Assembly (NCBI GenBank): GCA_020348925.1
Contig: CP070758.1
Coordinates: 2,309,688 to 2,373,687 of the forward strand
DNA from: Gemmatimonadota bacterium
Lineage (GTDB): Bacteria > JBHIER01 > G020348925
DNA: 64,000 bases
Direction of reading: 5' to 3'
Shown here: positions 1 through 64,000 of the stretch, in pieces
How positions within the stretch are numbered: the stretch's first letter is position 1
How the letters are laid out: each line of letters begins with the position of its first letter
The notes under the pieces: generated by a model
What the model saw: only the letters and a program-made list of their open reading frames with translations
The model's database searches: none
Told to the model about the DNA's origin: nothing
Position numbers and translations under genes: made by a program

Positions 1-2
1 GG

Positions 3-1523
3 ATCACCGGTATTGATATTCCCGCCGGTGGAACCTTTGAGATCGTCTTCAGAGTGACTCTTGATGTGGAAGTTCCAACCAATGTCACGCAGATATGCAA
101 CCAGGGGAGAATCCACGATCTGCCCGACGAAAACGATGAGCCCTCGGACGATCCCAGTACCCGTCAGATCAACGATCCGACCTGTCTCGAGGTTGCTCAT
201 GAAATTGAGGTGTGGGATCCTGAGATTGAAGCCTTCATGGTGGCCCTGGATGTCAACGGTGGTGGGTTGGTTGGTGGTGATATCGTTGAATATACTGTAA
301 CCATGACGAATTTGGGCCCCTATGATGTCTTTACCCTCAATTTCTACTGTCCGCTTCCGGATCACACGGAACATCTCACTGTCACCGGCATACCCTTCGG
401 GACCGTCGATATCTCACTCCCGGATATGGTCTTCATAACGGGCATGCCCCTCAGCGTTGGTCAGACCATTGAGATTGTATTTTCGGCACAAGTGGTGTCA
501 TTCCCGCCCGAAGGCGTTGCGGAGATTTCCTGTCAGGGTTGGGTCGGAAATATTCCCGAAATGGAGGATGAGTACACGGACGATCCCGCCACACCGGAGG
601 AGCACGATCCGACGGTACTCACCTTGGATTCGAACGGGATGAAATGCGATATCAACGACGACGGTGAGGTAACCATAACCGATCTCTTTATGCAGCTCAG
701 GCATATTACGTACGATGTGGAACTGACAGGAGACGAATTCTGGGCTGCCGACTTCAATGGCGATGAGACCATCAATATCATCGATCTCATGAGCTGCATC
801 AATGTCTCTGTGGGAAACACGCCGAAGCGCGGAGAGCCGGGCATCGAGATGTCCCTGGCCGATGACATCGCCGTTGTCCACAATGTCGTTTCGGTGCCCT
901 GCCAGTTGCGAACGACGCTCCCGGTGGCTGGAGCTTGGTTCAGACTGGACTACGACCCGACACGCCTCACGCCGGGGCCGGCACAATTGACAGAACAGAG
1001 TGCTCACATGGCTCTTGCTCAGAGAGATGTCGGTCATTCCCTCTGGATGTTGGTCTACAGCATGGAGGGGGAAACGATTCAGGCGGGAAATGCACCTCTC
1101 GTCTCGGTTCCCTTTCGGAAGGCCCAGGATCTCGACGGAGAGACGGTGGTCAGAATCGACGAGGCGATCGCTTTTCTGCCGCTCGGGGAGGCGATCATCC
1201 TGGAATCCGATTCGCGCGTGATCTCATTGAAATCGACACTCCCTGAAGACTTTGCCTTGGAACAGAACGTGCCCAATCCGTTCAATCCCGAGACGCGCAT
1301 CAGGTACCGGCTGCCCCATGAGGCTCATGTCACCCTTGAAGTGTACAACGTTCTCGGACAACGGGTCATTACTCTTGTCGACGAAGAGCAAACCGCTGGT
1401 GATCGAACGGTATCGTGGAATGGTATCGATGACAGCGGCATCCAAGTTCCAAGTGGAGTCTACTTCTATACCATTACGATGGGTGAATTTTTAGCAACGA
1501 AGAAGATGGTCTTGGCGAAATAG
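3..1523 (+). CDS. 5'-truncated secreted modular protein: DUF11-like repeats, dockerin-like, cohesin-like, and T9SS type-A/FlgD-Ig C-terminal domain
   Basis: Frame is open from position 3 (ITGIDIPAGGTFEIVFRVTLD...). DUF11-like GDIVEYTVTMTNLGP and DDPxT..DPT motifs. Duplicated Ca-loop CDINDDGEVTITDL...ADFNGDETINIIDL. Cohesin-like VSVPCQL..VAGAWFRLDYDPTRL. C-terminus FALEQNVPNPFNPETRIRY...YNVLGQ..SGVYFY..TKKMVLAK. Confidence 0.85.
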   Translation: MTGIDIPAGGTFEIVFRVTLDVEVPTNVTQICNQGRIHDLPDENDEPSDDPSTRQINDPTCLEVAHEIEVWDPEIEAFMVALDVNGGGLVGGDIVEYTVTMTNLGPYDVFTLNFYCPLPDHTEHLTVTGIPFGTVDISLPDMVFITGMPLSVGQTIEIVFSAQVVSFPPEGVAEISCQGWVGNIPEMEDEYTDDPATPEEHDPTVLTLDSNGMKCDINDDGEVTITDLFMQLRHITYDVELTGDEFWAADFNGDETINIIDLMSCINVSVGNTPKRGEPGIEMSLADDIAVVHNVVSVPCQLRTTLPVAGAWFRLDYDPTRLTPGPAQLTEQSAHMALAQRDVGHSLWMLVYSMEGETIQAGNAPLVSVPFRKAQDLDGETVVRIDEAIAFLPLGEAIILESDSRVISLKSTLPEDFALEQNVPNPFNPETRIRYRLPHEAHVTLEVYNVLGQRVITLVDEEQTAGDRTVSWNGIDDSGIQVPSGVYFYTITMGEFLATKKMVLAK

Positions 1524-1766
1524 AAGTGAAAAAGATTAGAGGGTTTCTTTAACATTAATATTGGAGAACAGGGAGAAAGGCCCTCAGGTTTTTCTGGGGG
1601 CTTCTCCCATTTCCGTTCCTGAATGTTTCGAACAATAGAGACGTATTGTATTGAATACGAGGTTGGGTTCAATTGAAGAAAGAGGGTCTTTATGGATGTG
1701 AGGCCCGATTTTTTCATCGGTAGGAGGAATAGTACAGGAGCCTTTGTGAAAAGGGAGGCTAACACG

Positions 1767-4700
1767 ATGCGAAAAACAGTTTTGGGTATCTTTTTCTTTT
1801 TCATTGTGGCAGGCAGCGGTATTATCGATCATGGAATCGCGCAGGTTCAAAAGAATCCCAACGATTATCTTCAGGATGCGACACTGTCGGTGGAGTCTGA
1901 AGCCGGGATCCCTGGGAGTACGGACAATGTGGTTTCCATCTTCATGAATAATGGGGTGTCCGTGTACGGGGTCCAGTTCCGACTGGCATACAATCCCCAA
2001 GTGCTGGATGTGACTGATGTGACGCGGACAACCAGAACGAATCATGTCATCATTTTTGGATGGGGTGAACCCGAGCCCGGAATTGTCGAAGTGGCCATTG
2101 CCGATGTCTCCGCCCCTGTCGCAGGGACCTCAGGGTCGATTGCCGATTTTCACTTTGACGTACCTCCGAGTGTCCGCTGCGGTGATTTCGACATGACTTT
2201 GTCCAATGTCATCATCACGGATGTCTCAGGAGACTCTCTCGCCGGAGGATTCGACTGGTTTGACGGCGTGTTCAGCATCTCCCTTGCGGGTCGTGAAATC
2301 GCCCTATCGGATACAGAGCATAATTTCGGGCTGGTAAATACTGGGAGCTCTGCCCAGTGGGATCTGACGATATACAATGATGGTGAAGATCCCTTGGAGG
2401 TTACGAATATTGTTTCCTCTCACCCCGATTATACTGTGGACATGATGAGCTTTTTCGTCGGTTCCTGTGATAGTCAACAGGTCGAAGTCACTTTTTCTCC
2501 CGCTGCTGGTGGGATCATTGCAGGTCAGTTGACGGTTTCGAGCGATGATCCTGATGAACCGACAGTGCAGGTCAATCTGACCGGCGAGGGATGTGTCCCT
2601 CCGGAAATAGATACGGATTCGGTCTCTGTCTACTTTGGGGAGGTTCCTCTCGGCGGGTTTGCCGATGCAACGATCATCGTGTACAATCTCGGCTGCCAGA
2701 CACTCGATGTGGACGATGTGGATATTACCGGGGCGGATGCGATGCAATTCAGCATTGAGAGCGGGGGTGCGCCCTTCTCGGTTCTGGCGGGTCAGAGCGA
2801 GATTATCGAAGTGAGATTCAGCCCGACATCATGCGGGGCGCAAACGGCTCAGCTGGAGATCGACAGTGATGATCCTGATGAGGGGACAATTATTCTTCCC
2901 CTGACAGGAGATGGGACCTCCGTACCAAATATTGCTGTGACTCCTCTCACCGTGGACTTCGGGGTCGTTGATGTCGGCAGTGTCGTCGACACGACCATTA
3001 CTGTCGAAAATACAGGCTGCCTGGATCTGGTTGTGGACGATGTGAGCATTGACGGACCTGATGCCGGGAATTTTTCAATAATTTTTGGCGGGGATCCTTT
3101 CACCCTGAATTACGGTGAATCCCATGATATCCAAATACAGTTTGAGCCCACGGCCGGGGGATCGAAAAGCGGCGCGAGAAATCCTCTTCTGGCCAAGAAC
3201 GCCACGCTGCATGTGCAGAGCAATGATCCTGACCAGGGCGTGACGGATATCCCTTTGGCCGGCACTGAGTGTGAATATCCGGACATCCAGCTCAATCTGA
3301 CGGATGTGGACTTTGGTGTCGTCAATATGCCCCAATGGAAGGATACGACCATTGTGGTTTCCAACGACAGTTGCCAGACGCTGGATGTGGGAGTAACAAA
3401 CGTTGTGGGAGATGATGCCGATAATTTTGACATAATCGGTGGCGGCGCTCCCTTCTCAGTGGCCACCGGGAATACGCATAACATCGACATCCGGTTCACT
3501 CCCTCCTCGGACGGTCCGAAGAACGCCGTCCTGCAAATCTTCAATACGGCGCCAGGCAAGAGTCCTGCAAATGTCAATCTCAGCGGTGATGGATGTTCGC
3601 AACCGGACATCGATGTTATTCCTGATGCCGGGGACTACGGCGTCGTTGACATCGGGTCTTACGCGGACAAGAGCTTTTATGTGCATAATCTGGGGTGTCA
3701 GACGTTGGAGATCTCATCGATAGATCTTGGCGGAGACGACCCCACTCAGTTCTCAATTCTCGGGGATGATTCCTTTTCGCTTGCCGAGGGTGATTCGCAG
3801 GAGGTCGTGGTGCGGTTCGAACCGACGTCACCGGGGGCAAAAAACGCCGTGATGCAGGTTCACAGCAATGATCCGGACGAGGGGACGTTTAATGTCGATC
3901 TGATCGGTGGCGTGTGCGGAGTTCAGGACATCGCAGGCAATCCCCTGTCCTGGGATTACGGCAAGGTCAATCTGGGTGACGATGGGGATAAGATCTTCAC
4001 TGTTTCGAATGTGGGCTGCCAGAGTTTGACGGTCACCGGGACTGCACTCGTGGGAGCGGATAGTGACCAGTTCTCCTACTTCAGCGGTGAGGGCGGTTTC
4101 ACCCTGGGGCAGGGGGAGACGCACGATATCGGGATCCGCTTTTCACCCACATCGGGCGGAAACAAGAATGCCACATTGCAGATCAACAGTGACGATCCGG
4201 ATGAAGCGACGGTGGAAATCGACTTGACCGGAGAGGGATGTGAATCTCCGGATATAGAAGCGGAACCCATCGTCTGGGATTTCGGAGAGGTGAACGAGGG
4301 GGCCTTTGCGCAGAAGATCTTCACGATCTCGAATGACAGCTGTCAAACATTACATGTCACGGCCACGGATCTTGTGGGGGGCAATTCTGAGTTTACGTTC
4401 GTGAGCGGGGGAGGGGAATTCTGGGTGGTTCCCGGAGGAACGCATCAGATCAGAATCCAGTTCGCCCCTGAATCTGGAGGGACGAAGAGTGCCATTTTAC
4501 GGATTCACAGCAACGACCCTGACGAAGATCCTTTTAATATTCCCTTGGATGGTGAGGGGTGCGAGGCTCCGGACATTGATGTGAATTTCACCTCTATCGA
4601 TTTTGGCGCGGTTGACGGTGGGCTGTCGGTCGATACGACCGTCACTGTTTCCAACGACAGCTGTCAGACACTGCAGGTGACCCAGGCGACCATAACAGGA

Positions 4701-7700
4701 GCTGATGCCGAGGAGTTTGAGGTCGTCGTGGGGGGAGGGGGATTCCAGGTTCCTCAAGGACAAAATCAGCCCGTTGTAGTCCGTTTCGCGCCTGTGAATC
4801 CCGGGGCGAAAAATGCGATCCTGAGAATTACCAACAACGATCCTGATGAAGGCACGAAAGACATTCCCCTGAGCGGTTTCGCGAACGCCCCTGATATTGA
4901 GCTTTCGGCGACGAGTCACAATTACGGCAACGTGAATTTGGGCGGTTTTGCCGATTGGGTGCTGGTGGTGAGTAACGTTGGGAATAAGAATCTTAGTGTT
5001 TCCAACATCGTCTCCAACAGTGCCGATTTCGTTATCACGTCTCCGGTCTCTTTTCCGGTCGTGATCGCGGCCTCCGGGAATGTCAATGTCACCGTCCGAT
5101 TCACACCATCGACAGGGGGAACTCGGGTGGCAAATCTGACCATCACGAGTAACGATCCGGATGAACCGAGCCGGAACGTTTCCTTTACAGGTGTGGGCTG
5201 TGTTCTGCCGAACATCACCGTCGATCCGACCTCGTATAATTACGGCAAGGTCGCCCTGGGCGGTTATAAGGACAAAACGTTCGTTGTCTCAAATATCGGT
5301 TGCCAGAATTTGAATGTATCTTCCACAAGTATAACTGGGCCTGATGCCAGTCGTTACACCATATCCAGTGGCGGTGGCGCCTTCACCTTGGGCAAAGGGC
5401 AGACACGGAATGTCGTTATCCGTTTTGCACCGGTGACGGGAGGGAGTAAAACGGCCATCTTTCAAATCGTCAGCAACGATCCGGATGAGGATACTGTGAA
5501 AGTGACGTTGCAGGGTGAGGGATGTGTGAGCCCCAATATCGTCGTCGACCCGACCACCTGGGATTTTGGTACCGTGAATGTGGGGAGTTTTTCTGATATC
5601 ATCATCATCGTGTCGAATACAGGGTGCCAGGACCTCGTCGTGAGTGGAGCTAATCTCGTCGGAGGGAACCCTGATCAATTTTCCATTCGGAGTGGGGGGG
5701 GTGGTTTTACCGTATCCAGCGGCCAGACGCGAAATATTGAGGTCCGCTTCAGTCCGACCTCCGGTGGGATTAAAAACGCCGGAGTCCAAATTCTGAGCAA
5801 TGATCCAGACCAGGGTGGTGTGATCGTCACCCTGACGGGTAGGGGGTGTCCCTTTCAAGATATTTCCATCACGCCGGCATCCTGGGACTTCGGGATTGTT
5901 GACCTCGGAAATTATGAAGAAAAAACATTTGTTGTCTCCAATCAGGGGTGCCAGGATCTGCAGGTATTGGGGACAAATCTCGTGGGGGCGGATTCCGATC
6001 ATTTTGACATCATGAGTGGTGGAGGTGCTTACAGTATTGCTGGAGATGATACCCATGATGTCGTTATCCGTTTTACGCCGACAACAAGCGGGGCAAAGAG
6101 TATTGTTCTGAGAATCACATCTGATGATCCTGATGAGGGGACATACGATGTGACGATAACAGGGGGTGTTTGTTCTCATCCTGACATTGAAACGAATCCC
6201 GGTTCGTGGAATTACGGCTCTGTTGCGATCGGGGACTATGAGGAAAAGACGGTCACTGTTTCGAATACGGGGTGTCAGGTTCTGTCGCTGACCGGCATCG
6301 GTCTCGTGGGAGCGAATACGAACCAGTTCAGTATCACCAGCGGTAATATCACGATTGATCTCAATCACGGTGAGACGCACAACGTCGTGATCCGGTTCTC
6401 CCCGACTTCAGAGGGCACAAAGAGCGCTGGGCTCAGGATCAGTTCAAACGATCCTGACGAGAGCACCCTCACCGTGCCTCTCAACGGATATGGTTGCGGT
6501 GATCCCGATATTGATGTCGATCCGGCTTCTGTGAGCTATGGGAGCGTGAATGTTGGGAGCTCCAGTGATCGGACCATTACGATCTCCAATGTGGGGTGCC
6601 AGGTTCTCAACATTTCGGCGACAACTCTCACAGGGACCCATGCGACGCAATTCGACGTCGTAAGCGGGGGAGGAGGGTCAACGATTGTTAGTGGTGGTGC
6701 CCGGAACCTCATCGTGCGCTTCACACCAACTTCCGGTGGGGCGAAAACGGCCACACTGCAGATCCTTTCGGACGATCCGGATGAGGGGACCGTGCTCGTC
6801 CCGCTCACGGGCTCAGGTTGTGCAGAGGCCAACATATCCCTGAATCCGCTGGTGAAGAATTATGGAACCGTGAGTGTCGGCAGCAGCAGTCCTGGAACGT
6901 TTGTCGTTTCGAATACAGGGTGCCAGGATCTGCAAGTAACCGCCACAACAATTTTGGGGACAAACCACACTCAGTTCCAAATCGAGAGTGGGGGAGGGTT
7001 CTTCACTGTTGGGAGTGGACTGTCCCACAATATCGTTGTTCGATTTGTTCCGACATCCGGTGGTTTCAAGGAGGCCACACTCAGAATTCTCAGCAACGAT
7101 CCTGATCAAGGAGCCGTAGAAGCATCCCTCTCAGGGACTGGATGTTCATATTCGGACATCAGTGTGAATCCCACGTCTTGGAATTTCAACAGAATCGATG
7201 TGGGAAATTTCAACGAGAAAGTGTTTGAGGTGGCAAACGTTGGCTGTCAGAATCTCGTCGTATCGAGTACGAGCATTGTGGGAAGTGATCCGTCCCAGTT
7301 TCTTATTGCCGCTGGTGGTGGGGGGTTCACGCTTGGTGAGGGCCAAACCCACGAGATTCTTATCCAGTTTGTGCCGACATCGGGTGGGAGCAAAAGTGCT
7401 GTCTTTCAGATTCAGAGCAACGATCCTGACGAGAGCATTCGAAACATTTCACTGAGTGGGGAGGGGTGTCCGTACCAGGACATTTCGGTCAATCCGACAT
7501 CATGGAATTTCGGCACCGTTGACATCGGGAGTTTTGTCGAAAAAATCTTTGTGCTCTCAAATGTTGGGTGCCAGACCCTTCAGGTGACCGGAATGAACCT
7601 CGAGGGGCCCCACATGGATCAATTCTCCATTGTCAACGGTGATGGGAGCTTCACTCTTGTTGGAGGAGAGACGCGAAATGTGGTCGTTCGCTTTACACCA

Positions 7701-10700
7701 ACATCAGGCGGTGGTAAGACTGCAACCTTACGGATTTCCAGTAACGATCCTGACGAACTTGGGTTGGAAGTGCAGTTGAGTGGTGGTGTGTGTTTGGGGA
7801 CCGATATTACTGTGGATCCCACATCGTTGGACTTCGGGGTCGTGAACGTCAGCCTGGGGACACAGAGGACCGCCGTGGTCTCCAATACGGGATGTCAGCT
7901 TCTCCAAGTTTCAAGTGTAACTGTTACTGGTTCTGATGCGGTTCACTTTTCGGTAGTCAGTGGCGGAGGCTCCTTCTCAATACCTCAAGGAGAATCTCAC
8001 AATGTTATCGTGGGATTTGTTCCGTTATCCGGGGGTGGAAAAAACGCCATACTGCAAATTTTGAGTAATGATCCGGACGAAGGGACGAAAAATGTCCCGT
8101 TGAGTGGCACCGGATGCTCCCAACCGGACATTGCTGTGAACCCGTCTTCGTGGAACTACAGTGGCGTAGCGATAGGGGACCATGCGGACAAGGTCTTTAT
8201 CGTTTCCAATGAAGGTTGTCAAAATCTCTTGGTCTCGGGAACGACACTGGTTGGACCCGATGCCTCCCAGTTTGCTATTACGGGTGGTGGCGTGTTCACC
8301 GTGGTCCCTGGCGGGGCTCACAGTGTGGTTGTGACGTTTTCTCCGACCAGTGGAGGAGTAAAAACGGCTTCGCTTCTGATCCACTCAAACGATCCTGATG
8401 AGGAGGAGTATACGGTTCCCCTAACTGGTGGTGCTCTCAGTGCTGATATTCAGCTGTCCGCAACCAGCCACGATTTTGATGGTGCCCCTATAGGGCAACC
8501 GCAATATTGGATTCTGGAGATATCGAATGTGGGTGATGGTCATCTCACGGTCACGAGCATCCTGACTGATAGGACCGATTTCATTGTGTCCTATCCGACA
8601 TTTCCCCAGATCGTTCCTCCCGGTGCATTTGTGAGTGTCGCGATTGTTTTTACTCCCTCCGTCAGCGGTCTTATTACGGGCAATTTAACTATTGCCTCCA
8701 ACGATCTCGACGAACCGACCCGCATCGTGTCACTCCGTGGTCTCGGCCTCGTTCCGGATATAGAGCTGTCTGAGACTCGTCATGACTTTGGTGGCGTGGC
8801 CGTTGGAAGCACAACACAATGGATTCTCACCGTTACGAATTCGGGCACCGGGGATTTGAACGTCAGTGCTCTCGGATCGGATAATCCTGTGTTTGCGGTG
8901 GATGTCCCGTCGTTCACGGTTGCGTCTGGCGGGAGCCGTCTTGTGACGGTCACCTTTTCCCCGACAGCGGAGGGGCTCACAACAGGGCAGATAACCGTTC
9001 GGAGCAACGATCCGGATGAACCCGTGCGCTCTGTTATTCTGACAGGAGAAGGTCTGGTGCCTGATATTGAGGTGGTAACCAGTCACAATTTTGGAGAGGT
9101 GCCTTTGGGGAACTTTGGACAATGGACGATGACGGTATCGAACATGGGTACCGGACCCCTCATCGTCAGTGGAATTGGTTCCGATCATCCGGCCTTTACC
9201 ACCAGCCCGATCAACTTTACTGTGATGCCCGGCAGCAGCTACGACGCAATCGTGACATTTACGCCGTCCCAAGGAGGGGCAGCCTCCGGCCAGATTACGA
9301 TTGTGAGTAATGATCCGGATGAAGGGATGGTCGTCGTTTATGTTCTGGGGAACGGCTTGGTCCCCGACATATCCGTTCCTGTAACAACCTATGATTTTGG
9401 AGGCGTCGATGTCGGAGATTCGACAACGTGGGATTTTAATGTGCAAAACTTGGGGACAGGTGATCTCGTCGTTACGAGCATTCTTTCGAATAAAGCCGAT
9501 TTCATTGTCGAGCCGAAGAGTTTCACTGTACCGCCCGGTGCCTACCAGGTTGTTACGGTGACGTTTTTGCCTTCGATCGGTGGACTCATCTCAGGTCAAC
9601 TTGATATCTCCTCGAGCGATCCCGACGAGCCAACGGTCGCTCTCAGTCTGACCGGAACAGGACTGGAACCTGATATCGATCTCTCGGCAACGAGCCATGA
9701 TTATAACGGAATTCCACTCGGTCAATCGGCGAATTGGATACTCACAGTTTTTAATGTTGGAACAGGCGAACTGACCGTCAACGATATTGTATCGAGCAAC
9801 GCCGCCTTCCATGTCGACATCACCTCCTTCGTGGTGATGCCCAGCGGCAGTCGGAACGTGACCGTCACACTGACTCCTCCGATGGAGGGTTCGGTGTCCG
9901 GTCAATTGACCATTTATTCCAACGATCCTGACGAGCCGACGGTGTCGGTGATGCTGAATGGAGCGGGCCTGACACCTGATATTGAGATTCCGGTAACGGC
10001 CCATGACTTCGGCAACGTTGAAGTCAATACCTCTGCTGCATGGACTCTGCTCATTGAAAATGTCGGCGGGGCAGACCTGGTTGTCACGGATGTCAGATCC
10101 GATAATCCTGCTATGACCGTCGCCCTCTCCCTGCCTTTGATTCTGAGCCCAAGGAGCAGTGAGCATGTCCCTGTAACTTTTTCCCCGACGGAAGCGGTGA
10201 CGTATGAGGGCCAGCTGACTGTGACCAGTGATGATCCGGATGAACCCAATATAACGATCTCTTTGACCGGTGTGGGCGTGGGGGTGAGTGTCCATGTGAA
10301 TAACTTTGATGTCCTCGCCTATCAGGGCGTTGTGCTCCTGCGGTGGTCGATTGGGGCCGCCCACGATTGTATGGGTTTTCACCTCTATCGCAGCGAATCT
10401 TCCGACGACGACTACGAGCGATTAACGCATTTTCTGGTACCGTTGATCGTCAATGGAAATTATACATATCGGGATGCATCAATAACTGCGGACGGGACCT
10501 ACTACTATCGCTTAGGGGCAATGGATCTCAACGGCGGGGAGGAGGATATGGGTTTCGTGGTGGTGCGAGTGGTTGGATTCACGCCGAGCGATTTTGGTCT
10601 GGCTCAGAACTATCCCAATCCATTCAATCCTGATACGCGCATTACGTATACGCTGCCTGAGAGTGAGCGGGTGACGCTGTTTCTGTATAACACCCTGGGG

Positions 10701-10865
10701 CAAAAAGTGAGGGCGCTTGTGGACGAGTACCATGCGTCAGGACGATATACAGTCCTGTGGGATGGCCGGGATGACCTCGGCCGAAAAGTTGCCAGCGGGA
10801 TCTACTTGGCTGTTCTTCGCTCAGGAACACGTCTTGATAGCAAGAAGATGATTTTACTGAAATAA
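1767..10865 (+). CDS. Giant secreted protein (~3030 aa): signal peptide, N-terminal cohesin-like domain, 25 ASH/choice-of-anchor-D Ig repeats, FN3-like domain, T9SS type-A/FlgD-Ig CTD
   Basis: SD GGGAGG before ATG 1767 (ORF track starts at 1692). Signal MRKTVLGIFFFFIVAG. Cohesin-like VYGVQFRLAYNPQVL..GSIADFHFDV..DGVFSI. Repeats of the form DFGxVxxG..xSNxG..FxPxxxG..SNDPDE..LxGxG, counted by eye. CTD LAQNYPNPFNPDT..SKKMILLK. Confidence 0.9.
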   Translation: MRKTVLGIFFFFIVAGSGIIDHGIAQVQKNPNDYLQDATLSVESEAGIPGSTDNVVSIFMNNGVSVYGVQFRLAYNPQVLDVTDVTRTTRTNHVIIFGWGEPEPGIVEVAIADVSAPVAGTSGSIADFHFDVPPSVRCGDFDMTLSNVIITDVSGDSLAGGFDWFDGVFSISLAGREIALSDTEHNFGLVNTGSSAQWDLTIYNDGEDPLEVTNIVSSHPDYTVDMMSFFVGSCDSQQVEVTFSPAAGGIIAGQLTVSSDDPDEPTVQVNLTGEGCVPPEIDTDSVSVYFGEVPLGGFADATIIVYNLGCQTLDVDDVDITGADAMQFSIESGGAPFSVLAGQSEIIEVRFSPTSCGAQTAQLEIDSDDPDEGTIILPLTGDGTSVPNIAVTPLTVDFGVVDVGSVVDTTITVENTGCLDLVVDDVSIDGPDAGNFSIIFGGDPFTLNYGESHDIQIQFEPTAGGSKSGARNPLLAKNATLHVQSNDPDQGVTDIPLAGTECEYPDIQLNLTDVDFGVVNMPQWKDTTIVVSNDSCQTLDVGVTNVVGDDADNFDIIGGGAPFSVATGNTHNIDIRFTPSSDGPKNAVLQIFNTAPGKSPANVNLSGDGCSQPDIDVIPDAGDYGVVDIGSYADKSFYVHNLGCQTLEISSIDLGGDDPTQFSILGDDSFSLAEGDSQEVVVRFEPTSPGAKNAVMQVHSNDPDEGTFNVDLIGGVCGVQDIAGNPLSWDYGKVNLGDDGDKIFTVSNVGCQSLTVTGTALVGADSDQFSYFSGEGGFTLGQGETHDIGIRFSPTSGGNKNATLQINSDDPDEATVEIDLTGEGCESPDIEAEPIVWDFGEVNEGAFAQKIFTISNDSCQTLHVTATDLVGGNSEFTFVSGGGEFWVVPGGTHQIRIQFAPESGGTKSAILRIHSNDPDEDPFNIPLDGEGCEAPDIDVNFTSIDFGAVDGGLSVDTTVTVSNDSCQTLQVTQATITGADAEEFEVVVGGGGFQVPQGQNQPVVVRFAPVNPGAKNAILRITNNDPDEGTKDIPLSGFANAPDIELSATSHNYGNVNLGGFADWVLVVSNVGNKNLSVSNIVSNSADFVITSPVSFPVVIAASGNVNVTVRFTPSTGGTRVANLTITSNDPDEPSRNVSFTGVGCVLPNITVDPTSYNYGKVALGGYKDKTFVVSNIGCQNLNVSSTSITGPDASRYTISSGGGAFTLGKGQTRNVVIRFAPVTGGSKTAIFQIVSNDPDEDTVKVTLQGEGCVSPNIVVDPTTWDFGTVNVGSFSDIIIIVSNTGCQDLVVSGANLVGGNPDQFSIRSGGGGFTVSSGQTRNIEVRFSPTSGGIKNAGVQILSNDPDQGGVIVTLTGRGCPFQDISITPASWDFGIVDLGNYEEKTFVVSNQGCQDLQVLGTNLVGADSDHFDIMSGGGAYSIAGDDTHDVVIRFTPTTSGAKSIVLRITSDDPDEGTYDVTITGGVCSHPDIETNPGSWNYGSVAIGDYEEKTVTVSNTGCQVLSLTGIGLVGANTNQFSITSGNITIDLNHGETHNVVIRFSPTSEGTKSAGLRISSNDPDESTLTVPLNGYGCGDPDIDVDPASVSYGSVNVGSSSDRTITISNVGCQVLNISATTLTGTHATQFDVVSGGGGSTIVSGGARNLIVRFTPTSGGAKTATLQILSDDPDEGTVLVPLTGSGCAEANISLNPLVKNYGTVSVGSSSPGTFVVSNTGCQDLQVTATTILGTNHTQFQIESGGGFFTVGSGLSHNIVVRFVPTSGGFKEATLRILSNDPDQGAVEASLSGTGCSYSDISVNPTSWNFNRIDVGNFNEKVFEVANVGCQNLVVSSTSIVGSDPSQFLIAAGGGGFTLGEGQTHEILIQFVPTSGGSKSAVFQIQSNDPDESIRNISLSGEGCPYQDISVNPTSWNFGTVDIGSFVEKIFVLSNVGCQTLQVTGMNLEGPHMDQFSIVNGDGSFTLVGGETRNVVVRFTPTSGGGKTATLRISSNDPDELGLEVQLSGGVCLGTDITVDPTSLDFGVVNVSLGTQRTAVVSNTGCQLLQVSSVTVTGSDAVHFSVVSGGGSFSIPQGESHNVIVGFVPLSGGGKNAILQILSNDPDEGTKNVPLSGTGCSQPDIAVNPSSWNYSGVAIGDHADKVFIVSNEGCQNLLVSGTTLVGPDASQFAITGGGVFTVVPGGAHSVVVTFSPTSGGVKTASLLIHSNDPDEEEYTVPLTGGALSADIQLSATSHDFDGAPIGQPQYWILEISNVGDGHLTVTSILTDRTDFIVSYPTFPQIVPPGAFVSVAIVFTPSVSGLITGNLTIASNDLDEPTRIVSLRGLGLVPDIELSETRHDFGGVAVGSTTQWILTVTNSGTGDLNVSALGSDNPVFAVDVPSFTVASGGSRLVTVTFSPTAEGLTTGQITVRSNDPDEPVRSVILTGEGLVPDIEVVTSHNFGEVPLGNFGQWTMTVSNMGTGPLIVSGIGSDHPAFTTSPINFTVMPGSSYDAIVTFTPSQGGAASGQITIVSNDPDEGMVVVYVLGNGLVPDISVPVTTYDFGGVDVGDSTTWDFNVQNLGTGDLVVTSILSNKADFIVEPKSFTVPPGAYQVVTVTFLPSIGGLISGQLDISSSDPDEPTVALSLTGTGLEPDIDLSATSHDYNGIPLGQSANWILTVFNVGTGELTVNDIVSSNAAFHVDITSFVVMPSGSRNVTVTLTPPMEGSVSGQLTIYSNDPDEPTVSVMLNGAGLTPDIEIPVTAHDFGNVEVNTSAAWTLLIENVGGADLVVTDVRSDNPAMTVALSLPLILSPRSSEHVPVTFSPTEAVTYEGQLTVTSDDPDEPNITISLTGVGVGVSVHVNNFDVLAYQGVVLLRWSIGAAHDCMGFHLYRSESSDDDYERLTHFLVPLIVNGNYTYRDASITADGTYYYRLGAMDLNGGEEDMGFVVVRVVGFTPSDFGLAQNYPNPFNPDTRITYTLPESERVTLFLYNTLGQKVRALVDEYHASGRYTVLWDGRDDLGRKVASGIYLAVLRSGTRLDSKKMILLK

Positions 10866-10973
10866 ATAATCTATGCGGGGGGGTCGTAGGAATGGCGTTT
10901 TTATTCATGCTTTTCTGTGTTTTCAACAAAATCAAAGATTATGGTGCATGATGCGAGTGAAAGGAGACTCAGG

Positions 10974-13900
10974 ATGACTAAGAGAGGAACTGCATGCGTC
11001 ATCGTACTCATTCTTGTGTTTGGAGTGCTCTCAATGGGAGAAGTATTTGCCCAAAGTCCTACTCCACTGCCTGAGATTCATCTGTCGACAAGCAGCCATG
11101 ACTATGGCTTGGTGAAAGTGGGATACAGTCAGGACTGGGTGCTTCGGGTTGCGAATCGCGGTCTGGGACGATTGACGATTTTCGATATCACTTCTGATCA
11201 TCCCGATTTTCAAATTTCAGATCCGGTAAGCTTTCCTCAATATGTCAACTATTCTGGGGGGAGGACTCCGGACAGTCTTTTCGTGACGGTTACGTTTACT
11301 CCTTCCACAGTCGGTGAAATCACCGGGCGACTGACCGTTCTGAGCAATGATGCTGATGAGGGGACTTTATACGTCTCCCTCGAAGGACAGGGGACAGCTC
11401 CTGATATTAATATTTTTGAAGTGATCCACGATTTCAATGGGGTCGTTGTCGGCAGCGCTTTAGACTGGACGCTTGTCGTTCATAATACGGGCCCGGTCGA
11501 TCTCGTTCTGACGGAAATTACTTCGAGTAATCCCAATTTTATAGTGGTCGTGCCGAATCATTTCCCGGAGTCCATTCCTCCCGGAGGTCGGATTGATGTT
11601 GTCATCAGTTTTGCTCCAATTTCGGGCGGTGTAAAAACAGGCAACCTCATTATCCGCAGTGATGATCCTGATGAGAGCGTTTATTATGTGTCATTATTGG
11701 GAGAAGGATTGGCGGCGGATATTGATGTATCGACAATGGCCTATGATTTTGGCGAGCTTATGTCAGGGACGTCATCATCTTGGGAACTTACGGTCTATAA
11801 TAGGGGAACATTGGATCTCATTATTAGCCAGGCGATTATTTCGCCCCCGATTTTTTCCGTCGTTTCGCCCCTCTTTCCTCAAACGGTGGAACCGAATGGA
11901 AGTCTGACTGTGGAAATCGTGGTCAGTCCGGAGGCAGTGGGGGACATCGACGGAACCTTGACGTTGCGCAGTAACGATCCTGACGAGAGTGAGCTCATTG
12001 TGTCATTGACAGGGACGGTGATTCCCAGATCACCTGATATTGTCCTGTCAGCCGTGAGTCATAACTTTGGCGATGTCCTTCTGTCCTCATCAGTGACGTG
12101 GGATTTTCAAATTCAAAATACAGGTCTGATCGATCTGACAGTGAATTCCATTCTCTCAGATCAGGCTGAGTTCTCCATCCTCACGCCTTCGTTTCCTCAG
12201 CAGGTTGCTCCGGACGAAAGCCTCAACGTCACGGTTGCTTTTACCCCTACAGCAGTGGGAGCTCGATCCGGAATTCTCACAGTGAGGAGTGATGATCCTG
12301 ACCAAGGAGTGCTGACGCTTTCAATTTTTGGTCGCGGTGTTGCTCCGAAAGTTGAGGTGTCGGCCAGGAGTTATGATTTTGGAAACGTCCTGGTGGGAAG
12401 CTCTTCCGCCTGGAATGTAACGCTCTCGAATGTCGGTACAGCGGATTTGGTCATTGAATCCGTTGTCTCTTCGCATTCCAATTTTCTTGTGGCCGATGCT
12501 CAATTTCCGAGAACGATCCCTCCAGGTGGCAGCATAATACAGACCGTTCTCTTTACACCGTCTTCGTTGGGTCTGATAGCGGGGAACCTGACCGTCAACA
12601 CAAATGATCCCGATGAATCCGTGCTCCTCATCGCTCTGAATGGTATCGGTGTGAAACCCGACATTTATGTATCGGCGGACAGCCACGATTTTGGCGATGT
12701 GCACTTAGGCAGTTCCGGGTATTGGGATTTAGGGATTCAAAATTTGGGAACGGCACCCTTGACCGTAACCGGGCTCTTTTCGAGCGCCTCCTCATTCACC
12801 GTCTCTGCTCCCTCCTTTCCCCAGACGGTGGATCCCGGGGAAATTCTTTCCGTGACAGTGGTCTTTACTCCGGCGAGTCTTGGAGAGATTACCGGGAACC
12901 TAACAATTATCAGCAACGACCCGGAGCAGGAGACGCTCGTGGTTCAAGTGCGCGGCACCGGCTCAGCACCTCCTGCGCCCCGCATTCACATATCCGAGAA
13001 CACGCATGACTTTGACTTGGTAAACCTTGGGGCATCGACCGAATGGCGGGTTACGGTATATAATAGGGGCGACCTCGATCTCATCGTCAGCAGTGCGAGC
13101 TCAGACAATCCCGATTTTCAAGTTATCAGTCCACCAGTATTTCCCAACAGCATTGATCCCCTGTCCCACATGCACATCACAATTGCCTTTGCGCCTTCTG
13201 GAGCCGGCACGCGCACGGGCCACATCACCATCGGGAGCAACGATCCGGACAGAGCGCTTGTTTCACTCGCGGTTGCGGGATACGGCTCTGCTCCTGAAAT
13301 TGAACTCTCCTCTTTGAGCCACGACTACGGAAAGGTGCTGCTTTTAAATCCTGAGCCTTGGACGATGAGGGTTACGAATCAGGGCTCGAAGGATTTGCTC
13401 GTCACAGAAATTACCTCCGATCAGGAGGAGTTCATTATTGCATCAGCGGGCTTTCCCCGAACCTTGCCGCCGGGCACGAACCTGGATGTGGTGGTGACCT
13501 TTCTTCCCCAGGTGGAGGGGGAGAGAAGGGGCACAGTGACGGTGTTCAGCAACGATCCGAACGAACCGTTGCTCACAGTTCCGGTCGTCGGTGTCGGGGC
13601 GAGTTCCAAAATACACGTCTCGGAATTCGATCATGATTTTGGTTTGACCGCCGTGGGTGATACATCACTCTGGACCATTATTGTCACAAATGTGGGTGAG
13701 GAAGATCTTGTGGTCGACAACATCACATCCTCCCATCCGGATTTCATCGTTCTTTCTCCGCGCTTTCCACAGAGGATCACCTATTATTGTGGTATTGAAG
13801 TGACTCTTGCTTTTGTCCCATCATCGGACGGTCAGAAGAGAGGACATCTGTCCGTGAACAACAATGATTCCTTTCAGCCCTGCGCACCGCTCGAGCTTGT

Positions 13901-16900
13901 TGGGATTGGTATTGCGCCGGACATTGCGTTCTCGACCCTCAGTCAGAACTTCGGGGATGTTCTTCTGGGGCAGTCTCGTTCAGGGAGATTTCGGATCTCA
14001 AATGTGGGGACCATAGATCTGGTCGTGGACAGCATCGTCTCGAATCACACCGATTTCTCAATCACCTCGCCTGCCTTTCCGCAGGTGATAGGCCCGGGCG
14101 GTGAGATTGAAGTGACAACGCGATTTGCTCCCACCGCCCTGGGTGAGCGGACGGGTCATTTTACAGCGTACAGCGATGATTATGATGAGGCTCAACAACT
14201 CATTGATGTGAGGGGTCGGGGCGTCTCCCCGGAGATCGAACTCTCGGCATGGAGCCACGACTTCGGGCAGATCTGGGCCGGCGATTGTACCCTCTGGTCC
14301 TTCACCATTACGAATCAGGGAAGCTTCGATCTCCTCATCTCCGATATTGCGTGCGCTCTTCCGGAATACGCGATCGTCGGCGTCACATTTCCCCAGAAGA
14401 TCTACCCCCGCTGTGAGCTTGAGGTGCCCATCTCCTTCTGTCCCCAAGCCGTGGGTGTTGTGGGGTGCGACCTCGTCATCGAGACGAACCATCCCGATGT
14501 CGGCGACGTTACAATACAGTTGATGGGGGAGGGAGTACTGCCCGAAATTGCTGCCTCAGCCCTGGAGCATAATTTCGGAGGTCTGTCCCTCGGTGAATCG
14601 GCCGATTGGGTCCTGACGGTCTCGAACAGCGGGACCGCGCAGTTGACTGTTGCGAGTATCGTATTGACGAATACGGTCGATTTTGCGATACCCGAATACA
14701 CCTTTCCTGTCCTCCTTGATCCTCAGGGATCGTTGGACGTTCCCATTGTCTTTGAACCACAAACTTCGACCCACAAGGAATCCGATCTTATTATTACGAG
14801 CGATGATCCGTTCAATCCTGTCGTGAGCGTTCATCTGAGAGGAAAGGGATTGGTCAAGGATATTCTTCTTTCTGACAAAAGTCATGACTTCGGCTCCGTC
14901 GCTGTTGGCCAACGATCTGATTGGTCCTTCACCATTACGAATCTTGGACAACTTCCTCTTGACATAACCGAGGTTATTCCGAGTCTTTCCGATTTTAGGG
15001 TGACTGCCCCACTTTTTCCCCACACTATTGAGGGTGGCAGAAACGTCGAGGTGACCGTTTCCTTCGTTCCGACCGATATCGGGATTCGATCGGGGACTCT
15101 TGAAATTCAGAGCACGGACCCTGACGAGGGATCGATGATTGTGACCCTGGTTGGTGTGGGGTTCGCTCCTGATATCGGGCTGTCCGCTTACAACTATGAT
15201 TTTGGCCAGGTGTTGGTTGGAGAGTGTGTGCAGTGGCCGATGCGGGTCAATAATACCGGAACCTTCGACCTTGAGGTTTCAAGCATAACCCTGAATCATC
15301 CGGATTTCAATGTTCAGGGTCCAACCCTACCTTTTTCCATTGGACCGGGCAACAGCCAGGAGTTGATCGTAACCTACTGTCCGTCTGCCGCCGAAACCGA
15401 AGAATGCAGTCTCAGCATGTGTGTCGATGGTCTCCTTGATCGATGTGTGTCCGTTGATCTCAGGGGGACTGGTATTGTACCGGATATTGCTTTCTCAGCA
15501 CCGAGTCATAATTATGGTCCTGTCTATGTCGGGGGGACCTCCAATTGGGTCCTCATGATTTTGAACGTGGGAACCGCTGATCTCACCGTGTCCGGTGTCG
15601 TTTCCGAGGGAGGTGCATTCGTGGTCACGGCTCCCACTTTTCCCCGGACGATCCCGCCGGAGGGATCGGTGGGTGTCGTGGTGGCCTTTACGCCTGAGGA
15701 GGTTGGGGCCGTCTCGGGGAATCTTGTCGTGAGCAGTGATGATCCTAACGAATCGGAGGTGACGATCCCCCTGGAAGGGTCGGGGGTTCTTCCGCAGTTC
15801 ATTGTTTCGGACACCTTCCATGATTTCGGAAACGTTATCACCGGAGATTCGGCGACATGGTCATTCACCGTCTCGAATGCTGGCGGCGCGCGAATGACGA
15901 TTTCTGCGATTGCGTCCGACAATGCCGATTTCAGTATTACGGGGCCTGCTTTCCCACGAACTTTAGAACCTGATGGGACGGTGGATGTCGGCGTACTCTT
16001 TGCCCCGCGCTCCTCGGGAGAAAAGTCCGGGATTCTGTCGATAACGACGGACGATCCCAGTGCACCGGTCTTCGCCATAGAATTGACGGGTAAGGCTGTC
16101 GTCACCGGTTTCCAGTTGTCTGAGAACCAGCATGATTACGGCAAGGTTCTCGTGGGCCAGACCTCAGCGTGGACAATGATTCTTTCAAACGGCGGCCGGA
16201 CGGAGTTGATGGTTCTGAGCATAGGGTCAGACCTGCCCGAATACGTGGTCATATCCGATGAGTTTCCCCTGGCTATCGCCCCCCAGGAGAGTATCGAGGT
16301 GGGCGTCGATTTTACGCCTTGGGTCATGGGAATCTTCGACGGTACCCTGACCATAGAGATATTGGATTTCGGCGACGATCCGCCGACGGTCCAGCTGACA
16401 GGGGAGGGCGTCCAGCAGGATATCGAGGTGCTTGAGCTCTCCCATGATTACGGCAACGTGGTGGTCGGTGATTCCTCTTCCTGGTTTTTAACGATAAATA
16501 ACGCGGGGACCGCGGACCTGATCATTGACACCATCTACACGGATCATGATGATTTTCAAGTGGACGGTTTGACATTCCCCATCGTTCTTCCCGCCGACAG
16601 ACTGCCCCCTGTCCCGGACATCCCCGTGACCTTCAAACCTTCATCGGCCGTGGCCGCCGAAGGGCACCTGACTATTTTGAGTGATGATCCTGATGAGGGT
16701 GAGATTGTGGTGACTCTCACAGGATACGGTGTCGACGCCAATGTCTATGCGTCGGATTCGTATCATGATTTCGGGGACGTCCAACTCAGAGGATCGGAGG
16801 AGTGGACCTTCCGACTGTACAATATCGGGAAAAGTGATCTGCGTGTTGAACATGTCCTCTCCGGATGCGAGGCCTTTACGGTGACGGACCCTGAATTTCC

Positions 16901-19900
16901 CCAGACACTTGGGAGTGGAACACAGCTGGATATCACTGTGACCTTCACCCCTTTGACGACCGACCTTGTGACCTGCACGCTGAATGTCCTCACCGACGAT
17001 CCTGACGAGGGCGTTTTGAATGTCGTCGTTACCGGCCGCGGGGTCGGACGGGGGATCGCCGTCACGGTCAGAGGGATCGGATTCGGGCCGGTCCGCATCG
17101 GCAGTTCGGTGGTCAGGACATTGACCGTGTATAATAATGGGTTGCTCGAGGCAACGGTGGATGATATTTTGTCGACCCATACCGATTTTCAGATTGTTGC
17201 TCCGCTCTTTCCGTACACCATCGGACCGCAGGACAGTGTCGACGTGACGATTGCCTTCACGCCCTCCGAACCGGGTTTGGCTGAGGGTTCCCTGAACATC
17301 GGGAGCAACGATCCGGATCAACCGCTTCTGTCCGTCACGGTACACGGTCAGGGCATCACGCCTGAGATCAACCTCTCGGCTGAGCATCACGACTTCGGAA
17401 AGATTAATGTCGGCAGTTTCTCCAACTGGGTGTTCATGATTCAAAACAGAGGGACGGCCGATCTGGCGGTCAGCTCCGTCCTGTCCGATAATCCGCAATT
17501 GACCGTTGTGTCACCGAACTTCCCCAGGACGATTCCCACGGACGACAGCTGTGGCGTCGTGGTCCGCTTTGCACCTGTGGATATGGGGCCCGCATCGGGC
17601 ACGGTGACGATCATCAGCGATGATCTCGACGAGAGCACGCTCACTGTCGCATTACGGGGTGAAGGTGTTCTTCCGGATATTGCCTTGTCAGCGTTGCATC
17701 ACGATTACGGTGAGGTCGAAGCAGGTGATACGTCCCTCTGGGTGCTGACCGTTTCCAACGTGGGAAGCGCGAATCTTGTGGTGGAGAGCATGTTCAGTGA
17801 TCACTCGGATTTTGCTGTTCTCTCACCGAGTTTCCCCCAGGTCATAGAACCGGAAGCACATGTAATGGTAACAGTGGCCTTTCGCCCCACGTCGGGTCAA
17901 GAACGGAGTGGTCGTCTGTCCGTGTACAGTGATGATCCCGACGAATCGGTGCTGGAAGTGGGCCTCACCGGACGGGGCATTGCCTCGGACGTGCATGTCG
18001 ATGTTCGGGATCATGATTTCGGTGGCGTTGTGGTGGGTGATTCGACGTCGTGGATGCTGCCCCTGCGTAACATCGGCCGGGCATCATTGACCGTTCACAG
18101 TGTGAACACGGAGGGGAAGGATTTTAATGTCGTCTCTCCAATCTTTCCGCAGACGGTTGCACCCGGACAGCATCTTGACGTTTCAATACAATTTCAGCCT
18201 TCGGACTTGGGACCTATCGAGGGAACCGTAACGGTTCTGAGCAGTGATCTCTCTGAACCGACTGTCATAATCCCTGTCCGAGGCGAAGGATTCATTGAGC
18301 CTGTTTTGCAGATCGTAGACGGTTTTGGGGATCCCGGGAGTGCTGGAAATAAAGTATCCGTCCACCTCTATACGCCTCTGGACATCAGTGCTCTTGAGTT
18401 TGGCCTCACATACGATTCGCAGGTTTTGACGATTACTGACGCGCAGCTGGGTGCTGATGCCAGCCACATGGGTATCTTTGATATCGACTTTCCCCTTGCG
18501 AACCGGGTCTTCATTCACATTGGGGATGCGGATGGGGGGGTGATCAGTCCGCGTTCAGGTACTGTAACTGAGTTCACCTTTCAGGTCGCCGCCGAAGCAC
18601 CAATGGGACAACTCCCGTTGGTGCTCACAGATGTGGTCCTCTACGAAGGCGACGGTACCCCGGTGCCGGTTGTCCCTCAAGACGGAGTGTTTACTGTTAC
18701 TCTTCCGGATATCGTCGTACCTCACCGGGTTTACGATTATGGCGATGTCTCTGTGAATCGCCCTGAGGATTGGCCGTGTCCTATGTGGAACTCAGGGACG
18801 AAGGATCTTATTATCAGCGGAATAACGGTGGATCATATCGATTTCTATACGATCGAACCGAGCTTTCCCTGTACCTTAGCGGTCGCCGAGAGCAGTCTTG
18901 TCATTTTCAGATTTGCACCCTCTGCAATCGGCCCAATTTCGGCCTCAGCAATCGTAGAGAGCAATGATCCTGACGAAGGGGCAGTCACAATTTCTCTCGG
19001 TGGCGTGGGGATCAAACCCGATATCTGCATGGGAGAAATTATTCACGATTTTGGTGACGTCCTGGCGGGTACCTCGTTCACCTGGCCGGCTCTCATAGCA
19101 AACTTGGGCAAGGGAGCATTGACGGTTGACAGTATTTTTACGGTCGGATCCGATTTTTCTGTGGAAGCGCTTACCTATCCGTTTGTTGTCATGGAGAGCG
19201 AAAGTATCTTTGTCGGTGTGACCTTTACTCCGGCTCTGGCTGGGGCGATCCGCGGAAGTCTGGTGGTTGTGAGCAACGATCCCGATGAGGAACGGTTTGT
19301 CCTTCCGCTTTGGGGTCGCGGTGTTGCTCCTGACATCGATCTGTCCGCTGTGAGCCACGATTTCGGGGAAGTTGATGTCGGTCAGATAGCCGATGAGGAC
19401 TTTCTCATTTACAACAGGGGAACAGCAGAGTTGACAATAGACTCTTTGAAAGCTCAGCCAGACGCGTTTACGTTCTTTGGGCCGGATTTCCCCGAGACGG
19501 TAGCTCCTGGCGACAGTTTCGCACTGTCGGTCTCCTTTGCTCCGACCTTCATGGGGGAGATCTCAGGCGATCTGACTCTTTTCAGCGACGATCCCGATGA
19601 AGGAGAGTTCATGGTCTTTCTCAGTGGCGTCGGCGCAGCGCCAAAGATTGAATCCTCGGCCACAAGCTATATCTTCGGACGGGTGAAGTTGGGTGAATCT
19701 GAGACGTGGGAATTTCTTATTTCGAATGTGGGAACCCGGGACCTCATTATCGAATCTGTTGAGCCTGATACCTCAGATTATGCGGTGACCGTCGAGGAGG
19801 AGTTTCCCCTTATCCTTGAGCCGGGCGAGGATATTGTGGTGGGTGTGATCTTCCAGCCCTCGGCCGTGGGGATGATCAGCGGCCGATTGATCATACGGTC

Positions 19901-21983
19901 CAACGATCCCGAGCAGGCCAGTCTCCATGTGACGCTGCTGGGGCATGGTGCCGAGCCGGATATTGATCTGTCCGCGACGCTTCTCGATTTCATGAGCGTT
20001 GCCCTGGGCAACGCATCCGAACGGACGCTGACGGTTCGAAATATTGGAGAGGCGGACCTTGTCCTGACGGATATCCATACAGATAATGGCGATTTTACCG
20101 TTTCAGGACTGACGCTTCCCGTGACCGTTGAGAAGCGGGACAGCATGACAGTGACCGTGACCTTCACACCGACGACTGTGGGTGCCATCCAGGGCAGCCT
20201 GATTGTTGCCAGTGATGATCCGGATGAACCGTTGATCTCCGTGGATCTGCTGGGGGAAGGCGTGCCCCCGGCCCGCTTAACCCTTGGGAACGGACACGGG
20301 ACACCTGAAAGCGAGGACAATCCCGTCTTTCTCTTTCTGGACAACACGGTACCGGTGGCATCGGTTGAGCTCCTCGTCAATTTTGATCCGGACGTACTGT
20401 CCCTGAATACGGTCCATACAACAGAGCGGCTTGGCCAAATGAGTCATTTCGAATGGGATGAAGGGGAGGTGGATGGTACGATCCACGTTCTTATTTCGGA
20501 TGTGAGTGATCATATCATTGAACCGGGAACAGGATCGATTATCCGACTTGGCTTCGATGTGACTGCCGACGCTGAGTTTGGCACGACGCCGTTGACACTG
20601 TCCGACGTGACCCTCTACGGTGCCTTTGATTCCGAGGTTCTCACCGGGACGGAGGATGGGTTCTTCACCGTTGGAACGTCCTACGTGTACAACTTCGGTG
20701 ATGTCCCGCTCGGACAGAAATCATCAATTACGCTCAATTATTCTTTCCCGGATCAGGATTGCGACTGGATCGTTGGGAAAATCGAGTGTAATAATCCGGA
20801 CTTCACCATTGAATCGCCTTGTTCCTGTCCGCTTGTCGTGTCCTCGTCCCTATTGGGTCAATTGGAGCTTACGATCGGCTTTTCCCCTTCACAGATGGAA
20901 GAGGAGTGGGGGCTCATCACCCTGCGTCTTATTGCCCCTCATGAGCAAACAATTCTTCTGCCCATCGTCGGTCGGGGAGTAACCGCGGTGAGTGAAAACT
21001 GGGCGGTTGACGTCGTGTGCCTCAGCAGTGACGTCACTCTCGAAGAGGATGAAAGGAGAAAGGAACTGACATTTGGGGTTGATTCGGCGGGATCGGACGG
21101 TTTGGATGGCGGATTGGACGTGGCGTTGCCCCCTCCGAGTCCTGGCGGTGAGGATTTCTCCGCCTATTTTCCCCTGGAGTTGGAATTTGGGACACTGCGG
21201 CTGCAAAGAGATATAAGAAGTTCAGCCCGAAAGAACATCGAATGGACCATTGAAACTGAGGGAACGGGCGGGACCATGTCCTGGGATCCCTCAGCCTTAC
21301 CGGAAGGCGAGTTCACGTTGAACGGCAGTGTTGATATGAAAAGTATCGGTGAGGTTTTTTTCGTGGCAAACGAGACGGTGACCATTCAATATGCGAGCCC
21401 ACAATCCGCGATCCAGTTGCAGTCTCTCTCCGTCCAATTTGGGGACGGCTGGGCGACCGTGCTGTGGGAGACTGCCTATGAGGAAAACGTGGCCGGTTAT
21501 AACCTGTACAGAGTGGGTGAGGCTGGCGTCCGGCCTTCAGCGGAGCATAGACTGAACACATCCATCATCACCGGATCGCACGCGTACTCCTTCGTCGATA
21601 AAACAGCCGATCCCGGTGAGATATATTACTACTGGGTCGAAGTTGTGGGCTTCGATGGATCGACGATGTTCTTAGGGAGCGTTTCGGGTCGCGTGGCTGT
21701 TCCGAAGAACTTCGTCCTGTCCCAGAACTATCCGAATCCCTTCAATCCCGAGACCCACATCGATTTTACTTTGCACTCCCGGGAGAATGTCTCCCTTGTC
21801 ATTTACAACGCCCTCGGCCAGCAGATTCGTGCTCTTGTCCAAGGTCCTCAATCCCCCGGCACGTACACCATCACCTGGGACGGTTGCGATGACGATGGAG
21901 TCCTCGTTCCCAGCGGCATGTTCTTCTATCGCATCACCGTCGGCACCATCTCAGAGACGAAGAAGATGGTGATGTTGAAATAG
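10974..21983 (+). CDS. Giant secreted protein (~3670 aa): signal peptide, ~29 ASH-type Ig repeats with two internal cohesin-like domains, an unknown Pro-containing domain, FN3-like domain, T9SS type-A/FlgD-Ig CTD
   Basis: SD AAGGAG before ATG 10974. Signal MTKRGTACVIVLILVFGVLSMGEVFA. Repeats HDFGxV..WxLxVxN..PxFP..SDDPDE. Cohesin-like segments at ~18295-18700 (ISALEFGLTYDSQVL) and ~20270-20675 (VASVELLVNFDPDVL). CTD LSQNYPNPFNPET..TKKMVMLK. Confidence 0.9.
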   Translation: MTKRGTACVIVLILVFGVLSMGEVFAQSPTPLPEIHLSTSSHDYGLVKVGYSQDWVLRVANRGLGRLTIFDITSDHPDFQISDPVSFPQYVNYSGGRTPDSLFVTVTFTPSTVGEITGRLTVLSNDADEGTLYVSLEGQGTAPDINIFEVIHDFNGVVVGSALDWTLVVHNTGPVDLVLTEITSSNPNFIVVVPNHFPESIPPGGRIDVVISFAPISGGVKTGNLIIRSDDPDESVYYVSLLGEGLAADIDVSTMAYDFGELMSGTSSSWELTVYNRGTLDLIISQAIISPPIFSVVSPLFPQTVEPNGSLTVEIVVSPEAVGDIDGTLTLRSNDPDESELIVSLTGTVIPRSPDIVLSAVSHNFGDVLLSSSVTWDFQIQNTGLIDLTVNSILSDQAEFSILTPSFPQQVAPDESLNVTVAFTPTAVGARSGILTVRSDDPDQGVLTLSIFGRGVAPKVEVSARSYDFGNVLVGSSSAWNVTLSNVGTADLVIESVVSSHSNFLVADAQFPRTIPPGGSIIQTVLFTPSSLGLIAGNLTVNTNDPDESVLLIALNGIGVKPDIYVSADSHDFGDVHLGSSGYWDLGIQNLGTAPLTVTGLFSSASSFTVSAPSFPQTVDPGEILSVTVVFTPASLGEITGNLTIISNDPEQETLVVQVRGTGSAPPAPRIHISENTHDFDLVNLGASTEWRVTVYNRGDLDLIVSSASSDNPDFQVISPPVFPNSIDPLSHMHITIAFAPSGAGTRTGHITIGSNDPDRALVSLAVAGYGSAPEIELSSLSHDYGKVLLLNPEPWTMRVTNQGSKDLLVTEITSDQEEFIIASAGFPRTLPPGTNLDVVVTFLPQVEGERRGTVTVFSNDPNEPLLTVPVVGVGASSKIHVSEFDHDFGLTAVGDTSLWTIIVTNVGEEDLVVDNITSSHPDFIVLSPRFPQRITYYCGIEVTLAFVPSSDGQKRGHLSVNNNDSFQPCAPLELVGIGIAPDIAFSTLSQNFGDVLLGQSRSGRFRISNVGTIDLVVDSIVSNHTDFSITSPAFPQVIGPGGEIEVTTRFAPTALGERTGHFTAYSDDYDEAQQLIDVRGRGVSPEIELSAWSHDFGQIWAGDCTLWSFTITNQGSFDLLISDIACALPEYAIVGVTFPQKIYPRCELEVPISFCPQAVGVVGCDLVIETNHPDVGDVTIQLMGEGVLPEIAASALEHNFGGLSLGESADWVLTVSNSGTAQLTVASIVLTNTVDFAIPEYTFPVLLDPQGSLDVPIVFEPQTSTHKESDLIITSDDPFNPVVSVHLRGKGLVKDILLSDKSHDFGSVAVGQRSDWSFTITNLGQLPLDITEVIPSLSDFRVTAPLFPHTIEGGRNVEVTVSFVPTDIGIRSGTLEIQSTDPDEGSMIVTLVGVGFAPDIGLSAYNYDFGQVLVGECVQWPMRVNNTGTFDLEVSSITLNHPDFNVQGPTLPFSIGPGNSQELIVTYCPSAAETEECSLSMCVDGLLDRCVSVDLRGTGIVPDIAFSAPSHNYGPVYVGGTSNWVLMILNVGTADLTVSGVVSEGGAFVVTAPTFPRTIPPEGSVGVVVAFTPEEVGAVSGNLVVSSDDPNESEVTIPLEGSGVLPQFIVSDTFHDFGNVITGDSATWSFTVSNAGGARMTISAIASDNADFSITGPAFPRTLEPDGTVDVGVLFAPRSSGEKSGILSITTDDPSAPVFAIELTGKAVVTGFQLSENQHDYGKVLVGQTSAWTMILSNGGRTELMVLSIGSDLPEYVVISDEFPLAIAPQESIEVGVDFTPWVMGIFDGTLTIEILDFGDDPPTVQLTGEGVQQDIEVLELSHDYGNVVVGDSSSWFLTINNAGTADLIIDTIYTDHDDFQVDGLTFPIVLPADRLPPVPDIPVTFKPSSAVAAEGHLTILSDDPDEGEIVVTLTGYGVDANVYASDSYHDFGDVQLRGSEEWTFRLYNIGKSDLRVEHVLSGCEAFTVTDPEFPQTLGSGTQLDITVTFTPLTTDLVTCTLNVLTDDPDEGVLNVVVTGRGVGRGIAVTVRGIGFGPVRIGSSVVRTLTVYNNGLLEATVDDILSTHTDFQIVAPLFPYTIGPQDSVDVTIAFTPSEPGLAEGSLNIGSNDPDQPLLSVTVHGQGITPEINLSAEHHDFGKINVGSFSNWVFMIQNRGTADLAVSSVLSDNPQLTVVSPNFPRTIPTDDSCGVVVRFAPVDMGPASGTVTIISDDLDESTLTVALRGEGVLPDIALSALHHDYGEVEAGDTSLWVLTVSNVGSANLVVESMFSDHSDFAVLSPSFPQVIEPEAHVMVTVAFRPTSGQERSGRLSVYSDDPDESVLEVGLTGRGIASDVHVDVRDHDFGGVVVGDSTSWMLPLRNIGRASLTVHSVNTEGKDFNVVSPIFPQTVAPGQHLDVSIQFQPSDLGPIEGTVTVLSSDLSEPTVIIPVRGEGFIEPVLQIVDGFGDPGSAGNKVSVHLYTPLDISALEFGLTYDSQVLTITDAQLGADASHMGIFDIDFPLANRVFIHIGDADGGVISPRSGTVTEFTFQVAAEAPMGQLPLVLTDVVLYEGDGTPVPVVPQDGVFTVTLPDIVVPHRVYDYGDVSVNRPEDWPCPMWNSGTKDLIISGITVDHIDFYTIEPSFPCTLAVAESSLVIFRFAPSAIGPISASAIVESNDPDEGAVTISLGGVGIKPDICMGEIIHDFGDVLAGTSFTWPALIANLGKGALTVDSIFTVGSDFSVEALTYPFVVMESESIFVGVTFTPALAGAIRGSLVVVSNDPDEERFVLPLWGRGVAPDIDLSAVSHDFGEVDVGQIADEDFLIYNRGTAELTIDSLKAQPDAFTFFGPDFPETVAPGDSFALSVSFAPTFMGEISGDLTLFSDDPDEGEFMVFLSGVGAAPKIESSATSYIFGRVKLGESETWEFLISNVGTRDLIIESVEPDTSDYAVTVEEEFPLILEPGEDIVVGVIFQPSAVGMISGRLIIRSNDPEQASLHVTLLGHGAEPDIDLSATLLDFMSVALGNASERTLTVRNIGEADLVLTDIHTDNGDFTVSGLTLPVTVEKRDSMTVTVTFTPTTVGAIQGSLIVASDDPDEPLISVDLLGEGVPPARLTLGNGHGTPESEDNPVFLFLDNTVPVASVELLVNFDPDVLSLNTVHTTERLGQMSHFEWDEGEVDGTIHVLISDVSDHIIEPGTGSIIRLGFDVTADAEFGTTPLTLSDVTLYGAFDSEVLTGTEDGFFTVGTSYVYNFGDVPLGQKSSITLNYSFPDQDCDWIVGKIECNNPDFTIESPCSCPLVVSSSLLGQLELTIGFSPSQMEEEWGLITLRLIAPHEQTILLPIVGRGVTAVSENWAVDVVCLSSDVTLEEDERRKELTFGVDSAGSDGLDGGLDVALPPPSPGGEDFSAYFPLELEFGTLRLQRDIRSSARKNIEWTIETEGTGGTMSWDPSALPEGEFTLNGSVDMKSIGEVFFVANETVTIQYASPQSAIQLQSLSVQFGDGWATVLWETAYEENVAGYNLYRVGEAGVRPSAEHRLNTSIITGSHAYSFVDKTADPGEIYYYWVEVVGFDGSTMFLGSVSGRVAVPKNFVLSQNYPNPFNPETHIDFTLHSRENVSLVIYNALGQQIRALVQGPQSPGTYTITWDGCDDDGVLVPSGMFFYRITVGTISETKKMVMLK

Positions 21984-22373
21984 AGGAACAGATAACGTTA
22001 TTCCGAATATTGTTTTATAATATAAAGTTTGTGAAAGCATTGATGTATTCGCTTTGCGCAAGCGAAAATTTATATACAACCCAGTTCTTATTCTATTCTT
22101 AAATAGTATTTTAAAAGAGAAATGTGTATCAAATATGGAGTGTATTTGGATACATATTTCCCATGGTTGTGCAAAAAGTAAGCATATCCATCTGTTATCA
22201 TCAACTGTTCTTTCATCGAGTATCCGAGGAGAATTGTTCGGCAGAACTGAAAGTTATGAGCTCCCCACGGGTTGAATCAACTTTTGAAACTTTCACCCGT
22301 GAAAAGTGTCCAATTGCAGTGTAACATTAAAGTTAATGGAGATTTTTTTCACACTTTTTCATCGAAGGAGGCA

Positions 22374-25136
22374 ATGATGTCCCTGCAGAAAAAGAGCGCG
22401 TTCTTTTCGCTCGTGGTTTTTTGTGTTGTGGTCTCTTTCCTGGGCACACCCGTGATTGGAGGGGATATTGGCCAGGATATCGATATCCCCTACGAAAAGT
22501 TCGTCCTCGATAATGGACTCACATTGATCGTTCATGAGGACCACAAGGCCCCTATCGTGGCCGTCAATGTCTGGTATCACGTCGGTTCCAAAAATGAGAA
22601 GCCCGGACGAACCGGATTTGCCCATCTCTTCGAGCACCTCATGTTCAACGGGAGCGAACACTTCAACGATGATTATATGCAGGTGTTGGAACGTGTCGGG
22701 GCTACGGATCTGAACGGCACGACGAGCGAGGATCGGACAAATTACTTCCAGAATGTGCCGACCTCCGCCCTCGATGTCGCCCTGTGGATGGAGTCCGACC
22801 GTATGGGCTATATGAAAGCCGCGATTGATCAGGGAAAACTCGACGAGCAGCGGGGCGTCGTTCAGAACGAAAAACGGCAATACGAGAACGAGCCGTATGG
22901 TGTCGCCTACGAGCTCATCACCGAGGCCACCTTCCCCAAAGGGCATCCGTATTCGTGGACCGTGATCGGCTCCATGGAGGACCTCGATGCCGCTACGTTG
23001 GATGATGTTCACGAGTGGTTCAAGACCTACTACGGTCCTGCCAATGCCGTTCTCTCCGTTGTGGGTGATATTGATGCCCAGACGGCCAGTGAGAAGGTCG
23101 AGGAATATTTCGGGAACATTCCGTCAGGCCCCCCTGTGGCCAGGCATGACGTCTGGATTGCCAAGCGGAGCGGCATCCATAGGCAAAAAGTCGAGGATCG
23201 GGTTCCCCAGGCAAGAATCTACAAGGTCTGGAATATTCCGCAGTGGGCCGACCAAGAGGGTACCTATTTGGATCTTGTGAGCGATATCTTAGGGGCTGGC
23301 AAGAACTCCCGGCTATACAAACGCCTGGTGTACGACGACCAGATTGCAACGGACGTCTCCGTCTACGTTGAGTTGAGGGAGATCGCCGGTCTCTTTAATA
23401 TCGAGGTTGATGCCAAGCCAGGCGGCGATCTGGCCGAGGTTGAGAGAGTGATTGATGAGGAATTGGCTCGATTTCTGACCGAAGGACCGACGGAGAAGGA
23501 GGTCGAGCGGGTCAAAATTCAATATATTGCTGGATTTATACGTGGCATCGAGCGTATCGGTGGGTTCGGTGGCAAGTCCGATGTTCTGGCTCAGAGCGAA
23601 GTCTTCGGTGGTCACCCTGAGTTCTATAAGACCAATCTGGAAAGAGTCCGGGAAGCCACAGTGCGAGATCTCCATGAGACAGCGGTGCGGTGGCTCTCAG
23701 ACGGGGTCTATATTTTGGAGGTTCATCCGTTTCCGGAATATACTTCGACAGGAAGGGACGTCGATCGCTCGCAACTGCCTGCTCCGGGCGAACAATCTGA
23801 TCCGGAATTCCCCGATCTGCAGCGGACGACACTGTCCAACGGTTTAAAGGTTATTCTGGCCGAACGCCATGCCGTACCCGTTATTAATTTTTCCCTTCTC
23901 GTTGATGCGGGATACGCATCGGATCAATTTGGCCTGCCAGGGACCGCCAGATTGGCCATGGATATGCTGGACGAGGGAACGAAGAGCAGAACCTCACTTG
24001 AAATCAGTGAGGAGCTTGCATTGTTGGGGACCAATTTGAATACCGGGTCGAATCTGGACATGTCGGTCGTCTCCCTTTCCGCACTCAAGGCCAACGTGGA
24101 TCCTTCATTGGATATTTTCGCCGATGTGATTCTGAATCCTTCCTTCCCCAAGGAGGATTTTGAGCGGTTGAAAAAACTGCAACTGGATGTGATCGAGCAG
24201 GAGAAAAAGATACCTATTCAGATGGCACTCAGGGTATTTCCCGGATTCTTGTATGGCAAGGGTCACGCTTACGGAAATCCTTTCTATGGCTCTGGAACCG
24301 AGGCCTCCGTATCAGAGATTGAACGGTCAGACTTGCAGAAATTTCACACGACCTGGTTCAAACCGAACAATGCCACTCTTGTCGTTGTGGGAGCGACAAC
24401 CCTGAATGAGATGAAACCGAAGCTTGAAAAGCTCTTCCGGGAGTGGGAACAGGGGAACGTGCCGACGAAGAATATCGTCGAGGTGGAGCACCAATCGAAG
24501 TCCGTGGTGTACATCATGGATAAGCCGGGTGCGCTTCAATCCCTCATCATTGCAGGCCATGTCGCTCCACCCAAGGCCAATCCGGATGAGATTGCCATTG
24601 AGACCATGAACAATATTCTCGGCGGCACGTTTACGGCGAGAATGAATATGAACCTGCGTGAGGACAAACACTGGTCCTACGGTGCCAGGAGTCTCCTCTT
24701 GGGTACTCGCGGTCAGCGCCCCTTTCTGGTATATGCCTCCGTGCAGACGGACAAGACCAGCGAATCGTTGGCCGAGATTTTGAAGGAGATGCGGGGGATT
24801 CAAGGTACCCAGCCGGCCACGGATGATGAGCTTCAAAAGGTGCAGAAAAATAGGATTCTTCGCATGCCGGGTTCCTGGGAGACCATAAACGAACTTGGGG
24901 CATCGATCAATCAGATTGTTCGCTTCGGTCTGCCGGACGATTATTTCGAGACCTATCCGGATGAGATCAGATCCATGCGGGTGGCCGATGTGACCCGAGC
25001 GGCACAGAACGTTCTTCATCCGGACAACGTCGTCTGGGTGGTCGTCGGCGACAGGGAGCACATTGAGGGCAAAATCCGCGAAATGGGATTTGACGAAATC
25101 GGTTTTATCGATGGGGATGGAAATCCTGTCGAATGA
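22374..25136 (+). CDS. M16 family (pitrilysin/PqqL-like) zinc peptidase, exported
   Basis: Inverted zinc motif GFAHLFEHLMF; second half carries NLREDKHWSYG; N-terminal hydrophobic signal; SD AAGGAGG before ATG 22374/22377. Confidence 0.92.
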   Translation: MMSLQKKSAFFSLVVFCVVVSFLGTPVIGGDIGQDIDIPYEKFVLDNGLTLIVHEDHKAPIVAVNVWYHVGSKNEKPGRTGFAHLFEHLMFNGSEHFNDDYMQVLERVGATDLNGTTSEDRTNYFQNVPTSALDVALWMESDRMGYMKAAIDQGKLDEQRGVVQNEKRQYENEPYGVAYELITEATFPKGHPYSWTVIGSMEDLDAATLDDVHEWFKTYYGPANAVLSVVGDIDAQTASEKVEEYFGNIPSGPPVARHDVWIAKRSGIHRQKVEDRVPQARIYKVWNIPQWADQEGTYLDLVSDILGAGKNSRLYKRLVYDDQIATDVSVYVELREIAGLFNIEVDAKPGGDLAEVERVIDEELARFLTEGPTEKEVERVKIQYIAGFIRGIERIGGFGGKSDVLAQSEVFGGHPEFYKTNLERVREATVRDLHETAVRWLSDGVYILEVHPFPEYTSTGRDVDRSQLPAPGEQSDPEFPDLQRTTLSNGLKVILAERHAVPVINFSLLVDAGYASDQFGLPGTARLAMDMLDEGTKSRTSLEISEELALLGTNLNTGSNLDMSVVSLSALKANVDPSLDIFADVILNPSFPKEDFERLKKLQLDVIEQEKKIPIQMALRVFPGFLYGKGHAYGNPFYGSGTEASVSEIERSDLQKFHTTWFKPNNATLVVVGATTLNEMKPKLEKLFREWEQGNVPTKNIVEVEHQSKSVVYIMDKPGALQSLIIAGHVAPPKANPDEIAIETMNNILGGTFTARMNMNLREDKHWSYGARSLLLGTRGQRPFLVYASVQTDKTSESLAEILKEMRGIQGTQPATDDELQKVQKNRILRMPGSWETINELGASINQIVRFGLPDDYFETYPDEIRSMRVADVTRAAQNVLHPDNVVWVVVGDREHIEGKIREMGFDEIGFIDGDGNPVE

Positions 25137-25156
25137 TGGGCTCTTGCCTACACACC

Positions 25157-25190
25157 AGCCCGACTCGGCATCTCCGGGTCGGGCTTTTTT
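25157..25190 (+). terminator. Rho-independent terminator after the M16 peptidase
   Basis: AGCCCGACTCGG-CATCT-CCGGGTCGGGCT hairpin followed by a T run. Confidence 0.85.
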
Positions 25191-25435
25191 CTCCGCAGCC
25201 AGGATGATAGGTCAGGAAAGGGTATGAGAAAACGTCAGAGGGTATGAGTGTCAGATTTTCAAACTCGAAACACGGAGGCTGAATCCGGAACCCGGTATTC
25301 GAAGGCAACGACTGGTATCACTGGGAAAGGAAAACAGGACGGAACAAAATAGTTGCTCAAGAAGGGTAGAATGCATAAATTACGCCCTTTGGACCGTCTT
25401 GAAAGAAGTACCTCGATTGAGATCGGAGCGGCATA

Positions 25436-25609
25436 ATGATTCGAGTTGATGAAAACAAGTGTGACTTTTGCGGGACGTGCGTCGCCGTTTGTCCCGTCGA
25501 TGCCATTGAAGTTCTGGAGTCCGAGGTCATCATCGATGAAGACGTGTGCACGAGCTGTTCATACTGCATATTTGTCTGCCCCTGGGCTGCGCTCCAGGAG
25601 GAAGCATGA
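25436..25609 (+). CDS. 2x[4Fe-4S] ferredoxin, 57 aa (absent from ORF track)
   Basis: Manual translation MIRVDENKCDFCGTCVAVCPVDAIEVLESEVIIDEDVCTSCSYCIFVCPWAALQEEA* has two CxxCxxCxxxCP motifs. SD GGAG upstream. Stop overlaps the next ATG (ATGA). Confidence 0.93.
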   Translation: MIRVDENKCDFCGTCVAVCPVDAIEVLESEVIIDEDVCTSCSYCIFVCPWAALQEEA

Positions 25610-26778
25610 CTGATGCCTACGACATCATCGTCGTCGGTGGCGGTCCGGCCGGATCGTCCGCGGCGATGACGGCGGCACAGCGTGGAGCACGGGTGCTTCT
25701 TCTGGAGAAGGACGCCGAAATCGGTCTGCCGGTCCGATGCGCTGAAGGGGTGAGCGAGCGGAGCCTGAAGGATCTTTTTGAATCCCATCCGCCGTGGATT
25801 TCAAATCGGATTACGAAACTCTCATTTTTCGCACCCGATGGAACCGAGGTGCGTCTCAACGCGCCGAGGATCGGATATATCCTCGACAGGAGGGCTTTTG
25901 ACAGCAACCTGGCCCAGCGTGCGGTGAGGGCTGGGGCAGAGGTGTTGACAGGAGCATGTGTTCGAGGGATGACTCCCCTGACAGGGAATGGGTGGAATGT
26001 GTCGGTTCTGAGAAGGAATCAACCGTCCCAGTTCACGACCAGGATCGTTATCGGAGCCGATGGCGTTGAATCCCGCGTGGGGCGGTGGGCGGGCCTGGAC
26101 ACCAAGACGACACTCCACGATATTGAAACCTGCCTTCAGTATTCTATGGAAGGATTGGATCTTGACCCTGCATGCTGTCAGTTACATTTCGGAGGGCACG
26201 TGGCCCCCGGTGGATATCTCTGGGTCTTTCCCAAAGGGCCGGGTATGGCCAATGTGGGTGTGGGCATCTCCGGGGAATATTCGCGAAGGATGAAACCCAT
26301 CGATTACCTCAACCGTTTTGTCGATCGGGCATATGCCGGGGCCTCTGTATTGAGAACAGTGGGGGGGAGTGTACCGTGTTCCCTACCCTTGAAAGAGACA
26401 GTATCCGATGGCCTCCTGTTGGTCGGTGATGCTGCTCATCAGGCCGACCCCATGACCGGTGGCGGAATCATGAACGCTGTCAGGGCGGGCCGAATGGCCG
26501 GTCATGTTGCAGCCGAGGCGATTATGATGGGTGATACGTCAAAGAAACAGCTCATGGCGTATCAAGAGCAATGCGGAGAACTCTTGGGTAAGAAATTGCG
26601 ACGCTCCTACCGGCTCAAAAAGGCGGTGTATAAATTGACCGACAAAGAGCTCAATGACACTGCCGCATCAGTCAACAGCAGAGCCCCGGACAAACGAACA
26701 TTGGGTAGGATCTTTGTCACGGCACTCACCAAGAATCCGAAGCTCTTGTCCGATATCATCGCTCTCTTCGGTTCCTGA
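25606..26778 (+). CDS. Geranylgeranyl reductase family flavoprotein (digeranylgeranylglycerophospholipid reductase-like)
   Basis: GGGPAGS FAD motif, PVRCAEG, GADGVES, APGGYLWVFPKG (YxWxFP), GDAAHQADPMTGGGI. Start at 25606 with SD AGGAGG. Confidence 0.88.
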   Translation: MTDAYDIIVVGGGPAGSSAAMTAAQRGARVLLLEKDAEIGLPVRCAEGVSERSLKDLFESHPPWISNRITKLSFFAPDGTEVRLNAPRIGYILDRRAFDSNLAQRAVRAGAEVLTGACVRGMTPLTGNGWNVSVLRRNQPSQFTTRIVIGADGVESRVGRWAGLDTKTTLHDIETCLQYSMEGLDLDPACCQLHFGGHVAPGGYLWVFPKGPGMANVGVGISGEYSRRMKPIDYLNRFVDRAYAGASVLRTVGGSVPCSLPLKETVSDGLLLVGDAAHQADPMTGGGIMNAVRAGRMAGHVAAEAIMMGDTSKKQLMAYQEQCGELLGKKLRRSYRLKKAVYKLTDKELNDTAASVNSRAPDKRTLGRIFVTALTKNPKLLSDIIALFGS

Positions 26779-26783
26779 TCGGT

Positions 26784-27206
26784 CTACGCTCCAATAATCT
26801 TCACCAGAACCCGTTTTCTCCTTCGGCCGTCGAACTCTCCGTAGAAGATCTGTTCCCACGGTCCGAAATCGAGCCGTCCATCCGTTATGGCCACCGTCAC
26901 ACCCCTGCCCATGATCTGACGCTTCAGATGGTCGTCGCCGTTGTCCTCACCGGTCCGGTTGTGTCTGTAGTGCGAGATGGGTTCATGGGGTGCCAGCTCC
27001 TCCAGCCAGTCCTCGTAATCCTGGAGCAGCCCGGACTCGTCATCATTGATGTAGACGCTGGCCGTGATGTGCATGGCGTTGACCAAGCACAGGCCTTCCT
27101 TCACGCCGCTGTCGTGAAGACATTGTTCAATCTGAGGTGTGATATTGATAAATCCTCTGCGCTGAGGAATCTCAAACCACAGTTCCTGACGGTAGCTCTT
27201 CATCAT
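26784..27206 (-). CDS. yjbQ: YjbQ/UPF0047 family protein (secondary thiamine-phosphate synthase enzyme)
   Basis: [41 protein letters not shown] upstream. Confidence 0.9.
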
Positions 27207-27242
27207 GCTACTCCTTTCTCCAGAAAACAGTTCGGTCATAAG

Positions 27243-27270
27243 AAAAGGACACAGCATGCTGTGTCCTTTT
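27243..27270. terminator. Perfect 28-bp palindrome, probable bidirectional intrinsic terminator downstream of the Omp85-family gene
   Basis: AAAAGGACACAGCA|TGCTGTGTCCTTTT; either strand gives a hairpin followed by a U-tract. Confidence 0.7.
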
Positions 27271-27314
27271 TACGTGTGCGATTCTGATGGGTGGTACGGT
27301 GGTTCAGGTGTTTC

Positions 27315-30300
27315 TCAGAACTCCGACCCCAAGGAAAGATAGTAGATCGGATCACCGGGGCTGCCGCTCTTCGTCAGGTCCGTTTTCCAGGCAATATCAA
27401 ATTTGAGAAGGGCGAAGAGAAATCCCATACGGGCTCCGATCCCATAGCCCGCCTTCAGATCGTCCAGCTTCGGGGTGCCGTCGCGATACCCAAAGGGTTT
27501 GAAATTTCTGTTCATGTTCCAGGCTCCGCCGACATCAAAGAAGAAGGAACCCCGGACCTCTCCGAAGGAGAGGGGTAGGGGCCATCCGAGAAGGAGCCTC
27601 TGGACCAGGGGAAAACGGAACTCCAGGTTCGCCAAGGCAAATTTTGTCCCCGCCACTTCGTAGTATCGATAGCCCCTCAGCGGCGTCTGGAATCCGGCAA
27701 AATAGTAATCTTCATTTTCGAATACGTCTGTTCGGGCATACTCCGGCCAGGCCCAATTTGTCATTCCACCCAGAAAGAACACTCGGGGATCACGACCGTC
27801 ACTGAAACCACCGGCCAACCGGAAGACAAAATTGTATTTTTTCTGAATGCGGACATATTTCCTGTAGTCACCGATGCCTTTGATGAACGAAATTGAATTG
27901 AGGCCGATGTCCGGGACATACTGCAGGCTTAATTGTGATCGCGAACCGTTGACAGGACCCGTGTATCCCCATATGACTGTATCGTGAATCAAGGAGAGAT
28001 TGGAACTGAGGATGTTGACACCCTCCAGTTCCCAAAAAGCCGAAGGGATCTCAGAATCACCGAACTCTAAGAGTTCGCGATTCAGGCCAATGTACAAAAG
28101 ATCCAGGTCGACCCTGCGGAACTTGCTGAAGGGGTATGATGCCAGCAAAGTTCCCCCGTACATCCTGTCGGTGAACCACAAGTTATTCTGGTAAATGTAA
28201 TAGTAGTCGCGGAAGTGGAAAATTCCTGCTCCGAAGTCAATGCGCTTGGGCAGATAGTAGTAAACCAGCTGAACATCGCTGTTCTGGAGCGAGTAGAAAA
28301 GATCGGTGTAAATGAGAAATCGGTGGTTGCCCATAATGTCACTGAGGGAGATAATCGTCTGTCCACTGAAGCCCCAATAGGTGTTGTAGCCGACAGAACC
28401 TGTGATGATATCCGGTGTAAATTTGAGCTTGTATTTATACACCTTATATTTCCCGTTAGGCAAACGAAAACTGACTTCTTGCAGTGCATCCGATGTGTCC
28501 GCCTCCGCAATAGGTTCCTCATCTTCAGGCTCTTTTTTCTTTTCGGGCTTAAAAACGAAATGGCTGAAATCGGCGTCCTGTTTCTTTTCCGTATAGGCGG
28601 CACTATCATTTTTTGCCAGGGCCAAAGCTGGTTTTTCACCGGCCGCAAAGGGTGTGAGTGCGATCGATTCAGGTTTCTTTCGCTGGTTTAAAGGATTCTT
28701 CATGACAAAGATATCCCAGCCGGCCCAGGAGAACGAAGTGAAGGCGATTCTCTCGCCGTCGGTCGACCAATCGGGCGAGAAACAGCCGCCCAGGACGTTC
28801 GTAATGGGAAATGTGACGGCACTGTCGAGGTCGACGATATACAGATTGGAGATACCCGTTCTGTCAGAGGCAAAGACCAGCTTTCTTCCATCGGGGGACC
28901 ACGCCGGCGATATATCCGTGGCGGGGTCGTCAGTAATTCGAAGGATATCACTGCCGTCAGCATTCATGGTGTAGATGTCATACTGACCATAGGCAAACCC
29001 CGTTGTGTCGGAGAAGGCCTCAGGTCCGCTGTGTCGGTCTGAGGCAAAGGCGATTTTCGCTCCGTCGTGTGACCACTTCGGATCTTTATCGTCGTGCCGG
29101 TCGACCAGCAACTGGGTGAGGGACTCGGTCTCTAGATCAAATGTGTAGATATCGGACATGCCGTTCTTGATTCCTGTAAAGGCCAGTGTTTGGCCTTGAG
29201 GCGACCACGAGGGCGAGAGTATTCTGTCCAGGTTAAGAATATATTTTTCTTCAATCGATCTCTTGTCGACGTTCACAACATAGAGTGCGTCTCGATTTCC
29301 ACTCTTTGCCGCAAAAACAACCCGTTTGCCGTCCGGTGACCAGCTCAGACTGGCATTCATAATGTGAAGTTCTTCGAAGCCACTGCTTCGTTCTCCCTTT
29401 ACGAGACGGCTGAAAATTCTGCCGTCGATGGCTGACATTAAATAGATGTCGGTGTAATCCGTTCTGTCCGAAATGAAGACAATCTCGTCTCCTTTGGGAG
29501 AGAGGGCGGGGCTGCGGTTGAAGAAGGAACCGTCCTTGCGGTGGTTGGTGAGCGCCTTGGCGAAATCTTTCGGCTCGTCCCGTTGGGCCACTTCAGGCCA
29601 ATACTCTTTCTTTAATTGTCGCATCCAAACGCGGCCCAGTTCTTTGACATCCACACCGATGGAAGATTTGAGCGCTTTGTCCAAGTTCCTCTCCAATCTG
29701 ATCTGTGATAGAATCTCTCCGATTTTTCGACGGCTGTACCGGTTCGCGATGTATCTCAGAATGGATTGGCCGCCTTTATATGCCAGAAATCCGTAGAGCC
29801 CGTTTTCAAGGGGCGGGATATATCCATGAATGATCGCATCCCTCATGTACATATCCGATTGTGAGTCCCAGCCTATCGACTCAAACTCGGCCATTCCTTC
29901 CGGTATCCAGAGGGGGAGTTGAAACAGGAACTGGCGGCTGGCCAGGGACTCGAGCACTCCGCCGTGGACCATATCATAGGTCACGGCATGCACCAATTCG
30001 TGATGGAGGACGTGCCGAAAATCGGCGTACGATCCTTCAAAGGGGACAACCACCCGGTTTTTAAAAGATTCCGTAAATCCTGCCACACCTTCTTCGATTA
30101 ATGAAGTGATGACATTCGTCTGTTCGAAATCGTGGTGGGACTTGTAGATAATAATCGGAACCCGATTCTTCAGATCGTAGTTTAAATCTGAGCGGAGACT
30201 TTGATAAGCGTCTTCGGCAGCTTGAGCGGCGAACTCGACCAATTCCCCTCCGCCCTCGTAAAAGTAGATATCAAAATGCTCAGTTTTGATAAAGGACCAC

Positions 30301-30419
30301 TCAAACTGGGAATATTGGATCTTATTCTTACCGAAATATTGGGAGAAGGCTCCTGCCGGCAAGATCAACAGCAAGAGGTTCAATACAAAAAGACGCCTCA
30401 CAAACATTCTACTCCTCAT
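27315..30419 (-). CDS. Omp85/BamA-superfamily barrel fused to an N-terminal HExxH (peptidase MA-like) domain and a TolB/PD40 beta-propeller
   Basis: Signal peptide then QYFGKNKIQY; LHHELVHA..WIPEGMAE; repeated PxWSPDGxxIxFxS; TPLRGYRY (Omp85 xRGY/F motif); C-terminal beta-signal YYLSLGSEF. No POTRA-like segment recognised. Confidence 0.85.
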   Translation of the reverse strand: MRSRMFVRRLFVLNLLLLILPAGAFSQYFGKNKIQYSQFEWSFIKTEHFDIYFYEGGGELVEFAAQAAEDAYQSLRSDLNYDLKNRVPIIIYKSHHDFEQTNVITSLIEEGVAGFTESFKNRVVVPFEGSYADFRHVLHHELVHAVTYDMVHGGVLESLASRQFLFQLPLWIPEGMAEFESIGWDSQSDMYMRDAIIHGYIPPLENGLYGFLAYKGGQSILRYIANRYSRRKIGEILSQIRLERNLDKALKSSIGVDVKELGRVWMRQLKKEYWPEVAQRDEPKDFAKALTNHRKDGSFFNRSPALSPKGDEIVFISDRTDYTDIYLMSAIDGRIFSRLVKGERSSGFEELHIMNASLSWSPDGKRVVFAAKSGNRDALYVVNVDKRSIEEKYILNLDRILSPSWSPQGQTLAFTGIKNGMSDIYTFDLETESLTQLLVDRHDDKDPKWSHDGAKIAFASDRHSGPEAFSDTTGFAYGQYDIYTMNADGSDILRITDDPATDISPAWSPDGRKLVFASDRTGISNLYIVDLDSAVTFPITNVLGGCFSPDWSTDGERIAFTSFSWAGWDIFVMKNPLNQRKKPESIALTPFAAGEKPALALAKNDSAAYTEKKQDADFSHFVFKPEKKKEPEDEEPIAEADTSDALQEVSFRLPNGKYKVYKYKLKFTPDIITGSVGYNTYWGFSGQTIISLSDIMGNHRFLIYTDLFYSLQNSDVQLVYYYLPKRIDFGAGIFHFRDYYYIYQNNLWFTDRMYGGTLLASYPFSKFRRVDLDLLYIGLNRELLEFGDSEIPSAFWELEGVNILSSNLSLIHDTVIWGYTGPVNGSRSQLSLQYVPDIGLNSISFIKGIGDYRKYVRIQKKYNFVFRLAGGFSDGRDPRVFFLGGMTNWAWPEYARTDVFENEDYYFAGFQTPLRGYRYYEVAGTKFALANLEFRFPLVQRLLLGWPLPLSFGEVRGSFFFDVGGAWNMNRNFKPFGYRDGTPKLDDLKAGYGIGARMGFLFALLKFDIAWKTDLTKSGSPGDPIYYLSLGSEF

Positions 30420-30660
30420 CGTCGATTCTCCTTCAGGGCGATAACAGGTATCATTGTGCGGTTCCGATCGAAAGTATAAAAAATATGTGATCACGTCACG
30501 AATGCCAGTTCTCTTGGTTGAGCAATCGAGACCTTCTCACGTCTATATATTTAAGAGGTCATTTCTCCTTAAAAAGTTTCATCGTCTTGATCAGGGGATC
30601 GCCCTTCAGGCGTAACCCATTGCTCGCTGGGAAGATATGTTACGTTTGTGCTGTCTCGTG

Positions 30661-31971
30661 TCATTTGAAGAGCTTGAGGATGTCGTTGTATGTAACGTAG
30701 ACCATGAGAAGAATGAGGAATGCGAAGCCAATTTGCTGCAATACTCCTCTCTGTCTGAGGCTGAGGGATTTTCGCGTGATCCCTTCATATGATAGAAAGA
30801 GGAGATGACCGCCGTCAAGGATTGGTATGGGCAGAATATTGAGAAAGGCAAGGTTGATGCTCAGAAGGGCCATCAGGCCAAAGAGGTCCAGAAGACCCGC
30901 CCGGGCCGTTTCTCCGGCCATCTGGGCAATGATGATTGGCCCACCTATGAATTTCGGCGAAATCTGGCGAAGAATGAGTTTCTTTACGAAGGTCACTGTC
31001 AATTTCGCGACGTAGACTGTTTGTTGAATTCCAAGCCAGAACGACGTAAGGATATCGACCCGTTTTCGTTCGATTTTTGGTCCGATACCAATGAGTCCGA
31101 TCTCCGTCACGTTTCCCTCGGCATCCATTGATTCTTGCGCTTCCGGAGTGATTTCTGTCTCGAAGCTTTGATCACCGCGTGTCCATTGAACCGAAATCGG
31201 GACTCCCGGCTTGGCGTGGATGCGTTCGGCCATGTCGTCCCATTGATGCACTGCCTGTCCGTCTATGGATACAATAACATCGCCCGGCTTCAACCCGCTT
31301 GTATGGGCCGGTTTCTTCTTCTTAACGCTTCCGATCTCTGTTCCTACAAAGGGGGATAGACCCAATGTATAATCCTCAGCCTGGTGGATCGCCTCAGGAG
31401 AAAAAAAGAATGTGTGTCTCTGGCCGTGCCGGTCAACATCAATGTTCAGGGTCGTCCCACGAAAATCTTGAACGAGGCTATAAATTTCGTTCCATTCGTT
31501 GACCTGTGAACCGCCTACTGCGAGGACCTTATCTCCGACCTGCACGCCGGCTTGAGCCGCCAGGGAATGCTCTTCGATTCCCCCGATTTCCGTTGTCGTC
31601 AAAGTTGCCAGGCCAGCAATACTGAAAATTCCCCAAAAAATAAGCACGGCCGTTATAAAATTCATGGCTGGTCCAGCAAACACGACGAGCATTCTCTCCC
31701 ACACTTTTCGGGATTGGAATTCATAGGGGGCACCGGTTAATCCCTCCTCGTCCGGTTGCTCGCCGGCCATTTTCACGTAGCCGCCCAATGGGATCCAGGA
31801 AACACAGTACTCCGTATCGCCGATCTTTTTCCCGATTAATTTTGGTGGGAATCCCAGGGAGAAGCGCTCCACGCGTATACCTATTTTTTTTGCGGCCAAG
31901 AAGTGACCCAGTTCGTGAACGAAAATAAGGACGCCTAAAACAAAAATGGCGGCCAGAGCTGTTGTCAACAT
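30661..31971 (-). CDS. rseP: RIP metalloprotease RseP
   Basis: HELGH, PLGGYVKMAGE, two PDZ-like segments, NILPIPILDGGH. Confidence 0.95.
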   Translation of the reverse strand: MLTTALAAIFVLGVLIFVHELGHFLAAKKIGIRVERFSLGFPPKLIGKKIGDTEYCVSWIPLGGYVKMAGEQPDEEGLTGAPYEFQSRKVWERMLVVFAGPAMNFITAVLIFWGIFSIAGLATLTTTEIGGIEEHSLAAQAGVQVGDKVLAVGGSQVNEWNEIYSLVQDFRGTTLNIDVDRHGQRHTFFFSPEAIHQAEDYTLGLSPFVGTEIGSVKKKKPAHTSGLKPGDVIVSIDGQAVHQWDDMAERIHAKPGVPISVQWTRGDQSFETEITPEAQESMDAEGNVTEIGLIGIGPKIERKRVDILTSFWLGIQQTVYVAKLTVTFVKKLILRQISPKFIGGPIIIAQMAGETARAGLLDLFGLMALLSINLAFLNILPIPILDGGHLLFLSYEGITRKSLSLRQRGVLQQIGFAFLILLMVYVTYNDILKLFK

Positions 31972-31986
31972 GAGAAGGCTCTTCCT

Positions 31987-33135
31987 TTACGGTAACTGTT
32001 TCATGACGTAACCACGAGCCCACCGATCGGCCGTAAGAATTTCGTTGAGCGAAGGGCGATCGGCTCGAACGTGCCTCGTCGTTGTCTCTTCGATGAGAGA
32101 AGGTATTTTTTCGAAAGAGATGCGGTTTTCTAAAAAGGCTTGCACAGCGATTTCATTGGCGGCATTGAGGACCGCGGGTGTCGTGCCTCCGTCTTGTGCG
32201 GCTTTGTAAGCCAGCCTGAGGCACGGAAATTTCTCATGGTCTGGTTTTTCAAAAGTCAGCATCCTGGTCTGTTCAAAACGAACTCGCGGATATGGGGACT
32301 CCATTCTTTCCGGAAATGTGAGTGCTATCTGAATGGGCAGTCGCATGTCAGTCGGTCCGATTTGGGCGAGGATGGAACCGTCCGTGAACTCCACCAGAGA
32401 ATGAATGATCGATTGCTTGTGAATCGTCACTTCAATGTGAGATATCGGGACGCCGAATAGCCAGTGGGCTTCGATGACTTCCAGACCCTTATTCATTAAC
32501 GTGGCTGAATCGACGGTGATTTTTGGGCCCATATTCCATGTGGGATGTTCCAACGCCTGTTGAGGTGTAATCGATTGAAACTCTTCCGCTCTTCGATTGA
32601 AGAACGGTCCACCGGATGCCGTCAATATGATCCTGGCCACATCCTCCCGACGGTTCCCATGGAGGCATTGCATGATCCCGCTGTGCTCACTATCAACAGG
32701 AATGATTTGAACCTTCTTCTCCTGGGCCAGATTCATGATGAATTCCCCGGCCATAACGAGGCTCTCTTTGTTGGCCAGAGCAACGTCTTTTCCTGCTTCT
32801 ATGGCTCTGATCGTGGGAATGAGGCCGACTGCGCCAACCAGCGCATTCACAACGAGATCCGTATCTGGATGCGTGGCGGCTTCAAGAAGGCCTTCCGGGC
32901 CGGTACGTATTTGAATCTTTCTCTCCGAGAGGCGGTCTTGGAGATCGTCCACTTTGTGTGGATCCATAACGGCACACAGCGTCGGCCGAAATTCCTCCGC
33001 CTGTTCGGCTAAAATCTCCGTGTTGTTGTTCGTCGTCATTGTGACTACCCGAAATTGCGATCGGAGCCGGCGGATGACATCCAGACAATTTTTGCCGATG
33101 GATCCTGTTGCACCAAGTAAGGCTATGCGTTTCAT
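31987..33135 (-). CDS. dxr: 1-deoxy-D-xylulose-5-phosphate reductoisomerase
   Basis: LLGATGSIG, LANKESLV, PVDSEHS, LTASGGPF, HPTWNMGPKITVDSATLMNKGLEVIEA. Alternative TTG start at 33153. Confidence 0.97.
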   Translation of the reverse strand: MKRIALLGATGSIGKNCLDVIRRLRSQFRVVTMTTNNNTEILAEQAEEFRPTLCAVMDPHKVDDLQDRLSERKIQIRTGPEGLLEAATHPDTDLVVNALVGAVGLIPTIRAIEAGKDVALANKESLVMAGEFIMNLAQEKKVQIIPVDSEHSGIMQCLHGNRREDVARIILTASGGPFFNRRAEEFQSITPQQALEHPTWNMGPKITVDSATLMNKGLEVIEAHWLFGVPISHIEVTIHKQSIIHSLVEFTDGSILAQIGPTDMRLPIQIALTFPERMESPYPRVRFEQTRMLTFEKPDHEKFPCLRLAYKAAQDGGTTPAVLNAANEIAVQAFLENRISFEKIPSLIEETTTRHVRADRPSLNEILTADRWARGYVMKQLP

Positions 33136-33149
33136 GGTTGTCCTTGTCT

Positions 33150-33959
33150 TCAATACCCGGCTAAAAATTTCATATAGTAATACATCGACGGAGCGGCCAA
33201 CAGGAAGCTGTCGAACCGATCGAGGAAGCCACCGTGTCCGGGGAGAATTTGAGATGAGTCCTTGACGTCCATTCCGCGTTTGAATGCCGACTCAACGAGA
33301 TCACTCCCCTGTCCGAAAATGCCGGCAATGGTTCCCAGGGCGATACAGTTGACGGTTGAAAGCTCCGGAAAAAATGTCAGTTTGGCAACGCAGGCCGCAG
33401 CCCACGCTCCGACTAAACCTGCCACCGTTCCCTCCGCTGTCTTTTTTGGGCTGATCTGTGGCCAGAGTTTGTGTCTTCCCAGATTCTTTCCCACGAAATA
33501 TGCTGCGGTATCACACACCCAGATGAGAAGGAACAGGAGAACAACAAGATCAGCCCCTCGTGGGAGTTGGCGAATGAGGAGGATACAACTGATACAGAAG
33601 CCGATGAGGAGGACGCCAAGCAATGAGAGGGAGGTATTCATAAAGAGTGTTGAACGATCCTTGTGAGACAATCCCACCAGAAAGGTAAGCATCATCGTCA
33701 CAAAGAGGATGAACGGGATGTTATCTCCGCCCGAGAAAAAGATGTCCCAACTCATACCCAAGGCCGGGAATACTGTTAAAACCCAGTTTGGTCTGAAGTT
33801 CTTTTTCCGGAGCAGATGGATGAACTCGACGAGGCACAAGACAATAATGATATCTACCGCTGCCAGCAAGAGGATACCGCCCTGTCTCAAACAGAGATAC
33901 ACCAGTGGGATTCCAATGATGGCTACGAGGATACGCTGGAGCACATTGGGGATATTCAA
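33150..33959 (-). CDS. cdsA: Phosphatidate cytidylyltransferase
   Basis: WVCDTAAYFVG, ISPKKTAEG, ESAFKR..KDSSQILPGHGGFLDRFDS; polytopic membrane protein. Confidence 0.95.
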   Translation of the reverse strand: MNIPNVLQRILVAIIGIPLVYLCLRQGGILLLAAVDIIIVLCLVEFIHLLRKKNFRPNWVLTVFPALGMSWDIFFSGGDNIPFILFVTMMLTFLVGLSHKDRSTLFMNTSLSLLGVLLIGFCISCILLIRQLPRGADLVVLLFLLIWVCDTAAYFVGKNLGRHKLWPQISPKKTAEGTVAGLVGAWAAACVAKLTFFPELSTVNCIALGTIAGIFGQGSDLVESAFKRGMDVKDSSQILPGHGGFLDRFDSFLLAAPSMYYYMKFLAGY

Positions 33960-34768
33960 AGGTTTTTGTCCTTATCCCTGACAGGACGGTTCTTCCGAGG
34001 TTTCTGATTCTTTACCACGGTCTGCATCAACTCGTTTGCTTTCTTGTACATCTGTTGGGCTCTCTCGCTCATGCGTTTCCTGTCGTACAACACGCCCAGT
34101 TGCCAGTAAACCTTGCCATTATTGGGTTGAATCCTGAGGAGCTTCTCATAGATGTCAATGGCATTGTCAAACATGCCTTTTTGATTGTATGAGTGGGCGA
34201 GATGATAATAGGATTGGTGGTAGTTTGGATCCAAAGAGAGGACGCGTTTAAACTCATCAATGGCCTTTTCGTAAAGCCCTTTTTTGACAAAGGCCACACC
34301 CAAATTGTAATGGGCTTCGGCGCTCTGAGGATTAATTTCCAGGGCTCGACGAAATTCCCGTTCTGCCAGCTCGTACATCCCCCGCTCGCCGTAGGCGGCT
34401 CCAAGGTTGTAGTGGACCTCGACGTTTGACGGATCGATATTTAAAGCCCTTTTATATTCTTCAACGGCCTTGGAAAAATCCCCTATTTTATCATAGATCA
34501 CACCCAGATTGTTGTGGGCCTTAACGTGAGTTGGGTCCCGCTCCAGGACGAGATGATACTCTTCAATGGCCTGCTCAAGGTTCCCTTCCCTGGCCAGCGT
34601 GATACCCCGTTGATAGTGATCCTCAATTTCTACAACTTTCAACTCCAGCTGTCGATTGCCGTGTTCAGGAGGGCCCGTATGATCCCTGTCTGGGGAGGTT
34701 CCTCTTGTTCCGTTTTTTTCCGCAGCCGGTTGTGCAGTATCCTGTATGTCCTCTTCATGGGGTGTCAT
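33956..34768 (-). CDS. Tetratricopeptide repeat protein
   Basis: About six TPR units (AHNNLGVIY, HYNLGAAY, AHYNLGVAF...). Start uncertain: ATG 34768 has an upstream GAGGG; the ORF is open to 34849. Confidence 0.85.
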   Translation of the reverse strand: MTPHEEDIQDTAQPAAEKNGTRGTSPDRDHTGPPEHGNRQLELKVVEIEDHYQRGITLAREGNLEQAIEEYHLVLERDPTHVKAHNNLGVIYDKIGDFSKAVEEYKRALNIDPSNVEVHYNLGAAYGERGMYELAEREFRRALEINPQSAEAHYNLGVAFVKKGLYEKAIDEFKRVLSLDPNYHQSYYHLAHSYNQKGMFDNAIDIYEKLLRIQPNNGKVYWQLGVLYDRKRMSERAQQMYKKANELMQTVVKNQKPRKNRPVRDKDKNL

Positions 34769-34802
34769 CTTGGCCCTCGTTTTTTCCGGCACAGTTCCGA
34801 GT

Positions 34803-35591
34803 TCATTGTTCAATTGTGTCATTTTCATCTTTTGAGAAGACGAGACCAAAACGGCGCTCCCTCGCCTGGTAATCCTTCAGGGCTTGATACAGGTGTTGTC
34901 TCCGAAAGTCGGGCCAGAGGACATCAGTCACCCAGATCTCCGTGTAAGCCATCTGCCACAGCATGAAATTGCTCAACCGGAGTTCGCCGCTCGTACGAAT
35001 GAGTAAGTCGGGATCCGGAAAACGAGTCGTGTACAGGAAATTTTGAAATTGTGCTTCGTTAATTGCATCAATATCAAAGGTACCCTTTTGCAACGCCTGC
35101 CCCAGTTTTTTTATGGCGTCGATGATCTCCGACCGTCCGGAGTAACTGAGGGCTAAGTTAAGGATTAACCCGCTGTTCTCGGTCGTTCGGTCCATCGCTT
35201 TCACGAGTGCCTTGCGGGTGCCGTCGGGGAGATCATGAAGACGACCGATGGCAGTCACTTTGACGTTTTTTTCATCAAGCTCATTGATTTCGCTGTTGAT
35301 GGTCTGGAGGAGGAGCTTCATTAGAACAGAGACCTCAAATCGAGGTCGGTTCCAGTTTTCAGTGGAGAAGGCATAGAGTGTGAGCATTTCCACACCCAAT
35401 TCTCCCGTCGCTTCAACGATGTCCCGGACGGACTTGATTCCAGCTCGGTGCCCTTCAATTCTGGGAAGTCCTCTCTTCTGTGCCCATCGCCCGTTTCCGT
35501 CCATGATGACTGCCACGTGTCGGGGCAAATTTCCCGCGGCTAAAATCTCATCTTTCACTCTCTCCAGATCACTCGACACCGTGTTCTCCAT
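34803..35591 (-). CDS. uppS: Undecaprenyl diphosphate synthase (isoprenyl transferase)
   Basis: HVAVIMDGNGRWA, YAFSTENWNRP, DLLIRTSGELRLSNFMLWQ, RERRFG. Confidence 0.97.
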   Translation of the reverse strand: MENTVSSDLERVKDEILAAGNLPRHVAVIMDGNGRWAQKRGLPRIEGHRAGIKSVRDIVEATGELGVEMLTLYAFSTENWNRPRFEVSVLMKLLLQTINSEINELDEKNVKVTAIGRLHDLPDGTRKALVKAMDRTTENSGLILNLALSYSGRSEIIDAIKKLGQALQKGTFDIDAINEAQFQNFLYTTRFPDPDLLIRTSGELRLSNFMLWQMAYTEIWVTDVLWPDFRRQHLYQALKDYQARERRFGLVFSKDENDTIEQ

Positions 35592-35617
35592 TTCGCAAAA
35601 TCTGTTCTGCCTCAATG

Positions 35618-35646
35618 AATTTAACCAAGCTCTTTTTGAAAGTCAA
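35618..35646 (-). promoter_or_regulatory. Putative sigma70 promoter for the uppS operon
   Basis: Minus strand TTGACT-17 nt-TAAATT. Confidence 0.55.
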
Positions 35647-35737
35647 GGGAAAATAGGGTTTCAACGGAAAGCCTTTTCTCAATGTGTGAGGCGTCCTGGA
35701 ATTGGCTCGAAATTACTTCTTGTGTGTCCCCCGGATC

Positions 35738-36364
35738 TCATTTCGTACCAACTCGTTTCTCCTTCCCTGACAGGAGTCGCTTGATGTTCGATCGGTGCGT
35801 CAGGATGATTATTACGGGCATACAGGCCGCGAAGAGCACCATCTCAACAGGAACCTGTTGATGGAATACGGCTCGTTGTCCGACGACAACCACCAAAAAC
35901 GTCACGGATGCGGAGATGGACCCCAGGGAGACATATCGAGTCAAGAAGGTGATGGCGAGCCATACGACAACAGCACAGCCTGTGGCCAACGGAAGAAGGG
36001 CTGCGAAGACACCGGTGCTCGTGGAGACACCTTTTCCCCCTGAAAATCCGGCAAAAATCGGCCACACGTTTCCGGCGATAGTTGCCAAGCCAGCGAGTAT
36101 CTGAAGAAGCGCATGGTTCACAGGTGTTGGATCAATGCGAAGCTGCGATACATAGAGCACGGTGATGGCTGCTTTTCCGGCATCGATGGCAAAGACGAGG
36201 AGAGCCCATTTCAGACCAAGGACGCGATAGACGTTCGTCGCTCCGGCGTTGCCACTGCCGTATCCACGTACATCAATACCTTGTGCTATTCGTCCGATAA
36301 TGATGCTGGTGGGGATAGAGCCGATACTGTATCCCAGGACGAGAACAACGAGGAGTGTGAGCAT
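35738..36364 (-). CDS. plsY: Glycerol-3-phosphate acyltransferase PlsY
   Basis: GYSIGSIPT, GSGNAGATNVYR, FSGGKGVST, THRSNIKRLLSGKE. Confidence 0.95.
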   Translation of the reverse strand: MLTLLVVLVLGYSIGSIPTSIIIGRIAQGIDVRGYGSGNAGATNVYRVLGLKWALLVFAIDAGKAAITVLYVSQLRIDPTPVNHALLQILAGLATIAGNVWPIFAGFSGGKGVSTSTGVFAALLPLATGCAVVVWLAITFLTRYVSLGSISASVTFLVVVVGQRAVFHQQVPVEMVLFAACMPVIIILTHRSNIKRLLSGKEKRVGTK

Positions 36365-36409
36365 TTATGACAGTATCCCTTTCGCAGTCTCTCATGAGAT
36401 GAAAGAGGC

Positions 36410-37735
36410 TCATTTTCTCTTCGACCGCTTGCGGAAGATGAGCCGGATCGGAGTCCCTTCGAAGCCGAATGATTCTCGAAGTTTCCGTTCTAAAAATCGC
36501 CGGTAATTTTCGCCAATGAGCTTCGGATAGTTGGTGAAGAAAATGAAACTGGGTGGCTCCACTTTCTGTTGGGTGCAATACAAAATATTGGCACGCCGAC
36601 CTTTCGCTGTCGGAGGCGGACTCGTTGTGACAACATCCTCCAGAAAGGCATTCAATTGACTGGTCTGGATACGGCGCTTTCGCTCCTGCGCGACCCTCAG
36701 AATGACTTCGAGGGTTTTCTTCACGCGGAGCCCGGTGGCCATGGAGGTGAAGAGCACCGGGGCAAAATTGAGGAAGGGGAGCTGTTGATAGACCCAGTCG
36801 ACGTATTCATCCGGAATATGCGCGCTGTCCTCAACCAGATCCCATTTGTTGATCAAGAGGATGACCCCTTTCATGGCATCCTTGGCTTGGGCAGCAATGG
36901 TGATGTCCTGATGGGTGATTCCCTCTGTGGCGTCGAGAAGGATAACGGCAACATCACACCGGTCGAGGCTTCTCAAAGTCCGAAGTGTGGCGTAATATTC
37001 GATATTGTTGGTGATCCGTGTCCGTCGGCGCAGTCCTGCAGTATCGATAAAAAGATATGTCTGTCCTCCGTGTTCGAAATGTGTATCGATGGCGTCGCGG
37101 GTCGTGCCCGGCGTTTCGTCCACGATCACTTTCTCCTGACCCACGATGGCGTTCACCAGGGAAGATTTGCCGACATTGGGGCGTCCGACAACGGCCACTT
37201 TTATGGCGTCGCTGAGCTCTTCGGATACGTCTCGGTGCGGCAGAAGGGACAGAAGGTGGTCCAGCAGATCGCCTATATTTCGTCCCGACATGGCGGAGAT
37301 GGAGACGGGATCGCCCAGGCCCAGTTTTAAGAATTGGTGGATCAGGATCTCTTTTGGAGCGTCGTCGATTTTGTTGACCACCAGGAGGACATGTCTCGCT
37401 GTCTTCCGGAGAATGGATCCAATTTCAGTATCGAGTCCGAGAATACCCGTTTGAGCATCAACGAGGAAGAGAACGAGATCCGCCTCATCTATGGCCAGCT
37501 CGACCTGATTTTTGATGGCCCGTTCGATGCGCTCCTCAGCGGCTGGAATCCATCCGACGGTATCAACGAGAAGAAAGGGACGGCCGTTCCACGTCGTGAC
37601 GGCGTAATTTCTGTCCCGTGTAATACCGGAGACATCGTCCACGACGGCCAGACGCTTGCCGATTATTCGATTGAAGAGCGTCGATTTTCCGACGTTCGGA
37701 CGGCCTACGATAGCCACGATGGGTTTACGTTCCAT
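36410..37735 (-). CDS. der: Ribosome biogenesis GTPase Der (EngA)
   Basis: Two GRPNVGKS G-domains; C-terminal LRESFGFEGTPI. Confidence 0.97.
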   Translation of the reverse strand: MERKPIVAIVGRPNVGKSTLFNRIIGKRLAVVDDVSGITRDRNYAVTTWNGRPFLLVDTVGWIPAAEERIERAIKNQVELAIDEADLVLFLVDAQTGILGLDTEIGSILRKTARHVLLVVNKIDDAPKEILIHQFLKLGLGDPVSISAMSGRNIGDLLDHLLSLLPHRDVSEELSDAIKVAVVGRPNVGKSSLVNAIVGQEKVIVDETPGTTRDAIDTHFEHGGQTYLFIDTAGLRRRTRITNNIEYYATLRTLRSLDRCDVAVILLDATEGITHQDITIAAQAKDAMKGVILLINKWDLVEDSAHIPDEYVDWVYQQLPFLNFAPVLFTSMATGLRVKKTLEVILRVAQERKRRIQTSQLNAFLEDVVTTSPPPTAKGRRANILYCTQQKVEPPSFIFFTNYPKLIGENYRRFLERKLRESFGFEGTPIRLIFRKRSKRK

Positions 37736-39047
37736 ACACCGCTCCGCGGATCTTGTGCTGTCTGAAAAGATCGTTCAATGTCTCGACGATGTCGTATGAA
37801 CCGACACAGATCCTGGTGTGAAGTTTTTCAGCCAACTCCTCCACCGTCATGTCGTCCAGGAACAGACCGTCGTCGTTGAGACAGTTGGGCGGCAGGAGTA
37901 TGACATCATCTCTTTCGCGTTCACCCACCGTTTCCAGTATGTCCACTCCGGTGAGCAACCCTGAGACGGTCACCGACTCTCCCAGAAACCTGTTTGGGAT
38001 CAATGCTGTACGAACATGAAGGTTTCTGATTTTGTTCAGTGTTGGAATGATCTGATTCTCAAACAATCTGCTGGCCAGCTTTCCAGTGACTATCGTTGCC
38101 TTCATCGGCATCTCGATTTCTCGCGGGAGTTCATCTTTTCGTTCAAGAAAGGTGTTGAATAATTGCCGAACCATGCCCACCCCATTCTCAATTTGTGGAA
38201 AATCATCATACCACATCGTCTCAGGTATGTTGATGTCCGCCAGTAAGTAGAACTCATCACCAAAGTGGAGAAACGTCTCACCGATGGTACGGCGAAATAC
38301 TTCCTGCCAAGGCTGAAAACAGTTCACAAATTTTCGAGCGTACTGAGAATCGACACCCTGGAGATGATGGAGATTTTTTCGATGCCTCGTTAATCCCACG
38401 GGTACAATGGCCACGGAGCGAACGTGTGGATAAAACATCATGAGATCTTTGATCGTTTTCTCCAGATGTCTGCCATCGTTGAGTCCCGGACAGAGGACAA
38501 TCTGTGTGTGCAGTTCAATATTCCCCTGGGTGAGATATTCGATTCTATTCATAAGTTCATCAACGTCCTGACCCCGCATCAACTTACTCCTGAGAAGTGG
38601 ATCGGTTGTGTGGACGGAGACGAAGAGTGGACTCAAATGGAATTCAATGATGCGATCGAGATCCTCTTTCGATATTCCGGTTAGGGTAATGTATGTTCCC
38701 TGGAGAAAGGATAACCTATAGTCCTCATCCTTGAAATAGAGGGGAGGCCTCATCCCAGGTGGGAGTTGGTCGATAAAACAGAAGACACAATTGTTCTTGC
38801 AACTTTTATAGTGAATGGGCTCAAGCTCAAGGCCCAGGTCTTCATCAGGGTGCTTCTCGATATTTATTTCAAAGGTCTCTTCGCCTCGCTGAACGAGAAG
38901 TGAGAACGATTCATCGCTCGCGTAAAACCTATAGTCGATGAGATCGCGAAGGGGGCGATGATTTATCGTTTTCAAAACATCACCCGGGAGAAGCCCCACC
39001 TTTGATCCGATACTACTTTTTTTAATGTCTATGATCTTCATGCGCAA
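37725..39047 (-). CDS. PDZ + radical-SAM-like DUF512 protein (putative Fe-S oxidoreductase)
   Basis: CKNNCVFCFIDQLPPGMR..LYFKDEDYRLSFLQG, FPQIENGVG, FLDD. A position next to der is typical for this family. Confidence 0.88.
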   Translation of the reverse strand: MRMKIIDIKKSSIGSKVGLLPGDVLKTINHRPLRDLIDYRFYASDESFSLLVQRGEETFEINIEKHPDEDLGLELEPIHYKSCKNNCVFCFIDQLPPGMRPPLYFKDEDYRLSFLQGTYITLTGISKEDLDRIIEFHLSPLFVSVHTTDPLLRSKLMRGQDVDELMNRIEYLTQGNIELHTQIVLCPGLNDGRHLEKTIKDLMMFYPHVRSVAIVPVGLTRHRKNLHHLQGVDSQYARKFVNCFQPWQEVFRRTIGETFLHFGDEFYLLADINIPETMWYDDFPQIENGVGMVRQLFNTFLERKDELPREIEMPMKATIVTGKLASRLFENQIIPTLNKIRNLHVRTALIPNRFLGESVTVSGLLTGVDILETVGERERDDVILLPPNCLNDDGLFLDDMTVEELAEKLHTRICVGSYDIVETLNDLFRQHKIRGAVYGT

Positions 39048-39453
39048 GAATCCAAAAAACTCTTCTAAAATTCCTTTTGATAGTCAATGGCTTTTCATGT
39101 TAATTATGGAGTAAATTATGCTTTTTTTCAAAAAAATCAAGGCTTTTGTTGGGGGCTTCATCTCTCACGTTTTGAAAGTTTTCCGCATCACATTCCGAAC
39201 CCTGACGAATATTTTTTTTTGATTGTCGTTTTCATACCTTTATATTGAATCACATGGTGTGTTTGGTTGGGTGTTCAAAACACCGCTACAGGTTTGCCAA
39301 GGGAGGTGATAATTGACACCTTTGAATGTACAATGTGATGTATACTGCAAGGGTGTTTTTTATTTTGAATCGTTTCGAGATTTTTTAACCTTCATTCGCA
39401 TTCGAGAAATGATTCCGAATTGAGCGATACGATGTGTGAGGAATTTTTCATTT

Positions 39454-40908
39454 ATGCGATGGTCCGTGTCAATTCCTGTCAGTTTTTTTGTTTCGCTTAT
39501 TCTCATGAATAGCTTGATTGGTCAGACGGAACGTTTGGAAATTGTTGGTAGCTCAGGAACACCGGGCAGTGCGGGTCATGTGATGCCAATCGAATTTGAC
39601 AGTCGCCGATCACATGACTGGTCTGCGATAGAATTCGATATTTTCTTTAATACTGAGGTTTTCGCAGTAGACAGTGTTGGACGGACTCAGCTCACAAGAT
39701 GGAGCGAAATATTTCTTTGGCATAACATTCAGGATGGTATTAAAGTTATAATGTCTGATATAGATGGGCGGCATGTATTAGGTATGGGTGTGGGTCCCAT
39801 TGCTGAAGTCTATTTAGACGTGAATGAAAATGCTCAAGAGGGAACATATCTTTTGGGTTTAGCACATGCAAGATTTTCGCATCCAACAAAACCTCCGATG
39901 ATTCCTCAGGAGGTTGATGATTTGTTCACTGTTACAAAGTGCGTTGAACTCTCTGAAACCTATCATGATTTTGGATCGGTGTCAGTAGTGGATTCAGTCG
40001 ATTGGGTGCTTGAGATCTGCAATATATGTGATGACGTAGTGTTCATCTTGAGCAGTTATTCTGATTCTTTTAATTTTTTCACACACGGGCTCTCGTTTCC
40101 CTTGATTCTTCCATCTCATGATTGTCAGGAATTGGTGGTCACGTATGCATCAAAGGATTTCTACTGGACGACCGGCCGATTGGAACTTTCCGTTATTCAT
40201 CCTGCAGAACAGGGGTTGACCGTTCATTTGAGAGGAACCGGCGCACCCCAACCTGACATTATTGTGTCTTTTCCCGATTTCTGTGTTGTGCCAAATGATA
40301 CGGTCCGAATTCCAATTGATGCATTTATTCCAGAAGAGTTCGATGTCATTTCTGCATTTCAGATGGATCTCTTATTTGACAGGGAGTTGATATCAGCAAC
40401 CGATTTGCTTCGTCCTGAAAGGACCGCCCATTTAGAAATTTTTAGTTGGTCCAAAATTGATGAAGGGGTGAGAATTGTAATGAGTGGCATTAGACAGCTC
40501 ATTCGTGTTGGATCTGGTCCAATATGTGAGATACTTTTCATTTCGAATGTAAATGATGCCTGTGGACAGTCGATTGATCTTAAGTTCCGGTATGTAAAAG
40601 CAGGTGGAACAATAGATACCGGTCCCATTACTGTTGGAAAAGAGGGAATGGTTTTTTTCTCTCAAAAAGGGGATGTGAATTTCGATTGTGAGGTGGATGT
40701 GTTTGATGTTATTGGGGCCGGGCGGTTCCTTTTAGGGCTTGAAGGACCTTCCTTTTGTCAAAGGGAGACTTCAGATATTGATAACAGCGGTGAAATAGAA
40801 ATCAACGATATCATTGATATTGTTCATATAATTCTTAATTCTAGCTATCCCAACGTTAGTATCGGGCCGTCAGATCTGGCTCTCGATAGGGAGGTGAGAG
40901 TAGAATGA
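39454..40908 (+). CDS. Secreted protein: cohesin-like, ASH Ig, cohesin-like, dockerin-like
   Basis: Signal peptide. SGTPGSAGHVMPI..SAIEFDIFFNTEVF. HDFGSV..WVLEICN Ig repeat. ISAFQMDLLFDRELI. KGDVNFDCEVDVFDV..SDIDNSGEIEINDI. No T9SS-type CTD. Confidence 0.8.
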   Translation: MRWSVSIPVSFFVSLILMNSLIGQTERLEIVGSSGTPGSAGHVMPIEFDSRRSHDWSAIEFDIFFNTEVFAVDSVGRTQLTRWSEIFLWHNIQDGIKVIMSDIDGRHVLGMGVGPIAEVYLDVNENAQEGTYLLGLAHARFSHPTKPPMIPQEVDDLFTVTKCVELSETYHDFGSVSVVDSVDWVLEICNICDDVVFILSSYSDSFNFFTHGLSFPLILPSHDCQELVVTYASKDFYWTTGRLELSVIHPAEQGLTVHLRGTGAPQPDIIVSFPDFCVVPNDTVRIPIDAFIPEEFDVISAFQMDLLFDRELISATDLLRPERTAHLEIFSWSKIDEGVRIVMSGIRQLIRVGSGPICEILFISNVNDACGQSIDLKFRYVKAGGTIDTGPITVGKEGMVFFSQKGDVNFDCEVDVFDVIGAGRFLLGLEGPSFCQRETSDIDNSGEIEINDIIDIVHIILNSSYPNVSIGPSDLALDREVRVE

Positions 40909-41603
40909 AAAAAGTTCTATTCTGTTTTCTTTTCCTGATCGTGATGATGTCATCAATTCTTTTCGCGAAGGAATTGACTGACGAGAGAAAGATCTCGAAT
41001 CTGAATCAACTTTCTATTTATCTACCACAGTGTAATACTATAGTGCCCCCTTTTGAACAGACGATACGAATCAACATGGAGAACGATGTTGATGTCTCAG
41101 GCATCGATCTTGAACTGCGGTATCCGCCAGAACAATTGAGCATCATTGATGTGACTGGAACGAGAAGGGTTAGGGGTAAACCGACAGCCTATATCGATGA
41201 TCCAACGGAGGGTATCTTTCGATTCTTCTGGGCCGAGGGTATCAGTATTGATCCTGGTGCTGGTCCGATTTTCGAGATGACGGTTTCAGTTCCTGTGGAT
41301 GATATCTGCGGTGGACCTCATGAAATCAGCATAACCGATGTTGTCGTTGCAACCACGGAAGGAATTACGAGGGACGTCCTCACTGAAAATGGTGAGTTTT
41401 TCTTTCGTCGGAGAGGAGATTTTAACAGGGACTGTAAGATGGATGTTCTCGATGCCCTCTATGTCCCAATATTTATTTTTTGTCTCAGTTGCGGTCACTT
41501 CCTAACCGGGGAAGATTACATGTTGCTCGATTTCAATAATGATGGAGCGTCTGATGTTCTGGATATGTTGCACATGATTGGTTTTATTCTTCACCAACCC
41601 TGA
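40905..41603 (+). CDS. Small secreted cohesin-like + dockerin-like protein
   Basis: Signal MKKVLFCFLFLIVMMSSILFA; MENDVDVSGIDLELRYPP; RGDFNRDCKMDVLDA..LDFNNDGASDVLDM. SD GGAGGT; start overlaps the upstream stop. Confidence 0.8.
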   Translation: MKKVLFCFLFLIVMMSSILFAKELTDERKISNLNQLSIYLPQCNTIVPPFEQTIRINMENDVDVSGIDLELRYPPEQLSIIDVTGTRRVRGKPTAYIDDPTEGIFRFFWAEGISIDPGAGPIFEMTVSVPVDDICGGPHEISITDVVVATTEGITRDVLTENGEFFFRRRGDFNRDCKMDVLDALYVPIFIFCLSCGHFLTGEDYMLLDFNNDGASDVLDMLHMIGFILHQP

Positions 41604-41608
41604 AGGCT

Positions 41609-43132
41609 TTATGAAGTTTCCTCTGTCCACCGCTCTTCCTTCTCATTGACGATAAATATCCCAGCCTTGCCTTTCACCGGGCATTTCGTGACACAGATGC
41701 CGCAGCCGATGCACAGGTCTTCCCGGACATACGGCTTCTTGACCATCCGCAGCCGTCCGTCTACCGTTCTTCCTAATTCTGATTTAAAAATAATAGATTT
41801 TTGCGGAGTCGGGCAATGTTCTTCGCAGACCAGACAATCTTCGTTCTTATACCAGGGGATGCACCGGTTCTTGTCGAAACGGGCCAGGCCGATGCGGGTT
41901 TTTTTCTTCACGTCGAGAGGCAGTTCATGAATGGCATTCGTCGGACAGACCTTGCCGCACAGGTTGCAGTTGTACTCACAATATCCGTAACGCGGTTCGC
42001 CTTTGGGTGTCCAGACACCCTCCCAGCCTGCCTCCAGACCGGTTGGTTGCAGCAGCCGGCCGTTGGTCTCGCAGGTCCGAATGCACGCCCCACAGCGGAT
42101 GCAGCGGTCGAGGAATTCCGGCTCCGGGACCGAGCCCGGCGGCCGGATGAGGTGTCCTGCCTTCTCCTTGCTGCTGTATGCGGTTTTGACAACGCCGACC
42201 GTCATGACGCCTGCGGCCAACGATTGGAACAGCCTTCTTCGGGGGAGATCGACGCTGTGAATCACATTTTTTCGGGTGGTCGTGAATCCGGTTACAGCGG
42301 GCGGACAATCGGCGACGCAGTTGAAACACTGAATGCACTCCGGCGATGAGGTTTCGATGAAATTGGGAGAGATGGCGTCCATCTTGCAGGTGCTGTAACA
42401 AACGGAACACCGGGTGCACCCGACCCACACTTTGCGATTGACGAGTCCGAATTTTGAGACAAGGGCCAGAAGGGCCCCGAGGGGACAGAGGTTGCGACAC
42501 CAGAATCGACGCGAGACGAACTCCAGCGCAAGAATAACTCCGAAAATGAAAAAGATGATGATGCTTGTTCTGAAAAAGGATTGTTGGCTCGGTAAAATAT
42601 AGGTGAGAAGAAAATCGTTGGTAGGATAGAGCACACCTTCCAAGGGTTCAAATCGGAAGAGAAATCCCACGGATGTTCGCAGGATAAAAGCGGCGGTCGG
42701 GAAAATGACGGTCGTCACCGTTCGCGTCAGAAGAGCGATGGGATCGATGTAACCGATGAGCCCTGTGGAAAAGAGAGCCGAAACAATGAGGATAATGAGA
42801 ACGATATATTTTACGGATTTCAGAGTGCGGTGGTGTTTTCCCTTCGGTTTTTTCTTGGCGCGTGAAAAGAGATCGACGGTTGTGCCGAGGGGGCAGATCC
42901 AGCCGCAGAAGAATCGGCCTATGAGAAGCGTGAAGACGAGGAGAATCACCGCCGGCCAAAGGTCAACAATGAAGCTCCGGGAAGCCAGCATAGAACCGAC
43001 GGCAATCAGGGGATCGAGTCGGAGAAAAAAATCGACGGGATAATTTCGCTCGAAGGGATAGGCATTGAGAAAGAACAACCACACGAACATGATGAGAAAA
43101 AAGATCTGTACGATACGGCGGGTTAAACGCAT
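41609..43132 (-). CDS. Membrane polyferredoxin (NapH/MauN-like membrane domain fused to a NapG/MauM-like Fe-S domain)
   Basis: GRFFCGWICPLG, RFWCRNLCPLG, multiple CxxCxxCxxxCP motifs, IRPPGS, internal RRRLF motif. Confidence 0.88.
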   Translation of the reverse strand: MRLTRRIVQIFFLIMFVWLFFLNAYPFERNYPVDFFLRLDPLIAVGSMLASRSFIVDLWPAVILLVFTLLIGRFFCGWICPLGTTVDLFSRAKKKPKGKHHRTLKSVKYIVLIILIVSALFSTGLIGYIDPIALLTRTVTTVIFPTAAFILRTSVGFLFRFEPLEGVLYPTNDFLLTYILPSQQSFFRTSIIIFFIFGVILALEFVSRRFWCRNLCPLGALLALVSKFGLVNRKVWVGCTRCSVCYSTCKMDAISPNFIETSSPECIQCFNCVADCPPAVTGFTTTRKNVIHSVDLPRRRLFQSLAAGVMTVGVVKTAYSSKEKAGHLIRPPGSVPEPEFLDRCIRCGACIRTCETNGRLLQPTGLEAGWEGVWTPKGEPRYGYCEYNCNLCGKVCPTNAIHELPLDVKKKTRIGLARFDKNRCIPWYKNEDCLVCEEHCPTPQKSIIFKSELGRTVDGRLRMVKKPYVREDLCIGCGICVTKCPVKGKAGIFIVNEKEERWTEETS

Positions 43133-43279
43133 GAGGAAACCCTTGAAAATACTGTCAGAGAAATAAGAGACGTAAGAGTTGATCTTTCGAGTAGCGACAT
43201 AGGGGCGAAACAGAGAATGCCAATCCTGTTTGAATAAATAGGTGCCGCGCACTTCCGACGTGCGCGGCAGGGTGAAGTT

Positions 43280-44191
43280 TTACCCCAGATCAATCTCTTT
43301 GATATTCACTTTTTCCAGATCCATCACTCCCAGGCCCATTTCATGGCACCGCGCAATATATCCGATGTCGCTTCCCTTCAGTTGGAAGAGGGTGGCCGCA
43401 TAGGCATCCACAGTGATCATGTCAGTCCCGGCAGCGATGGTGCTGGTCTGGCGCACATCCCCGAGACTACCGCCCTGCGGGCCGTTGGCCACAAGGATTC
43501 GGGTGGCGTCCAGAACGGTCAGATGCGGCTGAAGAATTGTGCACAGGTCGGCCAGCTTTTGGTCGATGCCGTTGTGGATCTCGCCGCGATCCCCACCGAT
43601 GACGCCCATAATATTCTTCACGCCCAAACTCACTCGTGTCAAACTGTGATGCTTCGCCACCGGTATGTTGATGAGCACATCGCATTCGAGCACATCTTTG
43701 TAGAATTCCCACGACTTCAGGACTTTTCCTTGAGGGATGTCAATTTTTGTAAATCGCGCCTCGACGATATGTCGAATCTCACCTCCGGCTTCCTTGACCG
43801 CCTCTTCAATACCGCTGCGCTTATAACATCTGCGGGCATCGTTGCAGGTTCTGTCGAAGACTTTGACCTTTTTCGCCCCGGCTTCGTAGCACAGTCTGAT
43901 CGTCTCGGCCACGACCTCCGGGTTTGTATTGGCCGCCTGCTGCGGCGTTCGGTCCCAGCCGATGTTCGGTTTGACGACCACGACGTCGCCTTTCGTGACG
44001 AATTGTGACATGCCTCCTAGACTTTTTATGGCATTTTGCACCAGAGCTGCAGGTGAGCCGTTTTTCGCAACAACAATATCGGTCAGCTTCTCCTGGCTGG
44101 TTTTCAGGGAATCGAGCACCTGCCCCGGTCCCAAGGCGAATGTCGCAGCACCCAGCCCGACGCCTGCTTTTAGAAATTCTCGTCGTTTCAT
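43280..44191 (-). CDS. DUF362 family protein with Tat signal
   Basis: MKRREFLK twin-arginine signal; VVVKPNIGWDR..NTNPEVV; INIPVAKHH..LGVKNIMG. Confidence 0.88.
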   Translation of the reverse strand: MKRREFLKAGVGLGAATFALGPGQVLDSLKTSQEKLTDIVVAKNGSPAALVQNAIKSLGGMSQFVTKGDVVVVKPNIGWDRTPQQAANTNPEVVAETIRLCYEAGAKKVKVFDRTCNDARRCYKRSGIEEAVKEAGGEIRHIVEARFTKIDIPQGKVLKSWEFYKDVLECDVLINIPVAKHHSLTRVSLGVKNIMGVIGGDRGEIHNGIDQKLADLCTILQPHLTVLDATRILVANGPQGGSLGDVRQTSTIAAGTDMITVDAYAATLFQLKGSDIGYIARCHEMGLGVMDLEKVNIKEIDLG

Positions 44192-44271
44192 TCTCAGATT
44201 CTCATCTCCTTTCTCAGACTATTTTACCCAATAGGACGTCATTCATAATGCATAAGTTCCATTTACGTCTT

Positions 44272-44300
44272 ATTATACAATAATAAGAGTGCGTTGTCAA
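44272..44300 (-). promoter_or_regulatory. Consensus sigma70 promoter for the DUF362-polyferredoxin operon
   Basis: Minus strand TTGACA-17 nt-TATAAT, a perfect consensus match. Confidence 0.8.
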
Positions 44301-44690
44301 TCTCATTTTTTCGATTACGTGTGCAATGGATGTGCTCTCTTGGTGCATCCGATCGGATCAGCTCGTGATGAGCGTCCGTCATAGTGGAATACAGGATCGG
44401 ATGTTGAATTGTGAATTCATGTCTGAGCCTCTGTTTCGATCTCTTCGATTATACTCAGGGTGGACCTGCCGAACAGTTCCAAATACAGGGGCATGCATTG
44501 ACAGGAGAGTCATCGAGTTTTCTTCGTTCCTTAACATTGTTCGCAACGAGAGGGGAGTTGTTGCGATAGTCCTGTTCCAAATGAGATGTAGAAAGGATGT
44601 GAGAAAAAGTGCAACTCCTTCAGGGGCTGTGGGATGTTTCCCAAACAAGCCTGATATGTGCACGTATCCCTTATCGATGGGAAATACACG

Positions 44691-44719
44691 TTGACAATCT
44701 CCCTTGATTTCGTTAGATT
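44691..44719 (+). promoter_or_regulatory. Putative sigma70 promoter for the thiC operon
   Basis: TTGACA-17 nt-TAGATT. Confidence 0.65.
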
Positions 44720-44787
44720 TAGATACTGTTGCAGTTGAAAAAATAAGATGCATGGTCAAAAATGAGTTGTGCGAGGTTCGATAAAGC

Positions 44788-46080
44788 ATGGAAAGAGAGA
44801 AAAATCTCATAGATGGAGCCCGAGAGGGAGTGATCACGGAGTCGATTGAAGACGTGGCCGTGGATGAAGGGGTGTCGCCCAAGGAGGTGGCCTCCGGGGT
44901 TGCCTCGGGAACAATCGTCATAACAAAAAATAGGAATCATGCCAATATTCGCCCTTTGGGCATCGGTGAGGGTCTGCGGACAAAAATCAACGCGAATATA
45001 GGCACATCACCCGACCAGGTGAGCCTGGATCTCGAACTGAAAAAACTTGCCGCAGCCATTGGGGCCGGGGCGGATACGGTCATGGATCTTTCGACCGGCG
45101 GAGATATTGTCGAAGTTCTTCGAGCGGTTCTGGAGCATTCGACGGTTCCAGTGGGTACAGTACCCATCTATGAAGCCGTCTGCAAGACAGTGCGAAAAGG
45201 CAAACGCGTCGGTGAGATGCGTATTGACGAGCTCTTCGAGGTCATCGAACGCCAATGTGCCGACGGGGTGGACTTTGTGACCGTTCACTGCGGGGTGACG
45301 AAGCGGGCCGTTGAAACTCTGAAACAGCAGGGACGACTCACCGATATTGTCAGCCGTGGCGGTGCGTTCCTGGCGGTCTGGATGTCGCACAACAACCGTG
45401 AGAATCCCCTCTACGAGTTCTATGAGCGATTATTGGACATTGCCAGAAGGTATGAGGTGACGCTCAGCTTGGGTGACGGCCTCCGGCCGGGAAGTCTCGC
45501 CGATGCGACGGATCGCCCTCAGCTCGAGGAGTTGATCGTCATCGGCGAACTCGTGGACAGGGCGCGGGAGGCTGGAGTGCAAGCCATGGTGGAGGGACCC
45601 GGCCATGTTCCACTCAATCAGGTCGAAGCCAACGTCCTTCTTGAGAAGAGGCTGTGCAAGGGAGCACCGTTTTACGTCCTCGGTCCCCTGGTGACCGACG
45701 TGACGCCAGGCTACGATCACATCAGTGGGGCTATCGGCGGTGCCCTGGCCGCCTATGCCGGCGCCGATTTTCTGTGCTATGTGACGCCTTCCGAGCATCT
45801 GCGCCTGCCGACGGTCGAAGATGTGCACCAGGGCGTCATCGCTTCCCGCATCGCGGCCCACGCCGGAGATGTGGCCAAAGGACTGCCTGGCGCCAGGGAC
45901 TGGGATGACCGTATGTCTCAGGCGCGCAAAGCGCTCGATTGGAAACGCATGTTCGAATTGAGCATCGATCCCGAAAAGTCGAAGCGCTACCGTTCCGAGA
46001 GCGATCCTCAGGACAATGAACTGTGCACCATGTGCGGTGAATACTGCGCCATGCGAAGGGTCGAGGAGGCGCTCCGGTGA
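44788..46080 (+). CDS. thiC: Phosphomethylpyrimidine synthase ThiC (short, anaerobe/archaeal-type)
   Basis: TKINANIGTS, MDLSTGG, SLGDGLRPG, VEGPGHVP, GYDHI, CYVTPSEHL, C-terminal CTMCGEYC. Confidence 0.93.
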   Translation: MEREKNLIDGAREGVITESIEDVAVDEGVSPKEVASGVASGTIVITKNRNHANIRPLGIGEGLRTKINANIGTSPDQVSLDLELKKLAAAIGAGADTVMDLSTGGDIVEVLRAVLEHSTVPVGTVPIYEAVCKTVRKGKRVGEMRIDELFEVIERQCADGVDFVTVHCGVTKRAVETLKQQGRLTDIVSRGGAFLAVWMSHNNRENPLYEFYERLLDIARRYEVTLSLGDGLRPGSLADATDRPQLEELIVIGELVDRAREAGVQAMVEGPGHVPLNQVEANVLLEKRLCKGAPFYVLGPLVTDVTPGYDHISGAIGGALAAYAGADFLCYVTPSEHLRLPTVEDVHQGVIASRIAAHAGDVAKGLPGARDWDDRMSQARKALDWKRMFELSIDPEKSKRYRSESDPQDNELCTMCGEYCAMRRVEEALR

Positions 46081-46116
46081 TCGCCGGCAGCCTCAAAGGA
46101 TTTGCAGAGGACTGGG

Positions 46117-48966
46117 ATGGTCAGAATGGGGGGCCTTGAGACCTTTGTCGCCATCGATGTTGAGACAACCGGTCTGGATCCCGAGCAGGATGAGATCATC
46201 GAAGTGGGAGCTGTCCGAGTTCGAGAGGGCGCAATCGAACGTCGGTTTGAGCACCTTGTTTCCTCCAGTCGACCTATCCCTCCGGCCATTACGCGCCTCA
46301 CCGGTATATCGAACGATGACTGCGCAGGCCAGCCGTCGATTTCATCGATCCTTCCCCGGTTTCTCCGTTTCCTCGAGGATGATCCTGTCGTCGCCCATAA
46401 CGCCCCTTTCGATCTCTCCTTTCTGAACCATCAAATGAAAAAGAATGGATGGGGTGGGATTGAGGGGACCGTTTTCGATACCCTCACACTCTCGCGAATT
46501 CTCCTTCCCCGTCTGAGAAACCATCAGCTGTCGACACTGCTATCGTATTTTCAAATTCCGACGTCCTCGACCCATCGGGCCGGTACGGATGCCGAATATA
46601 CGGCGAAACTTTTTCTCACTCTCCAGGAATATGTAGAACAGTTCGAACTCGATACGCTCCAGACGTTCCTCGCATTGACGCCGCGGTCGTCGCCTTTGAG
46701 CCGACTCTTCTCCGGGGCCGTGCGAGGGGCTCCGCTGAGAAAAATTGGAGGGCGTAAGGGTGATGGAGAGCTTCAGTTCGACTTCACCAATAGAATAGGC
46801 AGGCTCAGTCGCAGGAGACGCAAGGGATCCCACAGGATCGACATCAAGACGATTGAAGACACCTTTAGTTCTGATGGTCCGTTGAGCAGAGTATTCCCTC
46901 ACTACGAAGAGAGGCCGCAACAGGTCGCCATGGCCAGGGAGGTCGTGAAGGCTTTCAACAATTCTGAATGTCTCATCGTTGAGGCCGGGACCGGTGTGGG
47001 GAAAACCCTGGCCTACCTGGTGCCGGCTGTCCACTGGGCCCTGGAGAATGGTGACAGGGTTATTGTCTCGACGAAGACAAAGAACCTTCAGGAGCAATTG
47101 TTTTTCAGCGATATTCCACTCTTGAGGGATGTCATCGATCGACCCTTTACAGCCGTTCTCCTGAAAGGCAGATCAAACTATCTCTGCTTGAACAAGTGGT
47201 ACCGGACCCTGGCCGAAGCCAACCTGGGCGATGAAGAACGGATCGCAATGCTGCCTCTTGTCCTCTGGCTGAAGGAAACGGTCAGTGGTGATATCTCCGA
47301 AAATACGGGATTTCGGTTCGTGCACAATTCGGGGCTTTGGAACAGAGTCTGTGCTGAAAGCCTCTTTTGTCTCGGAGGGGGCTGTAAATACAAGGACAAG
47401 TGTTTCTACCAGAAGGTTCGAGGGGCTGCTCACAACGCGCACATTGTTGTCACGAATCACGCGCTGCTTTTGTCGGACGTCCTGATGGATCACGCGGTCT
47501 TGGACGCATACCACCGGCTCATCCTTGACGAGGCCCACACCGTGGAGAAGGTGGCGACCCAACATTTTGGTCGCAATGTGACGATCTGGCGGGTGCGAAG
47601 CCTGAGCGACAAATTGTGGCGTAAGGATCCGGTTGAAACAGGTCTTCTTCCGACGCTCGTGCAAAGAGTGGAGCGGGCACCTCTTGGGGGGGCTCAACGC
47701 GCAAGACTCAGAAAACATCTTGAGAAGGCGCGGGACCGTATTCAACGAGTACGAGCTACGGCCCCGGAGTACTTTCGTCAAGTGACCCGTGAGGCATTCA
47801 AAAGAATCGGGGAGCATCGAGATCGATATACTTCGAAAGTGAGATACGGCGAAAACGACAACCTTCTTGTCTTCAACATGTCTTACGATTTCTTGGAAGT
47901 GCTGACCGAACTCTGTCGGGATCTTACGCGCATATGCACAGGCCTTGGCGAAATTCCAGAAAGTGCTCTCGCCGATCTGCAGGAGCTTGTGCAGGAGGCG
48001 ACCGCTCGGGTGCAGGAATGCGAGGAGTTGATGTCGGATCTGTCCTTCGTGCTGATGGGGGATGATGAGGGCTTCGTCTATTGGGTTGAGGTTCCCTCGC
48101 AGGACGATCATTCCGATGCCCGACTCTGCGCAGCCCCTCTCGAGATCGGGGAGTTGATGACGGCTCACTTTTACGAAGGCCTCGAGACCACTGTCTTGAC
48201 GTCGGCCACGCTGACGACCCACGGGCGCTTCGACTATGTGTTAGAGCGTTTGGGTCTTGATCCTGAAAGAACCGTGCAATTCCGGACCGGTTCCCCATTT
48301 CGTTTTGAGGATCAGGCCCTTGTCTGTGTGCCCTCCTTTTTACCGTCCCCCTGGGAGCGCTCCTTTCAACAGGAGTTGGGCCACCTCATCAAGGAGGTTG
48401 TCCTGGCCACACGGAGGGGAACGATGGCCCTCTTCACGTCATACGATATGTTGACCTCCACATACAATGCGATCCAAGAACCTCTGGAAAGAGAGGGGAT
48501 CCGCGTGCTGGGTCAGGGCGTGAACGGTTCCCGCTCGCACATTATGTCCCAATTCAAACGGGAGAAGAGTGCGATCTTGATGGGTACCGAGAGTTTCTGG
48601 GAGGGTGTGGACTTGCTGGGTGAGGAGCTTACGGTGCTTTTTCTGGTGAAACTGCCCTTTGCCGTTCCCACGGAACCGTTGGTCGAAGCACAGATTGAGG
48701 CCTATGAGCGTCGGGGACTCGATCCCTTTCAGCATTATTCTGTACCTGAGGCAGTGATGAAGTTCAAGCAGGGCTTCGGGCGGTTGATCCGGAGCCGAGA
48801 GGACCGAGGGGTGGCCCTTGTCTGTGACACGCGGGTGCTCACTTCGAACTATGGACGCATTTTCCTAAAATCGCTCCCAACGAAGTCTCTCGTCTGTCCC
48901 GACAGGGAGGCGCTCCTCTCGGAGATCACACGATGGCTACCGACGGCGGAAGAACGGAACGACTGA
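46117..48966 (+). CDS. dinG: DinG-family helicase fused to an N-terminal DEDDh 3'-5' exonuclease
   Basis: IDVETTG..AHNAPFD..HRAGTDA exonuclease motifs; EAGTGVGKT, LKGRSNYLC, ILDEAH, FWEGVD, QGFGRLIRS. Confidence 0.92.
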   Translation: MVRMGGLETFVAIDVETTGLDPEQDEIIEVGAVRVREGAIERRFEHLVSSSRPIPPAITRLTGISNDDCAGQPSISSILPRFLRFLEDDPVVAHNAPFDLSFLNHQMKKNGWGGIEGTVFDTLTLSRILLPRLRNHQLSTLLSYFQIPTSSTHRAGTDAEYTAKLFLTLQEYVEQFELDTLQTFLALTPRSSPLSRLFSGAVRGAPLRKIGGRKGDGELQFDFTNRIGRLSRRRRKGSHRIDIKTIEDTFSSDGPLSRVFPHYEERPQQVAMAREVVKAFNNSECLIVEAGTGVGKTLAYLVPAVHWALENGDRVIVSTKTKNLQEQLFFSDIPLLRDVIDRPFTAVLLKGRSNYLCLNKWYRTLAEANLGDEERIAMLPLVLWLKETVSGDISENTGFRFVHNSGLWNRVCAESLFCLGGGCKYKDKCFYQKVRGAAHNAHIVVTNHALLLSDVLMDHAVLDAYHRLILDEAHTVEKVATQHFGRNVTIWRVRSLSDKLWRKDPVETGLLPTLVQRVERAPLGGAQRARLRKHLEKARDRIQRVRATAPEYFRQVTREAFKRIGEHRDRYTSKVRYGENDNLLVFNMSYDFLEVLTELCRDLTRICTGLGEIPESALADLQELVQEATARVQECEELMSDLSFVLMGDDEGFVYWVEVPSQDDHSDARLCAAPLEIGELMTAHFYEGLETTVLTSATLTTHGRFDYVLERLGLDPERTVQFRTGSPFRFEDQALVCVPSFLPSPWERSFQQELGHLIKEVVLATRRGTMALFTSYDMLTSTYNAIQEPLEREGIRVLGQGVNGSRSHIMSQFKREKSAILMGTESFWEGVDLLGEELTVLFLVKLPFAVPTEPLVEAQIEAYERRGLDPFQHYSVPEAVMKFKQGFGRLIRSREDRGVALVCDTRVLTSNYGRIFLKSLPTKSLVCPDREALLSEITRWLPTAEERND

Positions 48967-50777
48967 GGGAAAAACTCTCCCAGCTCCCCACAAAGCCGGG
49001 CGTCTATTTGATGAAGGACGAGGGGGACGAAATTCTTTATATCGGCAAAGCAAAGTCCTTGCGCCCGCGGATACGATCCTACTTTCAGGAGCCGGGGCCT
49101 GTGAGCCCGCGACAGGCGTCCATGATATCGCGGGTTCACGATTTTGAGTGCATTGTTACGGATAATGAGGTTGAAGCCTTGATTCTGGAAGCGTCCCTCA
49201 TAAAAGAGCACAAGCCCCGGTATAACGTCAATTTGAAGGACGACAAGAAATTTCCCTATCTCAAAGTGACAAAGGAGCCCTACCCTCGAATTGTTGCCAC
49301 GCGGCACTTGGAAAAGGACGGTGGGACCTATTTCGGGCCGTATACGGAAGCCAAGAAGATGCGGAGGCTGCTCAAGACCCTTCGTAAAATTTTTCCTGTG
49401 CGGAGCTGCGGAACGAGGCTCCCCGGACCTGAGGAGGGAAGGAGCTGTCTCTACCGCCACATCGGTCAATGTCTCGCTCCGTGCCTGGGAACAGGATCGC
49501 GGAAAACTGCGTACGATGATATGGTGAAGCAAATGTGCGCGTTTCTTTCTGGACACAGTTCAGCCCTGTTGGTGGAATTGGGAAAGAAGATGAACGAGGC
49601 GGCCGATGGGCAACGGTTTGAGGAGGCAGCGCGATTGCGGGATCAACTCCGCTATATTGAGCGAATCTCCATGAAACAGAAGGTGGTTTCAGCCGAATTG
49701 ATCGACAGTGATGTGATCGCTGTGGCTCAGGACGGTGGGGGAGCCTGCGGTGTTGTCCTTCAGATACGCGACGGGAAACTCATCGGCCGTGAGTACTACT
49801 TTTTGAACGGAACGAGGGGAAAATCGGAGAGGGAAGTTGTGACCGGCTTCCTCGAGCAGCATTACTTGGGAGCGACATTCGTTCCTGAGCAACTCTATGT
49901 CGAAAATGAGATTGAGGACAGGTTCAACACAACGGAATGGTTGACCCGGAAGCGGGGAAAGCGCGTGAAATTGGTGGTTCCAAAACGGGGTGATAAGGCG
50001 GAATTGGTCCGCATGGCCAAGCAGAATGCCGAGCATCTGTTGGTTGAGGCTCGCATGAAGAAGGGGAGAACACGAGCTCCAGGAGTGGTGGCCGAGCTTC
50101 AGCGCGTGCTTGCCCTCGAAAGACCACCGAGATCCATTGAGGCCTTTGACATCTCAAATCTCGGCGGCACGGATGCCGTCGGATCGATGGTCGCTTTTCG
50201 CGAAGGGAAAAAACGAAGAAGCGAATATCGTCGATTTAAGATAAAAAGTGTCGCCGGCCAGGACGATTACGCCATGATGCGAGAGGTCGTGGGGAGGAGG
50301 TTTCGGCGGCTCCTGAAAGAGGAGAAAACGCTGCCGGATCTCATTCTCATTGACGGAGGCCGGGGCCATCTGTCCAGCGCCCTGGACGTTCTGGAGGAGT
50401 TGGGGGTGAAGGGAGTGGAGGCTCTGGGTCTGGCCAAGCGTCTCGATGAGGTCTACAGACCGGGCGTTCCCGCTCCTCAGAACATTCCGAAAGGGTCCTC
50501 CGCCTTAAAACTACTTCAGGCCATACGGGATGAGGCACACCGCTTCGCTGTGGAATATCATCGTACCCTGCGGAGAATGAGGACAATTCGCTCGGAATTG
50601 GAGAACATTGCGGGTGTTGGTGTGAACAGAAGAACAGCCCTGCTGCGACACTTTGGATCAATGAAACGGCTTCAGGGAGCAACCGTCGAGGAGATTCAGG
50701 CTGTGGAGGGAATCAGTGCTTCGTTGGCCCGAAAGGTGTACACCCATCTTCACAAGCAAAAGGAGAGACATGAATGA
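48933..50777 (+). CDS. uvrC: Excinuclease ABC subunit C
   Basis: PGVYLM..YIGKAKSLR GIY-YIG, FEEAARLRD, EAFDISN, LIDGGRGHL, RDEAHRFA, HhH tail. Confidence 0.97.
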   Translation: MATDGGRTERLREKLSQLPTKPGVYLMKDEGDEILYIGKAKSLRPRIRSYFQEPGPVSPRQASMISRVHDFECIVTDNEVEALILEASLIKEHKPRYNVNLKDDKKFPYLKVTKEPYPRIVATRHLEKDGGTYFGPYTEAKKMRRLLKTLRKIFPVRSCGTRLPGPEEGRSCLYRHIGQCLAPCLGTGSRKTAYDDMVKQMCAFLSGHSSALLVELGKKMNEAADGQRFEEAARLRDQLRYIERISMKQKVVSAELIDSDVIAVAQDGGGACGVVLQIRDGKLIGREYYFLNGTRGKSEREVVTGFLEQHYLGATFVPEQLYVENEIEDRFNTTEWLTRKRGKRVKLVVPKRGDKAELVRMAKQNAEHLLVEARMKKGRTRAPGVVAELQRVLALERPPRSIEAFDISNLGGTDAVGSMVAFREGKKRRSEYRRFKIKSVAGQDDYAMMREVVGRRFRRLLKEEKTLPDLILIDGGRGHLSSALDVLEELGVKGVEALGLAKRLDEVYRPGVPAPQNIPKGSSALKLLQAIRDEAHRFAVEYHRTLRRMRTIRSELENIAGVGVNRRTALLRHFGSMKRLQGATVEEIQAVEGISASLARKVYTHLHKQKERHE

Positions 50778-51412
50778 TATTTGAGACATTGGTTGTCGGA
50801 AATGTTTTTACAAACTGTTACATAATAGGCTGCAAAAATACAAACGATGGAGTCGTCATCGATCCGGGCGGGCACCCTGACAGGATTCTCGATGTCATTG
50901 AGCGGTTGGGGGTAAGGCCTATCTATATCATCAATACCCACGGTCATGCGGATCATATTGAGGCCAATCGGGAGGTGCAAGAGGCCACTGGAGCTCAGAT
51001 TTTGATTCATGCCTCGGATGGGCCGATGTTGACCGATCCGGAGAAGAACCTGTCCGTCTTTTTCGGCCCGGCCATCGATTCGCCCCCTGCCGATCGATCC
51101 GTCGCCGAGGGCGAAGTGATCGAGTTTGGGCGGATGGGATTGCAGGTGCTTCATACCCCAGGCCATTCTCCCGGAGGTATCAGTCTTGTGGGGGACGGAT
51201 GCGTTTTTACGGGAGATGCGCTGTTTGCCGGATCCATCGGGCGCACCGATTTTCCCGGGGCCTCGCACGATCAATTGATCGATTCCATTCGAACAAAGCT
51301 GTTCGCCCTTGATGCATCGCTGAAGGTCTATTCCGGTCACGGGCCGGAGTCGACCATCGGCTGGGAGAAGGGACATAATCCCTTTTTCAATGAGTCCTAC
51401 GGTCTCTTTTGA
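50774..51412 (+). CDS. MBL-fold metallo-hydrolase (glyoxalase II-like)
   Basis: THGHADHI, TPGHSPG, GDALFAGSIGRTD, SGHG. Confidence 0.92.
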   Translation: MIFETLVVGNVFTNCYIIGCKNTNDGVVIDPGGHPDRILDVIERLGVRPIYIINTHGHADHIEANREVQEATGAQILIHASDGPMLTDPEKNLSVFFGPAIDSPPADRSVAEGEVIEFGRMGLQVLHTPGHSPGGISLVGDGCVFTGDALFAGSIGRTDFPGASHDQLIDSIRTKLFALDASLKVYSGHGPESTIGWEKGHNPFFNESYGLF

Positions 51413-52299
51413 TGATGACGGATTACCTCACAGAATTTCTGAATTTCCTCGTTATCGAGAGAGGTTTATCACAAAATACGATAAGTGCTTATGAAAATGA
51501 TATAAAGCGTTATGTGAGGTTTTTACAGGAGAAAGGACGAAATCCTGTCGAGGCCAGGCAGGAGGATGTGGTGAGCCTTTTTTATGCGCTCAAGGATGTG
51601 GGACTGGCTTCCTCCAGTATTGCCAGAAATTTTTCGACCATCAGGACGTTCCACAAGTTTCTCAGAGGAGAGGGATTGACCAAGAGTGATCCCACAGAGT
51701 ATCTTGACGCGCCAAAATTGTGGAAGAAACTGCCCGGTGTGCTTGACTACCATGAGGTGGAGCGATTGCTCGGCTGTCCGGATATTTCGACGGATTTAGG
51801 CCTGCGGGATCGTGCCATGATGGAGGTGCTGTACGCCTGCGGTCTGCGCATCTCGGAATTGATCGCGCTGCGGCTGTCAAATCTTCTGCTCGATCAGGGC
51901 TGTCTCAGAGTGTTCGGAAAAGGGGGAAAGGAACGGATGGTTCCCCTGGGACGATCTGCGGCACACTCTATTGGACAGTATCTTCAAAGTGTCAGGCCAA
52001 AGCTCGATAAGGCAGACGGGAATGATTTCGTATTTCTCAATTGGCGTGGTAAGAAATTATCGCGCATGGGATTTTGGAAAATACTTCGAAAGCATGTGAA
52101 AACATCAGGCATCACAAAACCCGTGAGTCCCCATACCTTGAGGCATTCCTTTGCCACCCATCTGTTGGAGGGTGGGGCGGATCTGAGAGCCGTTCAGGAG
52201 ATGTTGGGGCACGCCGATATATCGACCACTCAAATATATACTCACATTGATCGGGAATATCTCAAAGAGGTCCACCGGACCTTTCATCCTCGCGGGTGA
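51412..52299 (+). CDS. xerD: Site-specific tyrosine recombinase XerD
   Basis: ERGLSQNTISAY, RDRAMMEVLYACGLRISE, GKGGKER, PHTLRHSFATHLLEGGADLR, TTQIYTH..HPRG. Confidence 0.93.
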   Translation: MMTDYLTEFLNFLVIERGLSQNTISAYENDIKRYVRFLQEKGRNPVEARQEDVVSLFYALKDVGLASSSIARNFSTIRTFHKFLRGEGLTKSDPTEYLDAPKLWKKLPGVLDYHEVERLLGCPDISTDLGLRDRAMMEVLYACGLRISELIALRLSNLLLDQGCLRVFGKGGKERMVPLGRSAAHSIGQYLQSVRPKLDKADGNDFVFLNWRGKKLSRMGFWKILRKHVKTSGITKPVSPHTLRHSFATHLLEGGADLRAVQEMLGHADISTTQIYTHIDREYLKEVHRTFHPRG

Positions 52300-52328
52300 A
52301 AAGCCAGTATTCCTGTAAGTGAATTCCA

Positions 52329-53141
52329 ATGATCATCAGAAAGATAACGTGCCGCTCGATCCTCTCCCGTTCAAAGATTCCGGATGTGGATTACGCCATC
52401 AATCCTTATGTCGGATGCGGACATGGGTGCGTTTACTGTTATGCGGTTTTCATGAAAAGGTTTACCGATCATCGCGAGCCCTGGGGTCAGTTTGTGGATA
52501 TAAAGAGAAACGGGCCCCAACAGTTACTGAGGGATCTGAAGCGGGCAAAATCCGGCCAGATCCTTTTGAGCAGCGTCACCGATCCGTATCAGCCGGCTGA
52601 GAAAAGATATGGAATAACACGAGACTGTCTCGAAGTATTGCACCAAGTCCGATTGCCCGTATCAATTTTAACCAAGTCGATCCTTGTCCTGAGGGATCTT
52701 GATCTGCTCGAAAGGATGAAAAGTGTCGACGTGGGACTTACGATAACAACCCTAAACGAGGAGGTCAGGAGGAACTTTGAGCCGCGCAGTTCTCCGGTTG
52801 AAGATCGATTCAATGCGATCCGTCGTTTAGCCAGTGAGGGTGTCCCGACGTGGATTTTCTTCGGGCCGGTGCTGCCCCACTTTTCGGACGGTGAGGATGT
52901 TTTGGAGGAATTTTTCCAAAGGGCTGAGGCGTGTGGGGCGCAGTACGTTTACGTGGATAGGATGAATCTCTATCCGAACGTCTGGGAGCGTGTGCAAGCG
53001 GTTTTGAAGAGACGATATCCGAAGGTCATGGACTATTACCGGAAGGTGAGAGAGGACAGAGACTCGTATTCTGAATTCCTCCGGGGTAGAATTCGGAAGG
53101 CGATCAGACGGTGCTCCATTCAGTGTCGCATCGTCTTCTGA
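52329..53141 (+). CDS. Radical SAM protein, spore-photoproduct-lyase-like (SplB/Rv2578c-like)
   Basis: INPYVGCGHGCVYCYA, SSVTDPYQPAE, ILTKS, FEP. Confidence 0.85.
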   Translation: MIIRKITCRSILSRSKIPDVDYAINPYVGCGHGCVYCYAVFMKRFTDHREPWGQFVDIKRNGPQQLLRDLKRAKSGQILLSSVTDPYQPAEKRYGITRDCLEVLHQVRLPVSILTKSILVLRDLDLLERMKSVDVGLTITTLNEEVRRNFEPRSSPVEDRFNAIRRLASEGVPTWIFFGPVLPHFSDGEDVLEEFFQRAEACGAQYVYVDRMNLYPNVWERVQAVLKRRYPKVMDYYRKVREDRDSYSEFLRGRIRKAIRRCSIQCRIVF

Positions 53142-53250
53142 ATCCGAGCACCTGTTGTGACACATCGTTGACGTGGGAAATTGAGATCATGTTCTAACTC
53201 ACGTATCTCCGATTCTCCGGTCCCTGGAGGCCAAAGATTCAGGCAAAAAC

Positions 53251-54687
53251 TTGAAAAAGCGGAAGAACAACATAGTTCTGATCAATCCCTGGATCTACGA
53301 CTTTGCCGCCTTCGATCTGTGGGTGAAACCCTTGGGGCTCCTTTACATTGATGCCCTTTTGCGGAGGAATGGATACGAGACCCACCTCATTGACTGTCTC
53401 GATCGATACCATCCCGAGCTGTTAAAGCTTCAGGGCAGACGGCGTCCCAAACGGAAGCGATACGGCACCGGTCCATTTCATAAGGAGGTCATAGAAAAGC
53501 CCGAGGTCTATAGGAATATCAAACGGCGATACGGGCGGTACGGGATCACCGAGGAGATTTTTCAAGAAGAGCTTCGGGCGTTGGAATCGCCTGACGTCAT
53601 ATTGGTCACCTCGGGAATGACGTACTGGTACCCCGGCCCCTTTCGGGTCATCCGATTGGTCAGGGAGTGTTTCCCGGGTACTCCGATCATATTAGGAGGG
53701 ATATACGCCACCCTGTGTCCGGACCATGCCAAGGAACACTCTGGAGCGGATACCATCGTCGTGGGGGAAGGGGAGCAGGAGGCATTGCGGTTGGTTGACG
53801 AGCTGACAGGTCAGCGCTCATCCTACTGGCCTGATCCGGAGAATCTGGACTCCTACCCATGGCCTGATTATACGTCTGGACATCGGCTCGAGTGGATGCC
53901 CCTGCTGACCTCACGGGGGTGTCCCTATCGCTGCTCCTACTGCGCCTCGCATAAGCTCTATCGGGCATTCAGACAGCGCCATCCGCAGAACGTTTTTGAA
54001 GAGATCGAATATGCCTACCGGACGATGAAGGTGAGAAATTTTGTATTTTACGATGATGCCCTCCTCGTTCGTGCCGAAAGTCACATTCATCCCTTGCTCG
54101 ATGAGGTCACCAACAGGAACATGTCCTGCACCTTTCACACGCCCAATGGTCTATCCCCCCGGGACATCGATGAAGTGCTGGCTGACAAACTCTTCTGCGC
54201 CGGGTTCAAAACAGTACGCTTGAGCTTCGAGACAGGCGATATTGAGCGACACAAGGGGATGAACTCTCAAGGGACTGCGGAAGAACTGGCTTTTGCAATT
54301 GACTGTCTTGAATGTGCTGGCTATCAGACAAAAGAGTTGGAGGTCTACGTTTTGGTCGGTTTGCCTGGTCAATCATTTGAGGAAATGATGGAGCGTATTG
54401 TCTTTGTGGCCAAGTGCGGAGCAAAGATCCGGTTGGCTCTCTATTCGCCAATTCCGGGAACGATGGATTGGGAAAAAGGGGTCCAATTGTTCGATTTCGA
54501 CGCGCAGGCCGACCCATTACTCCATAACAACACCCTGCTTCCGTTTTTTCCCTCCGGAAATCCCTCATTGGAACAGCTTCAAGGACTCGTCAAAATCCTC
54601 AACTCTGCCATCGATCAGGGCGTGAACGTTCTTCGTCCGTCGACCCTTTCGAAGACCTTCCTGAATGCCCTTGAAAAATGGGACTGA
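53251..54687 (+). CDS. Cobalamin-binding radical SAM protein
   Basis: INPWIYDFAAFDLWVKPLGL, ILGGIYATL, TSRGCPYRCSYCAS, FYDDALL, HTPNG; TTG start. Confidence 0.85.
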   Translation: MKKRKNNIVLINPWIYDFAAFDLWVKPLGLLYIDALLRRNGYETHLIDCLDRYHPELLKLQGRRRPKRKRYGTGPFHKEVIEKPEVYRNIKRRYGRYGITEEIFQEELRALESPDVILVTSGMTYWYPGPFRVIRLVRECFPGTPIILGGIYATLCPDHAKEHSGADTIVVGEGEQEALRLVDELTGQRSSYWPDPENLDSYPWPDYTSGHRLEWMPLLTSRGCPYRCSYCASHKLYRAFRQRHPQNVFEEIEYAYRTMKVRNFVFYDDALLVRAESHIHPLLDEVTNRNMSCTFHTPNGLSPRDIDEVLADKLFCAGFKTVRLSFETGDIERHKGMNSQGTAEELAFAIDCLECAGYQTKELEVYVLVGLPGQSFEEMMERIVFVAKCGAKIRLALYSPIPGTMDWEKGVQLFDFDAQADPLLHNNTLLPFFPSGNPSLEQLQGLVKILNSAIDQGVNVLRPSTLSKTFLNALEKWD

Positions 54688-54868
54688 GAAGCTCTTTCCG
54701 GTCAGAATAATCGAAAAAATTCAATTTTTTTCCTTCCAAGATAGAGTCATGGATACATCCCGAGTAATTTACACTAATCCCTTGTGTTTGTTAATATTTT
54801 TTCGATATCGCACGGCCCCGGGCTTGTCCCTAAGTTTTTTTACAGGGACGGCCCCTTTCCGAAAAAGG

Positions 54869-54897
54869 TTGACATCCTGAATTGGGTGTCCTATATT
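54869..54897 (+). promoter_or_regulatory. Putative sigma70 promoter for the lytic transglycosylase
   Basis: TTGACA-17 nt-TATATT; an imperfect inverted repeat GACATCC/GGGTGTC overlaps the spacer. Confidence 0.65.
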
Positions 54898-54945
54898 TGC
54901 CGAAATTTTTTCGGGCCTGGAGGGGCCGTGATGAAGGAGGTTGTT

Positions 54946-55923
54946 GTGAAGTTGTTGAAATATGTGAAATTCGGTATACTCCTGTGTGTCTGTTGCGCCA
55001 TTCCTCACACGCGGGGGCCAATCATAGAACACGATGCGAATCAGGATATCGGATGGAGTGGGGAAGATACGTTGAATGTCTGGGGTCGCGGTGTCTATGC
55101 CTTCCATCCTCTGGAGGAGGAGATAACGTTCGATGTTCCAATGGTGAGGAATGATCGTGTCGAATTCTTTGTTCAGTACTATCAGAATGAAGCGTATCAA
55201 TCCTATGCGACCTATCTGAAGAGATCGGTCAAGTACATCGAACCGATGCGCGATATTTTTAAGAAACACGATCTTCCCCAGGATCTCGTTTATTTGGCGC
55301 TCATTGAGAGCGGATACAATCCCTTTGCCTATTCAAGGGCTCACGCCATGGGTCCGTGGCAGTTTCTGGCAGGAACCGCCAGAATCTACGGATTGAGCAG
55401 GAACAAGTGGGTCGATGAACGGCGCGATCCGGTGAAATCGACGGAGGCGGCGGCCAGATATCTGAAGGATTTGTATGAGATTTTCGAGGACTGGTATTTG
55501 GTTCTGGCCGCTTACAACACCGGCCAGTCTCGAGTGCTCACGGCCATGAAAGAGGCTCAGAGTCGTGACTATTGGGCATTGGATCTTCCCACCCAGACGG
55601 AGGATTACGTGCCGCGATTTCTCGCTGCGACCATTATTGCCAAAAACCCGGAGCAGTATGGATTCGACATTGCATACGAAGAGCCCTTTGAACATGAGGT
55701 GATGTTGGTCCCGGGAAAGACCGATTTGAAAACTACCGCCGCATGCTTGGGTTGTGAGGTGGACCTGTTGCGGAGGCTCAACCCGGAACTGAAGCATCTG
55801 GTTACACCCCCCAATGCGTCTTCGTATCCGTTACGGATTCCGAGAGGATCGAAGGAGATCTTTGATCTTTGCTGTGAGAAACTTGGGGAACCGAACAGAG
55901 GCGTTTGCAGACCGCAGGGTTGA
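54946..55923 (+). CDS. Lytic transglycosylase (MltD-like SLT domain with C-terminal LysM-like segment)
   Basis: LALIESGYNP, AMGPWQF, DERRDP, LAAYNTG, TEDYVPRFLA. Start placed at GTG 54946 after SD AAGGAGG. Confidence 0.9.
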   Translation: MKLLKYVKFGILLCVCCAIPHTRGPIIEHDANQDIGWSGEDTLNVWGRGVYAFHPLEEEITFDVPMVRNDRVEFFVQYYQNEAYQSYATYLKRSVKYIEPMRDIFKKHDLPQDLVYLALIESGYNPFAYSRAHAMGPWQFLAGTARIYGLSRNKWVDERRDPVKSTEAAARYLKDLYEIFEDWYLVLAAYNTGQSRVLTAMKEAQSRDYWALDLPTQTEDYVPRFLAATIIAKNPEQYGFDIAYEEPFEHEVMLVPGKTDLKTTAACLGCEVDLLRRLNPELKHLVTPPNASSYPLRIPRGSKEIFDLCCEKLGEPNRGVCRPQG

Positions 55924-56091
55924 CAGGCGGATCTGCCTCTTTGAAACCACTATATACTTTCAGCTGATTGAAAGGTTCTCCCTGTTTCATGATCCTCATG
56001 CTGTGGGGCGCGGTTTCAGTTTTGATTGAAGGGTGTCCTTTTGCAAGCGAAAGACATTCTGAACGTGATGGGTGAAAGTCAATCTATTTGG

Positions 56092-56120
56092 TTGACTTTT
56101 TTTATTTCCTATAGTATATT
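56092..56120 (+). promoter_or_regulatory. Putative sigma70 promoter for the sppA operon
   Basis: TTGACT-17 nt-TATATT; the -35 is the right arm of the inverted repeat AAAGTCAA-N9-TTGACTTT. Confidence 0.6.
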
Positions 56121-56174
56121 TAGTAAGTCATTGTCTCATTGGTTAATGGACTCTTTTTTCAGGGAGTATCCCTT

Positions 56175-57059
56175 GTGGCGAAACGGAGTGATTACATACT
56201 CGGTACGATTATTGTTTTCAGTGTGCTTTTCTTTTTAATCGCCGTAACATTCGTATTTTGGACGGTGAGCAGCAGAGGTGGTTTCGCCTTGGGTACGAGT
56301 GGCGACCGCGTGGCCCTTGTCGAGCTTCTGGGACCGATCAACAGTTCGGAGAATATTGTGCGGCAGTTGAAGAAATATAAGGAGAATGAGTCTGTGCCGG
56401 CAATTGTTCTCCGAATCAACAGCCCCGGTGGAGGTGTTGCAGCTTCGCAGGAGATCTATCATGAGGTGAAGCGGGTTCGGCAAGCCGGAAAAAAGGTGGT
56501 GGCCTCCTTGGCCAGTATTGCCGCCTCCGGAGCGTATTACGTCGCCTGTGCGGCCGATACTATTGTCGCCAATCCGGGAACCTTGACCGGAAGCATCGGT
56601 GTCATTTTAGAATTTCCGAACACGGAAGAACTGTTTCAGAAAATTGGGATTCGATTTGAGGTTGTCAAGAGCGGGACCTTTAAGGACATAGGATCGCCCA
56701 TGCGAGAAATGACCGAGGAGGAGCGGACGCTGCTCCAGGAGATGATTGACGATACGTACGAACAGTTTGTGGATGTCGTGGTCACCGAGCGCGGACTTGA
56801 TCGACAGGATGTCCTGGAACTGGCCGATGGCCGGGTCTTCAGCGGACGACAGGGGCATGAGTATAGATTTGTTGACGTCTTGGGTGATTATGAGGATTCG
56901 ATTACCTTGGCCGCCGAGATGGCAGGGATTGAGGGGAAGCCGAAGACGATTCAGGAGTGGCGAAAAAAGATAACAGTGTGGGATGTCCTGCTCGATAAAC
57001 TCGATATGGTTGGGGACCAATCCCATCTCATGCCTTCTCTGGAATACCGATTTCGGTAG
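56175..57059 (+). CDS. sppA: Signal peptide peptidase SppA (short type)
   Basis: LRINSPGG, AASGAYY, TGSIGV, KSGTFKD, ADGRVFSG; N-terminal TM helix. Confidence 0.93.
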   Translation: MAKRSDYILGTIIVFSVLFFLIAVTFVFWTVSSRGGFALGTSGDRVALVELLGPINSSENIVRQLKKYKENESVPAIVLRINSPGGGVAASQEIYHEVKRVRQAGKKVVASLASIAASGAYYVACAADTIVANPGTLTGSIGVILEFPNTEELFQKIGIRFEVVKSGTFKDIGSPMREMTEEERTLLQEMIDDTYEQFVDVVVTERGLDRQDVLELADGRVFSGRQGHEYRFVDVLGDYEDSITLAAEMAGIEGKPKTIQEWRKKITVWDVLLDKLDMVGDQSHLMPSLEYRFR

Positions 57060-57072
57060 CTGAGGGTTTGTC

Positions 57073-57303
57073 ATGCCAATTTTTGAATTTGAATGCAAAC
57101 GGTGTGGAAAGCAGTTCGAGGAATTGATCTTGAGCCAGGCCGATGAAAAAGCTCTGATGTGCCCCAAGTGCAGCAGCAAGGGCATCACAAAGCTCTTCTC
57201 AGCCTTTGGTTTCAAAGCGGGTTCTCGAGTGGTCACTTCGCTTTCAGGCACTGCTGGGTCGTGTACCGCGTGTACGGCAAAAAGCTGTGCCACGTGTCAT
57301 TAA
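57073..57303 (+). CDS. FmdB family zinc-ribbon protein
   Basis: MPIFEFECKRCG..CPKCSS, C-terminal CxxCxxxxCxxC. Confidence 0.9.
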   Translation: MPIFEFECKRCGKQFEELILSQADEKALMCPKCSSKGITKLFSAFGFKAGSRVVTSLSGTAGSCTACTAKSCATCH

Positions 57304-57336
57304 ACAGTTCATGGCTTTTCCGAAAGGGGGTTGGAT

Positions 57337-57621
57337 ATGACGAAAGCCGATATTGTGAACGAAATAGCAGATCAAACCGGTCTGACGAAGACGGATACTG
57401 CCCTGGTCGTTGAAGGCATGCTGAAATCGATTTCGAATGCTCTTGTCAACGGCAAGAATATCGAAATCAGGGGATTTGGGCGCTTTAAGGTGAAGCAGAG
57501 AGCCCCTCGGACGGCCCGCAATCCGAGGACAGGTGATGCCGTTCCCATCCCAGCGCGGAAAGTACCGATCTGGCAACCCTCTGATGAGTTGAAGGAACGA
57601 GTTTCAAGGACGGGTTTTTAA
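57337..57621 (+). CDS. HU/IHF family DNA-binding protein
   Basis: MTKADIV, IEIRGFGRF, ARNPRTG..IPAR. Confidence 0.93.
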   Translation: MTKADIVNEIADQTGLTKTDTALVVEGMLKSISNALVNGKNIEIRGFGRFKVKQRAPRTARNPRTGDAVPIPARKVPIWQPSDELKERVSRTGF

Positions 57622-57703
57622 TTCTTTCGATTAAATCCCCGAGAATAAATTTGAAGAGAACGTTATGTGTGGTCGTGGAAGACCATAAAGGGAGGTGATG
57701 TAT

Positions 57704-57799
57704 TTGCCGAGTGGAAAAAAGAGAAAACGCCATAAGATTGCCACTCATAAAAGAAAAAAGCGATTGAAAGCAGACCGCCATAAAAAGAAGAAAAGATGA
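57704..57799 (+). CDS. 30S ribosomal protein bS22-like (AURKAIP1/COX24-domain) basic peptide, 31 aa (absent from ORF track)
   Basis: SD GGAGGTGA then TTG; translation MPSGKKRKRHKIATHKRKKRLKADRHKKKKR*; stop overlaps the next ATG (ATGA). Confidence 0.88.
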   Translation: MPSGKKRKRHKIATHKRKKRLKADRHKKKKR

Positions 57800-58272
57800 C
57801 CATTGGAGTTGTTTCGGATACCCACATTCCAGTGCGGGTTTCCCAGCTTCCCGAGGCTCTGGTGCGAGCCTTCAGAAAAGTTGATATTATTATGCATGCC
57901 GGGGACTTCGTCTCATTCGAAGCGTATGAGGCGTTGCGACAATTATCCCGACTGGAAGCTGTCGCTGGAAATATGGATGATTCAGAACTCGTCAGTCTGT
58001 TGCCGTCCAAGAAAGAGATTGCGGTTGATGGGTTGACCATCGGGTTGATACATGGTTGGGGTGGTCCTGCCGATCTCCCGGGTAGAATGCGTGCGCAGTT
58101 CAGCAGCGATATTGACTGCATTGTCTTCGGTCACTCGCACGTGCCGTACACCAGAAAGGAAGGCCAGACACTGCTCTTCAACCCCGGCAGCCCCGTGTTC
58201 AGTCCCAATCAGACGTTCGGCCTGTTGATGGTGGAGAACGGCGTGATCTCGGGAGAGATTATCCCCTGCTGA
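57796..58272 (+). CDS. YfcE/MJ0936-like metallophosphoesterase
   Basis: SDTH, HAGD, GNMD, HG, GHSH, NPGS motifs. Confidence 0.92.
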   Translation: MTIGVVSDTHIPVRVSQLPEALVRAFRKVDIIMHAGDFVSFEAYEALRQLSRLEAVAGNMDDSELVSLLPSKKEIAVDGLTIGLIHGWGGPADLPGRMRAQFSSDIDCIVFGHSHVPYTRKEGQTLLFNPGSPVFSPNQTFGLLMVENGVISGEIIPC

Positions 58273-58281
58273 GAGAGAGAC

Positions 58282-58518
58282 ATGGCCTATTTTATCGTCA
58301 AACTGCTCAATGTTTACATAATTGTTATCCTTATCCGGGTTGTTCTCTCGTGGGTACGCCCGAATCCCTACAACCCCTTTGTCCAGGTGATCTACAAACT
58401 GACCGAACCGGTATTGGCACCCATTCGACGAATCGTTCCACCCTTCGGAGGCACGATCGACGTCTCTCCGATCATTCTTTTCATCATTATCTATGTGATC
58501 ATCAGTATTCTCGTGTGA
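58282..58518 (+). CDS. yggT: YggT family membrane protein
   Basis: LIRVVLSW, LTEPVLAPIRRIVP, IDVSPII. Confidence 0.92.
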   Translation: MAYFIVKLLNVYIIVILIRVVLSWVRPNPYNPFVQVIYKLTEPVLAPIRRIVPPFGGTIDVSPIILFIIIYVIISILV

Positions 58519-58537
58519 GGTTGAAAGAGATCTCGAA

Positions 58538-58957
58538 ATGAAATGGAAAAAAGTTGAGGGCGGATACCTTGTTCGCCTGGAACGAGGAGAGGACGTCCTC
58601 GGTACATTGACCGAATTTGTCGGACGACGGGATATCAAGAGTGGGACAATTCAGGGCCTCGGTGCAATCAAAGACCTTGTATTGGGCATCTTTGATCCTG
58701 AGAAAAAAGAGTACATAAAGCGGACCTTCGAAGAAGATCTGGAGCTGGGCAATCTGACTGGAAACATCTCCATCCTTGACGGGAAACCACTCCTGCATTG
58801 TCACGTCACAGCAGCCGGTACAGACCTGAAGGCCTATACCGGACACCTCTTTTCGGCCACCGTCTCGGTTACGGGCGAGTTTGTGATCACCCCTTTTGCC
58901 GAAGAGATCACCCGCGCTCCGGATGAAGACGTCGGATTGAATCTGTTGGATTTGTAA
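58538..58957 (+). CDS. PPC/DUF296 domain protein
   Basis: LVRLERGEDV, GLGA, LTGNIS, LHCHV, GHLFSA. Confidence 0.9.
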   Translation: MKWKKVEGGYLVRLERGEDVLGTLTEFVGRRDIKSGTIQGLGAIKDLVLGIFDPEKKEYIKRTFEEDLELGNLTGNISILDGKPLLHCHVTAAGTDLKAYTGHLFSATVSVTGEFVITPFAEEITRAPDEDVGLNLLDL

Positions 58958-59242
58958 AATAGTAATCCTTCTCTCTCTCACTCTTTTCCACTTCATTACT
59001 TTAGCGTTTTGACAGTTTACTTAATAAGCCCCTACACCATTTAAATAAATCTTCCGATAGAAATCCCCTCGGAACGGGACCGTTTTGTGCTTCTTCTGCA
59101 AAGATTGAAGATTAAAGATGCGACACCGGGTGCTCTGTTATACCCCTGCTTCCTACTCCTTAACTCTATATTTAACACCCCAGCACCCCTGCACCTCTGC
59201 TCATCCGCATTCTCACTACCGATCTCCAATAATAGTTTCGTA

Positions 59243-59271
59243 TTGACAATCACATCTCAAAGTGATAGATT
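59243..59271 (+). promoter_or_regulatory. Putative hicBA promoter with an inverted repeat in the spacer
   Basis: TTGACA-17 nt-TAGATT; ATCAC-N8-GTGAT at 59249-59266. Confidence 0.65.
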
Positions 59272-59316
59272 TGAATTGAGTTACGTTCAATTAGTACAAA
59301 AGGAGGTGTTTTAAAA

Positions 59317-59550
59317 GTGGACAAGTTCTCAGTCCAGGTAATTGTTGAACAAGATGAAGATGGCCGCTACATTGCTTCGTGTCCCAGCTTGCAGGGATGC
59401 CACTCGCAGGGAGATACCTTTGAGGAAGTGCTGGAAAATGTTAAGGATGTCATAGCAATGTGTTTAGAGGAGTTGAAGAAGGAAAATAAAGCTCTCGACC
59501 TTCGATATCCAGAAGTGATAGCCATCAAACATCTTGAAGTTGCAATATGA
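59317..59550 (+). CDS. hicB: HicB family antitoxin (short, no C-terminal DNA-binding domain)
   Basis: VIVEQDEDGRYIASCPSLQGCHSQGDTFEEVLENVKDVI; SD AAGGAGG with GTG start. Confidence 0.9.
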   Translation: MDKFSVQVIVEQDEDGRYIASCPSLQGCHSQGDTFEEVLENVKDVIAMCLEELKKENKALDLRYPEVIAIKHLEVAI

Positions 59551-59780
59551 CTGAAAGCAAAATTCCGATCCTCAAGCCGGATCAACTCATCCGGGCTTTA
59601 GAGAAATTAGGGTTTAGCCGCACACGAAAGTCAAGAAGCGGGTACCTCAGGTATTGCCATCCAGATGGAAGGAGAACGACAGTCCCTGCTCATAAAGGCA
59701 AAACGATAAGCAGAGGATTGCTAAGAAAGATAATACGCGACGTCGATATATCATTTGAAGAGTTGAAAGATTTGCTTTAG
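59547..59780 (+). CDS. hicA: HicA family toxin (catalytic His position substituted)
   Basis: LIRALEKLGF..HPDGRRTTVPAHKG..GLLRKII; ATGA overlap with hicB. Confidence 0.88.
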   Translation: MTESKIPILKPDQLIRALEKLGFSRTRKSRSGYLRYCHPDGRRTTVPAHKGKTISRGLLRKIIRDVDISFEELKDLL

Positions 59781-60446
59781 AGGATAAATACCCAAGTCCA
59801 AATAGATTCACTCAATCGTTCCCACTGACCACAGACCTCTATCCAATGGTCTTTTCGATATTGTAACTCTTTCCGTCTTTCGTCCTCCGTATTCCGTTTT
59901 CCAGTTTCCCTTTGTTTAGCTCTTGCTTCTCACCTCTGAATTCTGACCTCTATGTTAGCGACCCCTGCACCTCTGCTCCTCCGCACCCCAGCACTCTTGC
60001 ACCTTGATAGATCTCATTAAAATTGATAGTAAAGATTAAAGATCAAAGATGCGACCCCTACGGCGACGACCCCTACGGCGACCCCTATGGCAAAGATTAA
60101 AAGTCAAAGATGCGACCCCGTCGGCAGCGCCCTGCTGCTCTGCTCCTCCGCACCCAAGCACTCATGCGCCTCGACTGATCCTATTGAAGTCTATAGCTAA
60201 GATTAAAGATACGACTCCATTGTGCATCATATATTACTGCTGTCAAGAAAAATTTTATGTCGTGAAGAAATCGTCGGGTTGAAGATTCGAGTGTTAAAAT
60301 GAGAGGACATTGCGGTACTTTATTGTCATTCGGTCATCCTTTTTTCGAAACAGGAACATCTCATCGTCATATGCCCGCTGCTCGTCAGACGTGACACGTG
60401 GTGACCGGGATTCAGAGAGGAAGAAGAAACAGGGGGGAGTTTATTC

Positions 60447-60475
60447 TTGACACGGGTATACCCAATACGTATTTT
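60447..60475 (+). promoter_or_regulatory. Putative sigma70 promoter for the aminotransferase
   Basis: TTGACA-17 nt-TATTTT; palindrome GGGTATACCC in the spacer. Confidence 0.55.
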
Positions 60476-60531
60476 TCAGACCAAGATTTATGCAAATTCT
60501 GTCTGTGTATTTGGAATTATGAGGAATTTTT

Positions 60532-61671
60532 ATGATCTCATCGCGAGCTGAGAACATCCCCTCTTTTCTTGTCATGGATATTTTGGAGGCCGCTCAGGAG
60601 CTGGAGCGGGCGGGGGAGGATATCGTGCACCTTGAGATAGGGGAGCCGGACTTCGGAGCGCCGGAATACGTGGTTGAAGCCGCAGCAAGAGCGCTCAGGG
60701 AGGGCAAGACGAGGTATACCCATTGTCAGGGTATCATCGAGCTGAGGGAGGCCATCTGCGACCATTATTTCAAGAATTATAACGTTGCGATTAATCCGGA
60801 TCGGGTCTTCGTCAACTCCGGCTCGAGCCCGGCCATGTTCAGCGTCTTCGGCGTCCTTCTCGATCCCGGTGATGAGGTCATCCTGACCAATCCGCATTAT
60901 GCTTGCTATCCGAGCATCTTCTCTTTCCTCGGGGGCCGGCCGATGTATTTGAATCTGAGGGGAGAAGAGGGTTTCCGCTACCGGGTCGAAGACGTGAAGG
61001 GTCTTCTCACGCCGAAGACGAAGGCGATCCTGATCAATTCCCCGGCCAACCCCACCGGGATCGTCATAAAGAAAGAGGACCTCGAAACATTGGCCCGAGG
61101 CGAACACGGCTTCATCATCTCCGATGAGATCTATCACGGACTTGTCTACGAGGGGCAGGCCCACTCCATTCTCGAATTCACGGACAGGGCCTTCGTTCTC
61201 AACGGGTTTTCCAAAGTTTACGGCATGACGGGCTGGCGCTTGGGGTACACCATCGTGCCGCAGGAATTCATCCGGCCCATGCAGAAGGTGCAGCAGAATT
61301 TCTTCATCTCAGCCAACGCCTTTGTCCAATGGGCAGGAGTGGCGGCACTCACAGGGCCGCAGGATCATATCGGGCAACACGTGACGGAGTACGATAAGAG
61401 ACGCCGGTTCCTCATCCAGCGATTGCGGGAGATCGGCTTCGGGATCGGGTCGGAGCCCACCGGGGCCTTTTATGTTCTGGCCGACGCGCATCGGTTCGGT
61501 TCCGATTCCCACAAGCTGGCCTTCGAGCTTCTGGGCCGTGCAAAGGTGGGTGCAACGCCGGGCATCGACTTCGGATCCAAGGCCGAGGGGTTCTTGAGAT
61601 TCTCCTATTCCAACGCGTTGGACAATATCGCTGAGGGCATGGACAGGTTGGAGAGGTATTTGCAGGGGTGA
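60532..61671 (+). CDS. PLP-dependent class I/II aminotransferase
   Basis: LEIGEPDF, NSPANPTG, SDEIY, GFSKVYGMTGWRLG. Confidence 0.93.
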   Translation: MISSRAENIPSFLVMDILEAAQELERAGEDIVHLEIGEPDFGAPEYVVEAAARALREGKTRYTHCQGIIELREAICDHYFKNYNVAINPDRVFVNSGSSPAMFSVFGVLLDPGDEVILTNPHYACYPSIFSFLGGRPMYLNLRGEEGFRYRVEDVKGLLTPKTKAILINSPANPTGIVIKKEDLETLARGEHGFIISDEIYHGLVYEGQAHSILEFTDRAFVLNGFSKVYGMTGWRLGYTIVPQEFIRPMQKVQQNFFISANAFVQWAGVAALTGPQDHIGQHVTEYDKRRRFLIQRLREIGFGIGSEPTGAFYVLADAHRFGSDSHKLAFELLGRAKVGATPGIDFGSKAEGFLRFSYSNALDNIAEGMDRLERYLQG

Positions 61672-61713
61672 TACCGGACGTGTGTGATATTCCGGAGGCC
61701 GTTTTCTGCTGTG

Positions 61714-61826
61714 CCTGTCATTTCGAGGACCGAAGCCGGAGGCAAGGATGGCTGAGGAGCGAAAAATCTGTTTCCGTCGAAGAGCTGGATTCCGCGATTC
61801 GGCCTCGCCTCACTCTGAATGACAGG
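61714..61826. repeat. REP/MITE-like palindromic element upstream of purD
   Basis: Terminal inverted repeat CCTGTCATT...AATGACAGG with internal partial hairpins. Confidence 0.6.
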
Positions 61827-61870
61827 GAGGTCGAACCAGAGTGAACAGGTTCTACTGAAGGAGCAATTCA

Positions 61871-63139
61871 ATGAAAGTACTGGTTGTCGGAGGGGGGGGG
61901 CGCGAGCATACGCTCGTGTGGAAGATCAATCAGAGTCCGCTGGTGGACGCCATATACTGCGCACCGGGGAACGGCGGGATCGCCCGACTGGCTGAGTGTG
62001 TGCCCATCAAGGACGATGACATCGGATCCCTCGTCGATTTCGCCAAGAGTGAGGCCATCGGTCTGACGGTCGTCGGCCCGGAGCTGCCGCTCACTCTGGG
62101 TATCGTCGATGCCTTTCACAAGGAGGGCTTGAAGATATTCGGCCCTTCGAAGGAAGCGGCCCAGATCGAGGGGAGTAAAGTTTTTTGTAAGAATATTCTC
62201 TTCAAATACGGCATACCGACGGGTGCCGCTGAAATTTTCGATGACAGAGACGAAGCCGTTGCCTATGTCAAAGGTCAGGAGACGCCCATCGTGGTCAAGG
62301 CCGATGGGTTGGCTGCGGGCAAAGGCGTCATTCTCGCGGATAGCCAGGAGGAGGCCCTGGCCGCAGTTGATCTGATCATGATCGAGCGCGCCTTCGGCGA
62401 TGCCGGGGAGCGAATCTTGATCGAGGAGTGTTTGACAGGCCAGGAAGCTTCGATATTGGCTCTGACTGATGGGGAGACGATTGTCCCCCTGGTGCCGTCG
62501 CAGGATCATAAGCGTGCCTATGATCACGATGCGGGGCCGAACACAGGGGGCATGGGCGCCTATGCACCTGTGCCTGCCATGAATGAGCGGTTGCTGAGAC
62601 AGATCTACGATGACATATTGGAGCCCACAATTATGGGTTTGGCGGAGGAGGACATCACATACAGAGGTGTCCTCTACGCCGGCCTGATGCTGACCCCGGA
62701 GGGACCGAAGGTCCTTGAGTTCAATTGCCGGTTCGGCGACCCGGAGACACAGGTCGTCTTGCCCCTGTATAAGGGCGACGTGGTCGAGGCGATGCTGGCC
62801 GTGGAGGAGGGGCGGCTGGGTACGGTCGGGGTCGGCACGGATCGGGGTGCTGCCGTGTGCGTCGTGCTGGCCTCGGGCGGCTATCCCGGGTCGTACCGAA
62901 AGGGAAAAGAGATCCGCGGTCTCGAGGCGCTGGATGGGCTGGATGATGTTGTCGCCTTTCATGCCGGCACAACAATGTCCGATGGCAAACTATGCACCGC
63001 TGGCGGTCGGGTCCTCGGTGTGACCGCTTTTGCGAACGATATTCAAAGAGCGATTGACCGCGTCTATGAGGCCGTTGACATCGTCACCTTCGATGGTATG
63101 CACTACCGGAAGGATATCGGTCGTCGGGCGTTGGGGTAA
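61871..63139 (+). CDS. purD: Phosphoribosylamine-glycine ligase
   Basis: GGGGREH, VVGPE, VKADGLAAGKGV, GPNTGGMGAY, EFNCRFGDPE. Confidence 0.97.
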   Translation: MKVLVVGGGGREHTLVWKINQSPLVDAIYCAPGNGGIARLAECVPIKDDDIGSLVDFAKSEAIGLTVVGPELPLTLGIVDAFHKEGLKIFGPSKEAAQIEGSKVFCKNILFKYGIPTGAAEIFDDRDEAVAYVKGQETPIVVKADGLAAGKGVILADSQEEALAAVDLIMIERAFGDAGERILIEECLTGQEASILALTDGETIVPLVPSQDHKRAYDHDAGPNTGGMGAYAPVPAMNERLLRQIYDDILEPTIMGLAEEDITYRGVLYAGLMLTPEGPKVLEFNCRFGDPETQVVLPLYKGDVVEAMLAVEEGRLGTVGVGTDRGAAVCVVLASGGYPGSYRKGKEIRGLEALDGLDDVVAFHAGTTMSDGKLCTAGGRVLGVTAFANDIQRAIDRVYEAVDIVTFDGMHYRKDIGRRALG

Positions 63140-63156
63140 AAATGAGAGTAAATCCG

Positions 63157-63254
63157 CATTGCGAGGAATCCCGCACTTCTGTACGGGATGAGGAAGCAAT
63201 CTTTCACCAATATTAGGAGAGGTTGCTTTACTTCACTGTGTGAGGTTCGCAATG
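63157..63254. repeat. REP/MITE-like palindromic element between purD and purE
   Basis: Terminal inverted repeat CATTGCGA...TCGCAATG; internal hairpins ATCCCG..CGGGAT and AAGCAATCT..AGGTTGCTT. Confidence 0.65.
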
Positions 63255-63310
63255 AGGGGAGAGCGATTTAAGATGTGGACTGAATTGAAAAATTGAAGGA
63301 GAAAGCAATC

Positions 63311-63772
63311 ATGGCCAAACCAGTTGTAGGGATCATCATGGGCAGTGAATCGGACCGGGAGGTCATGAGTGAGGCGGCGAAGCTGCTCGATCACCTCGGA
63401 ATTTCCCACGAGACGGTGGTCTCATCGGCCCACAGAAACCCGGAGAAGACGAGGGCGTATGCCCAGTCGGCCGTGGGTCGCGGGCTGAAGGTCATCATAG
63501 CCGGAGCCGGGATGGCGGCCCATCTGGCCGGCGTCGTGGCGTCCGGAACGGAGTTGCCCGTTATCGGAGTGCCCCTGGCGGGTTCGGCCCTGAGCGGGGT
63601 CGATGCCCTGTACTCCATGGTCCAGATGCCGGCCGGCGTCCCGGTGGGAACCATGGCCATTGGCAGGGCCGGTGCCAAGAATGCGGCCCTCTTCGCTGCC
63701 CGGATGTTGGCCCTGACGGATGAAGAGGTAGCCCGTAAATTGAAACAGTTCAGGGAAGAGATGGCGAAATGA
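63311..63772 (+). CDS. purE: N5-CAIR mutase PurE
   Basis: IIMGSESD, SAHRNP, AGAGMAAHLAG, VQMPAGVPV, NAALFA. Confidence 0.97.
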   Translation: MAKPVVGIIMGSESDREVMSEAAKLLDHLGISHETVVSSAHRNPEKTRAYAQSAVGRGLKVIIAGAGMAAHLAGVVASGTELPVIGVPLAGSALSGVDALYSMVQMPAGVPVGTMAIGRAGAKNAALFAARMLALTDEEVARKLKQFREEMAK

Positions 63773-64000
63773 GGTTGATGGGCTCTGATGGGGCCACCTG
63801 CACCAGAATCGGTCTGCTCGTCAACATTCTTTTGACAGTACTGAAGCTTGCGGCCGGGATCCTGGGCCGGAGCCAGGCCATGATCGCCGACGCCCTCCAT
63901 TCCTTCTCCGATGTGGTGGCCACAGGGGGAGTCTATATCGGTTTCAAAATCGCCGAGAGACCGGCGGACAGGAACCATCCCTTCGGCCACGGCAATGCTG
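63769..64000 (+). CDS. Cation diffusion facilitator (FieF-like) transporter, 3'-truncated (absent from ORF track)
   Basis: Manual translation ...GLLVNILLTVLKLAAGILGRSQAMIADALHSFSDV...RPADRNHPFGHGN; runs off the window end. Confidence 0.9.
   Translation, partial: MRLMGSDGATCTRIGLLVNILLTVLKLAAGILGRSQAMIADALHSFSDVVATGGVYIGFKIAERPADRNHPFGHGNA

Follow-up and report, generated by a model that had tools for sequence, protein, structure and literature searches.

The most extensive cohesin-dockerin system known, as it was termed in PMC5590126, is that of (Pseudo)Bacteroides cellulosolvens, in which 31 scaffoldins carry 78 cohesins and the dockerin ORFs exceed 200; its many scaffoldins and adaptors, and the cohesin and dockerin folds themselves, recur in the system described here. 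Non-catalytic proteins with one or more cohesins and a single dockerin, such as the two small proteins analyzed below, have been described as the ScaB type of A. cellulolyticus and as monovalent, repertoire-switching adaptor scaffoldins (PMC4959524). For Ca. Stygibacter (Cloacimonadota), a similar complex was predicted and was proposed to degrade protein and non-cellulosic polymers (PMC8542988). Its scaffoldin, about 3,700 aa long and without catalytic function, bears multiple cohesins and a T9SS-type CTD; its enzymes, among them S8 and C25 peptidases and GH57, have a signal peptide and a dockerin at the C-terminus. The hypothetical, peptide-degrading "planctosome" of freshwater Planctomycetes (Nemodlikiaceae; PMC6461901) also resembles the present case in its cohesin anchor, its adaptor containing cohesin and dockerin, and its dockerin peptidases, M14 included.

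We analyzed a window of 64,000 nucleotides from a Gemmatimonadota bacterium (contig CP070758.1) that encodes five secreted proteins sharing such modules (Table 1). A previous sequence-only reading had proposed that they form an enzyme-free surface scaffold made of a dedicated five-part set. The present analysis upheld the folds, the CTD export machinery and the secondary suggestion that the scaffold is a rack for dockerin proteins from other loci; it upheld neither the enzyme-free character nor the dedicated set. Judging from sequence, the host is a diderm bacterium whose outer surface probably bears a cellulosome-like complex encoded across the genome, a T9SS-displayed and largely proteolytic coat to which the five proteins would contribute scaffolds and adaptors without catalytic function. 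The host is uncultured and rarely sampled, and comes from sediment metagenomes; the collection searched contained one other genome of its family and no further kin up to the phylum.

Table 1. Features of the five cohesin and dockerin proteins in the window (Coh, cohesin; Doc, dockerin)
Feature	Positions	Strand	Details
Gene 1, tail	3..1523	+	Order in whole protein: VWA, DUF11-type repeats, then Doc-Coh-CTD
Dockerin, gene 1	645..812	+	Pfam Dockerin_1 E 1.1e-7; model compared with 2CCL_B
Cohesin, gene 1	858..1178	+	Directly 3' of dockerin; post-dockerin group
T9SS type-A CTD, gene 1	1248..1520	+	TIGR04183 38.1 bits, cut-off 23
Giant 1	1692..10865	+	3,057 aa from first ATG; start at 1767 suits the signal peptide; Coh - 25 ASH/choice-of-anchor-D repeats - ~100 aa without assignment - CTD
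Cohesin, giant 1	1893..2225	+	At N-terminal tip
CTD, giant 1	10590..10862	+	TIGR04183 29.3 bits, cut-off 23
Giant 2	10917..21983	+	3,688 aa from first start codon; start at 10974 suits the signal peptide; 23 ASH - Coh - 5 ASH - Coh - ASH - ~240 aa without assignment - CTD
First cohesin, giant 2	18315..18650	+	Genome-trained HMM
Second cohesin, giant 2	20286..20624	+	Pfam Cohesin E 1.3e-10
CTD, giant 2	21708..21980	+	TIGR04183 34.4 bits, cut-off 23
Adaptor 1	39436..40908	+	490 aa; start in sequence-only reading 39454; no CTD; Coh 39547-39885 - ASH 39943-40251 - Coh 40273-40611 - Doc 40669-40836
Adaptor 2	40905..41603	+	232 aa; Coh 41034-41357 - Doc 41415-41591; no CTD

The start of gene 1 lies about 3.5 kb upstream of the window, outside it as had been assumed, and the full-length product is a secreted protein of 1,686 aa. 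All five proteins have signal-peptide-like N-termini, called by eye and with a hydrophobicity rule (SignalP was not used). The type-A CTD predicted for gene 1 and both giants was supported by TIGR04183 in all three cases. Family scans detected no catalytic domain in any of the five proteins, as previously claimed, and neither CBM3 nor SLH families; in gene 1 they revealed a VWA domain, which contains a DxSxS motif, and DUF11-type repeats.

The cohesin and dockerin folds of these proteins are genuine: seven cohesin-like and three dockerin-like modules had been proposed, and profiles, PDB matches and one AlphaFold model confirmed all of them at their positions. In the profile searches that had been suggested, HMMs trained on the genome recovered 10 of 10 modules with 44-95 bits, scores that include self-matches because the HMMs were iterated on the genome's own matches, and gave 0 matches in the reversed ORF set. 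Stock Pfam recovered four of the ten at E<=0.01, two of these below the family cut-off, and no module in 39436-40908. A profile built from 44 cohesins (six of the window's seven among them) yielded 36 PDB matches, 34 being scaffoldin/cohesin entries, with the non-cellulosomal Archaeoglobus fulgidus cohesin 2XDH as the best (E 4.5e-12), and a profile of 74 dockerins, all three from the window included, matched solved dockerins. Using the model of the gene 1 tail, the top 17 structure-match rows were cohesins; its cohesin superimposed on 2VO8 (Z 16.8, rmsd 2.1 over 129 residues) and its dockerin on 2CCL_B (Z 11.8, rmsd 1.5 over 62 residues). The nine-stranded jelly-roll of about 135 aa typical of cohesins was thus found in gene 1 by model and in the other six by profile only. 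The dockerins show two Ca loop-helix repeats with D/N at positions 1, 3, 5, 9 and 12, the second loop of the adaptor 2 dockerin being less conserved among relatives. Pairing of these modules by Ca-dependent, high-affinity binding is predicted.

A whole-genome census with our own HMMs, as had been advised for dockerins, identified 304 dockerins (291 ORFs), 176 cohesins (105 ORFs) and 254 CTD ORFs, against 0 in reversed ORFs, a result that agrees well with the suggested rack onto which dockerin proteins from other loci would dock; the cohesin-dockerin system would occupy about 16% of the genome. Dockerin-only ORFs amount to 173, of which 72 were scanned for families. As a property of the system, "enzyme-free" fails, since 29 of these 72 proteins carry a catalytic Pfam family, 17 of the 29 being peptidases. 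The other 43 are propellers, lectin-like or unknown proteins without a catalytic family, and therefore the coat is not purely enzymatic. GH48, GH9 and GH5 cellulases were absent from the 108 dockerin proteins (72 dockerin-only, 36 others) that were scanned out of the 291 ORFs, in which the glycoside hydrolases were GH13, 31, 57, 99 and GHL10. Among 15 cohesin-CTD proteins scanned, none carries a catalytic family, cellulose-binding CBM3 or SLH, and the T9SS CTD takes the anchor position. Multi-cohesin scaffoldins exist at the genome level as proteins with three to six cohesins and a CTD, the giants having only one and two; outside the post-dockerin slot there are 106 cohesins on 62 CTD proteins. 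A CTD is present on 80 of the 105 cohesin ORFs and seven of the nine cohesin-only ORFs run into N stretches; therefore nearly all cohesin partners are export-tagged. In each of the three dockerin classes, I/V-L at recognition positions 10/11 and V-N at 17/18 prevail in the first as well as the second repeat. The cohesins are far more divergent than tandem clostridial ones (mean column identity 31%), and in a quick tree 48 mostly free scaffold cohesins, including the giants' three, formed a group with SH-aLRT 98. The genome of a sister genus (G001) contains at least 105 dockerins, with the same tail classes and orthologous giants.

Extrapolating from known families, CTD proteins would, after Sec export, cross via SprA with PorV, and PorU would cleave the CTD and fix them to the surface, where Ca-dependent cohesin-dockerin pairs would attach enzymes, as well as binders of beta-propeller or lectin-like type, to the scaffolds. 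Rather than cellulose, the coat would attack mainly protein and mixed detritus.

The two giants are the longest ORFs of the genome, giant 2 being the longest. Their rods contain 25 and 29 ASH/choice-of-anchor-D Ig repeats, with 25 and 27 stretches matched by NF012200/PF15780, respectively. Three ASH repeats gave no convincing PDB sequence match (best E 0.78), and the domain of giant 2 without assignment matched unnamed ESM Atlas clusters at 0.90-0.93, with low recognition. Mis-assembly of the giants was not supported, since their G001 orthologs and the run X1 contigs agree with the sequence: the contig pieces show no indel in giant 1, and for giant 2 a single contig spans 10605-21752 without a gap. 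The G001 ortholog of giant 2 is 58% identical over 3,584 columns and keeps its layout, including the count of 23 repeats, though six repeats best match other positions. The proposal that stalks hold docking sites at a distance from the cell suits giant 1, whose 25 repeats carry the cohesin at their tip; it does not suit giant 2, in which 23 of the 29 repeats lie beyond both cohesins. Giant 1 would offer a single docking site at its far end, at a reach of roughly 100 nm assuming about 4 nm per Ig repeat; giant 2 would hold its two sites close to the anchor, with a fibre of 23 repeats extending beyond them. The ASH rods would be spacers and, probably, adhesive fibres as well. With one or two cohesins per more than 3,000 residues, the giants would make a poor enzyme rack, which speaks against the scaffold explanation.

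The giants and gene 1 could instead function primarily as fibrillar adhesins or capsule fibres, with cohesins as accessories that tie fibres together or to a few partners. The distal array of giant 2, which ends without a tip domain and whose repeat number is kept in the ortholog, would agree with this, as would the VWA domain of gene 1 and the existence of ASH-CTD proteins lacking cohesins in the genome. However, by score the three cohesins of the giants belong to the top quarter of the 176; they are conserved in the G001 ortholog (56-57% identity) about as much as the repeats, and group with those of multi-cohesin scaffolds. We consider a primarily adhesive function unlikely; as a second role it is compatible with the scaffold explanation. 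Among the literature matches listed, ASH papers concern eukaryotic cilia and centrosome proteins and none describes a role for bacterial ASH arrays. The giant rods would offer a bacterial system for studying this repeat, which is known chiefly from cilia and centrosomes.

The two small proteins lack a CTD, as reported before, and so do their relatives, P0070 (77% identical to adaptor 1, with unchanged layout) and P0002 (65% identical to adaptor 2). Both have the composition of adaptor scaffoldins, and would serve as branching or specificity-switch adaptors. The sequence-only reading had them polymerise on or cross-link the giants into an enzyme-free structural mesh. The lack of catalytic families in all five proteins agrees with a mesh, proteins with both modules can in principle chain head to tail, and the genome encodes 16 such CTD-less proteins, the window's two among them, several with two or three cohesins and no other domain. 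On the other hand, any cohesin would also meet about 290 other dockerin proteins sharing one common code. The adaptor genes, of which the second starts within the stop of the first, are unlinked to the giants, being separated from them by 17.5 kb of unrelated genes, and have 42-43% GC versus 53-54% in the giants. Their dockerins rank 32nd and 35th from the bottom of the 304 and depart from the genome's single recognition code. Moreover, G001 (87% complete), which has both giants, contains no ortholog-level match for the adaptors (best 25-38% identity). These data argue against a dedicated five-part set, and a mesh of this kind seems highly improbable. The deviant recognition residues would fit a different specificity or lost binding equally well.

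Of the T9SS core genes, whose census had been recommended, SprA (725 bits; cut-off 200), PorU (737; 420) and the PorV family (264; 90) were found, with porU adjoining a porV-family gene. LpxC is encoded as well. The GldL/GldM motor had no match in the genome, and control genomes likewise gave none over the cut-off. No separate T2SS was found in the genome; its only secretin is PilQ-type, in a pilM-N-O-P-Q-like order, and the four T2SSE-family ATPases appear to be PilB/PilT, judging by their size. A total of 158 signal-peptide proteins without lipobox end in a dockerin and lack a CTD. A frameshift origin of such proteins was rejected: a linker/CTD remnant lies downstream in only 2 of 164, 152 of the 158 have no N within 600 bases, and dockerins are followed by stops in G001 too.

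These 158 proteins would also be expected if there were no surface complex at all, the dockerin-only proteins being periplasmic or leaving by another way (type IV pilus secretin, vesicles, lysis) and the dockerin serving as a Ca stability tag or as a sorting signal for another factor, given that T9SS substrates normally need a folded CTD (PMC10994853, PMC9251779). Consistent with this, only 1 of 116 dockerin-ended genes adjoins a cohesin-CTD gene, and the genome encodes 14 PorV/PorQ-family proteins besides the PilQ-type secretin. Nevertheless, the recognition positions on the surface are conserved, each repeat having its own copy, and the cohesin partners are nearly all tagged for export. PorV-family genes adjoin a CTD-only gene in 11 of 14 cases and a dockerin-only gene in none, and 26 of the 77 dockerin-ended proteins having a paralog have a CTD-tailed best paralog. 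We therefore regard the absence of a surface complex as very unlikely.

Returning to the surface complex, the 158 CTD-less dockerin proteins together with the lack of a separate T2SS indicate that these proteins may hitch-hike on cohesin-CTD carriers. In the 102 proteins with both dockerin and CTD, the two are never fused directly: a conserved two-helix hairpin lies between them in 66 and a cohesin of its own group in 34. A tentative possibility, rather doubtful at present, is that the dockerin is a secretion tag, free-dockerin proteins binding carriers (the giants included) in the periplasm and passing SprA as passengers, so that the complex would be built before export, while the hairpin or the own cohesin would mask the dockerin in cis until PorU cuts. 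Two single-chain models (pTM 0.49 and 0.65) do not resolve the packing of hairpin or cohesin on the dockerin. Foldseek with the Doc-hairpin-CTD model matched FlgD, PorU, PorZ and the RemZ CTD; the hairpin had no Foldseek match and its ESM Atlas leads were all sub-0.9. If true, this would be hitch-hiker export via the type IX system and a concrete answer to the question, posed in PMC9936825, of how proteins without a CTD can need T9SS; the system would be a clean test of it because its parts are expressible in Flavobacterium johnsoniae. No paper among the literature matches listed, whose coverage leaves out most subscription journals, deals with dockerin-mediated T9SS co-export or ASH-rod scaffoldins. 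The high divergence of the cohesins, the low-ranking adaptor dockerins and the passage of CTD-less cargo across the outer membrane weigh against the explanation as a whole.

The best 78 loci for the Doc-Coh-CTD tail belong mostly to Ignavibacteria, Zixibacteria, KSB1, Calditrichota, Latescibacterota, Marinimicrobia, Cloacimonadota and Bacteroidota, a distribution that hints at the FCB group but at nothing narrower; an EngA scan aimed at the phylum gave no match. A scaffoldin of Latescibacteria has reportedly been the subject of a paper. The A. fulgidus cohesin and the ANME cohesin/dockerin proteins (PMC9012536) differ from ours in being archaeal, without T9SS and without an assigned role. The adaptor scaffoldins of PMC4959524 differ from the small proteins in that an ASH spacer separates the cohesins of adaptor 1. 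In contrast to the clostridial cellulose degrader (Pseudo)Bacteroides cellulosolvens, the present host is diderm, uses T9SS tags and has no cellulase among the 72 + 51 proteins scanned. If our explanation is right, its 176 cohesins and 291 dockerin ORFs, counted with our own HMMs and thus by a different method, exceed the numbers reported for that largest described cellulosome, with mainly protein as target and display across the outer membrane. This would extend the cellulosome principle to diderms at scale, and provide a new cohesin-dockerin specificity for designer complexes. The "planctosome", as described in PMC6461901, is small, with a proposed lamin-tail anchor and no T9SS CTD. For Ca. 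Stygibacter, the account in PMC8542988 names a few enzymes and a single scaffoldin that carries tandem cohesins and CBM2/CBM3, whereas here 62 CTD proteins carry 106 cohesins alongside ASH-rod giants and 291 dockerin ORFs, both systems being predictions. Compared with these two predicted precedents, the window adds the giant rods and the export puzzle.

Five ORFs that a sequence-only reading had taken for an enzyme-free cohesin-dockerin surface scaffold were located in the window, which belongs to a single-contig genome of 5.04 Mb (completeness 96%), and a family search found no catalytic family in any of the five products, as had been claimed. Of the ten modules reported in them (seven cohesins and three dockerins), stock Pfam detected four, and all ten were recovered, with no match in reversed ORFs, by HMMs trained on the genome (seeded with its Pfam hits and iterated twice, the scores being inflated by self-inclusion). 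A profile of 44 cohesins matched 36 PDB sequences, of which 34 belong to a scaffoldin or a cohesin, the top match being A. fulgidus 2XDH (E 4.5e-12); a profile of 74 dockerins matched solved dockerins. An AlphaFold model of the gene 1 tail (pLDDT 89), covering one of the window's seven cohesins, gave only cohesins in the top 17 rows of a structure comparison (Z 11.8–16.8), and matched dockerin 2CCL_B with a Z of 11.8 and an rmsd of 1.5. These results confirmed that the observed modules are cohesins and dockerins.

Features in the window and in loci L004, L008 and L062 of the same genome (Coh, cohesin; Doc, dockerin; CTD, T9SS type-A C-terminal domain; ASH, choice-of-anchor-D Ig repeat)
Feature	Coordinates	Length	Content
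Gene 1	window:3-1523 (~3.5 kb of ORF upstream)	1,686 aa	VWA domain and DUF11-type repeats, then Doc-Coh-CTD tail
Giant 1	window:1692-10865	3,057 aa	Coh-ASH25-CTD; short stretch without domain assignment precedes CTD
Giant 2	window:10917-21983	3,688 aa	ASH23-Coh-ASH5-Coh-ASH-CTD; short stretch without domain assignment precedes CTD
Giant 2 domain ahead of CTD region	window:20979-21416	~145 aa	Resembles only unnamed bacterial clusters
Propeller protein	window:27315-30494	1,059 aa	Peptidase-MA-like domain, TolB-like propeller, Omp85 barrel
Adaptor 1	window:39436-40908		Coh-ASH-Coh-Doc
Adaptor 2	window:40905-41603		Coh-Doc
Adaptor 2 dockerin	window:41415-41591		CxxC motif after first helix, kept in both relatives
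Recombinase	window:51409-52299		XerC/D-like tyrosine recombinase
Upstream trio	L004:19-14402 (G000:C1:2291618-2306001)	1,333-1,491 aa	Three Coh-Doc-Coh-CTD genes
Doc-CTD hairpin	L008:5787-5915 and 65 similar places	45 aa	Invariant Leu, near-invariant Met; also in G001
Second propeller protein	L062:15385-18477		Downstream of porU-porV; propeller similar to that of window:27315-30494

The two gene groups are separated by 17.5 kb with housekeeping genes. The recombinase also lies amid housekeeping genes, with no sign of a mobile element. In contigs of a public run, a single piece (10605-21752) covered giant 2 and three pieces covered giant 1, none of them with a gap; the source sample may itself be this run, and the comparison is thus an assembly check that gives no independent support.

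The cohesin-dockerin system of the window extends genome-wide. Among 21,155 six-frame ORFs, the counts were 304 dockerins (291 ORFs), 176 cohesins (105 ORFs) and 254 ORFs with a CTD, numbers that are approximate because 205 stretches of 100 N, none of them in the window, cut some genes. By class, there were 173 ORFs with dockerin only, 62 with dockerin and CTD, 40 with dockerin, cohesin and CTD, 40 with cohesin and CTD, 16 with cohesin and dockerin, nine with cohesin only and 112 with CTD only; dockerin and cohesin ORFs account for 16% of the genome. At least 105 dockerins were found in G001, the only other genome of the family, and 0–8 in 39 unrelated genomes. Further members lie just upstream of the window (the L004 trio). 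Their N-termini differ, and they have in common a Cys-rich body of roughly 700 aa in which Pfam matched nothing. Several near-identical copies of their tails (short tree branches) occur elsewhere in the genome, often beside N stretches.

The two giants are the longest ORFs of the genome. Their repeats matched choice-of-anchor D (NF012200) in 25 stretches of giant 1 and 27 of giant 2, with mutual identities of 21–56%. The proposal that such rods hold docking sites away from the cell agrees with giant 1, whose cohesin is at the tip, but not with giant 2, where both cohesins are near the anchor and most of the rod is therefore no stalk for them. Giant 1 has orthologous fragments in G001 (57% and 68% identity), and giant 2 an ortholog of identical layout (3,570-aa frame, 58% identity). 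Of its 29 repeats, 23 best matched the repeat at the same position and six matched other positions, and 23 repeats precede the first cohesin in both proteins. Conservation of this total despite shuffled matches hints at selection on length, in a comparison of two genomes where the G001 frame starts at a contig edge. In a rapidly built tree (172 cohesins, few columns, many forks open), the three giant cohesins and both of adaptor 1 fell in one group of 48 (SH-aLRT 98), and 30 of 33 post-dockerin cohesins, including that of gene 1, in another with weak support (81). In other genomes, multi-cohesin proteins with a CTD are widespread: of the best 150 matches, 116 were more distant proteins, and our HMM detected a CTD in 43 of these; Doc-Coh-CTD or Coh-CTD proteins also occur in loci of Ignavibacteria, Zixibacteria and Bacteroidota records. 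A separate family in other genomes (P0049, P0079, P0109, P0111, P0121, P0123 and P0157) has 8–10 cohesin-like domains and a CTD in 2,100–2,700 aa.

Enzymes were found mainly among dockerin-only proteins. Seventy-two of the 84 in the loci examined (173 genome-wide) were scanned, the other 12 being mostly paralogs, and 29 showed a catalytic family: 17 peptidases (M1, M6, M14, M28, C25, S8, S41), five glycoside hydrolases (GH13, 31, 57, 99, GHL10), two serine beta-lactamase-like and two metallo-beta-lactamase-fold proteins, an esterase, an EEP nuclease/phosphatase and a GSDH. No cellulase family was present in these 72, and the non-catalytic remainder comprised FG-GAP and other propellers, lectin-like proteins, or proteins without assigned function. 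In 51 other proteins, catalytic families occurred in 0/15 with cohesin and CTD, 3/13 with dockerin, cohesin and CTD, 2/6 with cohesin and dockerin, and 3/17 with dockerin and CTD. In cellulosome dockerins, positions 10/11/17/18 determine specificity, and repeat symmetry implies dual binding; here, both repeats in every class carry I/V-L at 10/11 and V-N at 17/18. The adaptor dockerins depart from these recognition residues, ranking 32nd and 35th from the bottom among 304. Even so, the adaptors are conserved in relatives (77% identity for adaptor 1, 65% for adaptor 2) that likewise have no CTD. All the enzyme-free Coh(n)-Doc adaptor genes (39436-41603 and loci L013, L025 and L029) have a GC of 39–43% (GC3 0.33–0.44), versus about 51–53% in other classes. 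Overall, the scaffold interpretation was partly supported.

A check of the T9SS core detected SprA (1,992 aa), PorU (1,341 aa) and PorV/PorQ-family proteins, all over cut-offs. The porU gene adjoins a porV-family gene, and a CTD-only gene is adjacent to 11 of the 14 PorV/PorQ-family genes, suggesting dedicated shuttle-substrate pairs. GldL and GldM gave no match in this genome, with control genomes silent too, and a T9SS that draws on another source of energy is only a lead. LpxC is present, and the sole secretin has a type IV pilus-like gene order.

There are 158 proteins that end in a dockerin and have no CTD. By crude rules, a signal-like N-terminus is present in 126 of the 145 larger proteins with dockerin only (background 691/1,843), and a lipobox in one. 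Of 116 dockerin-ended proteins examined, 77 had a paralog, the best being CTD-tailed in 26 (identity at most 69% over the aligned part), so the tails look interchangeable. In 102 proteins with dockerin and CTD, the gap between them was 48–53 aa (66 proteins), 133–159 aa (34) or longer (2), and never below 45; a conserved hairpin of two helices, for which no known family was found, fills the short gap. CTD-less cargo, interchangeable tails and this gap pattern together prompted the idea that the dockerin is a secretion tag by which cohesin-CTD carriers take cargo through the T9SS, with the hairpin or a cohesin as a mask in cis. The available text of PMC9936825 describes CTD-less proteins that apparently need the T9SS, and offers other explanations. 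We consider such carriage doubtful: substrates are described as exiting by SprA's lateral opening with the CTD in front (PMC10994853, available text), a 90-kDa enzyme docked on a carrier may make it too bulky, and just 1 of 116 cargo genes lies beside a carrier gene. The hairpin, in turn, may simply space and hold the PorU cut site.

The system probably works like a cellulosome, but falls outside cellulosomes by the tests for cellulases and CBMs. Adaptor scaffoldin types (PMC4959524) and ANME cohesin/dockerin systems (PMC9012536) have been described, and the available portions of PMC11557425 and PMC9251779 gave nothing further on this system. The closest descriptions in the texts available are both predictions, Ca. 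Stygibacter (PMC8542988) and the planctosome (PMC6461901); for P. cellulosolvens, 78 cohesins and more than 200 dockerin ORFs are given (PMC5590126, in part). Compared with described systems, the present one is larger by our own counts, belongs to a diderm host and has ASH-rod scaffolds.

What the first reader, a model, noticed from the sequence alone, without database searches (positions are those of the whole stretch)
2560..8560. Cysteines co-vary across Ig-repeat junctions: disulfide-stapled rods with an unstapled hinge
Seen: in the 1767-10865 protein, a Cys at the end of repeat n (GxGC/GxxC) is always matched by a Cys in the NxGC/NDSC loop of repeat n+1. This holds at 16 junctions (1/2, 3/4 to 7/8, 9/10 to 18/19). 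Both are lost together at 8/9 (LSGFAN / SNVGNK) and at 19/20 through 24/25 (e.g. TGGAL / SNVGDG). Pairing within a repeat does not fit, because repeats 8, 9 and 19 each carry only one of the two. At the single exception (2/3) the linker Cys is missing, but repeat 2 has a unique Cys in its FSPTSCG loop, a plausible compensatory partner. Inference: junction-spanning disulfides lock two rigid segments (repeats 1-8 and 9-19) separated by one free joint, followed by an unstapled CTD-proximal stalk. This could be a redox-sensitive mechanical design in what appears to be an anaerobe.
Basis: partly seen in the sequence, partly recalled or inferred. Interest (0 to 1): 0.8.

Follow-up and report, generated by a model that had tools for sequence, protein, structure and literature searches.

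The report
Paired cysteines staple a giant surface stalk
A 3,032-residue secreted surface protein of an uncultured anaerobic bacterium carries a strictly matched pair of cysteines in 17 of its 25 Ig-like repeats; they probably tie each linker to the next repeat, but the genome shows no known enzyme for making such bonds.

Summary
The gene at 1767-10865 encodes a type IX secretion (T9SS) cargo with 25 choice-of-anchor D (ASH/PapD-like Ig) repeats. A boundary Cys and a Cys 34 residues downstream, in the B-C loop, occur together at 16 boundaries and are absent together at 8. At junction 2/3 the boundary Cys is missing and repeat 2 has a Cys in the E-F loop.

- The 25 boundaries are not independent. 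All Cys-bearing repeats form one paralogue clade (type A). The "hinge" and "stalk" repeats are the family's ordinary Cys-less type B.
- Rephased to start at the Cys, every type A repeat but one holds both cysteines.
- Pairing is well supported by bookkeeping. All 37 Cys are conserved at 64% identity. In five orthologues every B-C-loop Cys has exactly one candidate partner.
- Strand assignments (DSSP) on AlphaFold2 models place the E-F-loop Cys beside the vacated boundary position.
- Against a constitutive disulfide: the near-complete genome has no DsbA, DsbB, VKOR or terminal oxidase. Its exported proteins show no even-Cys bias.
- SG-SG distances could not be measured. Hinge and rigidity claims are untested.

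Verdict: a new variant of covalently stapled adhesin repeats, of moderate interest.

The parts
1767..10865 (+). Gene for the 3,032-aa surface protein P0001. Order of parts: signal peptide, cohesin-like module, 25 choice-of-anchor D repeats, a pre-CTD domain, and the T9SS C-terminal sorting domain (CTD).
   Evidence: NF012200 choice_anch_D scores 1264 bits against a cut-off of 45, with 25 stretches.
1932..2177 (+). N-terminal cohesin-like module (aa 56-137). The conserved C138 lies just after it.
   Evidence: PF00963 Cohesin, 20.4 bits, below the cut-off of 24.1, so a weak match. C138 is conserved in P0005.
2289..2591 (+). Repeat 1, type B. It has no boundary Cys and no B-C-loop Cys. It carries C234 in the D'-E loop.
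2592..4883 (+). Repeats 2-8, type A. Each has a boundary Cys and a B-C-loop Cys 34 residues apart, except repeat 3, which lacks the boundary Cys.
2832..2834 (+). Codon of C356. This is position 81 of repeat 2, the last residue of the E-F loop, replacing the usual Gly of PTSGG. It is the proposed substitute partner for C418.
   Evidence: DSSP: E-F loop = model residues 180-184, strand F = 185-195, strand G = 202-212, ending at T384; the same arrangement in 5 of 5 orthologues.
2916..2918 (+). Codon of T384, the boundary position of junction 2/3 where the Cys is missing.
3018..3020 (+). Codon of C418, the B-C-loop Cys of repeat 3 that has no boundary partner.
4884..5198 (+). Repeat 9, a single type B (Cys-less) repeat that interrupts the type A array. 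Its position, 10 type A repeats before the C-terminal type B block, is kept in the full-length orthologues P0005, P0155 and P0156.
5199..8435 (+). Repeats 10-19, type A. All ten carry both cysteines.
   Evidence: The AlphaFold2 model of repeats 8-11 has pLDDT 92.5.
8436..10277 (+). Repeats 20-25, type B, Cys-less. This is the same subtype as the 26 scorable repeats of the neighbouring gene.
10611..10853 (+). T9SS type A C-terminal sorting domain (aa 2949-3029).
   Evidence: TIGR04183, 29.3 bits against a cut-off of 23. FlgD_ig and Por_Secre_tail matches.
10917..21983 (+). Neighbouring 3,688-aa T9SS cargo P0002, with about 28 type B choice-of-anchor D repeats and a cohesin domain. It serves as the internal Cys-less comparison.

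Best explanation
P0001 is a T9SS-secreted stalk, roughly 100 nm long by my estimate, made of 25 choice-of-anchor D (ASH/PapD-like Ig) repeats. It carries a cohesin-like module at its distal end.

Seventeen repeats belong to one lineage-specific paralogue clade (type A). This clade acquired a cysteine pair:
- one Cys at the domain boundary, which is the last residue of strand G of repeat n and the first residue of the 3-4-residue linker;
- one Cys in the B-C loop of repeat n+1.

The two thiols most likely bond to each other. This closes a 34-residue loop around strands A, A' and B, and fixes the end of repeat n to the base of repeat n+1. It is the same kind of A-B 'staple' that acts as a mechanical lock in chaperone-usher pilins.

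At one junction the boundary Cys has moved to the neighbouring strand, at E-F-loop position 81 of the upstream repeat. That junction would hold a true domain-to-domain bond.

Shown: the pattern, its conservation, the one-partner bookkeeping and the secondary-structure positions. Inferred: spatial proximity, the oxidised state, and any stiffening effect. The Cys-less repeats 1, 9 and 20-25 are the family's default type and need not be hinges.
For: - Pattern and fixed spacing of 34 residues.
- C35 is invariant and C1 is present in 16 of 17 type A repeats, whose mean column identity is 55%.
- All 37 of 37 Cys are conserved in orthologue P0005 at 64% identity. Cys is the best conserved residue type in the repeat region, 35 of 35.
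- In the same-family genome G001, all 11 type A repeats seen have both Cys, and both are lost at the A-to-B junction.
- P0155 and P0156 (59% identity, 29 repeats) have 20 canonical pairs plus 1 E-F-loop variant each.
- In all five orthologues the only Cys at position 81 sits in the repeat directly upstream of the only boundary lacking Cys.
- In P0155 the repeat downstream of that boundary is not the counterpart of P0001 repeat 3: 38% identity against 53% to repeat 14, and no 10-residue insert.
- The same pair recurs in a distant protein, P0129, in domains that do not follow a homologous repeat.
- DSSP on two AlphaFold2 models (pLDDT 92.5 and 91.4) puts the boundary Cys at the end of strand G, Cys35 in the B-C loop, and C356 just before strand F, whose hairpin partner G ends at T384.
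- The pair is rare in the family. In one search, excluding P0001 and P0005: 15 both, 6 and 6 single, 2014 neither. In one search: 0 of 71. In the own genome only P0001 has it.
- Precedent: the Fim pilin A-B strand disulfide as a mechanical lock (PMC6048123, passages read).
Against: - The 96.3%-complete single-contig genome has no match to DsbA (PF01323), Thioredoxin_4 (PF13462), DsbB or VKOR. It has no haem-copper oxidase and no cytochrome bd oxidase.
- My crude exported-protein set shows no even-Cys bias: 321 even to 362 odd, 47% even, against 46% for cytoplasmic proteins. The 199 T9SS-CTD proteins give 99 even, 93 odd and 7 with none.
- Published work links such a bias to the presence of DsbA with DsbB or VKOR (PMC12453122 and PMC2823432, passages read).
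- No coordinates were available, so no SG-SG distance was measured.
- pTM values of 0.53 and 0.50 mean the interdomain geometry is not confidently predicted.
- Elsewhere in the family single cysteines do occur at these columns: 6 and 6, 12 and 6.
- The 25 boundaries reduce to very few independent events.
- Caveats on the negative evidence: 20,500 bases of the genome read N; my signal-peptide heuristic has no positive control; and two exported TlpA-like AhpC/TSA-redoxin proteins exist.
Confidence: 0.55

Rival explanations
1. The two cysteines are neighbours but stay reduced in this strict anaerobe. They would then act as a thiol pair, for example as a bidentate metal or sulfide ligand site, or as an oxidant-sensing or sacrificial site at each junction, and not as a standing disulfide.
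For: - No DsbA, DsbB, VKOR or terminal oxidase was found.
- There is no even-Cys bias in exported proteins or T9SS cargo.
- T9SS cargo here are Cys-rich and not Cys-excluding.
- The one-partner bookkeeping fits any paired function, not only a disulfide.
Against: - Two thiols alone make a poor metal site, and no third conserved ligand was found. Position 70 alternates between His and Arg, and Q36 is absent from the P0129 version (my reading of the alignments).
- Relocating one Cys to the adjacent strand is what one expects of a disulfide partner.
- The same-family genome G001 encodes a lipobox-bearing DsbA-like selenoprotein with a UxxC motif, so thiol-disulfide chemistry in this lineage's envelope is not excluded. 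That contig could, however, be contamination (7%).
Confidence: 0.25
2. One reading: disulfide-locked rigid rods (repeats 1-8 and 9-19) joined by a free hinge at 8/9 and followed by a flexible stalk, acting as a redox-sensitive mechanical device.
For: - The Cys pattern itself.
- The single type B repeat sits in a conserved position, 10 type A repeats before the terminal type B block, in P0005, P0155 and P0156.
- Anaerobic lifestyle and lack of Dsb enzymes would make the oxidation state depend on the environment.
Against: - Junctions without Cys are the norm in the family: 2014 of 2041 scorable repeats, and all 26 scorable repeats of neighbour P0002. Lacking Cys therefore does not imply flexibility.
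- Type B linkers are one residue shorter.
- Repeat 1 is itself type B, so 'rod 1' starts at repeat 2.
Confidence: 0.15
3. The pattern is only shared ancestry. One ancestral repeat happened to have two cysteines and was amplified, and the two residues do not interact.
For: All Cys-bearing repeats form one clade, and each pairs with its orthologue, so the array is older than the species split. The nominal p-value ignores this.
Against: - Paralogues are only about 40-55% identical, yet C35 is present in 17 of 17 and C1 in 16 of 17.
- 35 of 35 Cys are conserved between orthologues, against 31-89% for other residue types.
- The single missing boundary Cys is always accompanied by a Cys at the spatially adjacent position 81.
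- The pair recurs in the distant protein P0129.
Confidence: 0.07

Closest known systems
Conserved A-B strand disulfide of chaperone-usher pilins (FimA/F/G/H), described as a 'mechanical lock' (PMC6048123, passages read)
   Same: It is an Ig-like (PapD-type) fold in a load-bearing bacterial surface fibre. One Cys lies at the start of strand A and one after strand B, enclosing the A-B segment. Reduced domains are mechanically weaker.
   Different: Fim subunits are separate polypeptides joined by donor-strand exchange, and they need DsbA. Here the repeats are covalently tandem. The first Cys sits on the boundary with the previous domain, so the bond also pins the linker. No DsbA, DsbB or VKOR was found. 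No sequence homology was tested or claimed.
[quoted passage not shown]
   Same: A very long tandem Ig-like array in which each repeat carries a conserved intramolecular covalent staple. That adhesin has alternating domain types.
   Different: Those cross-links lie within a domain: first to last strand, or adjacent strands of one sheet. They occur in sortase-anchored Gram-positive proteins. Here the fold is choice-of-anchor D/ASH, export is by T9SS, the Cys sits on the linker, and one junction appears to use a domain-to-domain variant.
Choice-of-anchor D domain proteins (NCBIfam NF012200) and ASH/HYDIN-type Ig domains (Pfam PF15780, PF22544, PF22073)
   Same: P0001 is a member. It gives 25 domain matches. 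The closest solved folds are the ciliary central-apparatus ASH proteins, entries 7som, 9ijj and 7sqc.
   Different: The family is normally Cys-free at these two columns; 2014 of 2041 repeats (P0001 and P0005 excluded), with 490 rows having gaps dropped; 1211 of 1270, with 195 dropped; 71 of 71, with 23 dropped. The pair is specific to P0001-type orthologues, P0129, and one repeat of P0219.

Membership tests
Choice-of-anchor D domain (NF012200) | Match to the NCBIfam profile above its curated cut-off | tested here: met
   1264.2 bits against a cut-off of 45, with 25 stretches.
ASH / HYDIN-VesB-CFA65 Ig-like fold (PF15780, PF22544, PF22073) | Pfam matches above the gathering score, and a beta-sandwich fold resembling solved ASH domains | tested here: met
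   576-634 bits with 22-23 stretches; all-beta models with pLDDT 92.5 and 91.4; the top Foldseek hits are ciliary central-apparatus proteins (E 1e-27), the CEP192 SPD-2 domain, and P. gingivalis 2qsv.
T9SS type A cargo (TIGR04183 C-terminal sorting domain) | A C-terminal sorting domain above the cut-off at the extreme C-terminus, plus an N-terminal signal peptide | tested here: met
   29.3 bits against a cut-off of 23, at aa 2949-3029 of 3032. The N-terminus MRKTVLGIFFFFIVAGSG... looks like a signal peptide by eye. A CTD profile built finds 199 such proteins in the genome.
Disulfide-stapled Ig-like repeat (Fim-type A-B lock) | Two cysteines flanking strands A and B | tested here: met
   DSSP on the models: the boundary Cys is the last residue of the preceding strand G, five residues before strand A, and Cys35 lies in the B-C loop.
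Disulfide-stapled Ig-like repeat (Fim-type A-B lock) | Sulfur atoms within bonding distance | not testable with these tools
   Structure prediction returns no coordinates, and none appear in /data. There is only a topological argument.
Disulfide-stapled Ig-like repeat (Fim-type A-B lock) | A periplasmic thiol oxidase system (DsbA with DsbB or VKOR) in the host | tested here: not met
   0 matches in G000 (96.3% complete, 20,500 N). A tblastn search with the G001 Sec-DsbA-like protein gave no hit below E 1.6. Only two TlpA-like redoxins were found.
Disulfide-stapled Ig-like repeat (Fim-type A-B lock) | The cysteines are oxidised in the native protein | not testable with these tools
   This needs non-reducing mass spectrometry or thiol labelling.
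Cohesin module (PF00963) | Pfam match above the gathering score | tested here: inconclusive
   P0001 aa 56-137 scores 20.4 bits against a cut-off of 24.1. Neighbour P0002 scores 42 bits, above the cut-off, and the upstream gene has Dockerin_1 at 32.3 bits against 22.9.

The most novel reading that the evidence does not exclude
In a strict anaerobe with no recognisable disulfide-forming machinery, the 17 (in relatives 21) linker-to-loop thiol pairs of a roughly 100-nm cohesin-bearing stalk are reduced in the anoxic habitat. They close only on contact with oxidants. The whole stalk would then switch stiffness or extensibility with ambient redox state, making it a secreted, enzyme-independent redox-mechanical switch. 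One junction would be re-engineered by evolution into a true domain-to-domain bond.
Probability: 0.12. Interest if true: 0.7.

Novelty: new variant of a known kind. Interest (0 to 1): 0.4.

Why it matters
Covalent staples such as isopeptide, ester, thioester and disulfide bonds are how bacteria make long surface fibres withstand force. They are known mainly from Gram-positive adhesins and chaperone-usher pili.

Here the same idea appears in a different fold (choice-of-anchor D/ASH), a different export route (T9SS) and a different position, from the linker to the next domain's B-C loop. It comes with a natural "swap" experiment, in which the Cys has moved to the adjacent strand, that argues for real pairing.

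The host appears to lack DsbA, DsbB, VKOR and any terminal oxidase. That raises a concrete and testable question about whether and how anaerobes outside the well-studied phyla oxidise secreted proteins.

The type A and type B repeats of one protein also give a ready-made matched pair for single-molecule mechanics.

Tried and rejected
- **SG-SG distances.** Both AlphaFold2 jobs succeeded, but coordinates are not returned or laid in /data. Only DSSP-based topology could be used.
- **Sequence search of solved structures** found only the Hydin, FAP74 and FAP47 ASH domains. Foldseek found no bacterial choice-of-anchor D structure with a described disulfide.
- **The search for related loci with alignment A1** failed because the alignment has no conserved 7-10-column stretch. 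The rerun with a single protein returned 18 loci, none with either Cys (0 of 71 repeats; 23 rows with gaps dropped). It gave no close named relative.
- **Literature.** A search for 'choice-of-anchor D' returned 3 papers, none structural (search listing only). A search for 'OS_HP2' returned only rice-gene papers. The NF041425 OS_HP2 (seleno)protein match was therefore not followed up.
- **Metal-site idea.** I looked for a conserved third ligand and found none. Position 70 alternates between His and Arg.
- **Dedicated oxidase next to the gene.** The neighbours are an M16 peptidase, a geranylgeranyl reductase-like protein, an Omp85/PD40 protein and others. None has a thioredoxin fold.
- **First alignment for the second model** (A3) was mis-registered by overlapping windows. 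I replaced it with A4.
- **Complex prediction** was not used, because the question is not protein-protein binding.
- **Even-Cys analysis** rests on my own crude gene calls and signal-peptide heuristic, with no positive-control genome.

Full report
**What is there**

The frame 1767-10865 (+) translates without stops to 3,032 residues. A longer ORF from 1692 is possible, but the 1767 start gives a typical signal peptide.

- NCBIfam finds 25 choice-of-anchor D domains (NF012200, 1264 bits against a cut-off of 45) and a T9SS type A C-terminal sorting domain (TIGR04183, 29.3 bits against 23).
- Pfam reads the same repeats as ASH, HYDIN-type or Cep192-type Ig-like domains. It also gives a weak N-terminal cohesin match, 20.4 bits, below the cut-off.
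- The next gene (10917-21983, 3,688 aa) is a second T9SS cargo with about 28 repeats of the same family and a cohesin domain. The gene running into the window start has a dockerin and a T9SS CTD.

P0001 is therefore a long secreted stalk in a cohesin/dockerin surface system.

**Checking the observation**

The 37 cysteines are at the positions listed. Segmentation gives 25 repeats.

- A boundary Cys (GxGC) and a Cys exactly 34 residues further on (NxGC or NDSC) are both present at 16 boundaries: 1/2, 3/4-7/8 and 9/10-18/19.
- Both are absent at 8 boundaries: before repeat 1, at 8/9, and at 19/20-24/25.
- At 2/3 the boundary residue is T384, C418 is present, and repeat 2 has the unique C356 in FSPTSCG.

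Pairing the boundary Cys with the downstream loop Cys gives 1 mismatch in 25. Pairing it with the upstream loop Cys gives 5. The nominal hypergeometric p is 8.3e-6.

**Why that p-value overstates the case**

The alignment of the units shows two subtypes.
- Type A comprises repeats 2-8 and 10-19. They are 107-108 aa long (repeat 3 has 118), with a three-residue insert and a QFSIxSGGG motif.
- Type B comprises repeats 1, 9 and 20-25. They are 101-105 aa long, with Trp at position 26 and a linker one residue shorter.

If each unit starts at the boundary Cys, 16 of 17 type A repeats hold both cysteines and 8 of 8 type B repeats hold none. The statement that "pairing within a repeat does not fit" therefore depends on the chosen phase.

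A FastTree of the units (branch supports not inspected) shows three things:
- All Cys-bearing repeats fall in one clade, sister to Cys-less type-A-like repeats of other proteins.
- Repeat 9 groups with the type B repeats of P0001 and P0002.
- Each P0001 repeat pairs with its counterpart in orthologue P0005.

The pattern therefore reflects about one gain, amplification by tandem duplication, and then retention.

**Evidence that the two cysteines are nevertheless real partners**

1. *Conservation among paralogues.* The 17 type A paralogues have a mean column identity of 55%. C35 is invariant and C1 is present in 16 of 17.
2. *Conservation between orthologues.*
   - P0005 is 64% identical and conserves 37 of 37 cysteines. 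In the repeat region Cys is the most conserved residue type, 35 of 35, against 31-89% for the others.
   - Fragments from G001, the only same-family genome found among 60 relatives, show both cysteines in all 11 type A repeats seen. Both are lost at the A-to-B junction.
3. *Bookkeeping.* In P0001, P0005, P0043, P0155 and P0156 every B-C-loop Cys has exactly one candidate partner. P0155 and P0156 are 59% identical to P0001 and have 29 repeats, with 20 canonical pairs each. The only Cys at E-F-loop position 81 sits in the repeat just upstream of the only boundary that lacks Cys. That is repeat 2 then 3 in P0001, P0005 and P0043, and repeat 6 then 7 in P0155 and P0156.
4. *The swap may have occurred in a different context.* In P0155 the repeat downstream of that boundary is not the counterpart of P0001 repeat 3. 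It is 38% identical to repeat 3 against 53% to repeat 14, it has no 10-residue insert, and it falls in a different tree clade. The upstream repeats may be orthologous (38% identity; same broad clade but not sisters). I therefore cannot say whether the swap arose once or twice.
5. *Independent recurrence.* The distant protein P0129 alternates Cys-pair domains (NC-PPQL...NIGC, spacing 33) with Cys-less domains. Its Cys-pair domains do not follow a homologous repeat. This shows that the first Cys belongs, in evolutionary terms, with the downstream domain.

**Structure**

Two AlphaFold2 models were built from alignments of the window's own four-repeat windows. They cover repeats 8-11 and 1-4, with pLDDT 92.5 and 91.4 and pTM 0.53 and 0.50.

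DSSP gives the following strands per unit: A 6-8, A' 13-19, B 24-32, C 38-46, D 53-57, D' 62-64, E 69-76, F 82-92 and G 99-109.

- The boundary Cys is the last residue of strand G of the preceding repeat. For example, model residues 204-214 correspond to aa 1135-1145, and in the second model residues 94-104 end at C276.
- Cys35 lies in the B-C loop.
- By strand parity the N-terminus and the B-C loop are at the same end of the sandwich.
- C356 is the last E-F-loop residue (model residue 184). Strand F (185-195) pairs with strand G (202-212), which ends at T384.

By hairpin register, C356 therefore neighbours the vacated boundary position. It would give a true domain-to-domain link between the E-F loop of repeat 2 and the B-C loop of repeat 3.

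These are inferences from secondary structure. Coordinates are not exposed, so no SG-SG distance exists.

Sequence and fold searches of the PDB find only eukaryotic ciliary ASH proteins, the CEP192 SPD-2 domain, P. gingivalis 2qsv and generic tandem-Ig adhesins.

**How common the pair is**

The family is very large, with 76,432 representatives at E <= 0.001.

| Set examined | Both Cys | Boundary only | Loop only | Neither | Gap rows dropped |
|---|---|---|---|---|---|
| Best 150 representatives plus P0002, excluding P0001 and P0005 | 15 | 6 | 6 | 2014 | 490 of 2,579 hits |
| 95 further proteins from the word-index search | 41 | 6 | 12 | 1211 | 195 |
| 18 genome loci | 0 | 0 | 0 | 71 | 23 |

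- In the first set, all 15 repeats with both cysteines are in P0043 and P0129.
- In the second set, 40 of the 41 are in P0155 and P0156.
- In the own genome only P0001 has the pair, among 33 proteins with such repeats.

Single cysteines at either column do occur in other, often Cys-rich, lineages, so the coupling is not universal.

**Evidence against a standing disulfide**

- The genome is one contig of 5.04 Mb, 96.3% complete, with 20,500 bases reading N.
- It has no match to VKOR, DsbB, Thioredoxin_4 or DSBA. It has none to haem-copper or cytochrome bd oxidases.
- Using my own crude gene calls (3,713) and a signal-peptide heuristic, 786 predicted exported proteins gave 321 even and 362 odd Cys counts, 47% even. 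Cytoplasmic proteins gave 46%.
- Of 199 proteins with a T9SS CTD, 99 are even, 93 odd and 7 have none.
- Published work ties an even-Cys bias to possession of DsbA with DsbB or VKOR (PMC12453122 and PMC2823432, passages read).

Caveats:
- The heuristic has no positive control.
- Two exported TlpA-like redoxins exist. The review read notes an AhpC/TSA-family oxidase in Streptococcus gordonii.
- The same-family genome G001 (87% complete, 7% contamination) encodes a lipobox-bearing DsbA-like protein with an in-frame TGA at a UxxC motif. It has no homologue in G000 by tblastn, and DsbB and VKOR were not found in G001.

**Reading**

The best-supported explanation is a lineage-specific cysteine pair that ties the domain boundary to the B-C loop of the next repeat and encloses strands A, A' and B. 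This is analogous to the A-B strand disulfide "mechanical lock" of Fim pilins (PMC6048123). It also resembles the one-cross-link-per-repeat design of giant Gram-positive adhesins (PMC10619420).

Whether the bond is formed constitutively, only on oxidant exposure, or not at all (a thiol pair with another role) is open, because the host lacks known oxidases.

The "hinge" and "stalk" are type B repeats, the family default, and nothing here shows they are more flexible. The position of the single interrupting type B repeat is, however, conserved in the full-length orthologues P0005, P0155 and P0156.

I found no description of this pair in the literature I could search. One search returned three papers mentioning the family, seen as a search listing only. 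One search was also checked.

Noticed in passing
window 3-1523 (tail of a 1,686-aa gene), 1932-2177, and 10917-21983: This locus encodes T9SS cargo with cellulosome-type modules. The upstream gene has Dockerin_1 (32.3 bits against a cut-off of 22.9) plus a T9SS CTD. P0002 has Cohesin (42 bits). P0001 has a weak cohesin-like N-terminus. Together they suggest a cohesin-dockerin surface scaffold exported by T9SS in an FCB-lineage anaerobe.
   Followed up: partly
whole genome G000 (window = C1:2309688-2373687): A profile built from the three local CTDs finds 199 proteins ending in a T9SS C-terminal sorting domain, an unusually large cargo set. These proteins are Cys-rich (median about 6-7 Cys) and show no even/odd bias.
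   Followed up: partly
L034 (G001:C294:1300-2700), minus strand 344-1399: The same-family genome encodes a DsbA-family protein with a lipobox-type signal (…LLLSLGGC…) and an in-frame TGA in the redox motif, read as FQUPYC. It is a likely exported selenocysteine-containing thiol oxidoreductase. No homologue was found in G000.
   Followed up: partly
window 2178-2180 (C138), 2466-2468 (C234), 10368-10370 (C2868): Three further cysteines lie outside the repeat-pair scheme and are also conserved in P0005. C234 lies in the D'-E loop at the N-terminal end of repeat 1. C138 lies at the end of the cohesin-like module, so the two could form a cohesin-to-repeat-1 link. C2868 has no obvious partner, which leaves the total Cys count odd at 37.
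   Followed up: no
P0001 aa 2538-2630 (window 9378-9656) and other type B repeats: NCBIfam NF041425, 'OS_HP2 family (seleno)protein', matches at 173 bits, above its cut-off of 100. This selenoprotein family is therefore related to choice-of-anchor D repeats. Where its Sec/Cys sits relative to the pair described here was not determined. The literature search was unproductive.
   Followed up: partly
P0031 and P0129 (proteins): Other lineages of the family carry different conserved Cys patterns. P0031 has about 7-8 Cys per repeat, including VGQC (A'-B loop) and RFCPQS (E-F loop). The first domain of P0129 has the same extra pair. Cysteine decoration of this fold has therefore evolved repeatedly.
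   Followed up: no
window 3165-3200 approx. (P0001 aa 466-470): Repeat 3 has a 10-residue insertion (…SKSGARNPLLAK…) in the E-F region that the model predicts as disordered (pLDDT below 50). It is present in P0005 and P0043 but not in the Cys-less-boundary repeat of P0155.
   Followed up: no
genome G000: 20,500 bases of the laid genome read N because they are withheld. All 'not found' statements about this genome carry that caveat.
   Followed up: no
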